Below are positions 1-64,000 of a stretch of 64,000 nucleotides of DNA, piece by piece. Position 1 is the stretch's first letter. The number at the start of each line of letters is the position of its first letter. The translations under genes were made by a program, and so were the position numbers. Source of the stretch: a bacterium (GTDB taxonomy: Bacteria > Hinthialibacterota > Hinthialibacteria > Hinthialibacterales > Hinthialibacteraceae); NCBI GenBank assembly GCA_963662285.2, contig CAXXMV010000004.1, positions 32,001 to 96,000 of the forward strand. Direction: 5' to 3'. The notes below the pieces were generated by a model that was not told where the DNA came from, did not search any database, and saw only the letters and a list, made by a program, of their open reading frames with translations.

Positions 1-2
1 GT

Positions 3-1004
3 TTGGGTCTCGTTGATCAGGATAATGGGGTGCAAACGCGATTTGAAGACGCCATGTTCACCTTCACTTCTTCTGGAACGCTGCAGTTGATTGATGATTT
101 AGGTCGATCCGATTCGAGTCTAAATTTTACTCTGACGTTCCAGAGAGCTCCCAGCGCTACAACCAGAGACAATTACACTATTCAAGATCAGGCGGAACTT
201 ATCAAAGAGGGTTATGCTGAACAGGCCACTTTCAGTATTAATGGCGGTGAATCGATACGCGCCGAAGCTGGTGATGTTATTACTCTGTTCGGTCCTGAAG
301 CGACGGTAATTGGAATACCTCAAGAACAGGTGACTCTACGCGTCGGCAGCGGTTTTTCAGTAGGCACAGATAAACTGCAAACCTCGGCCAATGTTTATGA
401 AGGCGCTCTTAACGGTGGTGAAGAGGTTAAGTTTACTGCCGGGCAGCAGGATGTTGTGTTCATTTCAGGCGGAAAGTCTGATGGCCCGGCCAAATTTGTA
501 ACTGTCGATTTCGATGCAGTTCTTGATGTAACCAGTGATGGCGGCATCACGAACTCTGGCATTACTGTTTTGATTTCGACCAACAACTCGGGCTTGAATT
601 TCCAGATTGGTTCTAATAAAGGTCAGAATATCCAGTTCGCGCTTGGCGACCTGAAAGCGGATAATCTCGGATTCGGGCGCGGCAGCGGCAGAACGATGTC
701 CGATATTAATGTAACTACTTTGGATGGCGCCAATAAGGCGATTGAAGTGGTGGATGAAGCATTGGCTCAGGTAAACCGCACCAGGTCTATTCTGGGCGCC
801 GCAACCAACCGGCTTGAATCTACTATCGCTAACTTGAGCGTCGCTGCAGAGAACTTAACTGCTTCAGAATCCCGGATCAGGGATGCTGATTTTGCTAAAG
901 AAACCGCGGAATTTACACGGAATCAGGTTCTAATGCAGGCCGGCGTTTCAGTCTTGGCGCAAGCCAATTTCCAAAGTCAAGGTTTTCTTGCACTCCTCGG
1001 CTAA
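3..1004 (+). CDS. fliC: Flagellin, C-terminal part (5' end outside the window)
   Basis: FQIGSN motif and conserved flagellin C-terminal helix (VDEALAQVNRTRSILGAATNRLE...ESRIRDADFAKE...QAGVSVLAQAN); large variable domain upstream. Confidence 0.95.
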   Translation: MGLVDQDNGVQTRFEDAMFTFTSSGTLQLIDDLGRSDSSLNFTLTFQRAPSATTRDNYTIQDQAELIKEGYAEQATFSINGGESIRAEAGDVITLFGPEATVIGIPQEQVTLRVGSGFSVGTDKLQTSANVYEGALNGGEEVKFTAGQQDVVFISGGKSDGPAKFVTVDFDAVLDVTSDGGITNSGITVLISTNNSGLNFQIGSNKGQNIQFALGDLKADNLGFGRGSGRTMSDINVTTLDGANKAIEVVDEALAQVNRTRSILGAATNRLESTIANLSVAAENLTASESRIRDADFAKETAEFTRNQVLMQAGVSVLAQANFQSQGFLALLG

Positions 1005-1011
1005 GAGAGGT

Positions 1012-1062
1012 GAAACAAATGACGCAGGTAAGAGCAACATACTCTTACCTGCGTCATGTTTC
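1012..1062 (+). terminator. Strong stem-loop directly after fliC
   Basis: Perfect 16-bp inverted repeat atgacgcaggtaagag/ctcttacctgcgtcat with a 7-nt loop; U-tract is weak. Confidence 0.6.
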
Positions 1063-1112
1063 GAAGAATTAAGATATACCAATTTTTGAAAAATTAACTA
1101 AAGAAGGTCATC

Positions 1113-1310
1113 ATGAATGTTATGGATGCCTCAGCAAATTCTTTAGTTTCTTTGGACATGAGACTTGTATTCCAAATCGGAGGTCAGCAGACGAACGATA
1201 AAGCATCACAGGATAATGCACCGGTTTCCTCTTCTGATAATAAAACCAGAAAAGAGAATACATCTCCAAAAGAAAGCAATACGTCCAATAGCATAGATTT
1301 GCTGGCGTAA
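1113..1310 (+). CDS. Small hypothetical protein, possibly YjfB-like motility-associated
   Basis: 65 aa, RBS-like aagaagg upstream, low-complexity middle, C-terminus SIDLLA, directly downstream of fliC. Confidence 0.55.
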   Translation: MNVMDASANSLVSLDMRLVFQIGGQQTNDKASQDNAPVSSSDNKTRKENTSPKESNTSNSIDLLA

Positions 1311-1386
1311 ATAAAAAACTTGAATTATTTTCCCAATGCTCGCCCGTTCGTAAACGGGATGAGTATCTTTGTATTTTAAACCCGGA

Positions 1387-2409
1387 TTAAAACTCTAACT
1401 CGACTCCGGAACCTTCAACTATCTCTCCGATGCAGATACTGCCCGGGATTTGACTGCACACCGATTCTTTATCCGCCTGTTTAATCACCAGAATCAACCC
1501 GATTCCCATATTGAATACGCGGTACATCTCTGCTCGAGAAATATCCCCTGCTTCTTGTATCAGTGAGAAAATCGGCAGCGGTTGCCAGGTTTTAGCGTCA
1601 ATTTTCGCTTTGCAATTGTCGGGCAGGATGCGGCAGATATTGCCTTCAAAGCCTCCACCCGTGATATGGGTGATGCCGCGGATTTCTGTGTTCTTCCGGA
1701 TTCTGAAAACTTCATCCAGGTATGATCTATGTGGTTCAAGCAAATCCTCGCCCAGCGTCCTTGATAATCCCGGCGCCGGTTGATCCAGGGCGTATCCCTT
1801 TTCTTCCAGAAGAACCTTACGCGCCAGGGTATATCCATTGGTATGCAGGCCGGATGATGGAATGCCTATCAGAGCGTCTCCCGGTTCGATGCTGCCGCCG
1901 TCAATAATGTCATCTTCATCCACCATACCGACGATGCAGGCGGCCAGATCGTATTCTTCTGGAGCGTAAACATCCGACATTTGAGCGGTCTCTCCACCGA
2001 TCAACGCCATGCCCGCCGCTTTGCAGGCGGCGCTCATTCCTTCAATCAACTGTAGCACCACTTCATCGTCTTGTTTGGCGCAGGCGAAATAATCCAGAAA
2101 GAATAAAGGTTTGGCGCCGCAGGTCAGGATATCATTGATCGAGTGGTTGACCAGGTCGCATCCGATTCCATAGTGCTTTCCTGTAGATACGGCTAACTTG
2201 ACTTTGGTTCCCACTCCATCAACGCTGGAAACCAGTACGGGCTTTTTCATCGAAATGCCCGACAAGGAAAACATGGCCCCGAATGCGCCTTCTTTATGCA
2301 GGACGCGTTCGTTATGAGTTTGACCGATAGCTTTCGCAATGCGTTTTTTTACGCGGTCTCCCGCATCGATATCCACGCCCGCCTGGGCGTAACGGCTTGA
2401 TGTGTTCAT
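1387..2409 (-). CDS. purM: Phosphoribosylformylglycinamidine cyclo-ligase (AIR synthetase)
   Basis: YAQAGVDID, DGVGTK, GGETA, SSGLHTNGY, HITGGG and FNMGIG motifs. Confidence 0.97.
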   Translation of the reverse strand: MNTSSRYAQAGVDIDAGDRVKKRIAKAIGQTHNERVLHKEGAFGAMFSLSGISMKKPVLVSSVDGVGTKVKLAVSTGKHYGIGCDLVNHSINDILTCGAKPLFFLDYFACAKQDDEVVLQLIEGMSAACKAAGMALIGGETAQMSDVYAPEEYDLAACIVGMVDEDDIIDGGSIEPGDALIGIPSSGLHTNGYTLARKVLLEEKGYALDQPAPGLSRTLGEDLLEPHRSYLDEVFRIRKNTEIRGITHITGGGFEGNICRILPDNCKAKIDAKTWQPLPIFSLIQEAGDISRAEMYRVFNMGIGLILVIKQADKESVCSQIPGSICIGEIVEGSGVELEF

Positions 2410-2481
2410 TGATATTCCCTCTATTAATTAATATATCGTTGTTTTTCAAAATATCATTGTCTAAAATTGCCGGGTATAATG

Positions 2482-2512
2482 CGTAGGATGGGTCACGCCT
2501 TATCGACCCATC
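2482..2512 (+). repeat. REP-like palindrome, family A (GTAG-G[AG]TGGG...CCCA[TC]C)
   Basis: cgtaggatgggtcacgccttatcgacccatc. Related copies at 15790, 25611, 28796, 36377, 43590, 43646, 45223, 46346 and 48178. Confidence 0.8.
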
Positions 2513-2542
2513 AAAGAACCACCCATCACTTACAAACCACTA

Positions 2543-5068
2543 TCAAAATTGCCGGGTAAAGATAGTCAAATTCGGCAGCCCTATATTGCCTAAATCAACT
2601 ACATCATTTTCGATTACGGTAATATTAGGTAAAACTCCCACCTCATGCACCGAGTTGGTTGTTTTCTCGTATACATGAAAAATCAGATCATGATTGCCCG
2701 CAGGTATCTCTTCCAGTAGAAATTCATTGCCAAAAGTGGGAAAGACTTTGACGCCGGGGATATTAATCCCGGATAGCGTGGCATTTGATGGTCCGGTGAA
2801 TCTTCCCTGGATGCTTCCGGTGCTTACCAATGGAAATAACTTTTCATTAATATATTGCAAACGTAGTGTATCTTGAGCAATCTTTACTTCCTGTTCTTTA
2901 GGGTGATATCCTTGCGCTAGAAACCTGACGCGATAGATTCCCGGTTCGGTGAATGTTAGTTGATAGGTGCCATCGGGTGTATTAACTTGGCTGGTTTTGA
3001 CGAAAGGACGACCGCGAGGGTCTTTGGGAGTGCCTTCTACGCTCAGCATATACTGATGAATCAATTGATTTGTATCGTTATCAACAATAGTGCCCATCAG
3101 GTTCCATTCACCAAGCACCAGAGATACATCGGCGCCAGTGCTTCCAGCCGCAATCTGGTATAAGACTCCGGTTAATGGTGGATTGGAATCAACCCGGAAA
3201 TGGATGTCGTATACTCCTTCGGGCAAACCATCCAGGTGATAGATGCCAGCAACGTCTGAAATGGCGTTTGAAATGCCTCCCTGGGGTAATTGAGTAGTTA
3301 CTGACACGCCTGCCAGTGATTGACCGTTGACATCCAAAACGCGGCCTTCGATAAAACCGCCTTGTTCCATGGTTAAGGTTATGGTTTGCTGTCCTTCTGA
3401 TTGAAGAATGATCTGTTTACTGATAGAAGCGTAATTCTCTTTTTGGGCGGTTATTTCATGCGTCCCGCCGAATGTATTGAGCGATTGTGATAGTGCAACC
3501 TGGTCGATGCGGAATGATCCTGCTCCATCGCTGATTGTTTCCCGTACCTGGTTTTGCGCTAGGTCGCGCAAAGATATGCGTACTTCAGCAACAGCGTTGC
3601 CTGATTTGTCGACTACGTTGCCAGTCAGTTCAGTCAATCCCTGGAGAGTAATGGTAATATCGTTGATTTGCGTCTCCAGGTCTGAGGGTAGCGGATCGCT
3701 AAGCCCCGTTCCATAATCAGGGTGAGATGCCTGTAAGCGAACAGTATAATTATCCAGGGTTTGGCCTCCAGTGATAGGAACTCCGGATAAATGAAATCTT
3801 CCATCGGAACTGCTAGTGGTTTGGACGCTTGCCAGTCCGGCTATAGTGATTACTGCATTGGCGACTGGTTGGTTGCTGGAATCTATTACCAAACCGTTTA
3901 CAGAACGCCCTGATACGGCGACAAAATCAATATTACTGGCGCTTTTTTCAAACAACCTTACCGATTTGAAATCATCTTTCAGGGGAATGACGTAATTGAG
4001 GTGAGCGTTCTCATTCGCCGCGCTTGAAACCAGGTAGGTTCCCTGTTTTAGGTTATCGAAACGATAGAATCCGCTGGCATCGGTCTCTATTATATTGTCT
4101 TCTGGAGTTGAACCTGAATTTTGTAAGATGGCGCGGAGCTTAAAGCCAGAAATTCCCTGTTGGTTATCTGAGGCGATAATTCGGCCTGAGATCGAGTATG
4201 TAGGACGGTCAAGTTGTAGAATTATCTCATTCCCACTGGGTAGATCGACTTCTTTTGTTCCATTACCTGAATCAGTATAACCTTCCTGAGATGCCTGAAG
4301 GCGCACGCGGCTAGACGGTGTATTGTCAAAAGAGAAGCGGCCTTCCGCATCTGCATTGACATCTATTACCCAGATTCCTACCAGGGCTTTGGCTTGTACC
4401 TGCGCGATTGCGATAGGTTCTCCGAATTGATCCTGTACCCGTCCGGCGAGTGTTCCTTCAGCAATTAAGGTGAGAATTAGATCAGTCGAGCCAATTTTAA
4501 CGTCTTTTAGTATGGCTGGTTGGTAACCGGCTAACTGCGCAGCCAGGGTGACGTTTGGTTGGTTGATTTTTTCAATTTTGAATTTTCCTCCTACTTCGCT
4601 GAAAGCCATGGGCTGGCCATTGATTTGAATGGCGGCGCCTTGCAATGGAACATCAAGGTTATCTTTTACGATGCCCGCAATTCCATTGGGGAGGGTTTTA
4701 TTATGGGCATTGGCGTCTTTGGCTGCATCAGATAATGCGCCGGGAGTAGAAGGGTCTGAATGATTGGCCGCCAACTGTGATTCAGTGGAGCTGGGGATAT
4801 CTGAACCGGATGTTGATCCATCCGACTCAGAACCGCCGCTTGATCCTGTATTGGATAGATGGTTTTGTGAAGGATTATCTTTGCCTGATATCGAGTCTTT
4901 TGTATTTGTTGAAGAATCGTTGTTTAGGCCGTTTTTGTTAATAGTTAATGCCTGATCATCACTGATGGGCGATTGCTTTACGTGCATCGCTGGCATAAAA
5001 ATGATTATGCCCATGACTATAAGAACTACAATAATTAGTCCAACAATTAGAATAGATTGAGAGCGCAT
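2543..5068 (-). CDS. Membrane-anchored protein with repeated carboxypeptidase-regulatory-like (transthyretin/Cna-like) domains
   Basis: N-terminal TM helix, Ser/Gly-rich linker, about 7 repeats of G-x-V-x-D-x-x-G-x-P...(S/T)D-x-x-G-x-[FY]. Confidence 0.85.
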   Translation of the reverse strand: MRSQSILIVGLIIVVLIVMGIIIFMPAMHVKQSPISDDQALTINKNGLNNDSSTNTKDSISGKDNPSQNHLSNTGSSGGSESDGSTSGSDIPSSTESQLAANHSDPSTPGALSDAAKDANAHNKTLPNGIAGIVKDNLDVPLQGAAIQINGQPMAFSEVGGKFKIEKINQPNVTLAAQLAGYQPAILKDVKIGSTDLILTLIAEGTLAGRVQDQFGEPIAIAQVQAKALVGIWVIDVNADAEGRFSFDNTPSSRVRLQASQEGYTDSGNGTKEVDLPSGNEIILQLDRPTYSISGRIIASDNQQGISGFKLRAILQNSGSTPEDNIIETDASGFYRFDNLKQGTYLVSSAANENAHLNYVIPLKDDFKSVRLFEKSASNIDFVAVSGRSVNGLVIDSSNQPVANAVITIAGLASVQTTSSSDGRFHLSGVPITGGQTLDNYTVRLQASHPDYGTGLSDPLPSDLETQINDITITLQGLTELTGNVVDKSGNAVAEVRISLRDLAQNQVRETISDGAGSFRIDQVALSQSLNTFGGTHEITAQKENYASISKQIILQSEGQQTITLTMEQGGFIEGRVLDVNGQSLAGVSVTTQLPQGGISNAISDVAGIYHLDGLPEGVYDIHFRVDSNPPLTGVLYQIAAGSTGADVSLVLGEWNLMGTIVDNDTNQLIHQYMLSVEGTPKDPRGRPFVKTSQVNTPDGTYQLTFTEPGIYRVRFLAQGYHPKEQEVKIAQDTLRLQYINEKLFPLVSTGSIQGRFTGPSNATLSGINIPGVKVFPTFGNEFLLEEIPAGNHDLIFHVYEKTTNSVHEVGVLPNITVIENDVVDLGNIGLPNLTIFTRQF

Positions 5069-5200
5069 ACGGTGATCTCCTTAAATATATTCTAAGTATA
5101 TCACGGCTGGAAAAACAGCCTATGACTATATTAAGGTTGAAAGAAATATCTCTTTATATTGTAGATGTGAGTTGTTCGATTCACATATTATTATGGCTTC

Positions 5201-5312
5201 TTACGTGATTCTCAAAATAATATTCGTTTATTATCACATTTAGGCTTAAAAAAACTATCTGTTCTAACTGTTTCAAACCGCAAATCAGTACTTTATTATG
5301 CATACCACTCTA
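5201..5312 (+). mobile_element. Degenerate copy of the ~114-bp MITE-like repeat
   Basis: Colinear with 19537-19658 (ttcgtttattatcac...aatcag...ttattatg...actcta). Confidence 0.55.
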
Positions 5313-5688
5313 AAGTTATTTTGAGCCGATTGATTTGTGAATGCTGTAAGGCATTCTAATTAAATAGGATAAGTTTGTATAAATGTGATTTTATGGACAA
5401 AATTTTAAATATTTGCTTTATGCGTCTTTTCTTTACTTGAGATATGTGCAATTATAGTTTATGTTATTTAATACCACTGTATTATATTTTGCTTCTTTAG
5501 TGCTCATGAAAAACAGAGTTTTTTTATATGTACTGTATATTTAGTATAATCATTTTCGGCTATGATAAAGTCTAAGCATTACTTTATGCTCATTATAATA
5601 TTGCAGTGATTGACTTGAGGTATGTAAATTAAATTGTTTTTGTTCTATTTTTGCGAATCTAATTGATGGATAATTTGGATAAATATTA

Positions 5689-6066
5689 ATGAAGCTTCTT
5701 TTAGATACTCATATTCTTCTTTTGTGGCTTGATGATAATCAAGCAGTATCCGATAAGATACGGAATATGATTCAATCAAGAGATAATTTGATTTTTGTCA
5801 GCGCTGCTAGTATATGGGAAATTTCGATAAAATCCGCCTTGGGGATATTAAAAACTCGGGTAGATATTGCCGAGGTTTTACAGACGAATGGTTTTCAATC
5901 TATCCCGATAACCACGTCTCACGCGCAAAGGGCCGGTAATTTACCTCCTGGCAATGGCGATACTTTTAATAGAGTGTTAGTAGCCCAAGCCTTGGAAGAA
6001 GGTTTGTCCATTATCACGCGAGACAGCCAAATCGAGCAGTATCATGTTGATATTATCCGCTGTTGA
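5689..6066 (+). CDS. vapC: PIN-domain VapC-family protein, orphan
   Basis: LLLDTH, SAASIWE and ITRD motifs; the usual DPFDR reads DTFNR; no antitoxin ORF upstream. Confidence 0.85.
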   Translation: MKLLLDTHILLLWLDDNQAVSDKIRNMIQSRDNLIFVSAASIWEISIKSALGILKTRVDIAEVLQTNGFQSIPITTSHAQRAGNLPPGNGDTFNRVLVAQALEEGLSIITRDSQIEQYHVDIIRC

Positions 6067-6102
6067 GATTATTCACTGTTGATTCTTAATGTCGATCAAC
6101 TC

Positions 6103-9100
6103 CTAGGATTCATCCAATATTTCGCGTATTTTTTGAAGTAGTTTTTCTTCCGATACTGGTTTTTGAATGAAATTAATGCCAGGATCAAGGATGCCATAGT
6201 GCACTATTTCATTATCGGTATAACCTGACATATATAGATTTTTTATATCCGGTTTAATGGATTTCATAATATTATAGAGTTCAATTCCATTCATTTTCGG
6301 CATGATTACATCAGTTAGCAGTAAATGAATTTTTTCGGTGTAATCCTCACTTATTTGTATGGCTTCAGGCCCGTTATTTGCAATTAGAGTGTTGTATCCG
6401 TTATTCTTCAAGAAGCGGTAAACGATTTTTCTTACGATTTCCTCGTCTTCCACCAGAAGGATTGTCTCGTCGCCTGATTGTTTTTTGGTTTTTGGTTTAC
6501 TTTCTATTTGAGATTCAATCTCTTCTAATATTCGCGGGAAATAAATCTTAAATGTTGTTCCCTTATCTGGCTCGCTATATACCCAAATATTACCGTTGCT
6601 CTGTTTTACAATTCCATAAACAGTTGATAGCCCTAAGCCGGTTCCTTTGCCCATTGCTTTGGTTGTGAAGAATGGATCAAAAATATGCTCTATGATATCC
6701 TTGGGAATTCCGCTTCCGTTGTCGCTTATCGCTATCATTACGTATGATCCGGATTTAACGCTGATATGCATATCGCAATATTCTTTATCAAGATCAACGT
6801 TGCTGGTTTCTATGTTTAATCGTCCACCTTTTGGCATGGCGTCTTTCGCGTTAATCGCCAGGTTCATGATGATCTGCTCGATTTGTCCGGGATCCGCCAT
6901 GATTTTTCCGATTGATGATTCTGGATGAGTAACCAGTTCAACGCTCTCTCCAATCAACCGTTGCAGCATTTTTTTCATATCCTCAACCATGTTGTTGAGG
7001 TCCAACTGTTTGGGTTGCAGGACTTGTTTTCTACTGAAGGCTAGTAGTTGTCTGGTTAATGTTGTTGCTCGTTCAGCTGCTTTTAGGATTTCTTCAGTAT
7101 CTTCTCTTAACGGGCTGCCTTGATCGAGTGCATTGTGCAGTAAACTTCCATAACCTTTGATTGCCATAAGCAGATTATTGAAATCATGGGCGATGCCGCC
7201 GGCCAGTTGTCCGATGGCTTCCATTTTCTGAGCTTGGCGTAACTGCGCTTCTAATAGTTCTTTCTCTTGTTCAGCCTTTTTCGCCTCTGTTATATCCTGA
7301 ACTGTTCCTACTAGTTGGATTGCATTGTTATTACTATCTTTAATCAACTCCGCTTGTTCATAAACCCAGCGTTCCTCTCCATCAGGACGAATGATTCTAT
7401 GTTCAATGCTATATGGTTGTAATTTTAAAATGGCGGTTTCAGCAGATTTTTTAACTTTATCCAGGTCATCCGGATGGATCAGTGAATAGAATGAACTCTG
7501 TTTCCCGTCAAAGTGGCTTTTATCTACGCCAAAAATATGGTGCGTCTCATTAGACCAGGCAAGGTCTTTCGTAATTAGGTTTGAATTCCAACTGCCAATA
7601 TGCGCAATGCTCTGCGCTGTTTCCAATTGCTCTTTGCTCTTGGTTAATTCTTCTTCGATGCGCTTTATTTCAGTAACATCCGAGAAAACGACTATGCCAG
7701 CAATGATCCCGCCATCGCTTTTTCTTATCGGCGCAGCATTTGCCAGCAGCCATCTTTTTTCGCCATCGGCTCGATGGATGATTACAGATACATTGTTTGA
7801 TGATTTTCCTTGCAAGACAGCTTGTGATAAGGGCCAATCCTCCGGTTTGAAGGGTGTTCCTTCACTATGATAAGTCTCAAATTTATTTGCAAGACTCTGT
7901 AATGTGATATTAGTCAATGGTGAATTGGTTTCACCTAGCATTTCCCGGGCCGCGTCGTTTGCAATCAGGATATTAACATCCGGCGCATCGGCTATGATTA
8001 TTCCAACGGCGGATTGCTGGATAGCCACGCCTAGAAGCGCTTGTAGTTTGGCAATCTCCTCTTCCGTAGTGATACGTTCAGTGATATCCCAGAAGATGCC
8101 GAGGATGCTGGTTATGTTCCCCTGCTTGTCCCTGACAGGAGTTACTACTTTTTCAAACCATTTGGTTCCTTCTTCTGTTTTATATTCTTCAATAATTTGA
8201 ATGGAATTGCCTGTTTCGAGTACATATTTATCATTATTTTGATGCTTGTTCGCCAGTTCATCGGAGAATAAATCGTAATCGTTTTTCCCGATAATCTCTT
8301 CTAACGATTTTCCCAGCAGTGTACAAAAACTATTATTGGCGGAAATAAATCTGGATTTTTCATCTTTCATAAATATGAATTGCTTCAGGTTCTCAACTAA
8401 TGTCCGGTATAGTTCTTCTCTTTCTGACAATTGCCTGGTTCTAGTGGCAACCGTTTTCTCGAGCCACAGATATCGAGAAATGGCAAAAGCTGTAGTAATC
8501 AAGATTATCAGTAATCCCACCGAACCGAGTAAAAGTACAATAGGGTCTTTGTACCATGGCGATAGAACAAAGAAATTAAATTGGGCCGGCGTATTATCTA
8601 TGTTGCCATATCGATCCATGGCGCGAACTTCGAAGATATGGCTCCCCTCGATCAATCCGGATTTAGAAAATTCTGCAATTGGAAGAAAAGGCGACCAGGA
8701 TATGTAATCCAGTCTGCAAGAGAATAAGAGTCTATCCTTAAGTGTTTGCTTCCACCGGTCTGTTCCATCAAATACCAGCCTGATCCTCCCATCAGGAGGG
8801 ATGGTCGTCATATTACGTTCAATCGGTATAAATGTTTCTGGCGGATAGGTATCCGTATCGGGTTGGAATTGTCTTAAGCCATATTTCGACAGCGCCCATA
8901 TATTGTCTGTGCGATCTTGATATATGTTATGAATAGTGGCGTCTGGAAGTCCATCTTCAACTGTATTTGAAATCCATGATCCTTCACGGAACCGGTGTAC
9001 GCCCGATCCCGATGCTACCCAGATATCCCCGTCTTTTGATTGCATCATGTTGCGAACTGTTTCCAGATTGGGAGAACTGATGGTTCTCCATTGCTTTCCG

Positions 9101-10752
9101 TAATATTCCAGAATATTGTCCCGCCCTCCAGCCCAGATGCGGCCATTTCTCAATTCTAACAAACAGAAAGCCCCATAACCGGTATATCCATTTTGTGGAT
9201 TGTATGATTGGTATTCACCTTGGTTAATCCGGGCTATTCCACTTACTCCTCCTATCCAGATATCCCCGTTTCTGGTTCCTAAAAGAGTGCGGATGTTTCC
9301 GGTATCTTTTGGTGATAGTGATTGGAATAACGTTTGAAAATTTCGTCCATCATAAGACTCAATTTGCATCGAACTGGCATCTTTGCCTGATGCTAATAAT
9401 AAAAGACCATTGGCTTGTGGATTATAATGGGCTATATATAAATTATCGGGGTGCTTAATGGCTTCGAAGCGTTCTGCTTCTGGATTAAAACAAATAATTT
9501 GGCCCTGTTGAATTCCAATAATCAACTCGCCTGTTGGCATTAAATGTAAAGTAGAATCATTAAAAGTACTATTGGTAATCGTTTGTGGTAGGGGGTATTT
9601 GGTCTCTTGATTATTGTTGAAAAGATGCAGATCTTGGCCGGTCAGTAACCATAATCGCTTCTGGGCGTCTTCATGGATTGATAAGGCATTGACATCCACT
9701 TCGCTAATTTGTTCAGGCGCTCCCCAGGCCGAGGGATTATATTTCATTAATCCTGTGCTGCTTGCTATCCAGAATTGGTGTTTTGACTCGATTAAAAAAT
9801 CCTTCAGCTTGCCGGATTGAACCCGGTTTCTTGGAATAACAGTTACCTTATTATTGTGATACCGCTTTAATCTCCATGAGAATACTGTCCCTTCTATTGT
9901 CCAAATTTCTTGTTTTTTACAACAAATCCACCCAGCTATAAGGTTTTCTTCGGTGTTAAGGTCATGATGCTTCCATTCCTTCTTATCCAAAGACAATAGC
10001 ATATTGCGTTTGGATTCTTTTTCTAAGCCAATCACAAATAAAACGCCATCAGCCGATTCTATAGGATTTTTGAGATTATAAATTTGAAGATCACCGGGAA
10101 TGGGGAATTCTTCCCAGTCAATTGTTAATCTGTTTTGATCATCATAAGAATCTTGAACAAAGACCGCTCCGTGCGAGCCTATAATCCATATTCCATTATT
10201 ATTTGATTCAATAATTCTTCTGTATTTTCCAATTGCTGTATCGCTGGATTTTTTAATTATTTGCGTTGCGCCTGACTGCGCGTTGAATTGCAACAACCCT
10301 TCAGGAATGGTGAATAGTATACGGTCGCGTGACCGGGATATGAACGTTATTGAATGAAATGAGTTTTCATTAATATAGGTTTTATCAACTTCATACCTAA
10401 CCCATTTATCCCCAACGTATTGGGTGAAACCCTGGGGGTAAATAGACCACATTTGTTTGGCTTGGTTTTCTATGACTTTGACGCCTAGAAATGGGCTGGG
10501 AATAGTGCGGAAATGGTGTCCATTGTAGATGCTCATCTCGCCAACATCGCCATGATTGATTAAAAGGTTACCCTGGGGGCTTAACGATATGGCCGATATC
10601 CATGATTCCTTCATGCCATCTTGGGATGTATATATTCTAAAAGGCGGATATTCCGTAGGATACGCAATTTTTTCTGGTTTTATGGAAACAAAAATAATTG
10701 CAAAAATAATGAAGAAAAAGGTATTGATGTTAAATTTTATATAGAAAAACAT
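6103..10752 (-). CDS. Hybrid sensor histidine kinase: periplasmic beta-propeller/Ig sensor, TM, 3 PAS, HisKA, HATPase, REC
   Basis: Propeller repeats (DGLPD, GDIWV), F-x-VRAMD Ig motif, [11 protein letters not shown]-box, GKGTGLGL, receiver LLLTDVIMP. Confidence 0.93.
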
Positions 10753-11145
10753 AACTCATTTATCCTTGTTATGATAATAAATTTTACACAAAAATCGAAT
10801 TTTCAGTTATATGTGATATGTTGTGCTTATCACAATTATGAATTAATATTATCTCCATGTAATATTATCAACGATTAATTGCTTTATATATAAACATAAC
10901 TAAATATTTATTATTTAGTACTAATAATTATCTTGTAATATAAATTTTTAGTATCATTTATATATATTGTATCATAAATTATTGTAATTTGTATCGAAAA
11001 ACAGGATATTTGTTATATTTTTTTATTCATCTATTTCACTCTTCAATTGAAATAGATGACAGATTATTAAAACATAGATGTTATAAAATTGCTTTTACAC
11101 CTGCTATACTGGCTTAATCCATAATCCTTCAATGAGGTTTTTATA

Positions 11146-12207
11146 ATGAAAATGAAAAACTGTTTTATTTTTCTGGTAATTGCTGCAATGTTGACAGCAT
11201 GTTCTGGTGGAGAATCGCCGCAGAAATCTGCTGGTGCTTTCAAGGCCATTCTTATAACTGATGTTGGCGGCCTGGGCGATAAAGGCTTCAATGACGCCGG
11301 ATGGGCTGGATGCGAACTGGCTAAGAAACAACTGGCGGAGCAAGGCAATGATATAGAGGTGCAATTTATAGAATCTGAAGAACAGACCGATTATGTATCC
11401 AATCTCAACATGGCTTCCGAACGGGCTGATGTGGTGATTGCCCTGGGCTTTCTGATCTCTGACGCCGTCATAAAAGTCGCTGCGCATAATCCTGATACCA
11501 AGTTCATCTTCATTGATGGAAAAATTAAGGGCGACAATATCGCCAGTTTCGATTTCCGTTCCAACGAAGCGGCTTTCCAGGCTGGCATTCTGGCATCCTA
11601 TGCCTCCAAAAGCGGAGTGGTCGGCGTGATGCCGGGTATGGATATCCCCCCGGTTCTCGCTTTCGCATCCGGTTTCCGCGCTGGCGTCATCACCGGGGGA
11701 GCGTTGCAAAATAAACCTGTTCAAAATTTGTCCGTAACCATTGGCAGTTTCGATGATCCCGTCAAAGCAAAATCCATCGCCTTAAGTTTGATGGATCAAA
11801 AAGCCGACGTTATCCTTCAATTAGCCGGCAACAGCGGACTAGGCGTAATCGAAGCGGTCAAAGAAGCTCCGGGACGCGCCTTCGTCATCGGCGCCGATAT
11901 TGACCAGGATGATCTGGCGCCGGGCAAAATATTGACCAGTATTCTCAAACGCATGGACCTGGTTGTAGCCCAGCAGATATCCAATGCCTATAATGGAACA
12001 TTCAAAAGCGGCGAGTATGACGTCGGTCTCAAAGAGAAGGCGGTCAGCTTGACTGATATGCGGCATACCCGTTCCATGATTCCTAAGGAGGCTTTTGATG
12101 TTACTGCCAAAGCTGAGAAATTGATCAGTACTGGTACGTTGAAAGTCCCCCGCACTTATGCTGAATTGGAAAAATTTGATTTTGATGCTGCTTTGTTAAA
12201 ACCATAA
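11146..12207 (+). CDS. BMP-family nucleoside ABC transporter substrate-binding lipoprotein
   Basis: Lipobox LTAC; GGLGDKGFN, GSFDDP and GADIDQ motifs. Confidence 0.92.
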   Translation: MKMKNCFIFLVIAAMLTACSGGESPQKSAGAFKAILITDVGGLGDKGFNDAGWAGCELAKKQLAEQGNDIEVQFIESEEQTDYVSNLNMASERADVVIALGFLISDAVIKVAAHNPDTKFIFIDGKIKGDNIASFDFRSNEAAFQAGILASYASKSGVVGVMPGMDIPPVLAFASGFRAGVITGGALQNKPVQNLSVTIGSFDDPVKAKSIALSLMDQKADVILQLAGNSGLGVIEAVKEAPGRAFVIGADIDQDDLAPGKILTSILKRMDLVVAQQISNAYNGTFKSGEYDVGLKEKAVSLTDMRHTRSMIPKEAFDVTAKAEKLISTGTLKVPRTYAELEKFDFDAALLKP

Positions 12208-13733
12208 TGAGCGAAGCGACTAATACTGTGTGCGCCCTTAAGGCGCAGGGAATCCATAAGCGTTTTGGTAATATCATTGCCAACCAAGATGTCTCCATCT
12301 CTCTTCAATATGGCAGAGTTCACGCTCTGTTAGGAGAAAACGGCGCCGGAAAATCCACCCTGGCGTCTATCCTCTATGGTCTTTTCACGCCTGACCAGGG
12401 ACAAATTGAGATTGACGGTCAGGCGGTCTGCATCCGGCGGCCTTCTGATGCTATAAGTAATGGGCTTGGTCTTGTCCAACAACATTTCTCTTTGATTCCT
12501 GCATTCACAGTCTTGGATAATATCCTGCTGGGCAATGAAGGCTTGCTGATTGACGCCAGTAAAGCGGAAAGTGATATTAAGAAACAACTGGAATCTTTCG
12601 GCATCGATTTACCCCTGCATCAATCAGTCGATCAACTGCCCGTCGGCGTCCAGCAGCAGGTCGAGATTGCCAAAATCCTCTTTCGCCGGGCGCGGATCAT
12701 GTTGTTTGATGAACCCACCGCCGCCCTGGTCTCCAGTGAAATTGATCGATTCCATGAAACGCTGAACCGCCTGCGCGACAAGAATATCGCTATACTCTTA
12801 ATTACCCACCGCCTGCCCGAAGTCGTCAAAGCAGCGGATGATATTACTGTCTTGCGTAAAGGCAAAGTTGTGTTGCAGGATCAACTGGAAAACACAAACG
12901 CCGACGCCTTAGCCGAGGCCATTGTCGGCGAGCGTTTCCCGGATAAAGAATACGATCTACCCCGACCGGGCGAATGCGTTTTGCAATTAAAAAATATTAG
13001 TTTCTCGAAATCTAAACCGTCCAACGCATCCCCGCATACCTTCGAGGTTCACCAAGGTGAAATGCTTGGCATCGCCGGAATATCCGGCAACGGTCAGGAA
13101 GAACTGATCGATGGTCTCTTGGGCGTTACGAAGGTTTATTCTGGAGAATTTCTATTATCCGGTGAGAATATCAGTAACCTAAATGTTGCGGGTCGAAGAG
13201 CCAAGGGAATGGCATATATCCCACAGGATCGTATTGGCCGGGCGCTGCTGAAGGATCATTCCATATTCGATAATTATCTCTTAAACCGTAATGCTCTTCC
13301 ACGCAACGAGCGATTAATTCCCCAAAGAGAAGCCATTGCTCAGCGGATAGGCTCTTGCATCGAAGAATATAAAATCCAAACCTCATCCTTGCAGCAATTG
13401 GCGGGTCAGCTTTCCGGCGGACATCAACAGCGCCTGGTGGTGTCGCGCGAGTTTCTTTCTAAACCGAAATTAATCATCGCCCACGATCCGACGCGGGGAT
13501 TAGACCTGCGCGCCTCGCGTTTCGTCTATGAACTATTAGTGGAACAATGCCGCAATGGAGCAGCGGTGATCCTATTATCGTCTGAATGGTCTGACCTGTT
13601 CCTATTATGCAAAAGGATCGCCGTCTTATACCGTGGCGAACTAGTCGAAATCCGCGACGCCGACCAATGGACCGTGCGCGAACTGGGACGTCGTATGTCA
13701 GGTATTATCGAACCGGATAATGATAATGAATAA
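12207..13733 (+). CDS. Nucleoside ABC transporter ATP-binding protein with two NBDs
   Basis: GENGAGKS, DEPTA, LSGGHQQR, PTRGLD. Confidence 0.93.
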   Translation: MSEATNTVCALKAQGIHKRFGNIIANQDVSISLQYGRVHALLGENGAGKSTLASILYGLFTPDQGQIEIDGQAVCIRRPSDAISNGLGLVQQHFSLIPAFTVLDNILLGNEGLLIDASKAESDIKKQLESFGIDLPLHQSVDQLPVGVQQQVEIAKILFRRARIMLFDEPTAALVSSEIDRFHETLNRLRDKNIAILLITHRLPEVVKAADDITVLRKGKVVLQDQLENTNADALAEAIVGERFPDKEYDLPRPGECVLQLKNISFSKSKPSNASPHTFEVHQGEMLGIAGISGNGQEELIDGLLGVTKVYSGEFLLSGENISNLNVAGRRAKGMAYIPQDRIGRALLKDHSIFDNYLLNRNALPRNERLIPQREAIAQRIGSCIEEYKIQTSSLQQLAGQLSGGHQQRLVVSREFLSKPKLIIAHDPTRGLDLRASRFVYELLVEQCRNGAAVILLSSEWSDLFLLCKRIAVLYRGELVEIRDADQWTVRELGRRMSGIIEPDNDNE

Positions 13734-13793
13734 AACAAAAATAAGAAATGAAGAGTTTTCCCTTCTCCTTATGATAAGGAGGCGGTTTAGCGA

Positions 13794-14807
13794 ATGAGCA
13801 GTCTACGCATCGTAAGATTATTGTTGGCGGTCTTGTTGTCTTTGATCCTGATTGCGATTTTTCTATGGATCGCTGGTTATTCACCTTGGGGCGTCCTCAA
13901 AATATTGATCTCCAGCACCTGGTCTTCTCCAAATGGAGTGTTGCTGGTCGCCACTAAAACATCACTGCTCATACTCACCGGGCTGGCGGTTGCGTTGCCC
14001 TACCGCGCGGGACTCTTCAACATCGGCGGGGAAGGGCAGATATTCCTGGGAGGCCTGGCCGCCTCGCTTGTGGGGATCATGCCATTGGCAATGCTAGGTC
14101 CATTTCACCTGCTTTTGTGTCTGCTAGTCGGGACGCTATGCGGCGCCTTCTGGGCCTGGATCGCCGCTATATTAAAAACTACCCGCGGCGTTCATGAAGT
14201 CATCTCGACTATCATGCTCAACTACATCGCCTTTCAGATTATCAACGAGCTGACCTTCGGCCCGTTCAACGCCGGAGACGGCGCCAGCCGGACGGACTTC
14301 ATCAATGATTCCGCCTGTATGCCCATTATGTTCTCCAGCGGCGCCTCAGAAGCGTCATGGGGAATCGTGATATCAATTATCGTCGCCATCGCCTTCAGCT
14401 GGATGCTCTATCGAACCTGGTTTGGATTCTCGCTGCGCGCAGTGGGCGGCAATCCCCAGGCCTGTAAATATTCCGGTATATCCACTGGCCGGGTGCTTTG
14501 TTGGTCGATGCTGCTGGGCGGAGGTTGCGCCGGACTCTCTGGAGCGCTCCAGGTCACTGGAGTAGACCACACTTTCTACGCAAGATTCGGCGGCGGCTAT
14601 GGCTTCGACGGCATCGCGGTGGCCTTTCTGGCGTTGTGCGAGCCTTGGGCGACGGTTCCGGCGGCGTTTATCATCGCCACCCTGCGCGCGGCGGATCGTT
14701 CGCTGCAACTCGATGCGGGGATTCCCAAAGAGATGGTGCTGATGCTGGAAGGCATCCTTATTATATGTATCGCCATTTTTATAAGACGAAAAAAAGAACA
14801 TGAATGA
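13794..14807 (+). CDS. Nucleoside ABC transporter permease
   Basis: GLFNIGGEGQ, HEVISTIMLNY, GYGFDGIAVA. Confidence 0.92.
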   Translation: MSSLRIVRLLLAVLLSLILIAIFLWIAGYSPWGVLKILISSTWSSPNGVLLVATKTSLLILTGLAVALPYRAGLFNIGGEGQIFLGGLAASLVGIMPLAMLGPFHLLLCLLVGTLCGAFWAWIAAILKTTRGVHEVISTIMLNYIAFQIINELTFGPFNAGDGASRTDFINDSACMPIMFSSGASEASWGIVISIIVAIAFSWMLYRTWFGFSLRAVGGNPQACKYSGISTGRVLCWSMLLGGGCAGLSGALQVTGVDHTFYARFGGGYGFDGIAVAFLALCEPWATVPAAFIIATLRAADRSLQLDAGIPKEMVLMLEGILIICIAIFIRRKKEHE

Positions 14808-15732
14808 AAACTGGTTAGCCCTCATACTGCTTCACGAACTACCCCTGCTGCTTCATGCCGGATTCCTCAAGGGCGCTCCATTGCTATGGGCGGCTCTAGG
14901 CGGCGCCTATAGCGAACGCTCCGGCGTGGTCAATATCGGGTTGGAAGGCATGATGCTTATCGGCGCCTTCTGCGCCGTAGTAGGTTCCGGCATGGGCGGC
15001 AGCCCCTGGCTCGGTCTGGCGATGGGCGCCCTGTGTGGAGGTCTGGCCGGATTACTGCACGCCTGGATCTGCCTGCATTGGCGCGCCGACCAGATTGTCA
15101 GCGGCATGGGCATAAACCTCATGGCGCTGGGTCTAACCGGGTTCCTGCTCTATCGAGTATTCGGCGCCAGAGGCAACTCTCCCGAAGTAGCCAAACTGCC
15201 GTCATTGCAAAACGTGGATTGGGCGCCGCAATGGCTCTCCTCATTGTTATTTCCACTATCGATCATGCATTTCGCATTGATCATCATCGTACTGCTATCA
15301 ATGTTCATCTTTTACCGTACGCGCTTCGGGCTGCGCATGAGGGCTTGCGGCGAAGACCCCAAAGTAGTGCAATCGGCGGGAATCAGGGTGGCGCTTTACC
15401 GTTATACCGCAGTAGGCTTCAGCGGAGTACTGGCCGGACTGGGAGGCGTACAGCTGGCCATCTGCGACATCAGCCAGTTCAGCACCGGAATGAGCAATGG
15501 CCGCGGCTTCCTGGCCTTAGCCATCCTGATATGCAGCGGCTGGCGCCCCGGACGCGCCGCCATAATCTGTTTCGCATTCGGAGTAGCGGACGCCCTGGCC
15601 GAAAGACTGCAAGCCCAATTCCCCTCACTCCCAGCCCGCGCCCTACTTGCCTTCCCCTTCATCCTGGCTCTAGTGGTTCTGTCGCTGAGCAAACAGATCA
15701 ATCGGTCACCTAAGGCGCTGGGGCAGGTTTGA
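14800..15732 (+). CDS. Nucleoside ABC transporter permease
   Basis: SERSGVVNIGLEGMML, GLRMRACGEDP, GRGFLALA. Confidence 0.92.
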   Translation: MNENWLALILLHELPLLLHAGFLKGAPLLWAALGGAYSERSGVVNIGLEGMMLIGAFCAVVGSGMGGSPWLGLAMGALCGGLAGLLHAWICLHWRADQIVSGMGINLMALGLTGFLLYRVFGARGNSPEVAKLPSLQNVDWAPQWLSSLLFPLSIMHFALIIIVLLSMFIFYRTRFGLRMRACGEDPKVVQSAGIRVALYRYTAVGFSGVLAGLGGVQLAICDISQFSTGMSNGRGFLALAILICSGWRPGRAAIICFAFGVADALAERLQAQFPSLPARALLAFPFILALVVLSLSKQINRSPKALGQV

Positions 15733-15789
15733 ATCTATCTATCCTACATATACATAAAATAAACTACCAAAGAAAACAAACCACCAAAG

Positions 15790-15820
15790 CGTAGGATGGG
15801 TCATGCCTCACCGACCCATC
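15790..15820 (+). repeat. REP-like palindrome, family A
   Basis: cgtaggatgggtcatgcctcaccgacccatc between convergent genes. Confidence 0.8.
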
Positions 15821-15830
15821 AAAAATCCAC

Positions 15831-16199
15831 CTAAACGCTTGCTTTACTCAACATCTCTTCCACAGCTTGGAGCATATCCATAGGTGAATAAGGCTTGAAA
15901 ATAATCCGGTTCACTCCGTTGCTTTCCGCTTCTGCAATGGTATTTGGTTGAGAGGAAGCCGTAACTAATCCTATAGGGATATCGGGATATTTATCTCTGA
16001 TAAGTGGAACCAGTTCAATCCCGTTAAGACCGGGTAATTGATAATCCAGCAAGAAGACATCGGCATTAATTGACTCCATCTGCTGCAACATCACCTCACC
16101 GTTAGGGAAAGAGTTAACCTGATATCCCTTAAATTCCAGCAAATCCTGAAGGTTCTCGCGCAATTCTATTTCGTCATCAACAATTATTACAGTAGACAT
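15831..16199 (-). CDS. Single-domain response regulator (REC)
   Basis: IIVDDE, LLDYQLPGLNG, FKP. Confidence 0.92.
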   Translation of the reverse strand: MSTVIIVDDEIELRENLQDLLEFKGYQVNSFPNGEVMLQQMESINADVFLLDYQLPGLNGIELVPLIRDKYPDIPIGLVTASSQPNTIAEAESNGVNRIIFKPYSPMDMLQAVEEMLSKASV

Positions 16200-16201
16200 A
16201 A

Positions 16202-19200
16202 TTATTCCCCTTTGGCTGGAAACCGCAAAGTAAACGTTGTTCCACTACCTGGTTCGCTGCTTAATTCTATCATACCATCATGCAATTCGACTAGTTCTTT
16301 GGCTATGGATAGCCCCAGCCCCGAACCTTTAGCGAATTTCTGAGAAGCCGAAGTCCGGTAAAACCGCTCCCAAATCTTCCCGCATTCCTCAGCAGTCATA
16401 CCAATGCCGGAGTCTTTCACTGATAGTTCTATAGTATTGTATTTATGCGACAAACCAACATCGACGGTTCCGTCATTTGGCGTGTATTTTATAGCGTTAG
16501 ATATCAATTCCCCCACTACCCGCTCAATCTTGCTTCCATCAATGTACAGGGTAATCTCATCACCCAGATTAGCGTTGAGGGTGATCTGCTTCTGCTCAGC
16601 GGCGGGTCGGTTTTCGTTGATAATGTTTTCGACAAGCGCCTTGAAAGGGATATCGCTTTTTTCTAATACGATACGCCCGGTTTCTATGCGATTAAGATCA
16701 AGCACATCATTAATCAAGTTAGTAAGCCGATCAACTGATGTAGTAGCGCGGATCATAACCTTCTGCTGTTTCTCATTCAATGCTCCGGCGATGCCCATCA
16801 ACAGGTTATCGAGGCTGCCTTTTATCGCAGTAAGCGGAGTGCGCAGATCATGCGAGGCCTGGGAGACGAATTGGGTTTTCATTTGGTCGAGCTGGACAAG
16901 TTGGGCGTTAACTTCCTGCAATTCGACATTCATATTATTGAGTTGTCTATTTGAGTGTTGCAGGTGAATATGTCGGTTGAGCGCGTATCCTGCGAAAAGG
17001 AGAATCAGGATAGAACCGATTCCCATCATCATGATAACCTTGGGTTCCTGATACCAGGGCAGCATGACTTGGAATTTATGTATGGCGGGCGTCCCGGAAA
17101 TATTCCAATTCAAATCCATAGCCCGCACCTGGAAGATGTGATTGCCCGGTTCTATGTTATCTAATGCGGCGACCGTATCTGTGGTATATTCTGACCACTC
17201 TTGATCATCAATGCGATAAGAATATTGCAGGCGTTCTTTGCGGGTCTGTTTCCATTTGTCGATTCCATCAAAAACAAATTGAGCGTTGCCGTCGGGAGAG
17301 ATGCTGCTGCTGTTTTTACCCTTCGCCATCCATACCTTTGGCGGTGCCGCATCGGCTGAAGGATTAAAGCGGCTGACGCCTTTCTCCGTCCCAACCCAGA
17401 TATCTCCCCGGCTGTCTTCAAACATTTTCCAACACAGGTCAGAGGGTAACCCATCCCGTGAGGTGTAATGAACCCAACTCTTATGTTTATCTGTATCATA
17501 ACAATGAACGCCGTTTTCGGATGCAACCCAAATACGGTTTTGACTATCTTTAATCATGCTGCGGATTGTGCCGAATCCGGTTTTGACAACTCGCCACTTC
17601 TTGCCGTCGTATTCGCAGATTTCATCACGCCCGCCAGACCATATTTTGTTTTTGCCAATATCAAGCAGGTAAAAGCAGCCTGTTCCGGGAAATTCTTCGG
17701 GATCATTAAAACACTTGTGATAAATATTATTCTTATAAACAACAGGCCCATATTGTCTGGCATGACCCAACCAGATATCTCCATTGGAACGTTGAACCAG
17801 GCTTCGTATATTGCTGTATTCAAGCGACTCCATGAATGGATTTAAATCTAATATTTCCTTAAATGATGAGCCGTCATAGTATTCAAGATAGTCGTTATCA
17901 TCTTGAATACTATGAATCCAGGCGCCTGCGCCTTCATTATATTGCAAAGAATAAAAAGAACGATTTTCAGGATGTATTAATGGTGTAAATGTTTTTTTGA
18001 TTGGATCAAATATCTGAATAGAAGAACTGGCGTTAAGAATTGATGCTGCAACTTTATTCTCGGGGAGAATATCTATACCATTAGTAAAAGATGACATTGC
18101 CTGCATCCCTTGCTCGAGAGGGAAAATTTCACTTTCACCATTTTTGTAGTGAACAAGTTGGTTAAAACTTAAAAACCAAAGTGATTTATCCTCATCTTCC
18201 AATATCTTGGTTGGCATATCTCCGAAAAAAGGTATCGAGTCAGGTGTTGACCAAAGCGAAGGAGAGTAATGAGCCAGTCCCCTATTAGAAGCCATGAAAA
18301 TGGAGTTATCATTCTCAAATGTTATATCTAAGGTTTCAAAGGGGAGCGCTTCATGTTCTACTGTAACGCTTTCGACATCGTAGCTGAGACATAAGCGATT
18401 GTTGGTATCCAGCCATCTAAATACTACATTTGACAGTTGTGCAGTACTTTCACGAATTTCCCATTTATCTCCAGTTAGAATAGCTATACCAGTCTTTCTT
18501 GTTCGACGATTGCTTATACCTGCGAATAAGACGCCGTCGTCGCGTTCGATGAAATGAAAGGGGTATTTGTAATTAGCGTTCTCAGGCAGGGGATATTCAG
18601 TCCAATTCCATTCAAGTCCTGATTTGGTTTTTTGGTAATGTCCTTTTATGGCTCCATTTATGTATTCGATCCATATTCCTCCATCTTTAGCAATGTATGC
18701 ATTCCCAATATTCGATTTGGAACTGAATATTGGCATCGCATTGTCTGACTTAATAGATTCTTCAGCTAGCGTCGTTTGCGTGGCGCTTAATATGGTTTCA
18801 AGAACCATATTTGAGGGATGAAATGCGTATACTTTATCAAAATATGGAATAATTACATTGTCAGGATCAATAACTTTGTATTGGGCAAATGATAAATATC
18901 CCATACCATTTACTTGGATATCGAGATTCTGAGAATTTATCAGTTCTTCAAAAAATGGTATGGGGAATTTTTCCCACTGGTTGGTTGTGATATTAAATCT
19001 TTGCAAGCCGAGAAAATGCTCATTTTTATTGGTAAGGTCTGACCAGTAGTTGCCATCGGAATCTTGTTGGATATAGGGATGAATATGCGGCGCCGGGAAT
19101 TTCTTGACGTTGTAGCCGTCCAGTACGCAGAAATGGGGGACGCTGCCGCTGCTGACGATGATTTCATCATTCAAGCCTTGGGCTACGAAGAAAGTCATAG

Positions 19201-19357
19201 TTTCGCCCAGACCGTCGCTGGAGTTCCAGAAGCGGAAATCATGTTCTTCAAAAGCATTGAGGCTGCATGGCGCTAAAAGAGTTAAAAATGAAGTTAATAG
19301 AAAGAATCGGCGCAATCTGGCGGCATGGCGTTTCATGGGCATCCTCACAAAAAACAT
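16202..19357 (-). CDS. Sensor histidine kinase with beta-propeller/Ig periplasmic sensor
   Basis: Signal peptide, DGLPSD repeats, FQVRAMD, TM, SHDLRTPL H-box, NAIKY, GSGLGL. Confidence 0.92.
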   Translation of the reverse strand: MFFVRMPMKRHAARLRRFFLLTSFLTLLAPCSLNAFEEHDFRFWNSSDGLGETMTFFVAQGLNDEIIVSSGSVPHFCVLDGYNVKKFPAPHIHPYIQQDSDGNYWSDLTNKNEHFLGLQRFNITTNQWEKFPIPFFEELINSQNLDIQVNGMGYLSFAQYKVIDPDNVIIPYFDKVYAFHPSNMVLETILSATQTTLAEESIKSDNAMPIFSSKSNIGNAYIAKDGGIWIEYINGAIKGHYQKTKSGLEWNWTEYPLPENANYKYPFHFIERDDGVLFAGISNRRTRKTGIAILTGDKWEIRESTAQLSNVVFRWLDTNNRLCLSYDVESVTVEHEALPFETLDITFENDNSIFMASNRGLAHYSPSLWSTPDSIPFFGDMPTKILEDEDKSLWFLSFNQLVHYKNGESEIFPLEQGMQAMSSFTNGIDILPENKVAASILNASSSIQIFDPIKKTFTPLIHPENRSFYSLQYNEGAGAWIHSIQDDNDYLEYYDGSSFKEILDLNPFMESLEYSNIRSLVQRSNGDIWLGHARQYGPVVYKNNIYHKCFNDPEEFPGTGCFYLLDIGKNKIWSGGRDEICEYDGKKWRVVKTGFGTIRSMIKDSQNRIWVASENGVHCYDTDKHKSWVHYTSRDGLPSDLCWKMFEDSRGDIWVGTEKGVSRFNPSADAAPPKVWMAKGKNSSSISPDGNAQFVFDGIDKWKQTRKERLQYSYRIDDQEWSEYTTDTVAALDNIEPGNHIFQVRAMDLNWNISGTPAIHKFQVMLPWYQEPKVIMMMGIGSILILLFAGYALNRHIHLQHSNRQLNNMNVELQEVNAQLVQLDQMKTQFVSQASHDLRTPLTAIKGSLDNLLMGIAGALNEKQQKVMIRATTSVDRLTNLINDVLDLNRIETGRIVLEKSDIPFKALVENIINENRPAAEQKQITLNANLGDEITLYIDGSKIERVVGELISNAIKYTPNDGTVDVGLSHKYNTIELSVKDSGIGMTAEECGKIWERFYRTSASQKFAKGSGLGLSIAKELVELHDGMIELSSEPGSGTTFTLRFPAKGE

Positions 19358-19500
19358 AGATGCCTTGATAATCTCAAAAAAATGATAAAAAGTCTACTTA
19401 GGATTAACTCTTAAAATAACAGACAATTATATTCATTCTCAAAAGTATGCCCCTGGATTATCATTTTTCTCCTCTTGCTAGATAAACAAAAGTTCACTAT

Positions 19501-19517
19501 TTGGCATAGTACTTGCG
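19501..19517 (+). promoter_or_regulatory. Candidate sigma-54 (-24/-12) promoter
   Basis: TTGGCATAGTACTTGCG has GG-N10-GC spacing, close to the TGGCAC-N5-TTGC consensus; oriented toward 20049. Confidence 0.45.
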
Positions 19518-19536
19518 AAAATACGTAGCAAACAAT

Positions 19537-19658
19537 TAAAGCGATTATCAAAATTATGTTCGTTTATTATCACCTTTGGTCTTCTAGTCTTCGAAAAAGC
19601 CAATCTTTTCTGGCTTTTTAGAGTCGCCAATCAGAACATTATTATGAAAACTACTCTA
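19537..19658 (+). mobile_element. MITE-like repeat (122 bp, includes an 8-bp internal duplication)
   Basis: Near-identical to the reverse complement of 57796-57909; TA at both ends; imperfect terminal inverted repeats. Confidence 0.7.
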
Positions 19659-19726
19659 GTAATACAAAAATACTGCGATCAAACATCCCTCTCCCAAGAT
19701 TGAGAGAGGTTAGGAGAGGGTTGATA
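19657..19726 (-). repeat. REP-like family C (CCCTCTCCC...GGGAGAGG) with conserved flank
   Basis: About 70 bp nearly identical to 23188-23256. Core also at 21443, 25489, 28608, 30982, 40450, 43696, 49148 (doublet) and 50298. Confidence 0.8.
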
Positions 19727-20048
19727 ACGACTTCTTTCGAAAAGAAATTACCAACAATATGGTATTTATTTACTGTAACAAAATCCCATAAAACCGGAGC
19801 ATCTCAAGAGCGGCTTGCTCATCAAAAGGTAAATATGAACTAAATTACTATAAATCAGATGTTTAATGTGCTTTTTTGAAATCATAAATTCCGGAATAAT
19901 ATAAAATACGGCTTGAACCTACTGATCAGACATAAGATTATTGAATTAAAATCAAAAAAACTTTGTATTTATCAATATATCAGTTGAAATTAACGATAAT
20001 ATATGTTAAAAAAGTATCTATCTAACATTCTAACCTTGGGAGGTTCGC

Positions 20049-21317
20049 ATGAAAAAGTGTTTTAGAGTACTCAGTATTGGGATGTTATGCATCCTGACGG
20101 CATCAACATCATTTGCTCAGATTGGTATTTTTGAAGCGAATGTGGATGTTGATAATGGAAGTTTAGGCGCCGCAGGAAGCGCATCCTACGATCCCGCTAC
20201 GGATATGTATACAATAACCGGCAGCGGTCAGGATACATGGTCTGACGTTGGCAGCAATTTCCACTTTGTTTACCGTGAATGGACCGGAGATTTCGATTTC
20301 CGAGCTGATGTCACTGTAAGCGGCGGTTTGGAGACGCAAGACTGGATTAAATCCATGCTCATGTGCGCTGAAAGTACAGATGGTTGGTCGAACTATATCA
20401 CAACTAGAGTACGTCGTGACGGTCAATACAGTACTCAATGGCGCACTGGCGGCGAAGCTTCTGATGGCAGCACTGCTAGCGGCTTGCGCGTATCTGGACT
20501 GAATCCAGCCCGTCAACGTCTGGTTCGAATCGGCGATACCTTCTCTACCTATTATATGGGCGAAAATGGTGAGTGGGCGCTAATCGATTCAAATGTAGCA
20601 GTGCTATCTGAGACTGTTCTGGTTGGTATGGGCGTTTGCTCTCATGATTTAGGGGAACTAGCCACAGGAACATTCTCTAAAGTTGCTCTGGGCGCTCCTG
20701 TAGACGGTCTCTTCGACCTGACTATTGATGTCGATAATGGCTCGCTTGGCGCCGAAGGCAGCGTTGCCTATGACGCTGGAACTTACACAATTGAAGGCAG
20801 CGGCCAGGATACATGGTCTGACGTTGGCAGTAATTTCCGTTTTGTCTATAAAGAACTCAGTGGTAATTTCGAACTAACAGCCGATGTTGCAGTTGCAGGC
20901 GGTCTGGAAACGCAAGACTGGATTAAATCCATGCTTATGTGCGCTGAAGGATTAGATGGATGGGCGAACTATATCACAACTAGAGTACGTCGTGACGGTC
21001 AATACAGTACTCAATGGCGCACTGGCGGTCAAGCTTCTGATGGCAGCACGGCTAGTGGTCTACGCGTATCTGGTCTGAATCCAGCCCGTCAACGCCTGAC
21101 CCGCAGCGGTGATACTTTCACCACTTCCTATCTGGATGCTAATGGTGACTGGCAAGTACTCGACATTAATGAAGCCCCATTGCATGATCCTGTATTCGTG
21201 GGATTAGGCGTCTGCTCTCATGATTTAGGCGAACTTGCGGTCGGTACCTTTAGCAATATCGAACTGACTATGTCTGGACCTACTTCAGTAGTTGATAACT
21301 GGGAATTAATGCGGTAA
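20049..21317 (+). CDS. Secreted protein with two tandem concanavalin-like (DUF1349-like) beta-sandwich domains and a C-terminal VxxWxxL motif
   Basis: RBS gggagg; signal peptide ending SFA|Q; two 192-aa repeats (GSGQDTWSD...VGxGVCSH); ends TSVVDNWELMR. Confidence 0.8.
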   Translation: MKKCFRVLSIGMLCILTASTSFAQIGIFEANVDVDNGSLGAAGSASYDPATDMYTITGSGQDTWSDVGSNFHFVYREWTGDFDFRADVTVSGGLETQDWIKSMLMCAESTDGWSNYITTRVRRDGQYSTQWRTGGEASDGSTASGLRVSGLNPARQRLVRIGDTFSTYYMGENGEWALIDSNVAVLSETVLVGMGVCSHDLGELATGTFSKVALGAPVDGLFDLTIDVDNGSLGAEGSVAYDAGTYTIEGSGQDTWSDVGSNFRFVYKELSGNFELTADVAVAGGLETQDWIKSMLMCAEGLDGWANYITTRVRRDGQYSTQWRTGGQASDGSTASGLRVSGLNPARQRLTRSGDTFTTSYLDANGDWQVLDINEAPLHDPVFVGLGVCSHDLGELAVGTFSNIELTMSGPTSVVDNWELMR

Positions 21318-21341
21318 TTACATTATTAATCCAGAATTTAT

Positions 21342-21378
21342 AAAACGGCCCGGGATCTATCCCAGGGCCGTTTTTTTA
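21342..21378 (+). terminator. Rho-independent terminator
   Basis: aaaacggccc...gggccgttttttt. Confidence 0.85.
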
Positions 21379-21512
21379 TCCTGAAAACGGCAGTTAGATA
21401 TTGATGACAATAATAAAGCAAAAATCTTCAGTTTTAGTAAACAACCCCCTCTTGAATTCTTACCCAAACTTGGGGGAGAGGGATTTTGAAGATATAAATA
21501 TTTATATTATTT

Positions 21513-23173
21513 GAGTGTAAATTTAAAGGGTTTTTCAGCAAATATAACAATAAGTGTAACTTACGAATAGAGAAGCTCCTCCAAAAGAGGCAAAATACAT
21601 AAAACATCACCAAATGTCTAAATGTATTCATCTCCAAGGAGGAGCCCAAAATGAAAGCGTATGAGATAGAAAGCAGTATAGCAGAAGGCCGCGAAGAATT
21701 GGAGCATCTCTTCGAGTTTGTCATAAAGAATGCGGAGGAGATGGAAGCCCACGAAATGGAAGAATCGATATTCAAGAAGATCCTCCATATCGGCCGTGCA
21801 GGTTTGAAGGCCTATTTTGCCGAAAAGGGAACGGGGAATGTGGGACAAGAAATCACGCGTGAGGATGGCGTTACGCAAAAGAAGGAATCGGGTTTGCGTT
21901 CGCGAACATACACATCCATATTTGGCGAGGTCGCAGTGCCCCGGACATGTTACCGGACCGCTGGAGAGCCTGGGATTTTCCCGTTGGATGAGCAAGTCAA
22001 TTTTCCGGACCGGCGTTATTCGTATTACTTGCAAGAATGGATGAATCTGCTGAGTATAGATCATCCGTTTGAAGAAGGAGCGAAACGTCTGAGCCGTTTT
22101 TTGGGGATCTCCTTGGTGGAGAGTGTCATGGTGTCGGTGGCTCGGGAGAGCACAGGAGATTACGATGCGTATTACGGGCAAAAGACGCCTCCGGCCCCAA
22201 AGGAGGAAGGGGAGATTCATGTAGTGTCCTTTGATGGAAAAGGAGTGCCGATGATCAAATCGGAAGCGGCCAAAATCCAGGCGAAGTTGGGGAAAGGGGA
22301 GAAAAGACAGAAGAAAAAGGAAGCCCTGGTGGGGGTGAGTTACACGATGGACAGGAAGGAGCGGACGGCGGAGGATTTAGCGGAGAAATTGGTTAATCCG
22401 GGAAGGAATCGAGACCGCCAGCCTCAAAAGGAAACCGATGAGAACGAGCCGAAAGGACGGAACATCCGCCGGATGGCCAGCGTGAAGCGCGCCAAAGCGG
22501 ACATCATGAAAGAGATCAAGAAAGATGCCGAACAGCGGAATCCAGACGGGAGTAAACCGCTGGCGGTGTTATTGGACGGGGCGTTGGGATTATGGAATCT
22601 GGCTACCGGCCTGTTTCGTGGCTGGAAAGGTCAAGTGACGTATATTCTGGATATCATTCACGTTCGGGATTATTTGTGGGGTGCGGCCAATGCGCTTCAC
22701 GAGGAAGGAAGCGAATCGGGGCGCACGTGGGTGCAGGAGAGATTGGAGCAAATCTTGAAGGGAGGCGCCGGGTATGTGATAGGAGGCTTGAAGCAAACGA
22801 TCACCAAACGGGGATTGAAAGGAAATAAGCGCCAAGCGTTAGAAAAAGCAATCACCTATTTTGAACGTCATAAAAAGTGGATGCGATACGATGAATATTT
22901 AGCGATGGGAATGCCGGTGGCGACAGGAGTCGTGGAATCGGCCTGCAGTTCCGTGGTCAAGAAACGGATGGAAGGCGAGGGGAAACGCTGGAGCGTGGAT
23001 GGCGCTGAATCGATCTTACTTTTGCGCTCCTTAGAAAAAAGCAATGATTACAATACCTATTGGTCTTTTCATGCTGAACAAGAGCGAAAACGGTTATACG
23101 AAAATCGCTTTAAGTATGCAATAAATATTCCTTTAGCCGATGCGGCATGATACAACGCAAAAAAGTTACACTC
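21513..23173 (+). mobile_element. ISKra4-family insertion sequence, apparently intact
   Basis: Terminal inverted repeats GAGTGTAA[A/C]TTT; 9-bp direct repeat ATATTATTT at 21504-21512 and 23174-23182. Confidence 0.9.
21651..23150 (+). CDS. ISKra4-family DDE transposase
   Basis: SIFGEV, SFDGKGVPM, LLDGA, LDIIHV, ATGVVESAC, GKRWS motifs. Confidence 0.92.
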   Translation: MKAYEIESSIAEGREELEHLFEFVIKNAEEMEAHEMEESIFKKILHIGRAGLKAYFAEKGTGNVGQEITREDGVTQKKESGLRSRTYTSIFGEVAVPRTCYRTAGEPGIFPLDEQVNFPDRRYSYYLQEWMNLLSIDHPFEEGAKRLSRFLGISLVESVMVSVARESTGDYDAYYGQKTPPAPKEEGEIHVVSFDGKGVPMIKSEAAKIQAKLGKGEKRQKKKEALVGVSYTMDRKERTAEDLAEKLVNPGRNRDRQPQKETDENEPKGRNIRRMASVKRAKADIMKEIKKDAEQRNPDGSKPLAVLLDGALGLWNLATGLFRGWKGQVTYILDIIHVRDYLWGAANALHEEGSESGRTWVQERLEQILKGGAGYVIGGLKQTITKRGLKGNKRQALEKAITYFERHKKWMRYDEYLAMGMPVATGVVESACSSVVKKRMEGEGKRWSVDGAESILLLRSLEKSNDYNTYWSFHAEQERKRLYENRFKYAINIPLADAA

Positions 23174-23327
23174 ATATTATTTTGACTTAGTAATACCAAA
23201 TACTGCGATCAAACATTCCTCTCCCAAGACTGGGAGAGGTTAGGAGAGGGTTGATACAAACCACTTCTTCAAGGTAATTGAATACTTAGTAGAAATATAT
23301 GGAATGCGTTGGTAGTTAGAAAACTGG

Positions 23328-24374
23328 TTAAACTTCTTCTTCCGGAGCGAATTCCGGTTTTTTAGGGGTTGGAGTCGCTTGAGCTGATTCTTTTGATTTC
23401 AACTGGCATTCGCGGAATGAGTTTTTCACGTTATCGACCAGGTCTTCGTCAATAGCAATATTGGCCAGCGATAATGCATACAAGGCGGCGCCTACAACCG
23501 CATCCAGTTTGGGAGCGATCACGTTGGCGCCGGGAATGAAATAGTGGATTTTGCGCCGCAGCATTTGGGAGAAATATGAGGTATCGCAGAAAAGCCCTCC
23601 ACTGAGCACCACGTCAGCCCGTTCCGGGAACGATAAACGCTTATGCAATGCGTCGACGCATTTGGCTAAACCATCCGCCTGTCGGTTCAGAATCTCTTCG
23701 GCCAGGGGATCATCTTCGTTGGCGGCTTGTATTACGATTGGAGCAATGGCTGCGATGCGTTCGCGGGTGGCGGAGCTGGAATTGACCCAGCTGATAAAAT
23801 CACCGATGCGCTCAACGCCGGCATAATTGAAAACCTCATCATGGAAATCAGGCTTTTCTTCCATACCGTCGTGATAACGGACTATCATCTTTAAGGCTTC
23901 CAGTCCGATGTGATAACCGCTGCCCTCGTCGGATAGCAGTGGACCGTAGCCGCCGACGCGGCCTTCCATATTTTCTTCGTTGCGTCCATAGACCATAGAA
24001 CCGGTGCCGGCCAGCACAATTATCCCGATTTCGGATAGCGTCCCACCCACCAGCGCGATTTGGGCGTCGCCCATCAGCAGGTAGGATTCCTTGCCGAACA
24101 GATCGTTGAATATTGGTTGCAGGATATCGCGGTCTTGTTGTTGACCGGCGCCCGCCAGACCCAGGCAGACGCCTTTGCACTCTTCCGGCCGGGCGTGAGC
24201 TATACTTAATGCATCATTAAAAAGGCGTTTTATAGTGGATGAAACCTGTCCGGCGCCGATATCGTGATAGTTCAACGACGGTCCTTTGCCGACGTAGACG
24301 ACTTTGCCTTTGTCGGTCATAAGAATGGCGCGGCTATGCGTTCCACCTCCATCAATTCCAAAAACGTAGGGCAT
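23328..24374 (-). CDS. BadF/BadG-type sugar kinase (N-acetylglucosamine/MurNAc kinase-like)
   Basis: GIDGGGT, AGTGS, GGYGPLLSDEGSGY; start placed at MPYVFG. Confidence 0.88.
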   Translation of the reverse strand: MPYVFGIDGGGTHSRAILMTDKGKVVYVGKGPSLNYHDIGAGQVSSTIKRLFNDALSIAHARPEECKGVCLGLAGAGQQQDRDILQPIFNDLFGKESYLLMGDAQIALVGGTLSEIGIIVLAGTGSMVYGRNEENMEGRVGGYGPLLSDEGSGYHIGLEALKMIVRYHDGMEEKPDFHDEVFNYAGVERIGDFISWVNSSSATRERIAAIAPIVIQAANEDDPLAEEILNRQADGLAKCVDALHKRLSFPERADVVLSGGLFCDTSYFSQMLRRKIHYFIPGANVIAPKLDAVVGAALYALSLANIAIDEDLVDNVKNSFRECQLKSKESAQATPTPKKPEFAPEEEV

Positions 24375-24427
24375 AATATTACCTGGATACAATAACATGA
24401 GCGATTTTGAAAACCGCCCTGGTCTAC

Positions 24428-24841
24428 TTATTTTTGTTCGCGAAGTTTTTTATTCGATGTTTGCAATAGTTGGACTTGCAGTTTTAAATCATTCAACTTT
24501 GCTTCATAATCCTCGCGCAGTTGATCCATCTCTTTTTTATGGTCCGCCCGCAGTTGTTTTATTTCATTATCGTATTTTTGGATAATATTAGAAATTACCG
24601 CACCATCTGACTGCGCAGATTGATTTGCTCTGGTCGGCAGTGGTTTGGGCGTTGGCGTCGATAGAGTAATTATAGATAGATCAAGCCCTTTATCGGTAAG
24701 CGGGCCGACTCCACCCTTGGTCATTATCCACCCTACAATCAACAGAGCAACGACGCTGACCAATCCTAAAGTAAATAGAACGTTTCCCCCGTTGGGGGCG
24801 TCGCGATAATTACTACTCTTTTTTTGGGTCCGCTGGCTCAT
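24428..24841 (-). CDS. Hypothetical single-TM protein with C-terminal coiled coil
   Basis: TM helix at residues ~20-40, heptad-rich C-terminus; overlaps the upstream PEGA gene. Confidence 0.7.
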   Translation of the reverse strand: MSQRTQKKSSNYRDAPNGGNVLFTLGLVSVVALLIVGWIMTKGGVGPLTDKGLDLSIITLSTPTPKPLPTRANQSAQSDGAVISNIIQKYDNEIKQLRADHKKEMDQLREDYEAKLNDLKLQVQLLQTSNKKLREQK

Positions 24842-25190
24842 CCTGATGCGCCTCCAAATCCGATGATGGCTCCTTGGTCAAATCAAATGTAAATGAATGC
24901 CGGTCCGTGACATTTGCGGGGATGACGGTAGTCACGAAATCGAAAGGAAACACCAGATAAGCGGGTGAATCTAGATCAATAAATGCTTCCCGCCTGCCGT
25001 AGTCTGGATGATCAAGGGTAAGTTTATGGGCGCCCAGGTAATCGACTTCAAATTCAACCGGGGTGATCCCTTTGGGCTGGTAGTCATAATGCACCGTCGC
25101 CCCGGGGGGGTTGCTTTCCACCCGAACAACCGACGTATAGCATCCCTCAACCAGTAAGACCAAAATTAAAACCAGGAAATGATGTACCAT
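24813..25190 (-). CDS. PEGA-domain lipoprotein
   Basis: Lipobox VEGC; VESNPPGATV...GITP. Confidence 0.8.
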   Translation of the reverse strand: MVHHFLVLILVLLVEGCYTSVVRVESNPPGATVHYDYQPKGITPVEFEVDYLGAHKLTLDHPDYGRREAFIDLDSPAYLVFPFDFVTTVIPANVTDRHSFTFDLTKEPSSDLEAHQDEPADPKKE

Positions 25191-25408
25191 TCAAATCGTC
25201 TCCGTCGCATTTCGTCTCCATTACAGCCGAGAGGTGAGCGAATGTCAATGGATTTTCTTGACTAAATGACATTTATCCATATTTTTCAGTTACTTCAAGA
25301 TAATAATGATAAACTCGATTAAAAGCCAGAGGTTGATCCAAACAATCTTCAAATCAATAGTAATTGGGTGGTTTTGCGGGAGTGGTTTTGAGATACGTGG
25401 ATGATCGC

Positions 25409-25640
25409 ATCAAGGGCTGAGCGCTTTGCGCTCTTGCCCTTGGCGCCCGTCTTTGTGTGGTGGATTTTTATTATATTCGGGTAGTTGTTATCAACCCTCA
25501 CCTAACCTCTCCCAATCTTGGAAGAGGGATGTTGCCCCCATCGTAGGGTGGAATCATCATCGGGCAACCATGAAGGATTGCCCCTACGGGATTCGGGATA
25601 TCCCCCATCGCGTAGGGTGGGTCGGCCGTATCGACCCACC
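25409..25640. repeat. Composite REP cluster (families D, C, B, A) downstream of the NLR-like gene
   Basis: D 25409-25448, C 25489-25528, B 25561-25588, A 25611-25640. Confidence 0.8.
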
Positions 25641-25684
25641 GAAAAACCACCCAATCGAAACAAAAACCCCTCACCCCAAAGTAA

Positions 25685-28369
25685 TCAATCCCCGCGTTTT
25701 TGGTGGATGGCTTGGGCTTTGGCTTCGTACTCCCGCGCTTCGTCTTCACGTCCGGTTTCTTGTAAGAATATGGCGTAATTCTCGTAATCCATTGCTAAAT
25801 CAGGATGATCATCTGGTAAGGCTTTCTCATCAATCTCAATGGCCCGTAAATAAAGCGGTTCGGCCTGCTCATATTTGCCTTGTGCGCGATAGAGTCCCGC
25901 CAAGTTGTTGAGGTCAGTAGCCAGCCCTGGATGATCTTTACCTAAGGCTTTTTCATCAATCGCAATGGCCCGTAAATAAAGCGGTTCGGCCTGCTCATAT
26001 TTGCCTTGGGCGAGATAGAGATTCGCCAAGTTGTTGAGCTGAGTAGCGAGTTGTGGATGATCGTCATCCAAGGCTTTCTTATCAATCTCAATGGCCCGTA
26101 AATAAAGCGGTTCGGCCTGCTCATATTTGCCTTGGGCGCGATAGAGTCCCGCCAAGTTGTTGAGGCGTATTGCAAGATTGGGATGCTCTGGACCAAGCGT
26201 CTTCTCTCCAATCTCAATGGCCCGTAAATAAAGTGGTTCGGCCTGCTCATATTTGCCTTGTGCGCGATAGAGTCCCGCCAAGTTGTTGAGGTGAGTAGCG
26301 AGTTGCGGATGATCGTCATCCAAGGCTTTCTTATCAATCTCAATGGCTTGTTTATAAAGCGGTTCGGCCTGCTCATATTTGCCTTGGGAGTAATAGAGTA
26401 ACGCCAAGTTGTTGAGGTCAATAGCCAGCCCTGGATGATCTTTTCCTAAGGCTTTTTCATCAATCTCAATGGCCCGTAAATAAAGCGGTTCGGCCTGCTC
26501 ATATTTGCCTTGGTCGCGATAGAGTTCCGCCAAGTTGTTGAGGTATGTTGTAAGATGGGGATGCTCTGGGCCAAGCGTCTTCTCTCCAATCTCAATGGCC
26601 CGTAAATAAAGCGGTTCGGCTTCTGCGTATCGCGCTTGGTCATCCAGATAATATGCGGTTTGGTTGAGCAAATGTGCGGCTTGATTGGACTCAAGGGAAT
26701 ACTCCACTATCCACTTAAACAGGCTCTGGGCGTGGGGGGTGAGGCGTGAGCATTGCGGCCAGTTTTCAAATTCTGGATCAGGATAAACTTTATTCAGCGC
26801 CCTGACGCAATATTCAGCGGTGGCTTTTTGCTTGTCTTTATCCATACCCTGGCGCAGCACCTCTTGCACCAGGCGGTGGATGGAGAAGGTTTTGTTTTTC
26901 GGGTCTCGATCCAACAGAGAAAGGCGGGTTGCGGCGGCGATGCATTTCAGTAATGATTTTTTATCTTGTTGGAGGCCATCGGTGAAAATCTCTTCAGGGA
27001 TATCATCCGGCGCCAGGAAGGCGCACATCTCCAATAACTGAGCCGATTCGGGACTCTTCTTTTGCAACTTATTAAAACAGAGCGAGAAAGTCACCGCCAC
27101 CGAATCGGGATGGGTTGCCTGGGATAGTTCGCCCCGCTGATCGAGGAGGTCTTTGTTCTCTTGGTATTCTTCCAGATAGTCATCCAACCCGTAGGTATTC
27201 TCTTCAATATAAGCCCCCGCCTGATCCAGCGCCAGCGGCAAACCGCCTAAGGTATGGCTGATTGTTTTGGCGAGATTCTGTTGATCATCATCAGCATCCT
27301 GCAGGTTATCCTGTTCAGCGATGATTTTAGAGCGGCGCAAGAGTAGCAAGGCGCCGTCAGCATCATTCATGCAATCCAAAGAGTAATCCTTGAATCTGCC
27401 CGTTGCGTTGCTGCGGGTGGTGATCAATACGCTTCCAGGGCAGGGTGAGGGGATGATTTGCTGGATCGATGTCAGGTCTTCGACATTATCCAGCACCAGC
27501 AGCCAGTTATCGTTTTGCTCTAACCATGATTTTACTTTGAGGAATATCTCCATATCAGAGCCGCTGGCAACTCCCAGTTTGGCGCCGATCAATGCGAAAT
27601 CCTTTAGCAACTCGCCGGGAGTTTCAGACCTCACCCAGAAGACGGCGTTGTAATCATTGCGATTTCTGTAAGCGTATTCGATGGCCGTCTCCGACTTGCC
27701 CACGCCTCCCAGACCTTTGATGGCCTGGGTTATAGCCAGGGAATTGGAGTCTTTGAAACTCTTATGCAAGTTGGTTAGGATATCCTTTCTTCCGGTGAAG
27801 AAGGGGTTGCGTTGGGGGAGGTTTACGGTTAGGGATTGGGGTGTGTTTTCAAAAAGTGGCTTTCGTTCTTTAGGTGGTAAAACTTTGATCTGTTTTGTTT
27901 CAGGTTTTGGCGTTGCAGGTTGATCGGTTAAATGCCGCAATAAATCTTCATATCCTGGTTTATTGGATACGTTATAAAAGGATGAACCATTTAATAACAA
28001 TGGAATAAATTTAATATTATCTTCATCAAAAACAATAGGGATAAATTGATAGTTTTTAGAATGCTGGTTGTATATGCTCTGAGTAATTATTGCGCCTTCA
28101 AAGGCTACGCCGAAACCTTCATCTTCTTTTTCGTCTTCTTGCTCGAAACGATTCATGTATTTTTCAGTGCATACAATTAAAACAAAATCTGAATGCTTTA
28201 TTTGTTTAACCATCCATACCGGCCAACCTTCGGGAGGGGATGTTACATATTTATCAATAAAGCATTCGATCCCATCATCATTGAGTTGATCTGATAGAGA
28301 TAGAACACGTTCTCTATGCTCTTCATTGTCGTGGCTGTAACTAATGAAAACCCGTATAGTTTCGGTCAT
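25685..28369 (-). CDS. SEFIR(TIR-like)-NB-ARC-TPR STAND NTPase (bacterial NLR-like protein)
   Basis: VFISYSHD...GWPVWM (SEFIR); NLPQRNPFFTGR; Walker A GLGGVGKS; Walker B LLVLDN; GGLPLAL; seven 42-aa TPR repeats. Confidence 0.9.
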   Translation of the reverse strand: MTETIRVFISYSHDNEEHRERVLSLSDQLNDDGIECFIDKYVTSPPEGWPVWMVKQIKHSDFVLIVCTEKYMNRFEQEDEKEDEGFGVAFEGAIITQSIYNQHSKNYQFIPIVFDEDNIKFIPLLLNGSSFYNVSNKPGYEDLLRHLTDQPATPKPETKQIKVLPPKERKPLFENTPQSLTVNLPQRNPFFTGRKDILTNLHKSFKDSNSLAITQAIKGLGGVGKSETAIEYAYRNRNDYNAVFWVRSETPGELLKDFALIGAKLGVASGSDMEIFLKVKSWLEQNDNWLLVLDNVEDLTSIQQIIPSPCPGSVLITTRSNATGRFKDYSLDCMNDADGALLLLRRSKIIAEQDNLQDADDDQQNLAKTISHTLGGLPLALDQAGAYIEENTYGLDDYLEEYQENKDLLDQRGELSQATHPDSVAVTFSLCFNKLQKKSPESAQLLEMCAFLAPDDIPEEIFTDGLQQDKKSLLKCIAAATRLSLLDRDPKNKTFSIHRLVQEVLRQGMDKDKQKATAEYCVRALNKVYPDPEFENWPQCSRLTPHAQSLFKWIVEYSLESNQAAHLLNQTAYYLDDQARYAEAEPLYLRAIEIGEKTLGPEHPHLTTYLNNLAELYRDQGKYEQAEPLYLRAIEIDEKALGKDHPGLAIDLNNLALLYYSQGKYEQAEPLYKQAIEIDKKALDDDHPQLATHLNNLAGLYRAQGKYEQAEPLYLRAIEIGEKTLGPEHPNLAIRLNNLAGLYRAQGKYEQAEPLYLRAIEIDKKALDDDHPQLATQLNNLANLYLAQGKYEQAEPLYLRAIAIDEKALGKDHPGLATDLNNLAGLYRAQGKYEQAEPLYLRAIEIDEKALPDDHPDLAMDYENYAIFLQETGREDEAREYEAKAQAIHQKRGD
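25770..26670 (-). repeat. Seven 126-bp tandem coding repeats (42-aa TPR units)
   Basis: g[ct]ggttcggc recurs at 25855, 25981, 26107, 26233, 26359, 26485 and 26611. Confidence 0.93.
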
Positions 28370-28567
28370 GATATATCGCCCCGTGGTGATGGAATCGGCA
28401 TTTTATTTGATCATACAGAACGATATGCGCGAAGTGAAGTGATATGTTTTGATTTGATGGTTTGTTTTTTGTCTGAATCTGGATACCCAGGATTGAAGGA
28501 TGAGCAGGATTTTATGAGATTAGGTGGTTAGGTGTACCGTTAACTCTGCAAGATCGTAAGTGATCTC

Positions 28568-28938
28568 ATCAAGGGTAGAAAATACACTACCCTTGGCGCC
28601 CATGCGTTATCAACCCTCGCCTAGCCTCTCCCAAGCTTGGGAGAGGGATGTTTCCCCCATCGTCGGGTGGATTTTTATCGGGCAACCATAAAGGATTGCC
28701 CCTACGGGATTCGGAAGCTCACATCAACCGCAGGTGGAATCATCATCGGGCAACCATGAAGGATTGCCCCTACTTTTTATTGTAGGTGGATTTTTGGTGG
28801 GTCGATGAGGCCGACCCACCCTACGCGGCGGTGGATTGTTTTCTTTGGTGGCTTGATCAAGGGCTGAAAATACACTGCCCTTGGCGCCTGGAATATCAAC
28901 ATCCGGCTGGACGCAAGGGGGTTTTGTCCTTGGCGCCC
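28568..28938. repeat. Composite REP cluster (D, C, B, B, A, D, D) upstream of the NLR-like gene
   Basis: D 28568, C 28608, B 28679 and 28747, A 28796 (inverted), D 28856 and 28914. Confidence 0.8.
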
Positions 28939-28962
28939 AGCCTGTGACTATTAATTGTCGCC

Positions 28963-30759
28963 TTAATAAATCGCCCAATCGTTGACATCCATGTCAGAAG
29001 AGACGAATGGTCCGGCGTTGAAATTCTGTGATACTTCTTCCTCAGTTAGCGCTCTGCTGTATACAGCCACTAAATGGAACTGACCCAACCAGGCGCGTTC
29101 TGATGCGATTTCGTTGCCCAGACCAAATTTATAGGTATCGTCCCAGGTCGTAAAATCACCATTTACGAACTCGGTTGGAGAACTGCCTTCGAGGAGAATT
29201 TCCTGCCATACATTGTTGATATAGGCCGCCGCCATCCATTCGATTTCGCGCGTGAAGACGATGTGGGTCAATGCTTCGGTCAAAGTTCCCCGGTGGGTGT
29301 TGACCGAGACTACCTGGTTTGGATTAGATACATCCATCATGGCGCGGTATCGCATTTCAAAGCGGTCGCCTCCTGCGCTGTAGCGCCCTTGTCCCATAGT
29401 GAAATTCCGGTCTACAGAATCAATAGAACAGGTAATGATCCGGGCTGTGCCATTCTGGGTCAGGTCGGAAGTCTTGATCCAGGCTTCCACGGTAATCTCG
29501 TTCGACTCACGGCACGCTTCGATAATCTTGGTCGCTGTACCGGGGCTTTCAATGTGGTTGACGCCAGTGGTTTCCAGGTATCCGTTTTCCCAGACGGCCC
29601 GTGTTTCGTCCGCGATAATCAAATCGAGTGGTTCGCCGACTTCGGATACGTCATGAACCACGTTGCCGTTTCCTTCATCGAAGGTGTATAAAACCAACAA
29701 GCCGTCTGTGACCCGGTCGCCTCCGGTGATGTCCAGGAGTGGGATGGTTTTGGGTCCGAGAATATTGACGCTTTCCACGCAGACGCCGCTCCATAGGGCC
29801 AGATCGGCTGGTTCGGCGGGTGACGAGACCTGGTAAGTCAGGGTTGTTTCGCCGATGGGTAAATTGGAAAGATTCCAGGAAATAAGCGATCCGTTGGCTG
29901 TTCCGTTGTTGCTGATGTTGGAAATGGTCCAACCATCGGGAACAGTCTCTTGGATTGTGGCGGTCGAGCGATCGCTCCCGGCAACGAATACCTTGATGGT
30001 TACGTCGATTGAGTCGCCTTTTTTAAATGATTGTTGTGAAAGTATGCGTTGAGCCACAGGCGGCGGCGATACGAATTCGACATGGGTTGCTTCGACTTCG
30101 CCAATTTCTTCGTCATTGGCGCCACTGCCGACCGCGATGCCGAAGGCTGCTGTATCGGATGACCATTGTATGACCCGGTTATCAGCGATGAACCATTGTT
30201 CGCCGTCCGGTGAAAATTCGCCGAAGAAGACGTCGACAGGTTCGATACGCGTTACTCTGAACCAAAGGCCTTCGCCAGTGTCTTCGATGGGATTTCCTTC
30301 TGAATCGAACAGTTGGGTAGAGACGTTGCCGCCTGCGCCAATCCTGGTGCGGAACAGGGCGTTGACTGATTCGCCCACCACTCCACCGAACTGCACCGAG
30401 TAGAAGTTAGATTCTGAGTCAGCGCCGGATTCGCGGATCATCAGTGCGCAGGGTCCCCAGACCGGGTAGAGTTTGGCTTGCAGGGTCCAGCTGCCGGTTT
30501 TTTCGGTATACAGATAGTATCCCTCGTCGCCGAACATATTGTATTCATGCTCGACGCGTCCTCCGTAGGAGCCGTTGCCCAACACCCGGTAGAGGGCGTC
30601 ATCTCCGGCGCCTTCCAAATGCGCTTCACCATCTAAATGAGAGTCGTTTTCATTGATCCAATCCACTGCTTGATCAAACATCCCTACTTGGGCGTGAGCG
30701 GGAAAAGCGTTAAATCCGATAGACAACAAGAGGCTCAAAAAAATTATGGATCGTTTCAC
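28963..30759 (-). CDS. Secreted protein: ConA-like domain, DUF11-like Ig domain, LamG-like domain and C-terminal VxxWxxY motif
   Basis: Signal peptide ending AHA|Q; GLLVLYTFDEG, TVEAWIK, VAVYSRALTEEEVSQNF; ends DVNDWAIY. Confidence 0.82.
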   Translation of the reverse strand: MKRSIIFLSLLLSIGFNAFPAHAQVGMFDQAVDWINENDSHLDGEAHLEGAGDDALYRVLGNGSYGGRVEHEYNMFGDEGYYLYTEKTGSWTLQAKLYPVWGPCALMIRESGADSESNFYSVQFGGVVGESVNALFRTRIGAGGNVSTQLFDSEGNPIEDTGEGLWFRVTRIEPVDVFFGEFSPDGEQWFIADNRVIQWSSDTAAFGIAVGSGANDEEIGEVEATHVEFVSPPPVAQRILSQQSFKKGDSIDVTIKVFVAGSDRSTATIQETVPDGWTISNISNNGTANGSLISWNLSNLPIGETTLTYQVSSPAEPADLALWSGVCVESVNILGPKTIPLLDITGGDRVTDGLLVLYTFDEGNGNVVHDVSEVGEPLDLIIADETRAVWENGYLETTGVNHIESPGTATKIIEACRESNEITVEAWIKTSDLTQNGTARIITCSIDSVDRNFTMGQGRYSAGGDRFEMRYRAMMDVSNPNQVVSVNTHRGTLTEALTHIVFTREIEWMAAAYINNVWQEILLEGSSPTEFVNGDFTTWDDTYKFGLGNEIASERAWLGQFHLVAVYSRALTEEEVSQNFNAGPFVSSDMDVNDWAIY

Positions 30760-31075
30760 TGATCTATCTCCTTCCGTGTTTATTCAAAACATGTTGTATG
30801 AATCTAAAAGTAGAATTTGCTGAATTTATAGTAACGTGGTTCTGAAGAGGAGATAAGATTACATGGTATTTTTTACATGCAATGAGTAAAATGTTTTATC
30901 ATGAAGTTAAGGATTGAGGAAGTTGAATTTTGTCTGGTAGTATCACCAGTTTTTTTTTGTCAGGGGGGGGGGCTGTAATTACCCCTCACCCTAGCCCTCT
31001 CCCTGTGGGGAGAGGGGACTTGGTTGTTCGATATAATGAGTTGGTCAGAATAATATTACCAGATGAATACTATTA

Positions 31076-32869
31076 CTAGATATTGAGGATAGCCATGAAT
31101 GCTTCCTGGGGGATTTCGACGTTGCCTACGTTTTTCATGCGGCGTTTGCCTTCGCGTTGTTTTTCGAGCAATTTGCGTTTACGGGTGATGTCGCCGCCGT
31201 AGCATTTGGCGGTAACGTTTTTACGCAGCGCTTTAACGGTTTCCCTGGATATGATCTTGGCGCCGATGGAAGCCTGGATGGCGACATCGAATTGTTGCCG
31301 GGGAACCACTTTGCGTAGTTTTTCAGCCAACAATTTGCCTTTTTGGTAGGCTTTTTCTTTATGTACAATGATGGATAGGGCGTCGACTGGTTCGCCATTA
31401 AGCATCATATCGAGTTTTACCAGTGGTCCGGCTTTGTAGCAGGATAATTCATAATCGAATGAGGCGTAGCCGCGCGAGATGGATTTAAGTTTGTCGTAGA
31501 AATCCAGAATAACTTCGGAAAGAGGGTATTCATAACGCAAGATTACCCGGTCGATGCCGAGGTATTCCATGCCTTTATCGACTCCCCGGCGGTCAAGGGA
31601 TAGTTTCATGATTCCGCCGATGTAATCCGGATGGGTAATGATAGTAGCGTTGATGAATGGTTCGCGGATTTCGGCGATCAGATTAGTGGGAGGCAGTTCG
31701 GACGGGTTATCGACCCGAATTGTTTCGCCGGCGGTATTAACCACTTCATAAGAAACGTTGGGAGCGGTGGTGATAAGGGTAAGCCCGAATTCGCGTTCCA
31801 GGCGTTCCTGGGCGATTTCCATGTGTAGCATTCCCAAGAAGCCGCAGCGGAATCCGAAGCCTAAAGCAACGGAGGATTCCGGTTCGAAGTGGAAGGCGGA
31901 ATCGTTGAGGCGCAGTTTGTCGAGACTCTTGCGCAACTCTTCGTATTCGTTAGTGCTGATGGGATATAAGCCGCAGAAGACCATGCTTTGCGGTTCTTTG
32001 TAACCGGGCAAGGGTTTTTCAGCGGGTTTTTTGTCGTAGGTGATGGTATCGCCGATGTGTATTTCAGCAATATCCTTCATATTGGCGATGATATAGCCTA
32101 CCTCTCCAGCATAGAGGTGGTCGATTTTAACCGGTTTGGGAGTGAAGATGCCTAGTTCTTCGATCTCGTAATCCTGTTTGGTGCTCATCATGCGTATTTT
32201 ATCGCCGACTGAGAATGATCCATCGACGACGCGAACATAGGCGATGGCGCCGCGGTAGATATCGAACAGGCTGTCGAAAATCATGGCCCGTGGGGTGATA
32301 TCCTCTTGACCTTTGGGAGGAGGTACGCGGTTGACAATGGCTTCGAGGATTTCTTTAACGCCTTTGCCGTCTTTGGCGCTGGCGAGGATTATTTCATCTT
32401 TGGTGCTGCCGATGAGATCATGAATCTGTTGGGCAACATTTTCCGGATCGGCGCTGGGAAGGTCGATTTTGTTGATAACCGGGATAATCTCGACATTTTC
32501 ATCCAGGGCTTTGTAGAGGTTGGCCACGGTCTGGGCTTCGATGCCCTGGGCGGCGTCCACGATGAGGATGGCGCCTTCACATGCGGCCAGGGCGCGTGAG
32601 ACTTCATAGGTGAAGTCGACATGGCCGGGAGTATCGATCAGGTTTAGTTGATAGGTTACCCCGTCGTCAGCGGTGTAATGGATGCGAACCGCCTGCGCTT
32701 TGATAGTGATGCCGCGTTCGCGTTCGAGGTCCATGCTGTCCAGATACTGGTCGCACATATCACGTTTGGAGACGCTGCCGGTAAACTCAAGAATCCGGTC
32801 AGCAAGCGTGCTTTTGCCGTGATCAATGTGGGCGATAATAGAAAAGTTTCGAATGAATTTTTGTTTCAT
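31076..32869 (-). CDS. lepA: Elongation factor 4
   Basis: [45 protein letters not shown]; start placed at MKQKF. Confidence 0.98.
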
Positions 32870-33319
32870 AATTGTTTTTATATGTACGAGCTGAATGAGA
32901 AGTATATTGCCGCACTCAAGCGCGCACAATCCCAAGGGAAGAGCAATTTTCTCTCTCAATGTGTTTTAAGTACAATTTTAATTGGTTTTTGCGGCCTGGA
33001 TTAATCGGATTTGGATGTCAGAATATTGTAACTCACTTGTTGTACTATATTTATGAATGATGTTGTGGTTGGTGTTTGAGTGTTGTAAGTTAAGTAAGGG
33101 AAAAATCGTTTAAGTTTCTTTATTTATTAAACTTTGAACAATGACTTCAATTAATGCAAGCGACCATCGTATTATGCTGAAGAGCCAGTAACAAATGACA
33201 ATTTTCGTACGTTAGATATAATCTATGCAGTAGGATGGGCGAGTTTTTTGTTTTATTGGTATTTGCTTAATCCGGCTGAATTGTTGCGATAGAATTATCA
33301 GTAACCAAAGGATGTCGAA

Positions 33320-35878
33320 ATGATGACGAAACGATTTATCAGTGGTTTGAAATTTATATTACCGTTGCTGCCTGTATTGATTTTTATGGAGAGTAGTTGT
33401 CCTCTAAATGCGTGGCCGGGTGAGGGGCCGTCTTTGGTTTTCTCTGCTGCGCAGATTGAGAGCGCCCGCGATCAGGCCAAGCGGGTCAGTTGGACTGATG
33501 CCGTCGTTGAAGGGCAGATGGGCGATATAAATGATCCCATAGGTAAAATATGGACGTCATGCTTGAAAGCAGCTATGTTCGGGACTGAGGAACGGCTGCA
33601 AGCGGCGGTCGATCAGATAAGTGATGCGGCATCCAATTGGTCTTTGAGTCCAACCCTGAATGAGACTGATTTTGTTAAGATATCCCGGCTGCTGCAAGCC
33701 TATGATTGTTTACATGCGCTTCCTGAATGGAAGAACTTTGATGATAAATCACGCGAGGAGTTGGCTGCGCGGATCAAAACGGTAGTTCAGGATTTGCTGG
33801 ATGAAGATGTTTCGGGCATTAATCCAATAGTTGAGCGGTCTATCCGTCTTTATGCAGGATTGTTGACCGGGGCGACTCAATATACCCAAGCCGGCCTTTA
33901 TGGAAATACAAGCGGTGTTGGTTTGTGCGATGCGGCGGCTGAAGAGATATCTACTGAAGGATTGATGCGCGGCTGTACGATTGCGCGTCATGTACAGAAT
34001 GGCCGGGCCATGATGCTGGCCGGAGCGGCCTTGAAATCATCTACGGCTGATGGATTCGCCAAGATCGAACCGTTTATTATGAAATCGGTGGAAATAGTCG
34101 GTGAACTTTGCTCGCCCAACGGCGTATTACCTACTGTTTTGCAGAAAGAACAACCGGAAGCGCAGGAACTGCTTGGCTTCCTGGAGCAGGGGCGGGCGTT
34201 GATTGGCGAGGCGCGATGCAATGGGGTAATCAATGGCGTGATCAATCACATGTATAAAGATCATCCCCGCACGGCGGCGTCTTTGCTTTATGGTTCTTTT
34301 TCAGTAAGTGATAAAGTTATGACCCATGTCATGCCGTTGACAGGCGCGGCGATATTGCGCGGCGCCAAGTCGGCTGATGGGCAATCGCTTTATCTGGATA
34401 CCGGTTTATCGGGCAAACATGCGGCATCGGCTCTGCTATCTATCGAGTGGATGGACGGAGCGAAGGGGACGGCTGAGACGCAGGAGAAATTCACGACGGA
34501 TTGGTTTAACACGGTGGTGGTTGACCGGGTGTTGCAGCCCGCCGCTCCAGTGAGTATAGATGAACCGCGCAATGGATTTATATCTTCGTGTAAGGTCTTT
34601 GAAGACGGCGCGACGTATCTTCAAGCCTCGGCTGCGGGGCAGTATACCGAACGCCCGGCTTATCCGGCGGATTCGGCGTCGAGTCCGGTTTTGACTTATC
34701 AGAGAAATCTGTATGTCGGATCGAAACTGGCGGTAGATATATTCCGGGTGCGCGGCGGAAAGCAGCATGACTGGATTTATCATGCGCCGACGGATGTTGA
34801 ATCGGTCATTGGCGCCGAGATGGCGTCTTTTAAGGCGGAGCGCAATGATTATGAATGGTTGAAGAATCCGGTTGAACCGGCTGTGGCGGCGATGACTAAA
34901 GGGGTGTATGGAGTTCAGTTCAAGGCGGCCAAGGGCACGGATCAGCGCCGCCGGTTGTGGCTGGTTGATCCGGTTGGCTCTCAGTTGATCAAGTCGGTGC
35001 AACAGTCCGGTTCTTCTATAGTGTTGCGGCGTCAGATGAATGGTGATGAAGGCGATGTCTTTGTCGCAGTTCATGAATTGATAGAGGACGGCAAGAAGGC
35101 GGATGTTGAGATAAAACCATTAAAACTTGATCCGGCGCCAAACCTGCGTGGTTTTCAGGCAGTCGCATTCGCCGTGACTCAAGGAGATGAAGTCAATATA
35201 TTTTTATCCAGTATGAATCCTGATGCGGAGTATTCCACCGAGTACAACGGCGCCCGGATCGTCTTTCAGGGCGCTTTTGGACATGTGGAACTATCCAAGG
35301 GGAAATTGTCGCGGCTGCGAATGGTTGGCGGCGTATCATTGCGTTATGATGCGCATGGTTTGAGTATGAAATCTCCCATAAGTTTGGGCGTTGTGCGTAA
35401 TGTGTTGGTTGATGGAAACGCAATCGAGGTTGATTTCGATTACCGCATCCCGACAGGAGCGATGCTGGCGGGAAATTCTATCAATGTTTTGGCCAAACAA
35501 ATAGCGCCGGTTATGTATCAAGCGGTGATAGTGGATGAAGTTGAGTCGAAGGATATTCCGCAAAAAATCAGGTTGCGGCATGGCGTCGCGCGGGATAAGG
35601 CGCATCCCGGTTTATGCGCGGCCTTAGAGACCGGGTCGAGGGTGATTTTGGAAAATGCCGCTGAACTTATTCGATTTGACGAGGATAAATATTCGCTTGC
35701 ATATACCGCGCCGGTTGATGTTATGATTGAAAGCGCTGAGAAACGGCGGCGCGTGTTTATGATGACATCAAACATGATCCGTAGAATGCGGGGTGAACTC
35801 TCGGTTGGAACTATTCAGTTTCGTATGGCGCCTGATGAGAGCGTTGACGGGATGGTGGAATTTCGCCGCATTCCATAG
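33320..35878 (+). CDS. Secreted heparinase II/III-like protein with degenerate catalytic motifs
   Basis: Signal peptide; FNTVVVD, YQRNL...VDIFRVRGGKQHDW and FVAVHE resemble the heparinase II/III beta-domain. Confidence 0.6.
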   Translation: MMTKRFISGLKFILPLLPVLIFMESSCPLNAWPGEGPSLVFSAAQIESARDQAKRVSWTDAVVEGQMGDINDPIGKIWTSCLKAAMFGTEERLQAAVDQISDAASNWSLSPTLNETDFVKISRLLQAYDCLHALPEWKNFDDKSREELAARIKTVVQDLLDEDVSGINPIVERSIRLYAGLLTGATQYTQAGLYGNTSGVGLCDAAAEEISTEGLMRGCTIARHVQNGRAMMLAGAALKSSTADGFAKIEPFIMKSVEIVGELCSPNGVLPTVLQKEQPEAQELLGFLEQGRALIGEARCNGVINGVINHMYKDHPRTAASLLYGSFSVSDKVMTHVMPLTGAAILRGAKSADGQSLYLDTGLSGKHAASALLSIEWMDGAKGTAETQEKFTTDWFNTVVVDRVLQPAAPVSIDEPRNGFISSCKVFEDGATYLQASAAGQYTERPAYPADSASSPVLTYQRNLYVGSKLAVDIFRVRGGKQHDWIYHAPTDVESVIGAEMASFKAERNDYEWLKNPVEPAVAAMTKGVYGVQFKAAKGTDQRRRLWLVDPVGSQLIKSVQQSGSSIVLRRQMNGDEGDVFVAVHELIEDGKKADVEIKPLKLDPAPNLRGFQAVAFAVTQGDEVNIFLSSMNPDAEYSTEYNGARIVFQGAFGHVELSKGKLSRLRMVGGVSLRYDAHGLSMKSPISLGVVRNVLVDGNAIEVDFDYRIPTGAMLAGNSINVLAKQIAPVMYQAVIVDEVESKDIPQKIRLRHGVARDKAHPGLCAALETGSRVILENAAELIRFDEDKYSLAYTAPVDVMIESAEKRRRVFMMTSNMIRRMRGELSVGTIQFRMAPDESVDGMVEFRRIP

Positions 35879-35955
35879 ATTCAGATGTTATTTATTGATT
35901 ATTGCTCTTGATGAATTATGTTTAGTTGGTTCATACTCTAAAATAAAGCGATGGG

Positions 35956-35989
35956 AGAATCGGGCAACCACAAGGGATTGCCCCTACGG
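35956..35989 (-). repeat. REP-like family B (reverse complement of CGTAGGGGCAATCC...GGTTGCCCG)
   Basis: 34 bp identical to 36461-36494; related copies at 25561, 28679 and 28747. Confidence 0.85.
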
Positions 35990-36046
35990 CGTTGGATTTG
36001 CGGTGTTTGTTTTTTTATAGGAAATGCTGGAGAGGGATGATTTGAT

Positions 36047-36361
36047 ATGAATATTTTGCTGCTTGGATTGTATTTATTGAGTTGGGTTGCTGTCCCTGTG
36101 CATTGTTTTGATTTTGCATCAAAGCAGGATACGGCATTAACCAGGCTTGGTTCTTCTTTTGATGGCAATCTATTCGCTCAGGCTAGTGATGCAAAAACCG
36201 GCGCAAAAGAGGATCAACTGCTACCGGATGATAGCCAGAACTGGGGAGCGATGATCGTTTTCGTGATTGGCATCGGGATTTTTCTGGCGGGTTATATGTA
36301 TATCCGGGAGATGCCCGCCTCCGGGAAGAAGAATAAGAAGAAAAATAAGAAGCGTTTTTGA
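36047..36361 (+). CDS. Small hypothetical membrane protein with Lys-rich tail
   Basis: RBS ggagagg; hydrophobic N-terminus, one TM helix, KKNKKKNKKRF end. Confidence 0.6.
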   Translation: MNILLLGLYLLSWVAVPVHCFDFASKQDTALTRLGSSFDGNLFAQASDAKTGAKEDQLLPDDSQNWGAMIVFVIGIGIFLAGYMYIREMPASGKKNKKKNKKRF

Positions 36362-36376
36362 GGAATGGGTGGCTTT

Positions 36377-36494
36377 GGTGGGCTACGCTTCGCTTTTAGC
36401 CCACCCTACGAGAAGAAACTTTGGGACGCGCTATCGCTTTGTCCAATCCTACACGCTGTTAGAATCGGGCAACCACAAGGGATTGCCCCTACGG
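36377..36494 (-). repeat. REP cluster (families A, E, B)
   Basis: Three consecutive hairpins, each ending in CTAC (GTAG on the minus strand). Confidence 0.8.
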
Positions 36495-36557
36495 TGTTTG
36501 GTCTTATATATTTGTCGGTTTGTTGTTGGAATTATGAGAGCAGGGTTTTGTTAAATT

Positions 36558-37736
36558 ATGATTTTGAGACGATTCAAACTGGTTATCCCCATCGGATTGG
36601 CGTTGGCGTCGTCGTTGGTTTTGTTGTGCGTTTGGTCGTTGGATAATTCAGAGAAGAGTTATGAATCCATAATTGAGCGCATCGCGTCTGCGCCAGTAGC
36701 GGAAGTTGCATCGCATATCGAATCAGCCCAAGCATATATAACATTTCAAAGCAAAGGCGTTTCTGCAAAACCGGGTGCAGAAAGCGCCCGCCCTATTGCT
36801 GATCTTTATTTTCAGTTAGGTAATGCCTTGCTGTCGCGTTCTGAAGATGAATTGCTGGATATGGCGCATGAATACTATACTAAATCAATCGAGCTTTATC
36901 CCAGTTTGCACATGGGCTGGCCTTATTATCAAATGGGCAGGATATATGAGCGAAGAGGCGAGGATTTTTTTGGCAAAGCCGTAATTCATTACGCCATTGT
37001 GGCGCTGTATAATTCGGGCGACCTGTGGTTGAAATCGGAATACCGCATGGCATTGTTGAACCAGCGCATGAACAAGCCGCCCATTCAGTCAGAGCATCTT
37101 TATAATTACCTGCGCTATTCATCGCTGGATGTTAATGGGGACGCGGCGCAATTTTCTGAGAATAGCCTGGATGATAAAGATGAGTCTTTGTATGTCTGCG
37201 CCTGTATTGCGCTGGCTACGGGCGACCTGGGGCGGTCGGGGGATTTGTTCGCCCGGTTTTTGAAGAAGAATCCAGCTGATTACAGTGCGCAGTATTATCT
37301 GGATAAGTGGGTAAAACATAGTTTGAAACCGCTGTATCCTGTGAGCGGCGATCTGCTGTCATCCTGCTTCGCTCCCAAGGCGTTTCGTAATGGAGAGTTG
37401 CTGCTGGTGCATAATAACCTGATACGGGCGGACCTGTTTGTTCCTCAGTTGGATGGCGAAGGGCTTAATTTATCGGTTGAGATGGATAATCCATTTCAAA
37501 AACGGGTGCAGGTTTTTGCATCGCTCAATCGTCAAACGCAGAACTTTATTTTTGAAAAGGATTCCATCATTAAATTCGATGCCTGGTTTTCCGCCCCGCA
37601 ACCACGCAATCTGGTTGAACTGCATATTATATTCGAGGACGGCGAGTCGGTTTCCGCTGGTCCATTATGGGTGAGAGTTCGTAAACTGCACGCCGAATTG
37701 TCATCGCCGGAGCGTCAGGCGGAGCGCAAACTGTGA
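36558..37736 (+). CDS. Membrane-anchored TPR-containing protein
   Basis: N-terminal TM; YFQLGNAL...YYTKSIELYP, PYYQMGRIY; overlaps the next gene by 4 bp. Confidence 0.7.
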   Translation: MILRRFKLVIPIGLALASSLVLLCVWSLDNSEKSYESIIERIASAPVAEVASHIESAQAYITFQSKGVSAKPGAESARPIADLYFQLGNALLSRSEDELLDMAHEYYTKSIELYPSLHMGWPYYQMGRIYERRGEDFFGKAVIHYAIVALYNSGDLWLKSEYRMALLNQRMNKPPIQSEHLYNYLRYSSLDVNGDAAQFSENSLDDKDESLYVCACIALATGDLGRSGDLFARFLKKNPADYSAQYYLDKWVKHSLKPLYPVSGDLLSSCFAPKAFRNGELLLVHNNLIRADLFVPQLDGEGLNLSVEMDNPFQKRVQVFASLNRQTQNFIFEKDSIIKFDAWFSAPQPRNLVELHIIFEDGESVSAGPLWVRVRKLHAELSSPERQAERKL

Positions 37737-39145
37737 GTTTAATTTTACGCAACTCGATTTTCATGGGTCTGTTCAATATCTTCGGGCGGGCTTCCGGTCT
37801 GATTCGCTATCTCTTGTTGGTCTCTCTGCTATCCGCGGATTATTACTCCATTATATCATACGCCTTCAGTTTCGGGCGGTTGGGGCGCCATTTTTCTGAT
37901 GGCGGCCTGGATAACCTTATCTCGCGCGATGGGGCCCGTGACGTTAAAAAAGTGCCGGATTATATATTTCATGGTCTGGTGATGAAAGCGTTGTTGGGCG
38001 TCTGTTTTTTGTTCGGCGCCTATTTCTATCTTACAGTGGTGAGAGAGAAGGGCGCCTTTGAACTGGTGGTGATATACACCGCGTTGTGCGGTTCGCTAAT
38101 GCTGTCGTTAACCGGAGTTCTACGCAGCGGATTCACCGCTATCGAACGAATGGAATATCCGTTTTATACCAACCTGCCTTCGCGTTTTATCTCTATTGTG
38201 GTATTGGTTGGCGTATTGTATTGGGGCGCTCCATTGTTTTGCGCGGCGGCGGCGGTTTCGGTTGAGAATTTGATCTGGTTTGTTTTATTGGGTTCCGTGG
38301 CGGTGCGGTTTTTCTCTTTGCGTTCATCGCTCTCGTTGTCTACTATTGGTTATATGGTTTCCGAGTCGTGGTCTTTGGCTTTATATGGATTTTTCAATGT
38401 GTTTTATCTGAGTTTGGATGTAGTGATGATCGATGCATTGATGGGCATCGAACATGTGGGGCCTTATACCTACGCCAGCCAGTTGATTGAAGGAATTACT
38501 ATGGTGGTGTCGGGATATCTGATCGCCATTTATCCTGTGTTATCGCGCACCTATAAGACGGATGAGACGGCGTATCATAAACTGTTCCGTCAGGCGGTGG
38601 TGGTTTTGGGATGCATAACCCTGCCCGCCGCGACGCTGTTGGGCGTCTGGTCGTATTCGTGGATGGGATTGATTCCCCATAATCAGGCGGTGTCCGGTCT
38701 GGTGCTGAGAGTGTTGGCTATCACCATGAACTTATCCATGCTCAATACATTGATTATCATTGTATTTACCTCACGCAACCGGCAGCGCTGGCTGGTGTTG
38801 TTTACCGGGGGCGCGGCGGCGATATCGTTTTTCACTAACTGGCTGCTTATTCCAATTTACGGTCAGGCCGGGGCGGCCTATGCGTCTTTGATATCGCAAT
38901 GCATTCTGTTTGTGATTATGGGGAGCATCGGGCTTAAACTGTTTAAGCTGCGTATTCCAGTGGGCAGACCGATGGCTATTTTGGCGATCTCGCTGGGAGC
39001 TGGGGTGGTGGTGTGGTTGATTCCGGGATTGCCATTGTATTTAGTTCCTGTTTTGTACGGGGTATTTCTTTTGGGCTTGGTCTGGTTAACCGGGGTGATG
39101 ACGGTGGATGATTTTAATCGTCTGCGGAGGGCGACTAAATCTTAG
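37733..39145 (+). CDS. Wzx-like polysaccharide flippase (MOP superfamily)
   Basis: LILRNS start, about 14 TM helices, DGGLDNLISRD, LDVVMI, LIPIYGQAGAA. Confidence 0.85.
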   Translation: MSLILRNSIFMGLFNIFGRASGLIRYLLLVSLLSADYYSIISYAFSFGRLGRHFSDGGLDNLISRDGARDVKKVPDYIFHGLVMKALLGVCFLFGAYFYLTVVREKGAFELVVIYTALCGSLMLSLTGVLRSGFTAIERMEYPFYTNLPSRFISIVVLVGVLYWGAPLFCAAAAVSVENLIWFVLLGSVAVRFFSLRSSLSLSTIGYMVSESWSLALYGFFNVFYLSLDVVMIDALMGIEHVGPYTYASQLIEGITMVVSGYLIAIYPVLSRTYKTDETAYHKLFRQAVVVLGCITLPAATLLGVWSYSWMGLIPHNQAVSGLVLRVLAITMNLSMLNTLIIIVFTSRNRQRWLVLFTGGAAAISFFTNWLLIPIYGQAGAAYASLISQCILFVIMGSIGLKLFKLRIPVGRPMAILAISLGAGVVVWLIPGLPLYLVPVLYGVFLLGLVWLTGVMTVDDFNRLRRATKS

Positions 39146-39178
39146 ATAATAGAATTAGGTTAAATCGAAAGTTGTCGT

Positions 39179-39281
39179 ATCAAGGGCTGACCGCATTGCG
39201 GTCTTGCCCTTGGCGCCCGGCGCCCGCTGGAAATAATAGGTGATTTAATCAAGGGCAGAAAATACACTGCCCTTGGCACCC
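39179..39281 (+). repeat. Two family-D palindromes (ATCAAGGG...CCCTTGGCGCCC)
   Basis: 39179-39218 and 39248-39281 match 25409, 28568 and 28856. Confidence 0.8.
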
Positions 39282-39326
39282 GTTTTAATTCTCCCACAGG
39301 TTTGGAGGATTTTAGGATAAAAGATT

Positions 39327-40337
39327 ATGAAAATATTTATTACCGGCGCTACGGGGTATTTGGGCGGGAAGATATTGCGGGTTGCGCATGAGCAGGGACA
39401 TTCCATTTGTGCGTTGTGCCGTAAGGCGCCTGAGGCGGGGAGTTTGCCGGATGACGTTGAGCTTGCTTTAGGCGACTTGTCGCAAGCGGATGGATTGGTT
39501 GAGGCGTTGCAGGGGTGTGACGCTTTGATTCATACGGCTGGTCTGGTCTCTATTTGGCAGCGCGATCCCCGAGATTTTCACCGCGTCAATGTGGATGGAA
39601 CGGTTATTCTTCTTGAAGCGGCGCGGGCGGCGGGCGTGAAGCGCGTAGTATATACTTCGTCGTTCTTTGCGCTTGGCCCTACTGATGAAAAGCCGGCTGA
39701 TGAATCGTGGAATAATCCCGATGAATCCTGTATGACTGAGTACGCCCGCAGCAAGACCATCGCTTTGCAGCGAGTCCGTGAGCAGATCGCCAATGGTATG
39801 GATATTATTCCGGTTTATCCGGTTTTGATTTATGGTCCGGGCAAGGCTACTCAGGGCAATTATATAACCAAGATAGTGGATGATTTTCTGCACCGCCGGA
39901 TTCCCGGAGTGTTGGGCGGCGGCGAGGGGCGGTGGACTTATTCTTATGTTGATGATGTGGCCAAGGGGCATTTGCTGGCATTGGAAAAAGGCCGCCGGGG
40001 AGAGAGTTATATCCTGGGCGGCGAAGATGCATCGCTTAATGAGTTGCTCGATCTACTGCATGAATTGACGGGCGTTAAGCGGCCTACGATGAAGATTCCC
40101 AATTCGTTGGCTAAGGGTATGGCGTGGGTGGAAGAACTACGCGCCAGGATGTCGAGCAATTATCTGCCCAAATTAACCGTTGAGGTGGTTGACGTCTATA
40201 AGCATAACTGGCGCTATTCATCGCATAAAGCGATTACAGAGTTGGGCTATAGCCGGACTCCGCTCAAAGCCGGGTTGATTAATATTCTTGACTCGCTGGG
40301 CTTCACCCATCCCGATGAACGTAAGACTATGCTGTGA
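39327..40337 (+). CDS. NAD-dependent epimerase/dehydratase (extended SDR, HpnA/DFR-like)
   Basis: TGATGYLG, YTSS, YARSK, IYGPG. Confidence 0.9.
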   Translation: MKIFITGATGYLGGKILRVAHEQGHSICALCRKAPEAGSLPDDVELALGDLSQADGLVEALQGCDALIHTAGLVSIWQRDPRDFHRVNVDGTVILLEAARAAGVKRVVYTSSFFALGPTDEKPADESWNNPDESCMTEYARSKTIALQRVREQIANGMDIIPVYPVLIYGPGKATQGNYITKIVDDFLHRRIPGVLGGGEGRWTYSYVDDVAKGHLLALEKGRRGESYILGGEDASLNELLDLLHELTGVKRPTMKIPNSLAKGMAWVEELRARMSSNYLPKLTVEVVDVYKHNWRYSSHKAITELGYSRTPLKAGLINILDSLGFTHPDERKTML

Positions 40338-40591
40338 GTTTTTGGTTGAAATGCCGGGGATTAATTTCTATGACCGTATACTCTGCTTGGAGATTTATGG
40401 TATGATAGTTTGAGATTGAATATAACTATTTACAAGATAGGGTGGTTATTATCAACCCTCTCCTGACCTCTCCCAATCTTGGGAGAGGAATGCTTGAAAT
40501 CAGGTATATTTAATAAGATAGCCAATCATATTCATAACCTAATTGACGTTTTAGGATGAATCAAACTAGAGTTGAAACAGAAGGGGAGATC

Positions 40592-41986
40592 ATGGGAAAA
40601 AATAAATTTTCACGCCGTTTGTTCTTGGCCGGTTCCGGCGCATCGCTGGTGACCGCAGGTTGCGCAACCACCAAAATCCGCAGCACTACGTTAGCCAAAA
40701 GCAATTATAAATCACCTAATGAAAAACTGAATATCGCCAGTATCGGCGTCGGCGGTAAGGGACGCGGCGATGTACATACCTGCAACAGCGAAAATATTGT
40801 GGCGTTGTGCGACGTTGATATGCGGCAAGTGGCCGGAGCGTCGAAGAGTTATCCTAATGCGAAGCAGTATCAGGATTTCCGCGTCATGCTGGAAGATTGC
40901 AAAGAGATCGACGCGGTTACCATATCTACGCCGGATCATATGCATGCTTTCGCCGCCCTGCGTTGCATGGAGATGGGCAAGCATGTCTATGTGCAGAAGC
41001 CTTTGACCCATACGGTATATGAAGCGCGCATCCTGCGGCAGGCGGCGCATAAATATAATGTGGCCACCCAGATGGGCAACCAGGGCGCGGCGACCAATTT
41101 GCACCGTGAAGCGGCTGAGGTGATATGGTCGGGTATGATCGGGGAAGTGCGCGAGGTGCATTCGTGGACCGACCGCCCTACTGGATGGTGGCCGCAGGGG
41201 ATTCCTGACGCTTTGCCAGCGCAAGAGGTTCCCGATTTTCTGGATTGGGATATCTGGTTGGGACCGGCGCCGTACCGGGACTATAATGTTGGATACTGTC
41301 CATTTAAGTGGCGCGGCTGGTGGGATTTCGGCTGCGGGGCGTTGGGCGATATCGCCTGTCATAATCTCAGCCCGGTTGTTAAGGCGTTGCGGTTGGAGTA
41401 TCCCGTAAGCGTTGAATGCACCCATTTGAAAGATAACAACACCCAGACTTATCCTACTGAATCGATTATTCATTATGAGTTCCCGCAGCGCGAGAATTTC
41501 GCGGCGGTTGACCTGTATTGGTATGATGGAAAATTGAAACCTGAACTGCCCGGTAACCCCGCAGATGATAATAAAATATTAAGCGACGGAACGGGAACCA
41601 TGTTCGTCGGCGATGATGGCGTTATTGTGATGAATTCATCTTTAGGAAGAAATGTGCTGGTGGTGGATGGCAAAGAGGTAGAATACAAAATGCCCAGCCA
41701 GATTATCCCACGATTGCCGGATATCAAGACGGCGGATGGTAAACACTCTGATAGCGACCGTATGCACAAGATGGATTGGATAAGGTCATGCAAAACCGGT
41801 TCGGTTTCGGGAACCAACTTCGACCACGCCGGTCCGTTGACCGAGTGGGTGGTGATGGGCAATGTTTCGCTGCGTTTCCCGCATCAGAAACTGGCCTGGG
41901 ACGGCCCTAAGATGCGTTTCACCAATTTCAGTAAAGCCAATCAATTTGTTAGTAAGAAATACCGTAAGGGGTGGGAACTAATTTGA
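40592..41986 (+). CDS. Gfo/Idh/MocA oxidoreductase, Tat-exported, possible lipoprotein
   Basis: SRRLFL Tat motif followed by TAGC; GVGGKG, TPDHMH, VQKP, WRGWWDFGCGALGD. Confidence 0.92.
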   Translation: MGKNKFSRRLFLAGSGASLVTAGCATTKIRSTTLAKSNYKSPNEKLNIASIGVGGKGRGDVHTCNSENIVALCDVDMRQVAGASKSYPNAKQYQDFRVMLEDCKEIDAVTISTPDHMHAFAALRCMEMGKHVYVQKPLTHTVYEARILRQAAHKYNVATQMGNQGAATNLHREAAEVIWSGMIGEVREVHSWTDRPTGWWPQGIPDALPAQEVPDFLDWDIWLGPAPYRDYNVGYCPFKWRGWWDFGCGALGDIACHNLSPVVKALRLEYPVSVECTHLKDNNTQTYPTESIIHYEFPQRENFAAVDLYWYDGKLKPELPGNPADDNKILSDGTGTMFVGDDGVIVMNSSLGRNVLVVDGKEVEYKMPSQIIPRLPDIKTADGKHSDSDRMHKMDWIRSCKTGSVSGTNFDHAGPLTEWVVMGNVSLRFPHQKLAWDGPKMRFTNFSKANQFVSKKYRKGWELI

Positions 41987-42024
41987 TCCGCTTGGTTGGT
42001 GAAAGTTTTTTGAATTATATTAGA

Positions 42025-42063
42025 AGAGGGGAAGGATTTGGTAATCCTTCCCCCTTTGTTTTT
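42025..42063 (+). terminator. Rho-independent terminator
   Basis: aggggaaggatt...aatccttcccct followed by a T-run. Confidence 0.8.
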
Positions 42064-42219
42064 GTAGGAAGCGATTTTACACGATGATGGTTAAAAATCG
42101 TAAATGATTAAAAGATAAAAAGACTTGTAAATCAAGAGAAGGGTGGATTATACTAATAGAGAACTTTATTGATCACCGTGCAAAGCATAAACATTTCACC
42201 TACCCTTGGAGAAGAAATA

Positions 42220-42474
42220 ATGGGAATGGTTAAAAAAAACATATCAGTAACAGACCAACAAGATGGCTGGATAAAGGCGCAGATTGAAACCGGAAAATAC
42301 GGCAATGAGAGCGAATTTTTCCGTGATCTTATTCGCGACTGTATCAGCCGCGATGCTGAAATAAAGTCAATTAACGCCGCGCTAGTCGAAGGCGAGCAAA
42401 GCGGCGTTAGTAATAAGACGGTTGATGAAATATGGCATGAGGCTGAAACTCATGATGGGGCGCAAAATGCCTAG
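42220..42474 (+). CDS. parD: ParD-like antitoxin (CC2985 family, RHH)
   Basis: KNISVT, GKYGNESEFFRDLIR, LVEGEQSG; overlaps the toxin start. Confidence 0.9.
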   Translation: MGMVKKNISVTDQQDGWIKAQIETGKYGNESEFFRDLIRDCISRDAEIKSINAALVEGEQSGVSNKTVDEIWHEAETHDGAQNA

Positions 42475-42766
42475 GTATCGGCTTACGAAAAAAGCCGAAA
42501 ATGACTTATTCGAACTAGCGTTGTATGGCATTCAGCAATTTGGCGTAGAGCGATCCAGAAAGTATCGCGACCAGCTGAAGCAGCGTTTTGAAGAATTGGC
42601 GCAACAGCCAGAGCAATACCCCTTGGTTACGCATATTAGAAAGGATTATAGGCGCAGTGTGTGCGGCGTACATTCGATTTACTATCGGATAGATAACGAA
42701 GGCGTTGAAATTGTACGCGTATTAGGCCGACAAGACCTTGTGAAGGAACTTTATTCGAAAGAATAA
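42467..42766 (+). CDS. parE: ParE-family toxin
   Basis: YRLTKKAENDL...YGIQQFG...HSIYYR...IVRVLG. Confidence 0.9.
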   Translation: MPRYRLTKKAENDLFELALYGIQQFGVERSRKYRDQLKQRFEELAQQPEQYPLVTHIRKDYRRSVCGVHSIYYRIDNEGVEIVRVLGRQDLVKELYSKE

Positions 42767-42780
42767 AATTGTTGAATCAT

Positions 42781-42812
42781 AAAAAAAGCCCTGGAGTAAT
42801 CCAGGGCTTTTT
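42781..42812 (+). terminator. Bidirectional rho-independent terminator
   Basis: aaaaaaagccctgga-gtaa-tccagggcttttt. Confidence 0.88.
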
Positions 42813-42982
42813 GGTTTTGCGATGGGACACGCTTGCGCTTTGTACTACAGCATTATTTACCGCTAATTGTATTTTCCCCTTGCGCATTCATGTTGTATTT
42901 AAGAGAATAAACTGGAGTTTGAAACATGAAACTTAAACACTCTGTTTTATAAGTGTTTATTTGTTAGGAATGGATTAGCAAA

Positions 42983-43543
42983 ATGAAGTCAGAGCGGGCA
43001 TTCACCTTAATTGAATTACTTATCGTTGTGGCGATTATCGGGATTTTGGCGGCTATCGCGGTGCCGAATTTCCTGAACGCGCAAATCCGGGCCAAGGTAT
43101 CGAAAACCGAAGCGGAGATGAGTTCTTATGTAACTGCAGCGGAAATGTACCGGCTGGATAACAACGATTATCATCCGCACAACCATACTCCTTGGCAGAA
43201 TAAGTATCTGACCACGCCGATTGCTTATTTCGCTTCCGTTCCCAGAGATATTTTTGAAAAAGAGAATATCAGCAACGCCTGGACTTTGAAATATGGAGAA
43301 TATCATCTGGAACGGATTTATTATCCGGATGGCAGTCTCTGGTTGGATCCACGGCTTCGGGTGCCCAACAACCCGGCAGTTATGCAGCGGGGATTAAAAA
43401 ATAAGCCCTACGCCTATGAACTGTGGAGCGTGGGTCCTAATGGCGTACTCGATTTCAATGTGAATGGGATTGTTGGTTTCACTTTTTATATGGCGAGCAA
43501 TGGTATGACCAGCATCGGCGATCTGGTATGGATCCGACCATGA
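42983..43543 (+). CDS. Prepilin-type N-terminal cleavage/methylation protein (GspG-like pseudopilin)
   Basis: A|FTLIELLIVVAIIGILAAIAVPNF; LTTPIAY; WSVGPNG. Confidence 0.9.
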   Translation: MKSERAFTLIELLIVVAIIGILAAIAVPNFLNAQIRAKVSKTEAEMSSYVTAAEMYRLDNNDYHPHNHTPWQNKYLTTPIAYFASVPRDIFEKENISNAWTLKYGEYHLERIYYPDGSLWLDPRLRVPNNPAVMQRGLKNKPYAYELWSVGPNGVLDFNVNGIVGFTFYMASNGMTSIGDLVWIRP

Positions 43544-43589
43544 TTTAGCATGCAAACATAGAAAACCAAGGTGATTTAAGTCCCATCCC

Positions 43590-43734
43590 CGTAGGGTGGG
43601 TCGCGTTTTTTGACCCACCTAATTAATTATTATCGGTAGTAAAATGGTGGGCTACGCCGCTTCGCGGCTTTTAGCCCACCCTACTGGGTGGTTGTTATCA
43701 ACCTTCTCCTGGCCTCTCCCAGTCTTGGGAGAGG
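43590..43734. repeat. Inverted family-A REP doublet (REPIN-like) plus a family-C copy
   Basis: A(+) 43590-43619, A(-) 43646-43684, C 43696-43734. Confidence 0.8.
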
Positions 43735-43742
43735 AATACTCT

Positions 43743-45176
43743 CTAATCAGTTTTTCGTTCGATCAGTTCTCCAAGGCGTTGGCTTATGGCTAGCGCTGGA
43801 TCTAGGGGGACGTCTACTGGTTTGCAATCCGGGCTGATGGTTATGGTCGGTTTGGCGGTGATCTTCTGGCCTTCGAAGCCGGGCAGCCAGGCGCGTTGGG
43901 CTTCTAACATATCGATGCACATGTCGCGGATTTCCTTGAGGGTCAGTACGGCGCCGGTCAGGGGGTCCATAGCCACGGCGTGGACGATGTGTTCTACATC
44001 GTTATTTAAGGCCGCCTGGGCGGTGAGTATCTGTGAGTTTATATTGGTCATGCAGGCGGCGGCGCATTGCGGGGGGATGTCGCCGATGCGGGTGGGGTGC
44101 AACCCGGTGTCATCGGCGAAAGTGGGAACCTCGACGCAGCAGTCGGATGGTAGGTTGGTGATGTATCCGTTGTTGCGCACATTGCCCATGAAGCGGAACG
44201 GTTTTCCGGTGGCTACCGCTTCGATGATGTATGAACAATATTCAACGCTGCGGCGCACGATCTTGGCCGACTCTGTTTCGAGCGGGTCTTGTTCAGCGTA
44301 TTTAGCGGCCAGGGCGTTGCAGTAATTATAGTAGGCGCCGGTCTCGCCGCCAAAACTTGGTTCATCGCAATAGAGGTCGAGCGCCTTCTGGTTTTTGCGG
44401 AACCAGGGCAGGTATTCGCTGAGGTGCCCGGTGGATTCGGTCATGAAATAACCGAAATGGCGGAACACTTCGCCGCGCACTTTCTCGTTCTTGTAATATT
44501 CGGGCTTCTCGAACAGTTCGCGCAGTTCGGGGTATAGGTCGCGTCCTTGATGCGAAAGTTCGAGGAACCAATCCATGTGGTTGATGCCGCCGCAGATATA
44601 CTTAATTTCATCTTTAGGTACGGTGCAGTATTTTGCGATGAGGTCGAGGGTGGTTTGAACGCCATGACATAAGCCGACGAAGTGCGCCTTGGTAGTCAGC
44701 CCCAGCGCCAGACAATTGGCGGCCATGGGATTGGCGTATTGCAGCATGATGGCGCCCGGTTTGGCTAGTTCTTCCATATCGCGGGCGATGTCGGCCAGCA
44801 CCGGGATGGTGCGCAGTCCACGGAACACGCCGCCCGGTCCGAGCGAATCGCCGACGCATTGATCAACCCCGTATTTCATGGGAATCTCATAATCGAGCCG
44901 GAAGGCTTCGACCCCGCCGACCTGGATCATGACTACTACAAAATCGGCGTCTCTAATGGCTTCGCGTCTATCCAGGGTAGCCCAGACCGAAGCAGGCGAA
45001 CCGTTCTCTTCAATCATACGCTTGGCGAAGGCTTCCATCTTGCGCAGTTTTGGTTCAGTGCGGCTTATAAGAGCAAACTCGCTATCGGCTAAAGCGGGAG
45101 TAGCCAGAATATCGCTGATAAGGGTTTTGCAGAATATTATGCTGCCCGCTCCGATCATTGCTATTTTTTTTGACAT
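43743..45176 (-). CDS. melA: GH4 NAD-dependent alpha-galactosidase
   Basis: IGAGS, GDSLGPGG, YANPM, GLCHGVQ, GINH, TESTGHLSEY. Confidence 0.9.
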   Translation of the reverse strand: MSKKIAMIGAGSIIFCKTLISDILATPALADSEFALISRTEPKLRKMEAFAKRMIEENGSPASVWATLDRREAIRDADFVVVMIQVGGVEAFRLDYEIPMKYGVDQCVGDSLGPGGVFRGLRTIPVLADIARDMEELAKPGAIMLQYANPMAANCLALGLTTKAHFVGLCHGVQTTLDLIAKYCTVPKDEIKYICGGINHMDWFLELSHQGRDLYPELRELFEKPEYYKNEKVRGEVFRHFGYFMTESTGHLSEYLPWFRKNQKALDLYCDEPSFGGETGAYYNYCNALAAKYAEQDPLETESAKIVRRSVEYCSYIIEAVATGKPFRFMGNVRNNGYITNLPSDCCVEVPTFADDTGLHPTRIGDIPPQCAAACMTNINSQILTAQAALNNDVEHIVHAVAMDPLTGAVLTLKEIRDMCIDMLEAQRAWLPGFEGQKITAKPTITISPDCKPVDVPLDPALAISQRLGELIERKTD

Positions 45177-45472
45177 GGTATTGTCTCCCCAAAATTAATT
45201 TTAGATTATGCAGGTGGTTTTTGGTGGGCTACGCTTCGCTTTTAGCCCACCCTACCGGCTGTTCTTATAGATTATGTCGTCATAATTATTGAAGTTACGA
45301 TATAAGAGGAGTTAGGTCAACAGATATCGATTAATATTTTTGTGATTAATTGTGAACGATGTTTATTGAGACCTGTGAGATTGATTATTCACGCGCCAAT
45401 CATGTAGACAATAAAATATATGTATGTAATTATACAGTTGAAAATTATAATCTATTCAAAGAAGGAGAGGAA

Positions 45473-46321
45473 ATGATTGTTTACAAATGTTTGAAACCGT
45501 TGTTATGGTTGAGTTGTCTGCTTTTTGGATTGGTTGGAATAGGGTATTCTCAAGATTTTGGTCCGGTGGATACCAATACTTACGTAGTAAAGTTTATTGA
45601 TCCAGCCGGCCCGATGCCTGAGATTGGCGGCGATTTCGATACGGGCTGGGCGGCTAATTTAAATGATGGAACAAACTGGTTGATTTATACCGATCCCGAA
45701 AACGATCAAGATCCAGTCAATGGTCCACGATCCGATGATATGCACTTTTACGCCGGGATTGTTGATGGCGATACCCCCCGGTTATATGTCGGATTGATGG
45801 GAAACGGTTTCACGCCCGGCATCGCTGAGGGCGCGCCAACCGAAAATGATGTGGTTGGATGGTGGGGCAGCGCTCTTTATGAGTTTCTTATTTTGCAGAA
45901 TTACCCCGATGATCCACGCAACAAAATCGTTTTTGGAGCGGATGGCCATTATGCGGATTATTTGAGAAATCCCAATGAACCGCCGGAAGTCCAAAATCTA
46001 ACTAATGTGGAATTCAATGTCATTGCAGGCGACGATTTTTATGCGGTCGAGTTTGCCTTCGATTTGGACAGCATGGCTTTTATCGAACTTGACGATCCTG
46101 ACGATACGGGTATCACCTGGCTGCGCGTCATAGCAAGTATTCAAGGAAGCGGCGCTCCATTGATCGTCTGGCCGGATGGTGATTTTAACGGTAATGTGAA
46201 TTATATTACTCATGGATCAACCGGATGGGATCACATGGGTTGGTGGGATGTTACGACCGAGCGTAGTAATCCGGTCAGATTCGAAGCTGCAACGAGCGTT
46301 GATAGTTGGGAAATATTCTAA
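45473..46321 (+). CDS. Secreted acidic protein (possibly CBM9/DOMON-like) with C-terminal VxxWxxF motif
   Basis: RBS aggagagg before MIVYK; signal peptide; YAVEFAF; ends TSVDSWEIF. Confidence 0.7.
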   Translation: MIVYKCLKPLLWLSCLLFGLVGIGYSQDFGPVDTNTYVVKFIDPAGPMPEIGGDFDTGWAANLNDGTNWLIYTDPENDQDPVNGPRSDDMHFYAGIVDGDTPRLYVGLMGNGFTPGIAEGAPTENDVVGWWGSALYEFLILQNYPDDPRNKIVFGADGHYADYLRNPNEPPEVQNLTNVEFNVIAGDDFYAVEFAFDLDSMAFIELDDPDDTGITWLRVIASIQGSGAPLIVWPDGDFNGNVNYITHGSTGWDHMGWWDVTTERSNPVRFEAATSVDSWEIF

Positions 46322-46379
46322 GTAGAATTCAATCTATTGGTATGTGGTGGGCTAAGCGCTATGGAGTTTAGTCCACCAT

Positions 46380-46419
46380 ATATTAAACGATGGTACACGA
46401 TATTAAACGATGGTACACG
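46380..46419 (+). repeat. Perfect 2 x 20-bp tandem duplication between REP remnants
   Basis: atattaaacgatggtacacg repeated twice. Confidence 0.85.
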
Positions 46420-46462
46420 CTTTCGCTTTGTCCCATCATTGTTTTTGTTAGAAAATCATCTA

Positions 46463-47983
46463 TTAATAAAGACCAACTTGTTTTATTTCAGATTTACTTT
46501 CCACGATATTTATGGGGAATTCGCGGTAATTATTATTTACTGTCCAGCGGATGCGATATTCGCCCGGGGCGGCGTCTGCTTTCCAGGGGTGAATTAGGTT
46601 GCTGGCGCCTGCGGGTTTTTCGGGGTTTCCCTGGCGGATAACGGCAATGCGTTTTTTCCCTTCTTTATCATAAAGTTCAATAGTGACATTCCCCTTAATG
46701 CGCGTTTGGCTGATGAGATTGGTTTGTTTGCCTTGTATGATGAAGCCGGGCATGGCGGCGGCCATGATTAAAGATGAATCGCTGTGATAGGGAACCTTGA
46801 GTTCGGTAACAGGCAGTGAGGCGTATTGTCGATCAAAGGATGCTGGTTCAGCTATGGAGATGTTTCCCAACTGGCGGACTTTGTTGCTGAAACCGGCCAG
46901 AGCGGTCCATAATTCACCAGCCAGTTCGGGGAACTCACCACCAGGGGCTTTGGTTATGGAGGGATGACCGAGTGCATCCATTTCAACGGCGTAGTTGGAG
47001 TTACGCCACTGGGGATTTTCTGAGTCTCCATTCCACATGACTTTGAGATTGGTGTTGATAATGCGTTCGATATCGGTCTGGTCGAAGGTGATGCCGGAGT
47101 GGAAGGCTTCGGCGATCTGGCTGATCTCACCGGATTGGTAATTGCGGTAGGGATGAACATTGACCCAGTGGCGCAGTTTGTTGGGGCTTGTGTCATCAAT
47201 ATCCCAGTCGCCGAAGGGTTCCCAATAGTTCCAGACGTAGTGGTCGCGAAAAATAGACATACGGCTTTTCATGTAATTAAATATCTTGAGCGCCTTGGTG
47301 CGGTAATTTTCTTCGCCGGTTATGCGGTAAAGGCGCAGCGCCGCCAGGGCCATAGTGTTTTGCTTATTGAAGGGCAGGGTGAGACTGGACTTTCCGACGG
47401 GCAGTGCACGCCAAGCGTCGAGATTGTCGGCGGTCATATATTGATCCCAAGATACGTAAGCGCCATACGGGCCGTCTTCACGCCAGGTCTGGCGTGAATC
47501 CCATTTTTCGAGCAGATGCTTTTTGGCTAATTGGATGTAGCGCTGAGCGTCTTCGCGGTACTTGTCAGACAGGGATGCATCTTGGCTTTTCATGATCAGT
47601 TCGGCGAATTCCAACATGGGATTGATGAGAATAGCGTCGCCGACATGCACGTCGCAGATGTAGTTGCCGTCGTAAATGAAAGAACCCACCCAGCCTTTAT
47701 AGCCATCAGGCGAGGTATAAAATTTTTGAATGAGAGCATTGTAATAAGTGACGGCGGAGTCGAGGAAAGCGGCATCGGAGGTTTTGCGGTATTGATCGAC
47801 GAAACGGGACATGTCATAGGCGGCGTGCCAGCAAAGTCCTTCGCCTGTAAGGTCGCCTTCCTGCTTGAGCATAGGGGTTCTCATGCGGCTTTGCAGCAGG
47901 CGCTCCGCATCGGTTTGGCAAAAGGCGCTCGCAAGGGGTAAAACGATTAAGAGTAATAAATATTGTATGGAATTTTTGGGCAT
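46463..47983 (-). CDS. Secreted hypothetical protein (probable alpha/alpha-barrel carbohydrate-active fold)
   Basis: Signal peptide; LYRITGEENYRTKA helical-hairpin motif; Trp/Tyr-rich. Confidence 0.6.
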   Translation of the reverse strand: MPKNSIQYLLLLIVLPLASAFCQTDAERLLQSRMRTPMLKQEGDLTGEGLCWHAAYDMSRFVDQYRKTSDAAFLDSAVTYYNALIQKFYTSPDGYKGWVGSFIYDGNYICDVHVGDAILINPMLEFAELIMKSQDASLSDKYREDAQRYIQLAKKHLLEKWDSRQTWREDGPYGAYVSWDQYMTADNLDAWRALPVGKSSLTLPFNKQNTMALAALRLYRITGEENYRTKALKIFNYMKSRMSIFRDHYVWNYWEPFGDWDIDDTSPNKLRHWVNVHPYRNYQSGEISQIAEAFHSGITFDQTDIERIINTNLKVMWNGDSENPQWRNSNYAVEMDALGHPSITKAPGGEFPELAGELWTALAGFSNKVRQLGNISIAEPASFDRQYASLPVTELKVPYHSDSSLIMAAAMPGFIIQGKQTNLISQTRIKGNVTIELYDKEGKKRIAVIRQGNPEKPAGASNLIHPWKADAAPGEYRIRWTVNNNYREFPINIVESKSEIKQVGLY

Positions 47984-48116
47984 AATTTAATCTCGCTTTA
48001 TTCGGGATTGCCTATTATACCTGCTCCATTGGAATAACGCCAAGGCGCTTTAATACTTGTCCCCGAAATTGATGATGATCAAAGAGGAGTTCAACCATTT
48101 AGTTATGAGTGAACGA

Positions 48117-48151
48117 AAGAGAAGGCGGGAGGGTGTCTTCCGCCTTCTCTT
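48117..48151 (-). terminator. Terminator-like hairpin downstream of 48209-49105
   Basis: aagagaaggcgg...ccgccttctctt. Confidence 0.65.
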
Positions 48152-48208
48152 GGTTTGTATTAGAAATAAGTGGTTTTGGTGGGTTGGTGAGGCGTGACCC
48201 ACCCTACC

Positions 48209-49105
48209 TTACAGTAGGTTTTGGTATGCCAGCCATAGGCAGCGGAAGTATTTCATTATCATTACCGGGTCGGGGCTGGTGTGGTGTAGTTCTGCGAGGC
48301 AGTATCCGTCGAAGCCGGTTTCGGTCAGTCTTTTTAAGAGATGGCGGTAGGGATAATTTTCATCGCATAGGTCGCGCATGTGGATTGAGAAGATTTTGTC
48401 TTTGACCAGGTTGAAATTATAATCGAAGCCTTCGCCTTCGAGGTCCTGTCCGTTGGAGTTCCAGCATACTCCGGCGTTGGGGTGATCGGCGGCGTCCATT
48501 ATCTTTTTTATATTGGGTAATAAACAGGTTTCGCTGCCATGAACTTCCAGGCGGATCTGGATGCCGTAGTCTGCTCCGAAGGCGCCGACTTCGCGCAGCG
48601 ATTTACCGATCTGCTCCAGGGTTTTTTCGCGGGGGACGTCTTTGGGGAAGCCGTTGGGGCGGACCTTTATGCCGGTGGCGCCGACATCGTGGGCCAGGAT
48701 TATGTATTCTTTGGTATCTTCAATCTTTTTTCTTAACTCGCTCTGGTCGGCGGTGTGATAGTCGTAGGCGCTGCCGAGTCCCATTAATTCTACTGGTGAA
48801 TCCTTGAAGCGTTTTTTGACTTCAGCGCGTTGTGGTTTGGTCAGGTTCAGTTCAACTTTATGGGCGTGGGTGGCGCGTAATTCAACTCCCTGAATTTTCG
48901 CCTGGGAGCAGGTATCGATTATGGTTTCGATATCCATGTCTTTAGCGAGGTTATAGGTGACAATGCCGACTTTCATCTTTGAAGGCTTGGAAAAAACGTC
49001 GCCCTTTTTTATTTTTTGCGAGGCTTGAGCCGATGCGCCCAGCAGTCCAATGGTTCCCAGTGCGGCGCCAGTGCTCCCCAACATTTGTCTGCGATTCAGT
49101 TTCAT
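48209..49105 (-). CDS. Tat-exported sugar phosphate isomerase/epimerase (AP endonuclease 2 TIM barrel)
   Basis: NRRQML Tat motif; GVELR, LEVHG, IHMRD, GFDGYCLAE. Confidence 0.88.
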   Translation of the reverse strand: MKLNRRQMLGSTGAALGTIGLLGASAQASQKIKKGDVFSKPSKMKVGIVTYNLAKDMDIETIIDTCSQAKIQGVELRATHAHKVELNLTKPQRAEVKKRFKDSPVELMGLGSAYDYHTADQSELRKKIEDTKEYIILAHDVGATGIKVRPNGFPKDVPREKTLEQIGKSLREVGAFGADYGIQIRLEVHGSETCLLPNIKKIMDAADHPNAGVCWNSNGQDLEGEGFDYNFNLVKDKIFSIHMRDLCDENYPYRHLLKRLTETGFDGYCLAELHHTSPDPVMIMKYFRCLWLAYQNLL

Positions 49106-49147
49106 AACGTTTCTCCTTGATAATCGTCAGTTGATTGAAGCGTTTGA

Positions 49148-49236
49148 TTCCTCCCCCAAGCCTGGGGGAGGTTAGGAGGGGGTTGTTTTGTCGAAACGCA
49201 ACCCCCCTCTAACTCCCCCCAGGCTTGGGGGGAGAA
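49148..49236. repeat. Inverted family-C doublet forming a long hairpin
   Basis: cctcccccaagcctgggggaggttaggagggggttg ... caacccccctctaactccccccaggcttggggggag. Confidence 0.8.
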
Positions 49237-49380
49237 TACTATTATCAATACTTTGTATCAAGCATAGTTTTTATATTAACACTTAATCTAGCTAAACAGT
49301 TATAAATAATTATCGTTAACGTGATCTGAGATTATTCTACATGAATTATCCCTAAATAATAAAGGGATGAGTGGTGATGA

Positions 49381-50241
49381 TTATGTAACCATTTCGAAGG
49401 GAATATTGCGGATAGCTATGGGCAGGGGGGATTGTTCGAGGGAAGGGAAGGCGTTCATGATTCCGTCGAAATGAGATAAGACTTGTTGATCCAAACTATT
49501 TGATTCATTTGATGAATTGTCTAACTCAGGCATTTCGTCTGGAAGTTCCATGATTATGCTGCCTTCGCGGTATGGTTGGAAGATATAGCGCATAAAACGT
49601 TCTTTGCCTTCAATCACGCTTTTTTGCTGTAAGTTGACGGGAATTTCTAATAGAAGGTCTTCATATAAATCAGGTCTTTCATTTCTGGCGCGGCGGTATT
49701 GCAGGAGGCAGACGCCGATTTGATGCTTCCTGTCATGGTCGTAGATGTAAATTCGGCTGTCAGGATATTTTTTTAGAAACTGTTGCGCCGCGTTGGTATT
49801 AAATGCTATGGTCTTGATCCGTTCAGCGCCCAAGCGGCGGGATCGGGATAGTTTAATGAATAGCGTCCTGAGTAGTGGATAGGCGGTAATAGGAAATATA
49901 ACGAATAGCGCTAAGGGGGCTAGATATGAAAACAGCAAGTTCTGGTGGTAGGAAAAGCGCAGCAGGAAGGCGATGGCGATGTGCAGCATGAAGAGTATGG
50001 CGACGATCTGTTTGATGTCCCACATTATTGTCCGGCGTATTGTTACATCCCATATCGTGCGCCGCAGTATTGCGAAAGATAAGGCGAACCAGACCAGCGC
50101 GGCGCCTACTTCGAGAATCCAGAGATATGGCGCTAATTCATGTAGGGTTCCGGTCATTGCGAGGAGGACCAATAACATGACCAGCATGATCTCGATGAAG
50201 GTGAAGGCGTGGTTATGGGGGGATGGTTTTAGTAGGATCAT
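49381..50241 (-). CDS. Hypothetical polytopic membrane protein with prepilin-like N-terminus
   Basis: HA|FTFIEIMLV; three further hydrophobic segments; soluble C-terminal domain. Confidence 0.6.
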   Translation of the reverse strand: MILLKPSPHNHAFTFIEIMLVMLLVLLAMTGTLHELAPYLWILEVGAALVWFALSFAILRRTIWDVTIRRTIMWDIKQIVAILFMLHIAIAFLLRFSYHQNLLFSYLAPLALFVIFPITAYPLLRTLFIKLSRSRRLGAERIKTIAFNTNAAQQFLKKYPDSRIYIYDHDRKHQIGVCLLQYRRARNERPDLYEDLLLEIPVNLQQKSVIEGKERFMRYIFQPYREGSIIMELPDEMPELDNSSNESNSLDQQVLSHFDGIMNAFPSLEQSPLPIAIRNIPFEMVT

Positions 50242-50429
50242 GGTTTTTGTTTTTTGTTATTCGATGTATCTTTTTAAGTAAGAGTATTGTTATATTTCCC
50301 CTCACCCTAGCCCTCTCCCGGGGGGAGAGGGAATTTTGTTGTGCGACGTTTATTGTTTGAAATAGTATTATTATGAACTCATCTTCAAAACGAACGATGT
50401 TGTTGGTTGATAGTAACTCGGAATTGTGA

Positions 50430-51776
50430 TTAAGCACGGATATCAAGCCCGCGGGCGTTGATGGTTTTTTGATTATCATGAATTGGCTGTAGGGTCCGGG
50501 GGACTTCGCCGACATTCACTCCGATTGATTTGATATCGAATCCCTTGTCCTGCAATGACGATTTTAGCTCATCCAGGGCTGACTGGATGAATTGCTGAAC
50601 CTCTGGATTGGTTACTACAATGTTAAGCGATATACGGGGATGATCCCATTGCATGGAGATGTGCATAGGGCCGAGGTTGGATAGATCAAGCCGTAAATCT
50701 ATGGCGCCGTTTTTTTTCTTTTTATCCCTGGGAGTGTAGCGTAGTTCAAGTTGGCGCTCTTCTTTATTATCCATATATGGAATCTGGACGAAAACGGGGA
50801 ATGCAGTTTCGCCGCTTTGCGGCGGAAGGTTGTGCATGGCTTGGGCGATTAGCGACTCGTGCAGAGTTTTAACATCTTGAAACAGGCTGGCGAATGCCGC
50901 TGCGTGGGGTGATAGATCGAAGAGCGGTTGCAGGGTTAGCAATAGCGAGAGCAGTTGTACGATGGATTCGCCGAAGGTTGTGATATCCATGCCTGGATTC
51001 TGCAAAAGAAGGGCTTCGGGAGAAGCCAGAGCGGCGCGGAGAAAATCTTCCAGTTCTTTTTCCTGCTCAGGATCAGTTTGATCGTGCATGGGAAGCATGG
51101 TCTGCCGCATGGCGCTATGAACTTCTCTAAGCCGCCGGCGTTGAGATGCATCCAGAATGGCGTCGCCTTCATCATCAGAATCGGCATCCAATTTTTTTTC
51201 CAGAGTTTTTAGTTTAGTTAGAACGTTGTTGGTGGTTGTAGCGATTTCCGGTTTGGGCGCGAACATGTGGGTTAACATGGCAACGATGGGGGGGCTGGTG
51301 GCAATACCCCGGCTGAACAGAAATGATAAGGCCGCAATGTTGCCGCCCGACAGTTGAGGTAAGAGATTAGCCAGGTCTTTTAAGGCGGTTTGATCCAGAG
51401 GGATTCCGGCTTGCAGGAATGCTTGAGCGAGTATCTGGGTATTGGAACCGCTGACGCCCAGGTTGGCCAGAACGGCGCCCAGGGAGCGTGAAGCCGCTGT
51501 GGATGCGGCGGATGTAGATGGATCAGCCGAACGCCCTTGTTGTTCAAGAACCAGCTTGCCATCGACCAGCCGGGCCAGCACGGCGTCACCGGATTTCAGG
51601 TTGGCGCCTTGCATATCCAGGGTGAAAGAGCGGCCCTGGATCAGCAGCGCCATCTTACCACCGGTTGATTGGGCGAGAGTCCCCTGTTGCGGACCTTGCT
51701 TTAACAGAGCGGACAGCCCTGAATTGAGGGCCTGCTGAGTAATGATCTGCGCTTGTGATGCGATTGGATCAACCAT
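50430..51776 (-). CDS. fliK: Flagellar hook-length control protein FliK-like
   Basis: C-terminal FliK domain (LDLSNLGPM...LDELKSSLQDKGF) and terminal GLDIRA. Confidence 0.75.
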   Translation of the reverse strand: MVDPIASQAQIITQQALNSGLSALLKQGPQQGTLAQSTGGKMALLIQGRSFTLDMQGANLKSGDAVLARLVDGKLVLEQQGRSADPSTSAASTAASRSLGAVLANLGVSGSNTQILAQAFLQAGIPLDQTALKDLANLLPQLSGGNIAALSFLFSRGIATSPPIVAMLTHMFAPKPEIATTTNNVLTKLKTLEKKLDADSDDEGDAILDASQRRRLREVHSAMRQTMLPMHDQTDPEQEKELEDFLRAALASPEALLLQNPGMDITTFGESIVQLLSLLLTLQPLFDLSPHAAAFASLFQDVKTLHESLIAQAMHNLPPQSGETAFPVFVQIPYMDNKEERQLELRYTPRDKKKKNGAIDLRLDLSNLGPMHISMQWDHPRISLNIVVTNPEVQQFIQSALDELKSSLQDKGFDIKSIGVNVGEVPRTLQPIHDNQKTINARGLDIRA

Positions 51777-51892
51777 GATTTTAGTGACTCTCAGAAAACT
51801 CGGCGTTATAAACAGTTATTCTTTTATAATCCTCAGTCATTATCGTTATGACCATATTATATTGTCGGACGGAATTTGGCGATGTTAACCGC

Positions 51893-51931
51893 AAAAAAAA
51901 AGTCCCCTTGAGCAAAACTCAGGGGGACTTT
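51893..51931 (-). terminator. Rho-independent terminator
   Basis: A-run followed by agtccccttgag-caaaa-ctcagggggact. Confidence 0.85.
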
Positions 51932-51954
51932 GGATTATTCTGGTATGGATTGGC

Positions 51955-52911
51955 TTATCCCAACCATTTTTTGGCGTGAGCCACGTTATAACGGGTGTCT
52001 TCGATAAATTTGTCTTTACGGCCGCTTTCTTCGATGCAGTACCATTTGTCGTAACCGATATCTTTGCATGATTTGGCGACTCTGCCCCAATCGATATCCG
52101 AGTTGGGAGAGTCAAAGCGGGTTACGTCTTTGCCATTGTCTTTCAGGTGAATTTCGCAGATGCGGTCGTTGCCCAGCAGCTTGATTTCGCCGGGGACGTC
52201 GTAACCATTGCTCCATGAATTGGCGATATCATAGTAAACCTGTACTATTGGAGAACCGACCCGCTCGATAATTTCCAGGTTTTGTTTGGCGGTGATAGTG
52301 TTTTCGAGACCGATAGCCACGCCAGCATCTTCAGCGCGCGGTGCGATTTGCCTTAATACCTCAACCACGCGGGTTATTTTGCTGGAATCCAGTTCATACT
52401 CTTTGAATTGACCATCGCTGATGTTACGTGTTTTTCCCATGGCGTCTTTGGCTTTGAGGTCGCCATTACCGAAGAAAGCGGTCAGAATGTTCTTGGCGCC
52501 CAATGCGGCGGCGGCTTCGATGGCGTCAATAACATAAACAGCTGACTGAGGTTCAGTGGCCAGTGGAATACTGTTGAGGATGCTTCCGGCGGCTACTGAG
52601 TGGATGGTGAAATCGTATTTTTTGCATAATTCTTTGTATTTATCCCGGACTGATTTTTCACGCAGGGGCGCGTTATCCGGAGAAGTGGCGACGCTGGCTT
52701 GCATGCCGCGTAAATGAGCTTCTACCGCGCGGGGGATGACTTCTGGTCGGCAGTTACCGCCGCGATTGTTTTCATCCCTGACATTCCAGTCGCACATGCC
52801 AATTTTGAAATCTGATTTGGATTCAGAACTCCAGGCGTTTGCTCCAAGCAATCCGAAGGCGGTGAGACCGAATCCGGCGGTGCGTAAAAAGTCTCGTCTT
52901 TCAAGCGTCAT
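51955..52911 (-). CDS. Tat-exported sugar phosphate isomerase/epimerase (AP endonuclease 2 TIM barrel)
   Basis: ERRDFL Tat motif; GLEN, YYDIAN, IHLKD, YCIEE. Confidence 0.9.
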   Translation of the reverse strand: MTLERRDFLRTAGFGLTAFGLLGANAWSSESKSDFKIGMCDWNVRDENNRGGNCRPEVIPRAVEAHLRGMQASVATSPDNAPLREKSVRDKYKELCKKYDFTIHSVAAGSILNSIPLATEPQSAVYVIDAIEAAAALGAKNILTAFFGNGDLKAKDAMGKTRNISDGQFKEYELDSSKITRVVEVLRQIAPRAEDAGVAIGLENTITAKQNLEIIERVGSPIVQVYYDIANSWSNGYDVPGEIKLLGNDRICEIHLKDNGKDVTRFDSPNSDIDWGRVAKSCKDIGYDKWYCIEESGRKDKFIEDTRYNVAHAKKWLG

Positions 52912-53203
52912 GATACCAAACTCCTTATTTTATAAAAATTATTCATAACTAAAGTAATTATCAGAATCATGTTTATTTCAATATAATGGGTATTATTTAT
53001 GGTAATGTAAAGAGGAAACAGGATTATAGATGTTGCTGCGTGTATGCCGGGAATGAAAGCCATTATTGAGACATTGATCCATGATTTAACCTTCATGTCA
53101 TATTAAACGCATTAATATTAGCAGATTATTATGGGATGATGTTCTAGGGGCTAGAGTTATGGGCATGATGCGTCTAAAATTGCCTCTGAAATATAGTATC
53201 AGC

Positions 53204-53280
53204 CGGGGCGTAGCGCAGTCTGGTAGCGTACCTGAATGGGGTTCAGGTGGTCGATGGTTCGAATCCATTCGCCCCGACCA
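53204..53280 (+). tRNA. tRNA-Pro(GGG)
   Basis: CGGGGCG acceptor stem pairs with CGCCCCG; anticodon loop ATGGGGT; GGTTCGAATCC T-loop; encoded CCA. Confidence 0.97.
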
Positions 53281-53437
53281 TTTCTAACTTTAACCTTCCC
53301 AGTGATTTACGGAAACGCTTAAACTCGACCATTTCACTCAATTACTCCTCAAAAATCCCAAATCGTGCAATTCATGCAATTTTCTTTCTAAGCGCCTGTA
53401 GAATTTAGAATTATGACATTCTTTTTGGGAGTATTTA

Positions 53438-53575
53438 CGAGTTCCGCTCCGATTGCCAAGCCCGGATATCCTCATCAATAAAGGCCGTGACTTTTTAACG
53501 GTAAAACATAATCAACCGCTTCCATTGATTCCCATGATAATTACGCTCGGTGATGGACTGAGGCGAATGCCCAAT
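53438..53575 (-). pseudogene. C-terminal remnant of a tyrosine recombinase/integrase
   Basis: Minus-strand translation IGHSPQSITERNY...FYR*KV... resembles the LGH-x5-T-x2-Y catalytic box; internal stop; cut off by the IS at 53577. Confidence 0.5.
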
Positions 53576-53576
53576 A

Positions 53577-54315
53577 TCAGACCTCCTGAGCTCACCCGTG
53601 GTTTGCGCGGGATTTTGTTAGGATACTGGTTGGAAGGATAATCATCCAGAGATTGAGGGAATCTCCAGTGCGTGAGGTAGTTAAAAAAATGCCGCAGACC
53701 TTATTGCCTTTATTCACATCAGGCGAAGGATTCATGTCCTAGTTGATCTCCTATCAAAAAAAAGATGGATCGGTATACTCCTTTCATGCCGGATTACCGG
53801 TTTTCAGTCATGGGGAAACCGACCTGAAAAGTTTCCGCATGTTCACCAGTCAGCTGACGGTCAGTGGAGTGTGCCGCCAAGTTGACATCGTTAGAGCCTT
53901 TGGCATCAGCGTCATCAGTATGAAGCGATGGGTCAAGAAATACCGCGAGGAAGGCCCGGAATTATTCTTCAAAACTCCGCACCGACTCAGCGAACAATTG
54001 CTCAATGCGATTAAAATGATCGTCTATCGGGCGGAGACGGCCATGGCGATGATTGTGCGAACGCAATTGGCCCGAAGCGACGATGCCCGCTCATTGATCC
54101 GGGAAATATTAGCGGCGGATGCGGATATCATTCCGGATGAGGAAAACAAAACCTTAACGGTGCAGTTGCACCATTTGACCAACCACCTATCGGATCAAGC
54201 CGCCCGCAACTTCGCAGCTAATCTCAACGCCGCAGAAACCATCTACCCCGGCGCGGACTTGCGACTAATCTACAAACTGGTATCGGATGAAATTCCACCA
54301 GATCAGGAAGTCTGA
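53577..54315 (+). mobile_element. Internally deleted IS remnant (739 bp)
   Basis: Terminal inverted repeats TCAGAC[C/T]TCCTGA[G/T]CT; frame from ATG 53689 (MPQTLLPLF...*LISYQ) carries an HTH N-terminus joined to a transposase-like C-terminus (AIKMIVYRAET...IYPG). Confidence 0.7.
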
Positions 54316-54397
54316 AATTATACTTGCATTCTCCACACCCTCACCCTGTACTCCTCATTTCTAACTTTTTTTTATTCGATTTTTTGCCGGTGCATCA

Positions 54398-56431
54398 TTA
54401 ATAGACGCGCCAGTTGGAAACGTTGGTAGTAATCGGACCCGTTAGTTTATAGATCGTCCATTGCGAGGCGTCTAGCGTTTCTAATAAGATTAATAATGAA
54501 TGTGAATCAGCGGGGAAAATGCCCTGAATTGTATATCCATCCACGGCTTGAGCGATATCAATAGGGCCGCTTGAGGTATACCAGGTTAAACGATCCGCGC
54601 TCGAAACGCTTTCATGAACTACAATGAATTCATCTTCACTGCAGGAAAGTATATTATTGCCAAAAACTTTTATCTTCGTATTACCGGAAAACAATGGGAT
54701 GGTTGAGAATCCATCCTGTAAAACTATAAGTTCACCCAAAATCGGTTTAAGCGCGGATCCCTGTAGTGGGTCGCCCCAATTCACGAAATCCGTTACCTTG
54801 TTTGCCTGGCTATCTGGATTGTATAAGTTAAGTTCGTCTAGCATTCCATAAACATCCCGGTTTATATCGTTTGGACCGGATGGATCCCCCCAATAATTGT
54901 GTTGAAAGTCAGCCACTTTTTGTGATTCCATGAATACGCCGAAATTAACATTATTATAGATATCGCTTTGGTTTACATTGACTGTTCCCTGGGTTGATAT
55001 AATGACTCCAGCATTTTTACATTCAGTAATTAGAAGGCTGTCACCGGTAAAAGAATGTTGCTCGACAATTTGAATCCCATTGACTTCTGAGTTTTTGATG
55101 GAGGAACGTAACATATCGGTACGACCCATTCCCAATAACACTAGGCTTACTGATTGGTCGTTCGTAAATATGCAGTCTTGAATAGTCGTGGTTTCCGGCG
55201 TACTGGATTGCGATACCACGGAGGTGATATTGTTATCAAATCGACAGTTTTTAATCGTTGCGGAACGATCCAGATAGATTCCGTTACCGCACAAATAGAT
55301 ATTGCAATGATCGACAGGGATGGCGCTGTGCAGTTCCAAAACTCCATGAGTATTTTGACCTCCAGCCCCACAGCGGAAGACTGCATTTGTAACCGAGCCA
55401 CTGCTTCCTTCATTGTATACAACATGCGACCATTGCATCCATTCCGCTTTTGTCTGGTCTCCATCACCATTTGTATCGCCCGCGATTTCGTCGTCTTGAA
55501 GCGAAGTGAAAACAATCTTTTCCGTATCGGAACCGTTTATATGCAGTTCGTCGTTTACAGCAATTCCAAAGACGGATTTAATTTGGATTCCAGGCTGAAA
55601 GACGACTCGCACATTATCATTGGTTTTATCCTCATCGCCAACGTTCAAAGACCATGAGTTATAAAGAAGAATGCCGAGATTGGGGACGTCGCCCGATTGC
55701 GTGAAAGTTCCACTAACTTCTATGACGTCCCAGTGATTATTTTGCAGGGTCAGGTTGGTAAAAGTAGATGTGATAAGGTTATTGGGGTAGGCGGCCATAG
55801 AAATAGCGCTGTTGGTTTTGCAGTTTTCTATCGTACAATTGCTTATATGACTGTTTGTTGTATCTCCAAATTGTATGCCGTGTCCGTAATTTTCTCGAAA
55901 TTGTAAATTGTTTAATACTCCGTCACCGGCGAGATACACTCCGGACGTAGCGCTCAATTCAAAGATGGAATCCTCTACTGTGATGCTGCCCATATTGTAA
56001 ATCATTCCCGGAACGAACTGTCCCCCTCCACCGTAGCGGAAGACGGCGTGGGTTATTGTCCCCTGGCTTCCGGGTTGGAATAACAAATAACTCCATTCAC
56101 CCCTTTGAGGCGTATCGCCCTGTCCTTCGATTCGCTCACCAATCGTATCGTTCCAACTCGTGAAAATGACTGGATTGTCGCTAGATCCTTGGATGTTTAA
56201 AGTACCCTGTATTTCGAAACCAGTCATTTTTATTATGGCGCCTGCTTGAATGGTCAACGTTTTCCCTTCAGGTACCAGAATCCCTCCATGATAGGTACCG
56301 GCAGTCAACGGTCCGCTGATTCCATCAGGATTGCCGTCATAAACGGCTCCACCGATTGTTGTATAAGCGACGGCTTGTTGAGTGAAGAAAAAAAGGGCGA
56401 GTAATAAAAAAACCAGGAAGAAACGATTCAT
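54398..56431 (-). CDS. Secreted right-handed parallel beta-helix protein with C-terminal VxxWxxY motif
   Basis: Signal peptide ending AVA|Y; LTIQAGAIIK, GSSDNPVIFTS, NYWGDPSGP; ends TTNVSNWRVY. Confidence 0.85.
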   Translation of the reverse strand: MNRFFLVFLLLALFFFTQQAVAYTTIGGAVYDGNPDGISGPLTAGTYHGGILVPEGKTLTIQAGAIIKMTGFEIQGTLNIQGSSDNPVIFTSWNDTIGERIEGQGDTPQRGEWSYLLFQPGSQGTITHAVFRYGGGGQFVPGMIYNMGSITVEDSIFELSATSGVYLAGDGVLNNLQFRENYGHGIQFGDTTNSHISNCTIENCKTNSAISMAAYPNNLITSTFTNLTLQNNHWDVIEVSGTFTQSGDVPNLGILLYNSWSLNVGDEDKTNDNVRVVFQPGIQIKSVFGIAVNDELHINGSDTEKIVFTSLQDDEIAGDTNGDGDQTKAEWMQWSHVVYNEGSSGSVTNAVFRCGAGGQNTHGVLELHSAIPVDHCNIYLCGNGIYLDRSATIKNCRFDNNITSVVSQSSTPETTTIQDCIFTNDQSVSLVLLGMGRTDMLRSSIKNSEVNGIQIVEQHSFTGDSLLITECKNAGVIISTQGTVNVNQSDIYNNVNFGVFMESQKVADFQHNYWGDPSGPNDINRDVYGMLDELNLYNPDSQANKVTDFVNWGDPLQGSALKPILGELIVLQDGFSTIPLFSGNTKIKVFGNNILSCSEDEFIVVHESVSSADRLTWYTSSGPIDIAQAVDGYTIQGIFPADSHSLLILLETLDASQWTIYKLTGPITTNVSNWRVY

Positions 56432-56572
56432 GATACAACCTCCAATGGCAATTGTATCCCCCTAAAAAATGAAGAAAAAAAAGTCATTAAAATTATCTTA
56501 AATAATAATATCCAGGATTGTCAATATAAGTCAAGAGTATTTTTCGGACTTTTTAGAGATGCCAACGCGTGA

Positions 56573-56940
56573 TTAATCGACATAGGAATTGATGAGAGAG
56601 GGTATATCCAAGATGCGGGCCGCCTCCAACAAAGCGGCCGCCGCGCCATGGGAATAGGATTTGATGCGTTGTTTAATTGGAAATTTCCTGCAGCCTCTGA
56701 AGAAGGTCTTCGGTTTTACCCAGATAGGCCAAAACCACCGGCCGGGGTTTACCATTGACCCGCCGGGACTCGACAATATACCAATATTTATCTCCATGAG
56801 AAATTTTTGCTGTAAAGTAGCCACGATACTACCTCGTTCAGTGTATACAAAAAAAAGCCCATAAATATACCGTAACCACATATATATACAGTAGATTACA
56901 GCATCTCAAAACTGGAAAATCTCAAGTTTCGCAGTAAACT
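56573..56940 (-). pseudogene. Frameshifted 5' fragment of an IS1634-family transposase
   Basis: Across frames: MATLQQK / KYWYIVESRRVNGKPRPVVLAYLGK / KSYSHGA. Confidence 0.7.
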
Positions 56941-56944
56941 TCCC

Positions 56945-57570
56945 CTAGATGAACCGAAGATTCTTGGGATTTACTGTTAACGTCTCATCATGTCCATCAC
57001 GAATGAGTTCACTATGGCTGATGTTATCAGTCCAAGGTTCGACTCCAGCAGCTGGATAAATGTTGTTCCATCCTGCAAATGGCCGTTTGGCAGTATCAGC
57101 AATTGGCGTCCACTTGCCATCCAGATTATCTGCCAGGTAGGCCTTGTAGTACCTTCGACCATTTTTCTCAACAACTGTTAGATATTTATCCATTCCTTTG
57201 AGTTTGTATGAGTGACTGGCTTCGAAAATTTTTCCTTAAGGGCAAGTTTGAAATTTCTGAATCCATTCGGGAAATCTTCAAGTCGCGTCCACAGGCGCCA
57301 CATATTGCCGTACAAACTTGTAAGGAATAGATAGGCGCGCTGGTCATCATAGATAATCCAGTAGTCAAGACCGCCTACCTTTAGAGGATCCATTCTGCCA
57401 CCATCAAGAATTGGCATGGCCTGTGTCCATGAGTCAGGATTGGCGATATCCGATGTCGTAGAATAAGCAATCCATATCTTGTTCGCACCGGGTACACCCA
57501 TCTGGTAAACCAGGTAGCATTTCTGATGTGGTCTGAAGTGAAAAACCTGAGGAGCACCGTAATAGTTACT
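56945..57570 (-). pseudogene. GH62-like alpha-L-arabinofuranosidase pseudogene, truncated and frameshifted
   Basis: Fragments APQVFHFRP, LDYWIIYDD, FEASHSYKL and ISHSELIRDG across two frames. Confidence 0.8.
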
Positions 57571-57795
57571 TTTTTCTTAATGGCTTCAAAATATGTATAG
57601 GCGGATCTTATGCGGGCGGAGCAGGTTATTCGGTTTGGCGCCTGACGACATTGCGTAGCTTAGAGTTTGTTGATAAGAATTGTTGAACATTGTGGATAGA
57701 TAAAATCAATGCATGTACTAAAAGAGGGGCGCATGCATTGATTTTTTTATTTATAAGTTTAGCCGAGTGAGGCAAATTATTGTCTCTTCGCTATT

Positions 57796-57909
57796 TAGAG
57801 TAGTTTTCATAATAATGTTCTGATTGGCGATTCGAAAAATCCAGAAAAGATTGGCTTATTCGAAGACTAAAGGTGATAATAAACGAACATAATTTTGATA
57901 ATCGTTCTA
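57796..57909 (-). mobile_element. MITE-like repeat (114 bp)
   Basis: Ends read TAGAGTAGTTTTCATAATAA and TAGAACGATTATCAAAATTA inward; matches 19537-19658. Confidence 0.7.
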
Positions 57910-57942
57910 GTGATCAATTCAAATCAATATCTTTAAGGAATC

Positions 57943-57978
57943 AAAAAAAAACGCCCCATCAATAACTGATGGGGCGTT
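57943..57978 (-). terminator. Rho-independent terminator
   Basis: A-run followed by aacgccccatca-ataac-tgatggggcgtt. Confidence 0.85.
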
Positions 57979-58006
57979 CGTGTTTCTTTGTATATAATAA
58001 TTGTGT

Positions 58007-59422
58007 TTAAATGGAAAAGCCGTTGTGGTATTCGGGTTTGAGAAATGGTTCGGCTTTGTCAGTGTTGGTTGCTTTCATGTTTTCGCCATCCCAATAGAGC
58101 ATTTCGCCGGCGCCAATCGCAGCGTTGCCCAGCATCGCCATTTCTGTCAGGTATGCGCCGTACTCGAAGTTGGAACTCGCTGGATCGCCGCCTTTGCAAG
58201 CGTCAAGCCAATCGCGCATGTGGCCTTTTACACGTTTAATGGTTTTTGCCGGACGTTTATAATTTTCGTTCAACGAATGCGGCAGTAGAACCGGATCGCC
58301 CGCCCAGCCGGGACACATGATTTTTCCTTTGCTGCCGCAGAACAGAATGCCTTGTCCGTCGCCCACGAGTTCTTCATCCGGACCAAGTTCTTCCGGTTTT
58401 GGAGGATCCACTTCAGTGTACCAGGTCAACTTGACGGGAGGCATATTGCCGCGCGCCGGGAATTGATAATAGATCATGTATGCCAGCGGGAAGGTATACT
58501 TGGTGACGCCGTATTGCGTGGCCTGGACGGTTGTTGGTTGGCCCAGGTCAAGCGAATAAAATGCGGGATCGGCGTTGTGGCAGAAGAAATCGCCCATTGA
58601 GCCGGTTCCAAAATCCCACCAGCCGCGCCATACATAAGGGGTATAGTCGATATGATAAGGACGCTTCTTTGCGGGTCCAAGCCAGAGATCCCAATCCATG
58701 CCTTCAGGAACAGCCATCGCTTCTGTCGGGAAACCTTCGCGGCGTCCGACGCGCGCACGGCTTTTGGTCCAGGCGTGCACTTCAGTGACATCACCGATGG
58801 CGCCGTCGAGAATCCATTCTTTCGTGTTGCGGAGTCCTTCGCCGCTATGTCCCTGGTTGCCCAATTGTGTGGCGACGCCATTCTTCTTGGCGCATTCAAC
58901 GATTTTGCGGCATTCATATACCGTGCGCGCCAAAGGTTTTTCGCAGTAAACGTGTTTGCCGAGATTCATTGAATCGATCGCGATGACGGCGTGGGTGTGA
59001 TCGGGCGTCGCAATGACGCATGCATCGATATCCTTCTCTTTTTCGAGCATCTTACGATAATCGAGATAAACTTGGGGTTTTGGAATATTATCAGATTCGT
59101 AGCGTAAATTAACCATCTCTGCTGCCGGGCCGCGCCCCGCTTTGCCGCCGTAATAGAAGCGGCTGTAATCGTTGGCTTCGGTAACATCGCAAATCGCCTT
59201 AATCCGGCAATCGTTTTGACGCGTAATTTCTCTGGTATGCTGTAAGCCGCGGCCGCCAGTTCCGATCATGGCAATGTTTAACATGTCGCTTGGAGCGGTG
59301 TTTCCCTCTCCACCCAATACGTAGCGCGGGACAAACGCAATAGATGAAAGCGCCGCTGCATTCTTTAATACGGTGCGACGTGATATCTTGTTACTCGATT
59401 CTTTGTTCGTATTTGATTTCAT
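58007..59422 (-). CDS. Gfo/Idh/MocA oxidoreductase, Tat-exported
   Basis: SRRTVLK Tat motif; GTGGRG, TPDHTH, CEKP, WRGWWDFGTG; start placed at MKSNT. Confidence 0.92.
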   Translation of the reverse strand: MKSNTNKESSNKISRRTVLKNAAALSSIAFVPRYVLGGEGNTAPSDMLNIAMIGTGGRGLQHTREITRQNDCRIKAICDVTEANDYSRFYYGGKAGRGPAAEMVNLRYESDNIPKPQVYLDYRKMLEKEKDIDACVIATPDHTHAVIAIDSMNLGKHVYCEKPLARTVYECRKIVECAKKNGVATQLGNQGHSGEGLRNTKEWILDGAIGDVTEVHAWTKSRARVGRREGFPTEAMAVPEGMDWDLWLGPAKKRPYHIDYTPYVWRGWWDFGTGSMGDFFCHNADPAFYSLDLGQPTTVQATQYGVTKYTFPLAYMIYYQFPARGNMPPVKLTWYTEVDPPKPEELGPDEELVGDGQGILFCGSKGKIMCPGWAGDPVLLPHSLNENYKRPAKTIKRVKGHMRDWLDACKGGDPASSNFEYGAYLTEMAMLGNAAIGAGEMLYWDGENMKATNTDKAEPFLKPEYHNGFSI

Positions 59423-59854
59423 GGTGACCGTCTCCAAATATTTTATTAGAATGTCTATCGCAGAGCCAAAATACTTTCCGGGTAAGCGTGCTTGAAATTT
59501 TTTAGTTTTCAAAGGATACCCTTTTTACGAATGTAACTTATTTCCACTCTAACATTCGAGATTACTATAACCCGGGAAGAAAATAAACCTTAGTATTCAG
59601 GAAAATTCGATATTTAGGTTCGCGTAAAAGCCTTGTGTGAAAATTCTTCCGATAATTCAAGACTTTACAGGATTACTGATCAAGATGAGTTATTCCGGTT
59701 TTTGTGACTCGCAAATAATAGAACGTGTAGCGACCATGTGGTTTTGCTCCTTTCGTAACGATGTGGAAGACCACCTATACGGGGCAGTACAATCCGTCTA
59801 GCGGATGGAGACGCTCTACTTGAGATAGGATGTTCTTTTGGCCGCGGGATTCGC

Positions 59855-62800
59855 CTATTGGAGTTTTCCCCAGTTTTTGTTTGGTTTCGATCCCATTTCT
59901 AAAATGAGATTTCCACCTTTTAGCAGTTCTCGTGCAGGGAATTGGAATGTACTTAACGTTTCACCATTAAGAGTCGCGCTTTGTATATAGATATTTTTTC
60001 TCGAAGCATTTTTTGCTTCAATGGTAAACGTTTTTCCCCGGTTAAATTGCTCGCCTAAATCGATGGTTACTTTCTGGTATATTGGACTTCCTATTTCATA
60101 AATCGGATCAACGCGACACCCACCATCTGTTTGAAACAATCCCAGGGAGGCCATGATGAACCAGGCGCTCATTTGTCCCTGGTCTTCGTCGCCCAGATAG
60201 GCGTTGGATAATCCATAGCCGTAATAACGGTTTATGATTGCTCTACTCCATTTTTGGGTCAACCAGGGTTTTTCGACCCAGTTAAATAGAAAGGCAAAGT
60301 GCATAGACTGTTGATTTCCCTGGATGACAGGATAGTTCCAATACTGATCGTTTTTGCCATTGAATCGCGTTTTGTCGCTCTCGCCAAATCCCCAATCCAA
60401 ACGTTCAACAAAACGATCTTTGCCGATTATTTCAGCCAGGGCAGGGACATCCTGCGGAACAAAAAATGTTAATTGCCAGGCATTTCCTTCGACATAATGT
60501 TCGTTGGCGCCCGACTTGTATGGGTCGAAATCGGGCAGCCAATCGCCATTAGAATCTTTCATTCTCGCGTAACCGCTCTCTGCGTCTATTACATTTTTCC
60601 AGTAATAACCGCGTTCCGAAAAAGTTTTGTAATCCTTCTCTTTCCCCAAAGATTTAGCAAACTGGCCGACGGTCCAGTCATCAAAGGAATACTCCAGTGA
60701 ATTTGAAAATCGTCCCTTATCGTAGGGAACGTACTTATGTTTTAGATACGCTTCCAGGTTTCGATTTCCCGCATAGCCGCCGCCCACTATCTGACCGGGA
60801 GTGGTTTGCATTTTCTTCACGGCTTCAAAGGCTTTTTCGGCGTTGAATCCATTTATGCCCATTTGGTGTGCGCTTACAATCAAGGGTATTTCATGTTCGG
60901 CCACCATTACCGGAATGTACTCCATGCCAGCAGGGCCTTTGGCTAACCAGCCTCCTGCATCGTACATGGCCAATTGAGAATTCACCCAACGGTTACTCCA
61001 TTCAGGCGTGACCAGGTTCCAAAACTGATTGAGATTCCAAAAGGTGTTCCAGAAAGCATCGCACCCTAATGCGGGCGATTGGGGATCGCTCATCTGCCGG
61101 ACCTGTTCATCTGCGTCAACCCACTCGCCGTTAACATCACTGAAAGTATTGCGGCTGCACAGGGCGCGGTACATATTGGAGTAGAAGCGCATTTTCTCGC
61201 GCCGGTCGTTGGTTGAAATGGTGAGTCGGTTAAACAGTTCATTCCAGGTATTGAGACTATTTTGTCTCACCGCATTGAAGTTCCAGCCAAAAGTCTTGCT
61301 TATCTCCGCTTCCAGATTTTCCGATGCATTGTCTATACTCACATACGAGATCGCTGTGCGTAGTTGAACAATATTATTGTTAGCTGTGTCAAACTCAAAC
61401 CAGGCGCCGGCGTCTGAACATTTTCCGGTTTTGAGTAGGGCTTTATTTTTCTGGATACCATCCTCAGTCCATACCCCATGTTTCTTGATGGGGTGATCGA
61501 ATTCCACTACAAAATGAACTGTATATTCTTGAGAAATTCCTCCAGACCAAGTGTTGGGGGAGAGTTGCTTGCTATATCCTTCCACCCGCGTGTCACTGAT
61601 TTTTTGAATAAAGACTTCTTCTAATTTGTAACTATATTCCGCCGGGTTTTGCAGGTCGAGTAATATTCGTGATTCCTCTCTATCGGTCGGGAAGGTGTAA
61701 CGATGAAATCCTGCACGGGTGGTGGCGGTTAGTTCGGCGGTTATATCATAATCCGTTAATTCGGCTTTGTAATAACCGATAGGGGCTTCTTCGGTCTCCT
61801 TGTTTAATCTTGAACGATAGCCAGTATCGGGTTTTTTTTCATCGCCCACGGTTATGATCAGCTTACCGTTGGTTGGCATAATGGAAAGACCGCCCATGGT
61901 CCATTCGTGAATATGACTAAACCCTCCAATGGTTTCGAATATCGGATCGTAGCCTGCTTGCCAACCGCTGTTCTGGTTATCCGGGCTTAGTTTCACCATG
62001 CTGAAGGGCATCCAGGGGCCGGGCGCAATCATCCAGCGGGAGTGCGCCGTTCCCATTTTTGTATCGGCGTATTCTGCTAGAGTGATTATTTTTTGGGGAG
62101 ACCTATCCACCTTCCCTGACTGGATTGCCTTTCCATCAATTAGAATCGTGTACTTACTCTCTTTCGGGGAAGAAACTGCTGGCATGGGGGCCTCAAAAAC
62201 ATACCTCCCGGTTTCTATCGTAGTGGTGAAGATTTCTTCGTTATCTAAAAGCGCCTTTAGTTCCGGCGTTCCCGAAAGATGTTCAAGGTCAATCAGGAGT
62301 GGTTGAGCATTTCCGTTTTCACTTTTGATTTCGTAGTGCGCTGCGTTTACATCCCGCAGGAAAACAGGACCGTTTTTTCTCAATTTCGCATCCGCTGGAC
62401 CTTCCAGCCTGATTTGATCGAACATTAACCATGATCCCTGGATGGATGTCATGGAAACAGCGTTGCCGCCTCTTCTAATCAGTTTTTCTGGAAGGGGTAT
62501 TTTGATTAGATGTTCCTGTCCTTCGGCCAATTCGTCTTCTAATGTCTTGTTGCCTGAACCTTTGGGTAATTCAAATTTCCATGATTTCCCATTGAAGTTT
62601 ATTTTAAGAATTGGAGCATCTTCAGGATGGATATCATGAAGATCAACGACTAATGTCCAGTCGCCCTTTGACGGCTGTTCTTCAATGTCGAAGAGTATGG
62701 TTAAGGTGTGCGAACGCCATCCTGACGTGCCCCACGTTCCTCCCCATTTATCAGAAGGTCCGGGTAGAACATACGGCCAATCCTCTTTTTCTGAAGAGTA

Positions 62801-62992
62801 ACCAATCAGGAAGAATCGATCTTCCCAACCGAAATCTTTTTCAATGAATTGTTCGTAATCGTCTGGTGCAAGGGCATATTCAGCGCTGCTGTTATCCGCT
62901 GTGCCAATTTGCCAGATGGTTTCGCCCCGGGCGTTATATGGATGCGAAAAAATGCAGCCCAGGATGATTAGAATTAGTAATTGGTTTTTCAT
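59855..62992 (-). CDS. GH92 alpha-1,2-mannosidase family protein
   Basis: Signal peptide; PFSMVKLSPD, EGNAWQ, GDEDQGQMSAW. Confidence 0.93.
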   Translation of the reverse strand: MKNQLLILIILGCIFSHPYNARGETIWQIGTADNSSAEYALAPDDYEQFIEKDFGWEDRFFLIGYSSEKEDWPYVLPGPSDKWGGTWGTSGWRSHTLTILFDIEEQPSKGDWTLVVDLHDIHPEDAPILKINFNGKSWKFELPKGSGNKTLEDELAEGQEHLIKIPLPEKLIRRGGNAVSMTSIQGSWLMFDQIRLEGPADAKLRKNGPVFLRDVNAAHYEIKSENGNAQPLLIDLEHLSGTPELKALLDNEEIFTTTIETGRYVFEAPMPAVSSPKESKYTILIDGKAIQSGKVDRSPQKIITLAEYADTKMGTAHSRWMIAPGPWMPFSMVKLSPDNQNSGWQAGYDPIFETIGGFSHIHEWTMGGLSIMPTNGKLIITVGDEKKPDTGYRSRLNKETEEAPIGYYKAELTDYDITAELTATTRAGFHRYTFPTDREESRILLDLQNPAEYSYKLEEVFIQKISDTRVEGYSKQLSPNTWSGGISQEYTVHFVVEFDHPIKKHGVWTEDGIQKNKALLKTGKCSDAGAWFEFDTANNNIVQLRTAISYVSIDNASENLEAEISKTFGWNFNAVRQNSLNTWNELFNRLTISTNDRREKMRFYSNMYRALCSRNTFSDVNGEWVDADEQVRQMSDPQSPALGCDAFWNTFWNLNQFWNLVTPEWSNRWVNSQLAMYDAGGWLAKGPAGMEYIPVMVAEHEIPLIVSAHQMGINGFNAEKAFEAVKKMQTTPGQIVGGGYAGNRNLEAYLKHKYVPYDKGRFSNSLEYSFDDWTVGQFAKSLGKEKDYKTFSERGYYWKNVIDAESGYARMKDSNGDWLPDFDPYKSGANEHYVEGNAWQLTFFVPQDVPALAEIIGKDRFVERLDWGFGESDKTRFNGKNDQYWNYPVIQGNQQSMHFAFLFNWVEKPWLTQKWSRAIINRYYGYGLSNAYLGDEDQGQMSAWFIMASLGLFQTDGGCRVDPIYEIGSPIYQKVTIDLGEQFNRGKTFTIEAKNASRKNIYIQSATLNGETLSTFQFPARELLKGGNLILEMGSKPNKNWGKLQ

Positions 62993-63315
62993 TTATTTAG
63001 TATCCATTCAACTAATAGGGAATTAACTTCTACACCCGTATAGAGTGATTAAAAGTCTTTTAAATATTTCGTTACCGTCTTATTACATATAATTGCCGCG
63101 ATACGGTCATAGTAAAAACAGAATGTCAGTAAAATAGTATCTTATACTAATCTTGATAAGATATATCTAACAGTCCAATTATTGCAAATATTTAACCTTT
63201 TCCCTCTTATAATAAGAGTGGCGGCGGCGGCCAGAATCGTTGGGGCTTATATCCTGTGATGCTATGATGAATAGCATCGTGTGAAGGAATCTCATCTGCT
63301 TGGGGTAATTGCATA

Positions 63316-64000
63316 ATGCGCGTCACTGGAACATATAGTCTCAGAAAATTTTGGATCACAGGCGTCTTGGCGTTTGTCATGGCGCTTCTCAATGCCTCCG
63401 TACTGTGCGCTGCAACGCCGCGTATCGGATTCCTGGCCGCTGAGCCATCGCTGGATGAAATGGGACCTCACAATCTAGCCGCCTGGCGGATTGCAACGGA
63501 GTTTGGACAGGCGACGCTTCTCCTAAGGCAGAAAGACGGCGCCTTTGCTGATTCAGAAGGCCGTGCTCTCGATGCGAATGATTTCGACGTTCTCTGGTAC
63601 CATCAGGGCGACGCTATTGAGCGCAACGCCATGTATTACGGGCCAAGCCTGAAAGAGATTCGCCAGTTTGCAGCGCAGGGCCGGGGCGTACTGCTCTCCG
63701 GCGGAGCACTGGCCATGGTCGCGCAACTTGGTCTCGAAGGGGTGATGCGTCCGCAGCGTCATGAACTGGGCAACTGGCGTGACCCGGCTGGCATGGTTCC
63801 GGTAGAGAAAAAGCATCCCGCTTTCCACGGCTTGCCGAACAGCGAAGACATAATCTGGTTGAGCCAAGGGGGTTGTCCAGCCGTCGCTGATTTCTATTGG
63901 GGCGGCCCCGTAGAAGGCATGATTCTGGCTAAGACGCCCTCAGGGCCGGAAAATCCTCTCGTCGAATATAGATTGGGCCAAGGACGCATAATTGTTTTTG
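63316..64000 (+). CDS. Secreted protein, partial (runs off the window); GATase-like/DUF4960-like N-terminal domain
   Basis: Frame from ATG 63316 is open to the end of the window: MRVTGTYSLRKFWITGVLAFVM...FDVLWYHQGD...GRGVLLSG...HPAFHGL; absent from the ORF track. Confidence 0.75.
   Translation, partial: MRVTGTYSLRKFWITGVLAFVMALLNASVLCAATPRIGFLAAEPSLDEMGPHNLAAWRIATEFGQATLLLRQKDGAFADSEGRALDANDFDVLWYHQGDAIERNAMYYGPSLKEIRQFAAQGRGVLLSGGALAMVAQLGLEGVMRPQRHELGNWRDPAGMVPVEKKHPAFHGLPNSEDIIWLSQGGCPAVADFYWGGPVEGMILAKTPSGPENPLVEYRLGQGRIIVF

Follow-up and report, generated by a model that had tools for sequence, protein, structure and literature searches.

The question raised by this locus is whether a short tail shared by four secreted proteins is a sorting signal and, if so, what reads it. 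The window, by which we mean the whole stretch of 64,000 nucleotides that was analysed, comes from a genome of the phylum Hinthialibacterota and contains four genes whose products end in this tail (Table 1). A preliminary description had listed these four C-terminal ends, and all of them are present in the sequence; it had also noted that the tail is absent from lipoproteins and inner-membrane proteins of the window, and no other ORF in the window scores above 0 with the tail profile. Each of the four proteins has a basic-hydrophobic-AxA type leader, as judged by eye and by our own heuristic, in line with the signal peptides claimed for them. For the passenger domains, Pfam gave two ConA-like DUF1349 domains in one protein and LamG with a weak prealbumin-like Ig match in another, and it confirmed the beta-helix, but the label "CBM9-like" given to the 45473-46321 protein was not borne out, as a Pfam search with this protein returned no match. 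Foldseek matched the 20049-21317 protein to LamG and GH43 beta-sandwiches.

Table 1. Tail-bearing genes, their tails and a pilin gene in the window
Feature	Position	Strand	Basis or remark
Exported protein, two DUF1349/ConA-like beta-sandwiches, 422 aa, tail-ended	20049..21317	+	Pfam, AlphaFold, Foldseek
Tail SVVDNWELMR, one-residue extension form	21285..21314	+	Trp418 invariant in 15 orthologues
Exported protein, Ig-like and LamG domains, 598 aa, tail-ended	28963..30759	-	Pfam
Tail MDVNDWAIY	28966..28992	-	Sequence
GspG-like pilin gene, one of 94 in the genome	42983..43543	+	Not directly adjacent to a tail gene
Exported protein of no Pfam family, 282 aa, tail-ended	45473..46321	+	Pfam search
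Tail TSVDSWEIF	46292..46318	+	Sequence
Exported right-handed beta-helix protein, 677 aa, tail-ended	54398..56431	-	Pfam
Tail TNVSNWRVY	54401..54427	-	Sequence

The tail and the proteins that carry it

The tail consensus spans nine residues, [TV]-x-[VI]-x-[DNE]-W-x-[LIM]-[YFH], with [TV] at -5, [VI] at -3 and [DNE] at -1. At a score of at least 8, an iterated profile was matched by 191 of 5,911 kept ORFs and by 1 of 14,780 shadow ORFs, so the many further copies per genome that had been anticipated do exist. The regular expression suggested earlier, run over the whole proteome, matched 76 kept ORFs and none of the shadow ORFs; it is specific, but too narrow, recovering 76 of the 191 tails. Position -5 belongs to the motif (Thr in 63%), and many tails have His or Phe or are longer by one residue. 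Because kept ORFs match (76 by the expression, 191 by the profile) and shadow ORFs number 0 and 1, a chance origin of the tail is excluded. Over the 191 tails, -5 is Thr in 120 and one of Thr, Ser, Asp, Asn or Glu in 147, -4 is Gly, Ser or Ala in 99, -3 is Val, Ile or Leu in 185, and -1 is Asp, Asn or Glu in 139. The position is strictly carboxyl-terminal, with 0 or 1 extra residue in 190/191 and only five internal look-alikes; the protein ends within 4-5 residues of the Trp, and there is no hydrophobic segment.

Among tail proteins of at least 100 aa, 166 of 189 looked exported, whereas only 1,265 of the remaining 4,888 proteins did (odds ratio 20.7, p 9e-69). These calls come from our own leader heuristic, by which the tail is enriched genome-wide among exported-looking proteins. 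None of 188 tail proteins has two or more TM helices, whereas 595 others do, and a lipobox-like match in 2 of the 188 looks like a false call. The cargo types seen include CotH, S8, reprolysin, LRR, LamG, CBM9 and an MtrC-like cytochrome, which are typical surface proteins. Pfam searches with 49 of the 191 gave soluble domains or no match, with no barrel families, and about four in ten of the sampled cargo proteins lack a Pfam family. The tail marks approximately one-eighth of the exported proteins in the genome.

One way in which the preliminary description could have failed was for the tail to be an integral strand of each passenger fold. The AlphaFold model of the 20049-21317 protein (15-row alignment) has a pLDDT below 50 at residues 413-422, and among CotH orthologues the tail is preceded by Pro/Thr spacers of differing length, both of which set it apart from the passenger. 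The tail region is modelled as short helix or coil. Folding the tail alone (45-row alignment) was uninformative, giving no secondary structure and a pTM of 0.18, and an ESM Atlas query with the last 25 residues returned a single match at 0.78, below the useful level. The tail is a modular C-terminal signal, found lineage-wide on exported soluble proteins.

The slot that the tail occupies is filled differently elsewhere. After the CotH domain, members of the phylum carry the tail and relatives carry a FlgD or T9SS CTD (P0240-P0242, P0244, P0246-P0248); behind CBM9 it is taken by the tail, a T9SS CTD, a PEP-CTERM (P0401) or dockerin-like ends. The aromatic end of the tail is like that of barrel beta-signals, and there are true barrels in the genome that end in x-F, which would suit a beta-signal-like or quality-control tag for BAM/TAM-type barrels or tail-specific periplasmic proteases. 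We consider this very improbable: the cargo proteins are not barrels, the spacing of V, W, L and Y differs from the alternating beta-signal, the AlphaFold helix or coil does not favour it, and the tail fills the slot of surface-sorting domains.

Spread across genomes

Of 35 Hinthialibacterota genomes, 32 showed enrichment of the tail when scanned with a DNA pattern; by this pattern G001, G027 and G028 have few tails, and all three have the C25 protease discussed below. The pattern, which was also applied to 32 genomes of other phyla, admits Lys at -1 and accepts Trp in place of the stop, giving background on both sides. Many phyla have C25 proteases but lack the tail, 31 of these 32 genomes being at background and one borderline (10 vs 5). 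In Sumerlaeota a variant ends W-x-[LI]-Y-E (45 vs 9 in the control for G077); in 15 tails from five Sumerlaeota genomes, -5 is Asn in 13 and -3 is Ala in 9. A longer W-tail, A-V-x-P-x-x-K-L-x-x-x-W-[GA], occurs in Poribacteria. The tail had been called lineage-specific, which does not hold, as it is present in two phyla (Hinthialibacterota and, with variants, Sumerlaeota) and related tails are present in Poribacteria. "TWGxIK" tails were also seen on some homologues.

Pfam and NCBIfam models gave no match to a described sorting signal, and no paper on the tail was found in the literature searched, which was largely open-access. On sequence grounds, the tail is a candidate undescribed sorting tag on some 190 unrelated exported proteins, present in two candidate phyla, and with it the surface or secreted proteins of these uncultured groups can be predicted by a simple rule.

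The first half of the tail resembles CTD linkers, and neither SprA nor CTDs were found, observations that would fit a tail without function, left over from a lost T9SS CTD and multiplied by gene duplication. This is the least credible of the readings, given that 92 sequence clusters unrelated to each other, 72 of them singletons, end in the tail within one genome, that the Trp is retained in orthologues while the linker before the tail drifts, and that lineage-specific variants are fixed genome-wide in Sumerlaeota.

Candidate export routes and readers

Components of type IX secretion were searched for with models. TIGR04183 found nothing in the genome (its controls were silent), the CTD models (TIGR04183/PF18962/PF13860) gave no match on the tail proteins searched, and the single PF13860 match in the genome, of 231 aa, is not a cargo. 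The SprA model PF14349 was matched in 0 of 35 Hinthialibacterota genomes, its controls giving 1e-49 in G053 and G064, a weak match in Poribacteria and 0 of 2 in Sumerlaeota. A three-sequence SprA profile, which a very divergent barrel might escape, gave a single candidate, C6:798775; it was rejected because the match covers just 39 aa, a repeat in a protein of BlaR1/M56 type. PorV model PF19572 gave no match, and NF033709 was weak in 29 of 35 genomes, over the cut-off in none and absent in 6 tail-positive genomes. A PorV-like barrel (C3:330152) was rejected as a universal reader since it was not found in families f2 and f3.

PF01364 (C25) is present in all 35 Hinthialibacterota genomes, typically as paralogues of approximately 1,830 and 1,260 aa, and a C25 profile matches in 73 of 75 Sumerlaeota genomes. 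In the genome of the window the two paralogues lie at C2:500515-504318 and C8:485880-491375. Both PorU-like proteins have the C25 fold with catalytic His and Cys; their best PDB match is PorU 6ZA2 with these residues aligned, and His789 and Cys828 are invariant in 35/35 aligned short paralogues. An Arg lies one position off PorU Arg722 in 29 of 35 short paralogues and is unmatched in the long paralogue. Both end in CARDB domains and score 232 and 193 bits with the PorU model NF033707, below its cut-off of 420. In a tree, a single clade (SH-aLRT 97) unites 30 rows of Hinthialibacterota/Sumerlaeota type, separate from CTD-bearing PorU, and none of the 30 carries a T9SS CTD. Only exported soluble proteins bear the modular tail, and in two phyla it is found together with this CTD-less PorU-like clade, although two related phyla are not independent samples. 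Two contrasts were rejected: Sumerlaeota as "protease without tail", for G077, G076, G083 and G074, which have the variant tail (for G080 the case is weak), and G001 as a genome naturally lacking both tail and protease, since it has a C25 clade member and, among the matches listed, a variant tail next to a pilin gene.

Our preferred reading, to which we assign a probability of roughly 0.4, takes the tail for a miniature, T9SS-derived sorting signal at the C-terminus, read after secretin export by the lineage-specific PorU-like C25 pair acting as cysteine transpeptidases. Cargo would be exported by Sec (rarely Tat) and, once folded, would cross the outer membrane, most likely via one of the genome's secretin systems, as no SprA translocon was found. 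The W-x-[LIM]-[YFH] end would dock in the protease, the [T/N]-x-[VI]-x-[DN] half would be cut after -5, and the new carboxyl end would be joined to an amine of a surface glycan or glycolipid, or the cargo simply released. PorU joins cargo to A-LPS. The attachment half of type IX secretion would have been retained without the translocon, and a 70-80 residue CTD reduced to eight or nine residues.

This reading draws on the co-occurrence with the C25 clade, on the slot shared with T9SS CTDs after CotH and CBM9, on the variant tails of Sumerlaeota, on the surface-type cargo and on a likeness to cut sites; the preliminary description had named neither the protease pair nor this likeness. The first half of the tail resembles, in sequence, PorU cut sites of the form T/[GSA][VLI]xD. 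Sites are given as X/(GSA)(VLI), e.g. then xD (PMC4560394), with a consensus of PT/GI (PMC11969387) and P1 residues Ser, Thr, Asn and Asp (PMC5445135), and the Asn at -5 in Sumerlaeota is another known P1 residue. PorU cleavage is also reported as sequence-independent (PMC4804311), and the likeness may therefore mean little. When CTD linkers of 21 homologues were scored with the tail's first five positions, the result was mixed, only some being similar. Known PorU preferences are poorly matched by Val, which stands at -5 in 31 of 179 seed tails and 15 of 40 tails in G003/G004, and by Pro, which stands at -4 in 24 of 191 and 10 of 40, respectively. Also against the preferred reading, gene neighbourhoods gave no direct link between tail and protease: around 22 + 21 protease loci, no conserved neighbours were listed beyond argC, TPR and glycosyltransferase genes, and no machine operon was found. 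The scores below the PorU cut-off, the imperfect match to Arg722, the lack of a PorV over cut-off, the C25 proteases of phyla that have no tail, the few tails in G001, G027 and G028 and the Ala at -3 in Sumerlaeota also count against it.

The Thr/Val exchange at -5 is more suggestive of the shape of a beta-strand than of a P1 residue. This bears on a further explanation, that the tail is an uncleaved docking peptide, a beta-strand with Trp/Tyr anchors and a free carboxyl end, like a minimal dockerin or PDZ-type ligand, which would bind a surface or periplasmic receptor or scaffold non-covalently and hold cargo on the cell. The strict carboxyl-end position, the strand-like alternation of beta-branched Thr/Val at -5 and Val/Ile at -3, the dockerin-like ends closing in ...W in the basal genomes G001 and G028, and the pairing, conserved in family f1, of a cohesin/dockerin scaffold gene with an adjacent FadL-like barrel are consistent with it. 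It is nonetheless somewhat doubtful, as the C-terminal families of exported proteins yielded no multi-repeat receptor, the scaffold unit's barrel was not found in f2 and f3, which both bear tails, and the CTD-less PorU pair in both phyla is left unexplained.

The genome also encodes 8 secretins, at least four T2SS-like clusters and 94 GspG-like pilin genes, and the pilin family extends to Sumerlaeota. Same-strand pilin neighbours were found for 20 tail genes and 31 other exported genes (odds ratio 4.4, p 4e-6), as against 3 and 30 on the opposite strand, and 0 of 500 local shuffles reached 20 (null 8-9) at three block sizes. One tail protein carries a twin-arginine leader, and 6 of 28 sampled G003 tail genes have a pilin neighbour (a raw count). 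These data raise the possibility of a linear T2SS (secretin) targeting signal, with GspG-like pilins as cargo-specific subunits or adaptors and the cargo released or pilus-displayed with no sortase. We regard this as unlikely: only about 10% of tail genes, and 0 of 19 sampled in G004 (also a raw count), have such a neighbour, the co-location may stem from shared carbohydrate-use loci, and the T2SS signals known so far are of a conformational kind.

Should the tail be read by the PorU pair, the type IX attachment module would be able to work apart from its translocon, with a linear peptide replacing a folded domain. This would bear on the origin of type IX secretion and provide a new sortase-tag pair that is testable with purified proteins, culture-free. 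More tentatively, short Trp tails of Hinthialibacterota/Sumerlaeota, Poribacteria and perhaps the "TWGxIK" type may form one signal family in an undescribed pathway, in which a heterodimeric PorU-clade transpeptidase, with no T9SS translocon, anchors secretin-exported proteins, a multiheme cytochrome included, at the cell surface. Such a pathway would combine export of type II with attachment of type IX and use a nine-residue protein-ligation tag.

Comparison with known systems

The BAM beta-signal shares a terminal aromatic residue with the tail, but the tail has other spacing and is not on barrels. Dockerin-cohesin systems likewise use a modular C-terminal docking unit on carbohydrate-related proteins, and dockerin-like ends occupy the same slot elsewhere; the tail, however, lacks the calcium-binding repeats (duplicated loop-helix), is too short, and is on 0 of 8 dockerin-motif proteins of the genome. 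As with LPXTG/sortase, PEP-CTERM/exosortase, GlyGly-CTERM/rhombosortase and MYXO-CTERM, a short C-terminal tag marks exported proteins that are unrelated and number from dozens to hundreds in a genome, and PEP-CTERM can fill the tail's slot after CBM9 (P0401). Unlike these tripartite signals, the tail has no transmembrane helix or basic cluster, and a regular expression search found no true PEP-CTERM or LPXTG in the genome.

The type IX signal (type A CTD TIGR04183/PF18962, FlgD_ig-type PF13860; PorU NF033707, PDB 6ZA2) differs in being a folded domain of 40-80 residues with motifs B, D and E, compared to 9 residues here, where SprA and CTD were not found and PorV matches stayed below cut-off; the proteases here make up a separate clade and are paired, CARDB-ended and below the PorU cut-off. 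The short CTDs of Prevotella intermedia show that a T9SS signal can shrink to 40-55 aa with PT/GI at the cut kept, but they still have a three-stranded fold binding PorV, belong to a complete T9SS and lack a Trp tail (PMC11969387). Type IX secretion and the system described here have in common a Sec leader, a C-terminal signal that follows a flexible linker and is borne by diverse cargo, the slot after shared domains, a first half like PorU cut sites, and, in nearly every genome here, a PorU-like C25 protein with its His/Cys dyad.

The tail and its passengers

The four tail-bearing C-termini of the window, two of them on the minus strand, match the spelling given in the preliminary description. 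The window is C4:32001-96000 of the source genome (7.29 Mb, 92.5% complete), which homologues labelled 'Candidatus Hinthialibacter' (52% identity) assign to Hinthialibacterota (OLB16). The genome-wide check proposed there was carried out on this genome with our own six-frame ORF set, and its regular expression matched 76 of 5,911 kept ORFs and none of 14,780 control (shadow) ORFs. An iterated 12-position profile gave 191 kept ORFs and one shadow ORF at a score of at least 8. Counting from the central residue, which is W in 174 of these 191 tails and W/F/Y in 190, the tail has T at -5 in 120, G/S/A at -4 in 99 (P in 24), V/I/L at -3 in 185, D/N/E at -1 in 139, L/I/M/V at +2 in 180 and Y/F/H at +3 in 175. 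A stop follows +3 directly in 152 tails, after one extra residue in 38 and after two in 1. The suggested enrichment in signal-peptide proteins was borne out: a home-made rule for signal peptides classed 166 of 189 tail proteins as exported-looking, versus 1,265 of 4,888 others. None of the 595 multi-TM proteins of the genome carries the tail.

The passengers form 92 clusters, 72 of them with a single member. In a sample of 49 of the 191, Pfam families included CBM9, LamG, CotH/LTD, S8, S9, S15, reprolysin, LRR, WD40, beta-helix, DUF3160, solute-binding and MtrC-like cytochrome, and 21 had no Pfam match at 1e-5. The cytochrome has nine hemes and lacks a lipoprotein anchor; it may transfer electrons at the cell surface. 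Several tail proteins have LivJ-like solute-binding domains (Peripla_BP_6), which are normally periplasmic; should the tail signal surface display, they would be unexpected passengers.

The tail is not part of the passenger fold. AlphaFold (15 alignment rows) gave two confident beta-sandwiches for the protein encoded at 20049, with residues 413-422 at pLDDT <50; Trp418 is invariant in the alignment despite lying in this low-confidence region. In CotH orthologues, the insertions ahead of the tail are Pro/Thr spacers, from 7 to about 20 residues long, or an entire extra domain, and close paralogues occur both with and without the tail. That the tail is a mere remnant is most improbable.

Coordinates of the features (window positions unless a contig, C, of the source genome or an examined locus, L, is named)
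Feature	Position	Strand	Remark
Tail gene	20049-21317	+	
Transposase-like ORF	21651-23150		499 aa; immediately after first tail gene
Tail gene	28963-30759	-	
GspG-like pilin gene	42983-43543		
Tail gene	45473-46321	+	
Tail gene	54398-56431	-	
MtrC-like cytochrome	C6:1171106 (L056:17456-19267)		ends in tail
LivJ-like passengers	L047, L049, L062		
BlaR1/M56-type protein	C6:798775-802209 (L240)		C-terminal repeat resembles short SprA stretch
Split bamA-like gene	C1:992456-994686		two ORFs, 403 + 341 aa
Scaffold-barrel unit	C3:327247-331306 (L063:5248-9304); L214-L223		genome family f1
Second C-terminal domain	C8:1017932-1054799, C1:452724, C1:931141, C2:1037707, C3:75861; L064, L066		
C25 proteins with similar ends	L085		
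Poribacteria tails	L226-L235		
Poribacteria SprA-like ORF	L237:5208-11783		divergent
Dockerin-like ends, basal genomes	L030, L039, L044		G001, G028

Neighbouring pilins and the site of the tail

The genome has 94 GspG-like pilin genes sharing a C-terminal 'Y..SNG..S.GDI' motif, a type also found in Sumerlaeota loci (L173), and they often form operon-like pairs with tail genes. Their same-strand neighbours comprise 20 tail and 31 other exported genes (base 191 versus 1,191; p 4e-6), a tail count reached in 0 of 500 local shuffles; on the opposite strand there are 3 and 30. This linkage would fit a T2SS or pilin targeting signal, which we consider unlikely; its replication was mixed, with 6 of 28 tail genes linked in phylum genome G003 and 0 of 19 in G004.

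After CotH, phylum members have the tail where a FlgD/T9SS-type CTD starts in seven relatives, and the position after CBM9 is occupied by the tail, T9SS CTDs, PEP-CTERM or dockerin-like ends. The tail thus stands at the surface-sorting-signal site of other bacteria.

Range across genomes

A genome passed when the count of the back-translated pattern was no less than double that of the reversed control and exceeded it by 5 or more. This held for 32 of 35 Hinthialibacterota genomes, the others being G001 (1 versus 4), G027 (6 versus 2) and G028 (9 versus 7). In G001 and G028, which are basal, exported proteins have dockerin-like C-terminal domains ending near Trp, one short C25 protein among them. 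Across 75 Sumerlaeota genomes, W-x-[LIMF]-Y-stop occurred 1,567 times versus 815 in the control, with 61 genomes above control, 34 clearly. Five apparent negatives have a one-residue-longer form, N-[AS]-[AV]-R-[DN]-W-x-[LI]-Y-E (45 versus 9, 23 versus 10, 17 versus 6, 14 versus 5 and 24 versus 14). Among other groups, 32 genomes with a C25 protease showed the pattern at background, one of them borderline.

Poribacteria have a longer tail, [AS]VxPxxKLxxxW[GA]xxK, in 31 of 31 sampled genomes (6-103 copies versus 0-1 in the control), for which NCBIfam has no model; CBM9 homologues of uncertain origin show intermediate tails and 'TWGxIK' ends. Judged by slot and appearance, these may be homologous to the Hinthialibacterota tail. 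Poribacteria also have an SprA-like ORF and a CTD-bearing PorU.

Candidate machinery and comparison with known systems

No T9SS CTD, PEP-CTERM or LPXTG signal was found in the genome, and no SprA in the 35 phylum genomes, by a search whose positive controls in other genomes worked and by a local three-sequence SprA profile. PorV-family matches were weak and missing in six tail-positive genomes. Lipid A genes adjoin bamA by inspection; a bamA-like gene appears split, by frameshift or assembly error. A barrel or quality-control tag is a very unlikely role for the tail. In family f1, two genes form a conserved unit, the first encoding a cohesin/dockerin/Pro-Thr scaffold and the next a FadL/PorV-like barrel. 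A second type of C-terminal domain, about 150 aa long, stands behind Pro/Thr linkers on 10 or more large exported proteins; it ends '[YW]ID.[LM]E[IV][YF].L.PG..YPG.LF', has no Pfam match and may also serve in sorting or anchoring.

A C25 protease occurs in 35 of 35 phylum and 73 of 75 Sumerlaeota genomes, mostly as two long paralogues (typically about 1,830 and 1,260 aa in Hinthialibacterota). Both copies in the source genome have signal peptides, match NF033707 below its cut-off and end in CARDB domains, with neither CTD nor tail; among solved structures PorU (6ZA2) is the best match to both, and its His and Cys align with theirs. A quick IQ-TREE analysis of 112 C25 cores, rooted at the midpoint, with SH-aLRT as the sole support measure and no clade test, united 30 rows of Hinthialibacterota/Sumerlaeota type in one clade (SH-aLRT 97), with one extra G023 copy outside. 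C25 neighbourhoods held no conserved secretion genes; the genome has 8 secretins and several T2SS-like clusters.

PorU reportedly cuts at X/(GSA)(VLI), with modified ends Thr, Asp, Glu or Asn (PMC4560394), and at PT/GI, on CTDs as short as 40-55 residues (PMC11969387); Ser/Thr/Asn/Asp precede and Gly/Ser/Ala follow the cut, with low specificity (PMC5445135), and the cut has been termed sequence-independent (PMC4804311). The first half of 95 of 191 tails matches [GSA][VIL], a cut-site fit in about half, and Thr at -5 is replaced by Asn in 13 of 15 tails of one Sumerlaeota group (related genomes). Against this likeness, of 40 tails taken from G003/G004 with a pattern that fixes -3, 15 have Val at -5 and 10 have Pro at -4. 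An uncleaved docking peptide is a doubtful alternative, though the leading one.

The tail, its exclusivity, its slot and the co-occurring intact C25 proteases are observed. Our preferred reading, at a probability of roughly 40%, is that the tail serves as a minimal signal for cleavage and conjugation following secretin export: a secretin would carry the cargo out, and the PorU-clade pair would recognise the tail, cut it and conjugate the cargo to an acceptor.

Neither Pfam nor NCBIfam has a model covering the tail or related short W-tails, and no published description was found in the main texts of openly accessible papers. The main text of the phylum-naming paper (PMC9324843) is without the words 'secretion' or 'C-terminal', and term counts in the myxosortase preprint (10.1101/2023.06.07.544157) gave no mention of these phyla or type IX. 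The tail differs from tripartite signals in having no TM helix, and from T9SS cargo in that its proteins have no CTD fold and no SprA was found, whereas it would work much as sortase-type C-terminal signals do.
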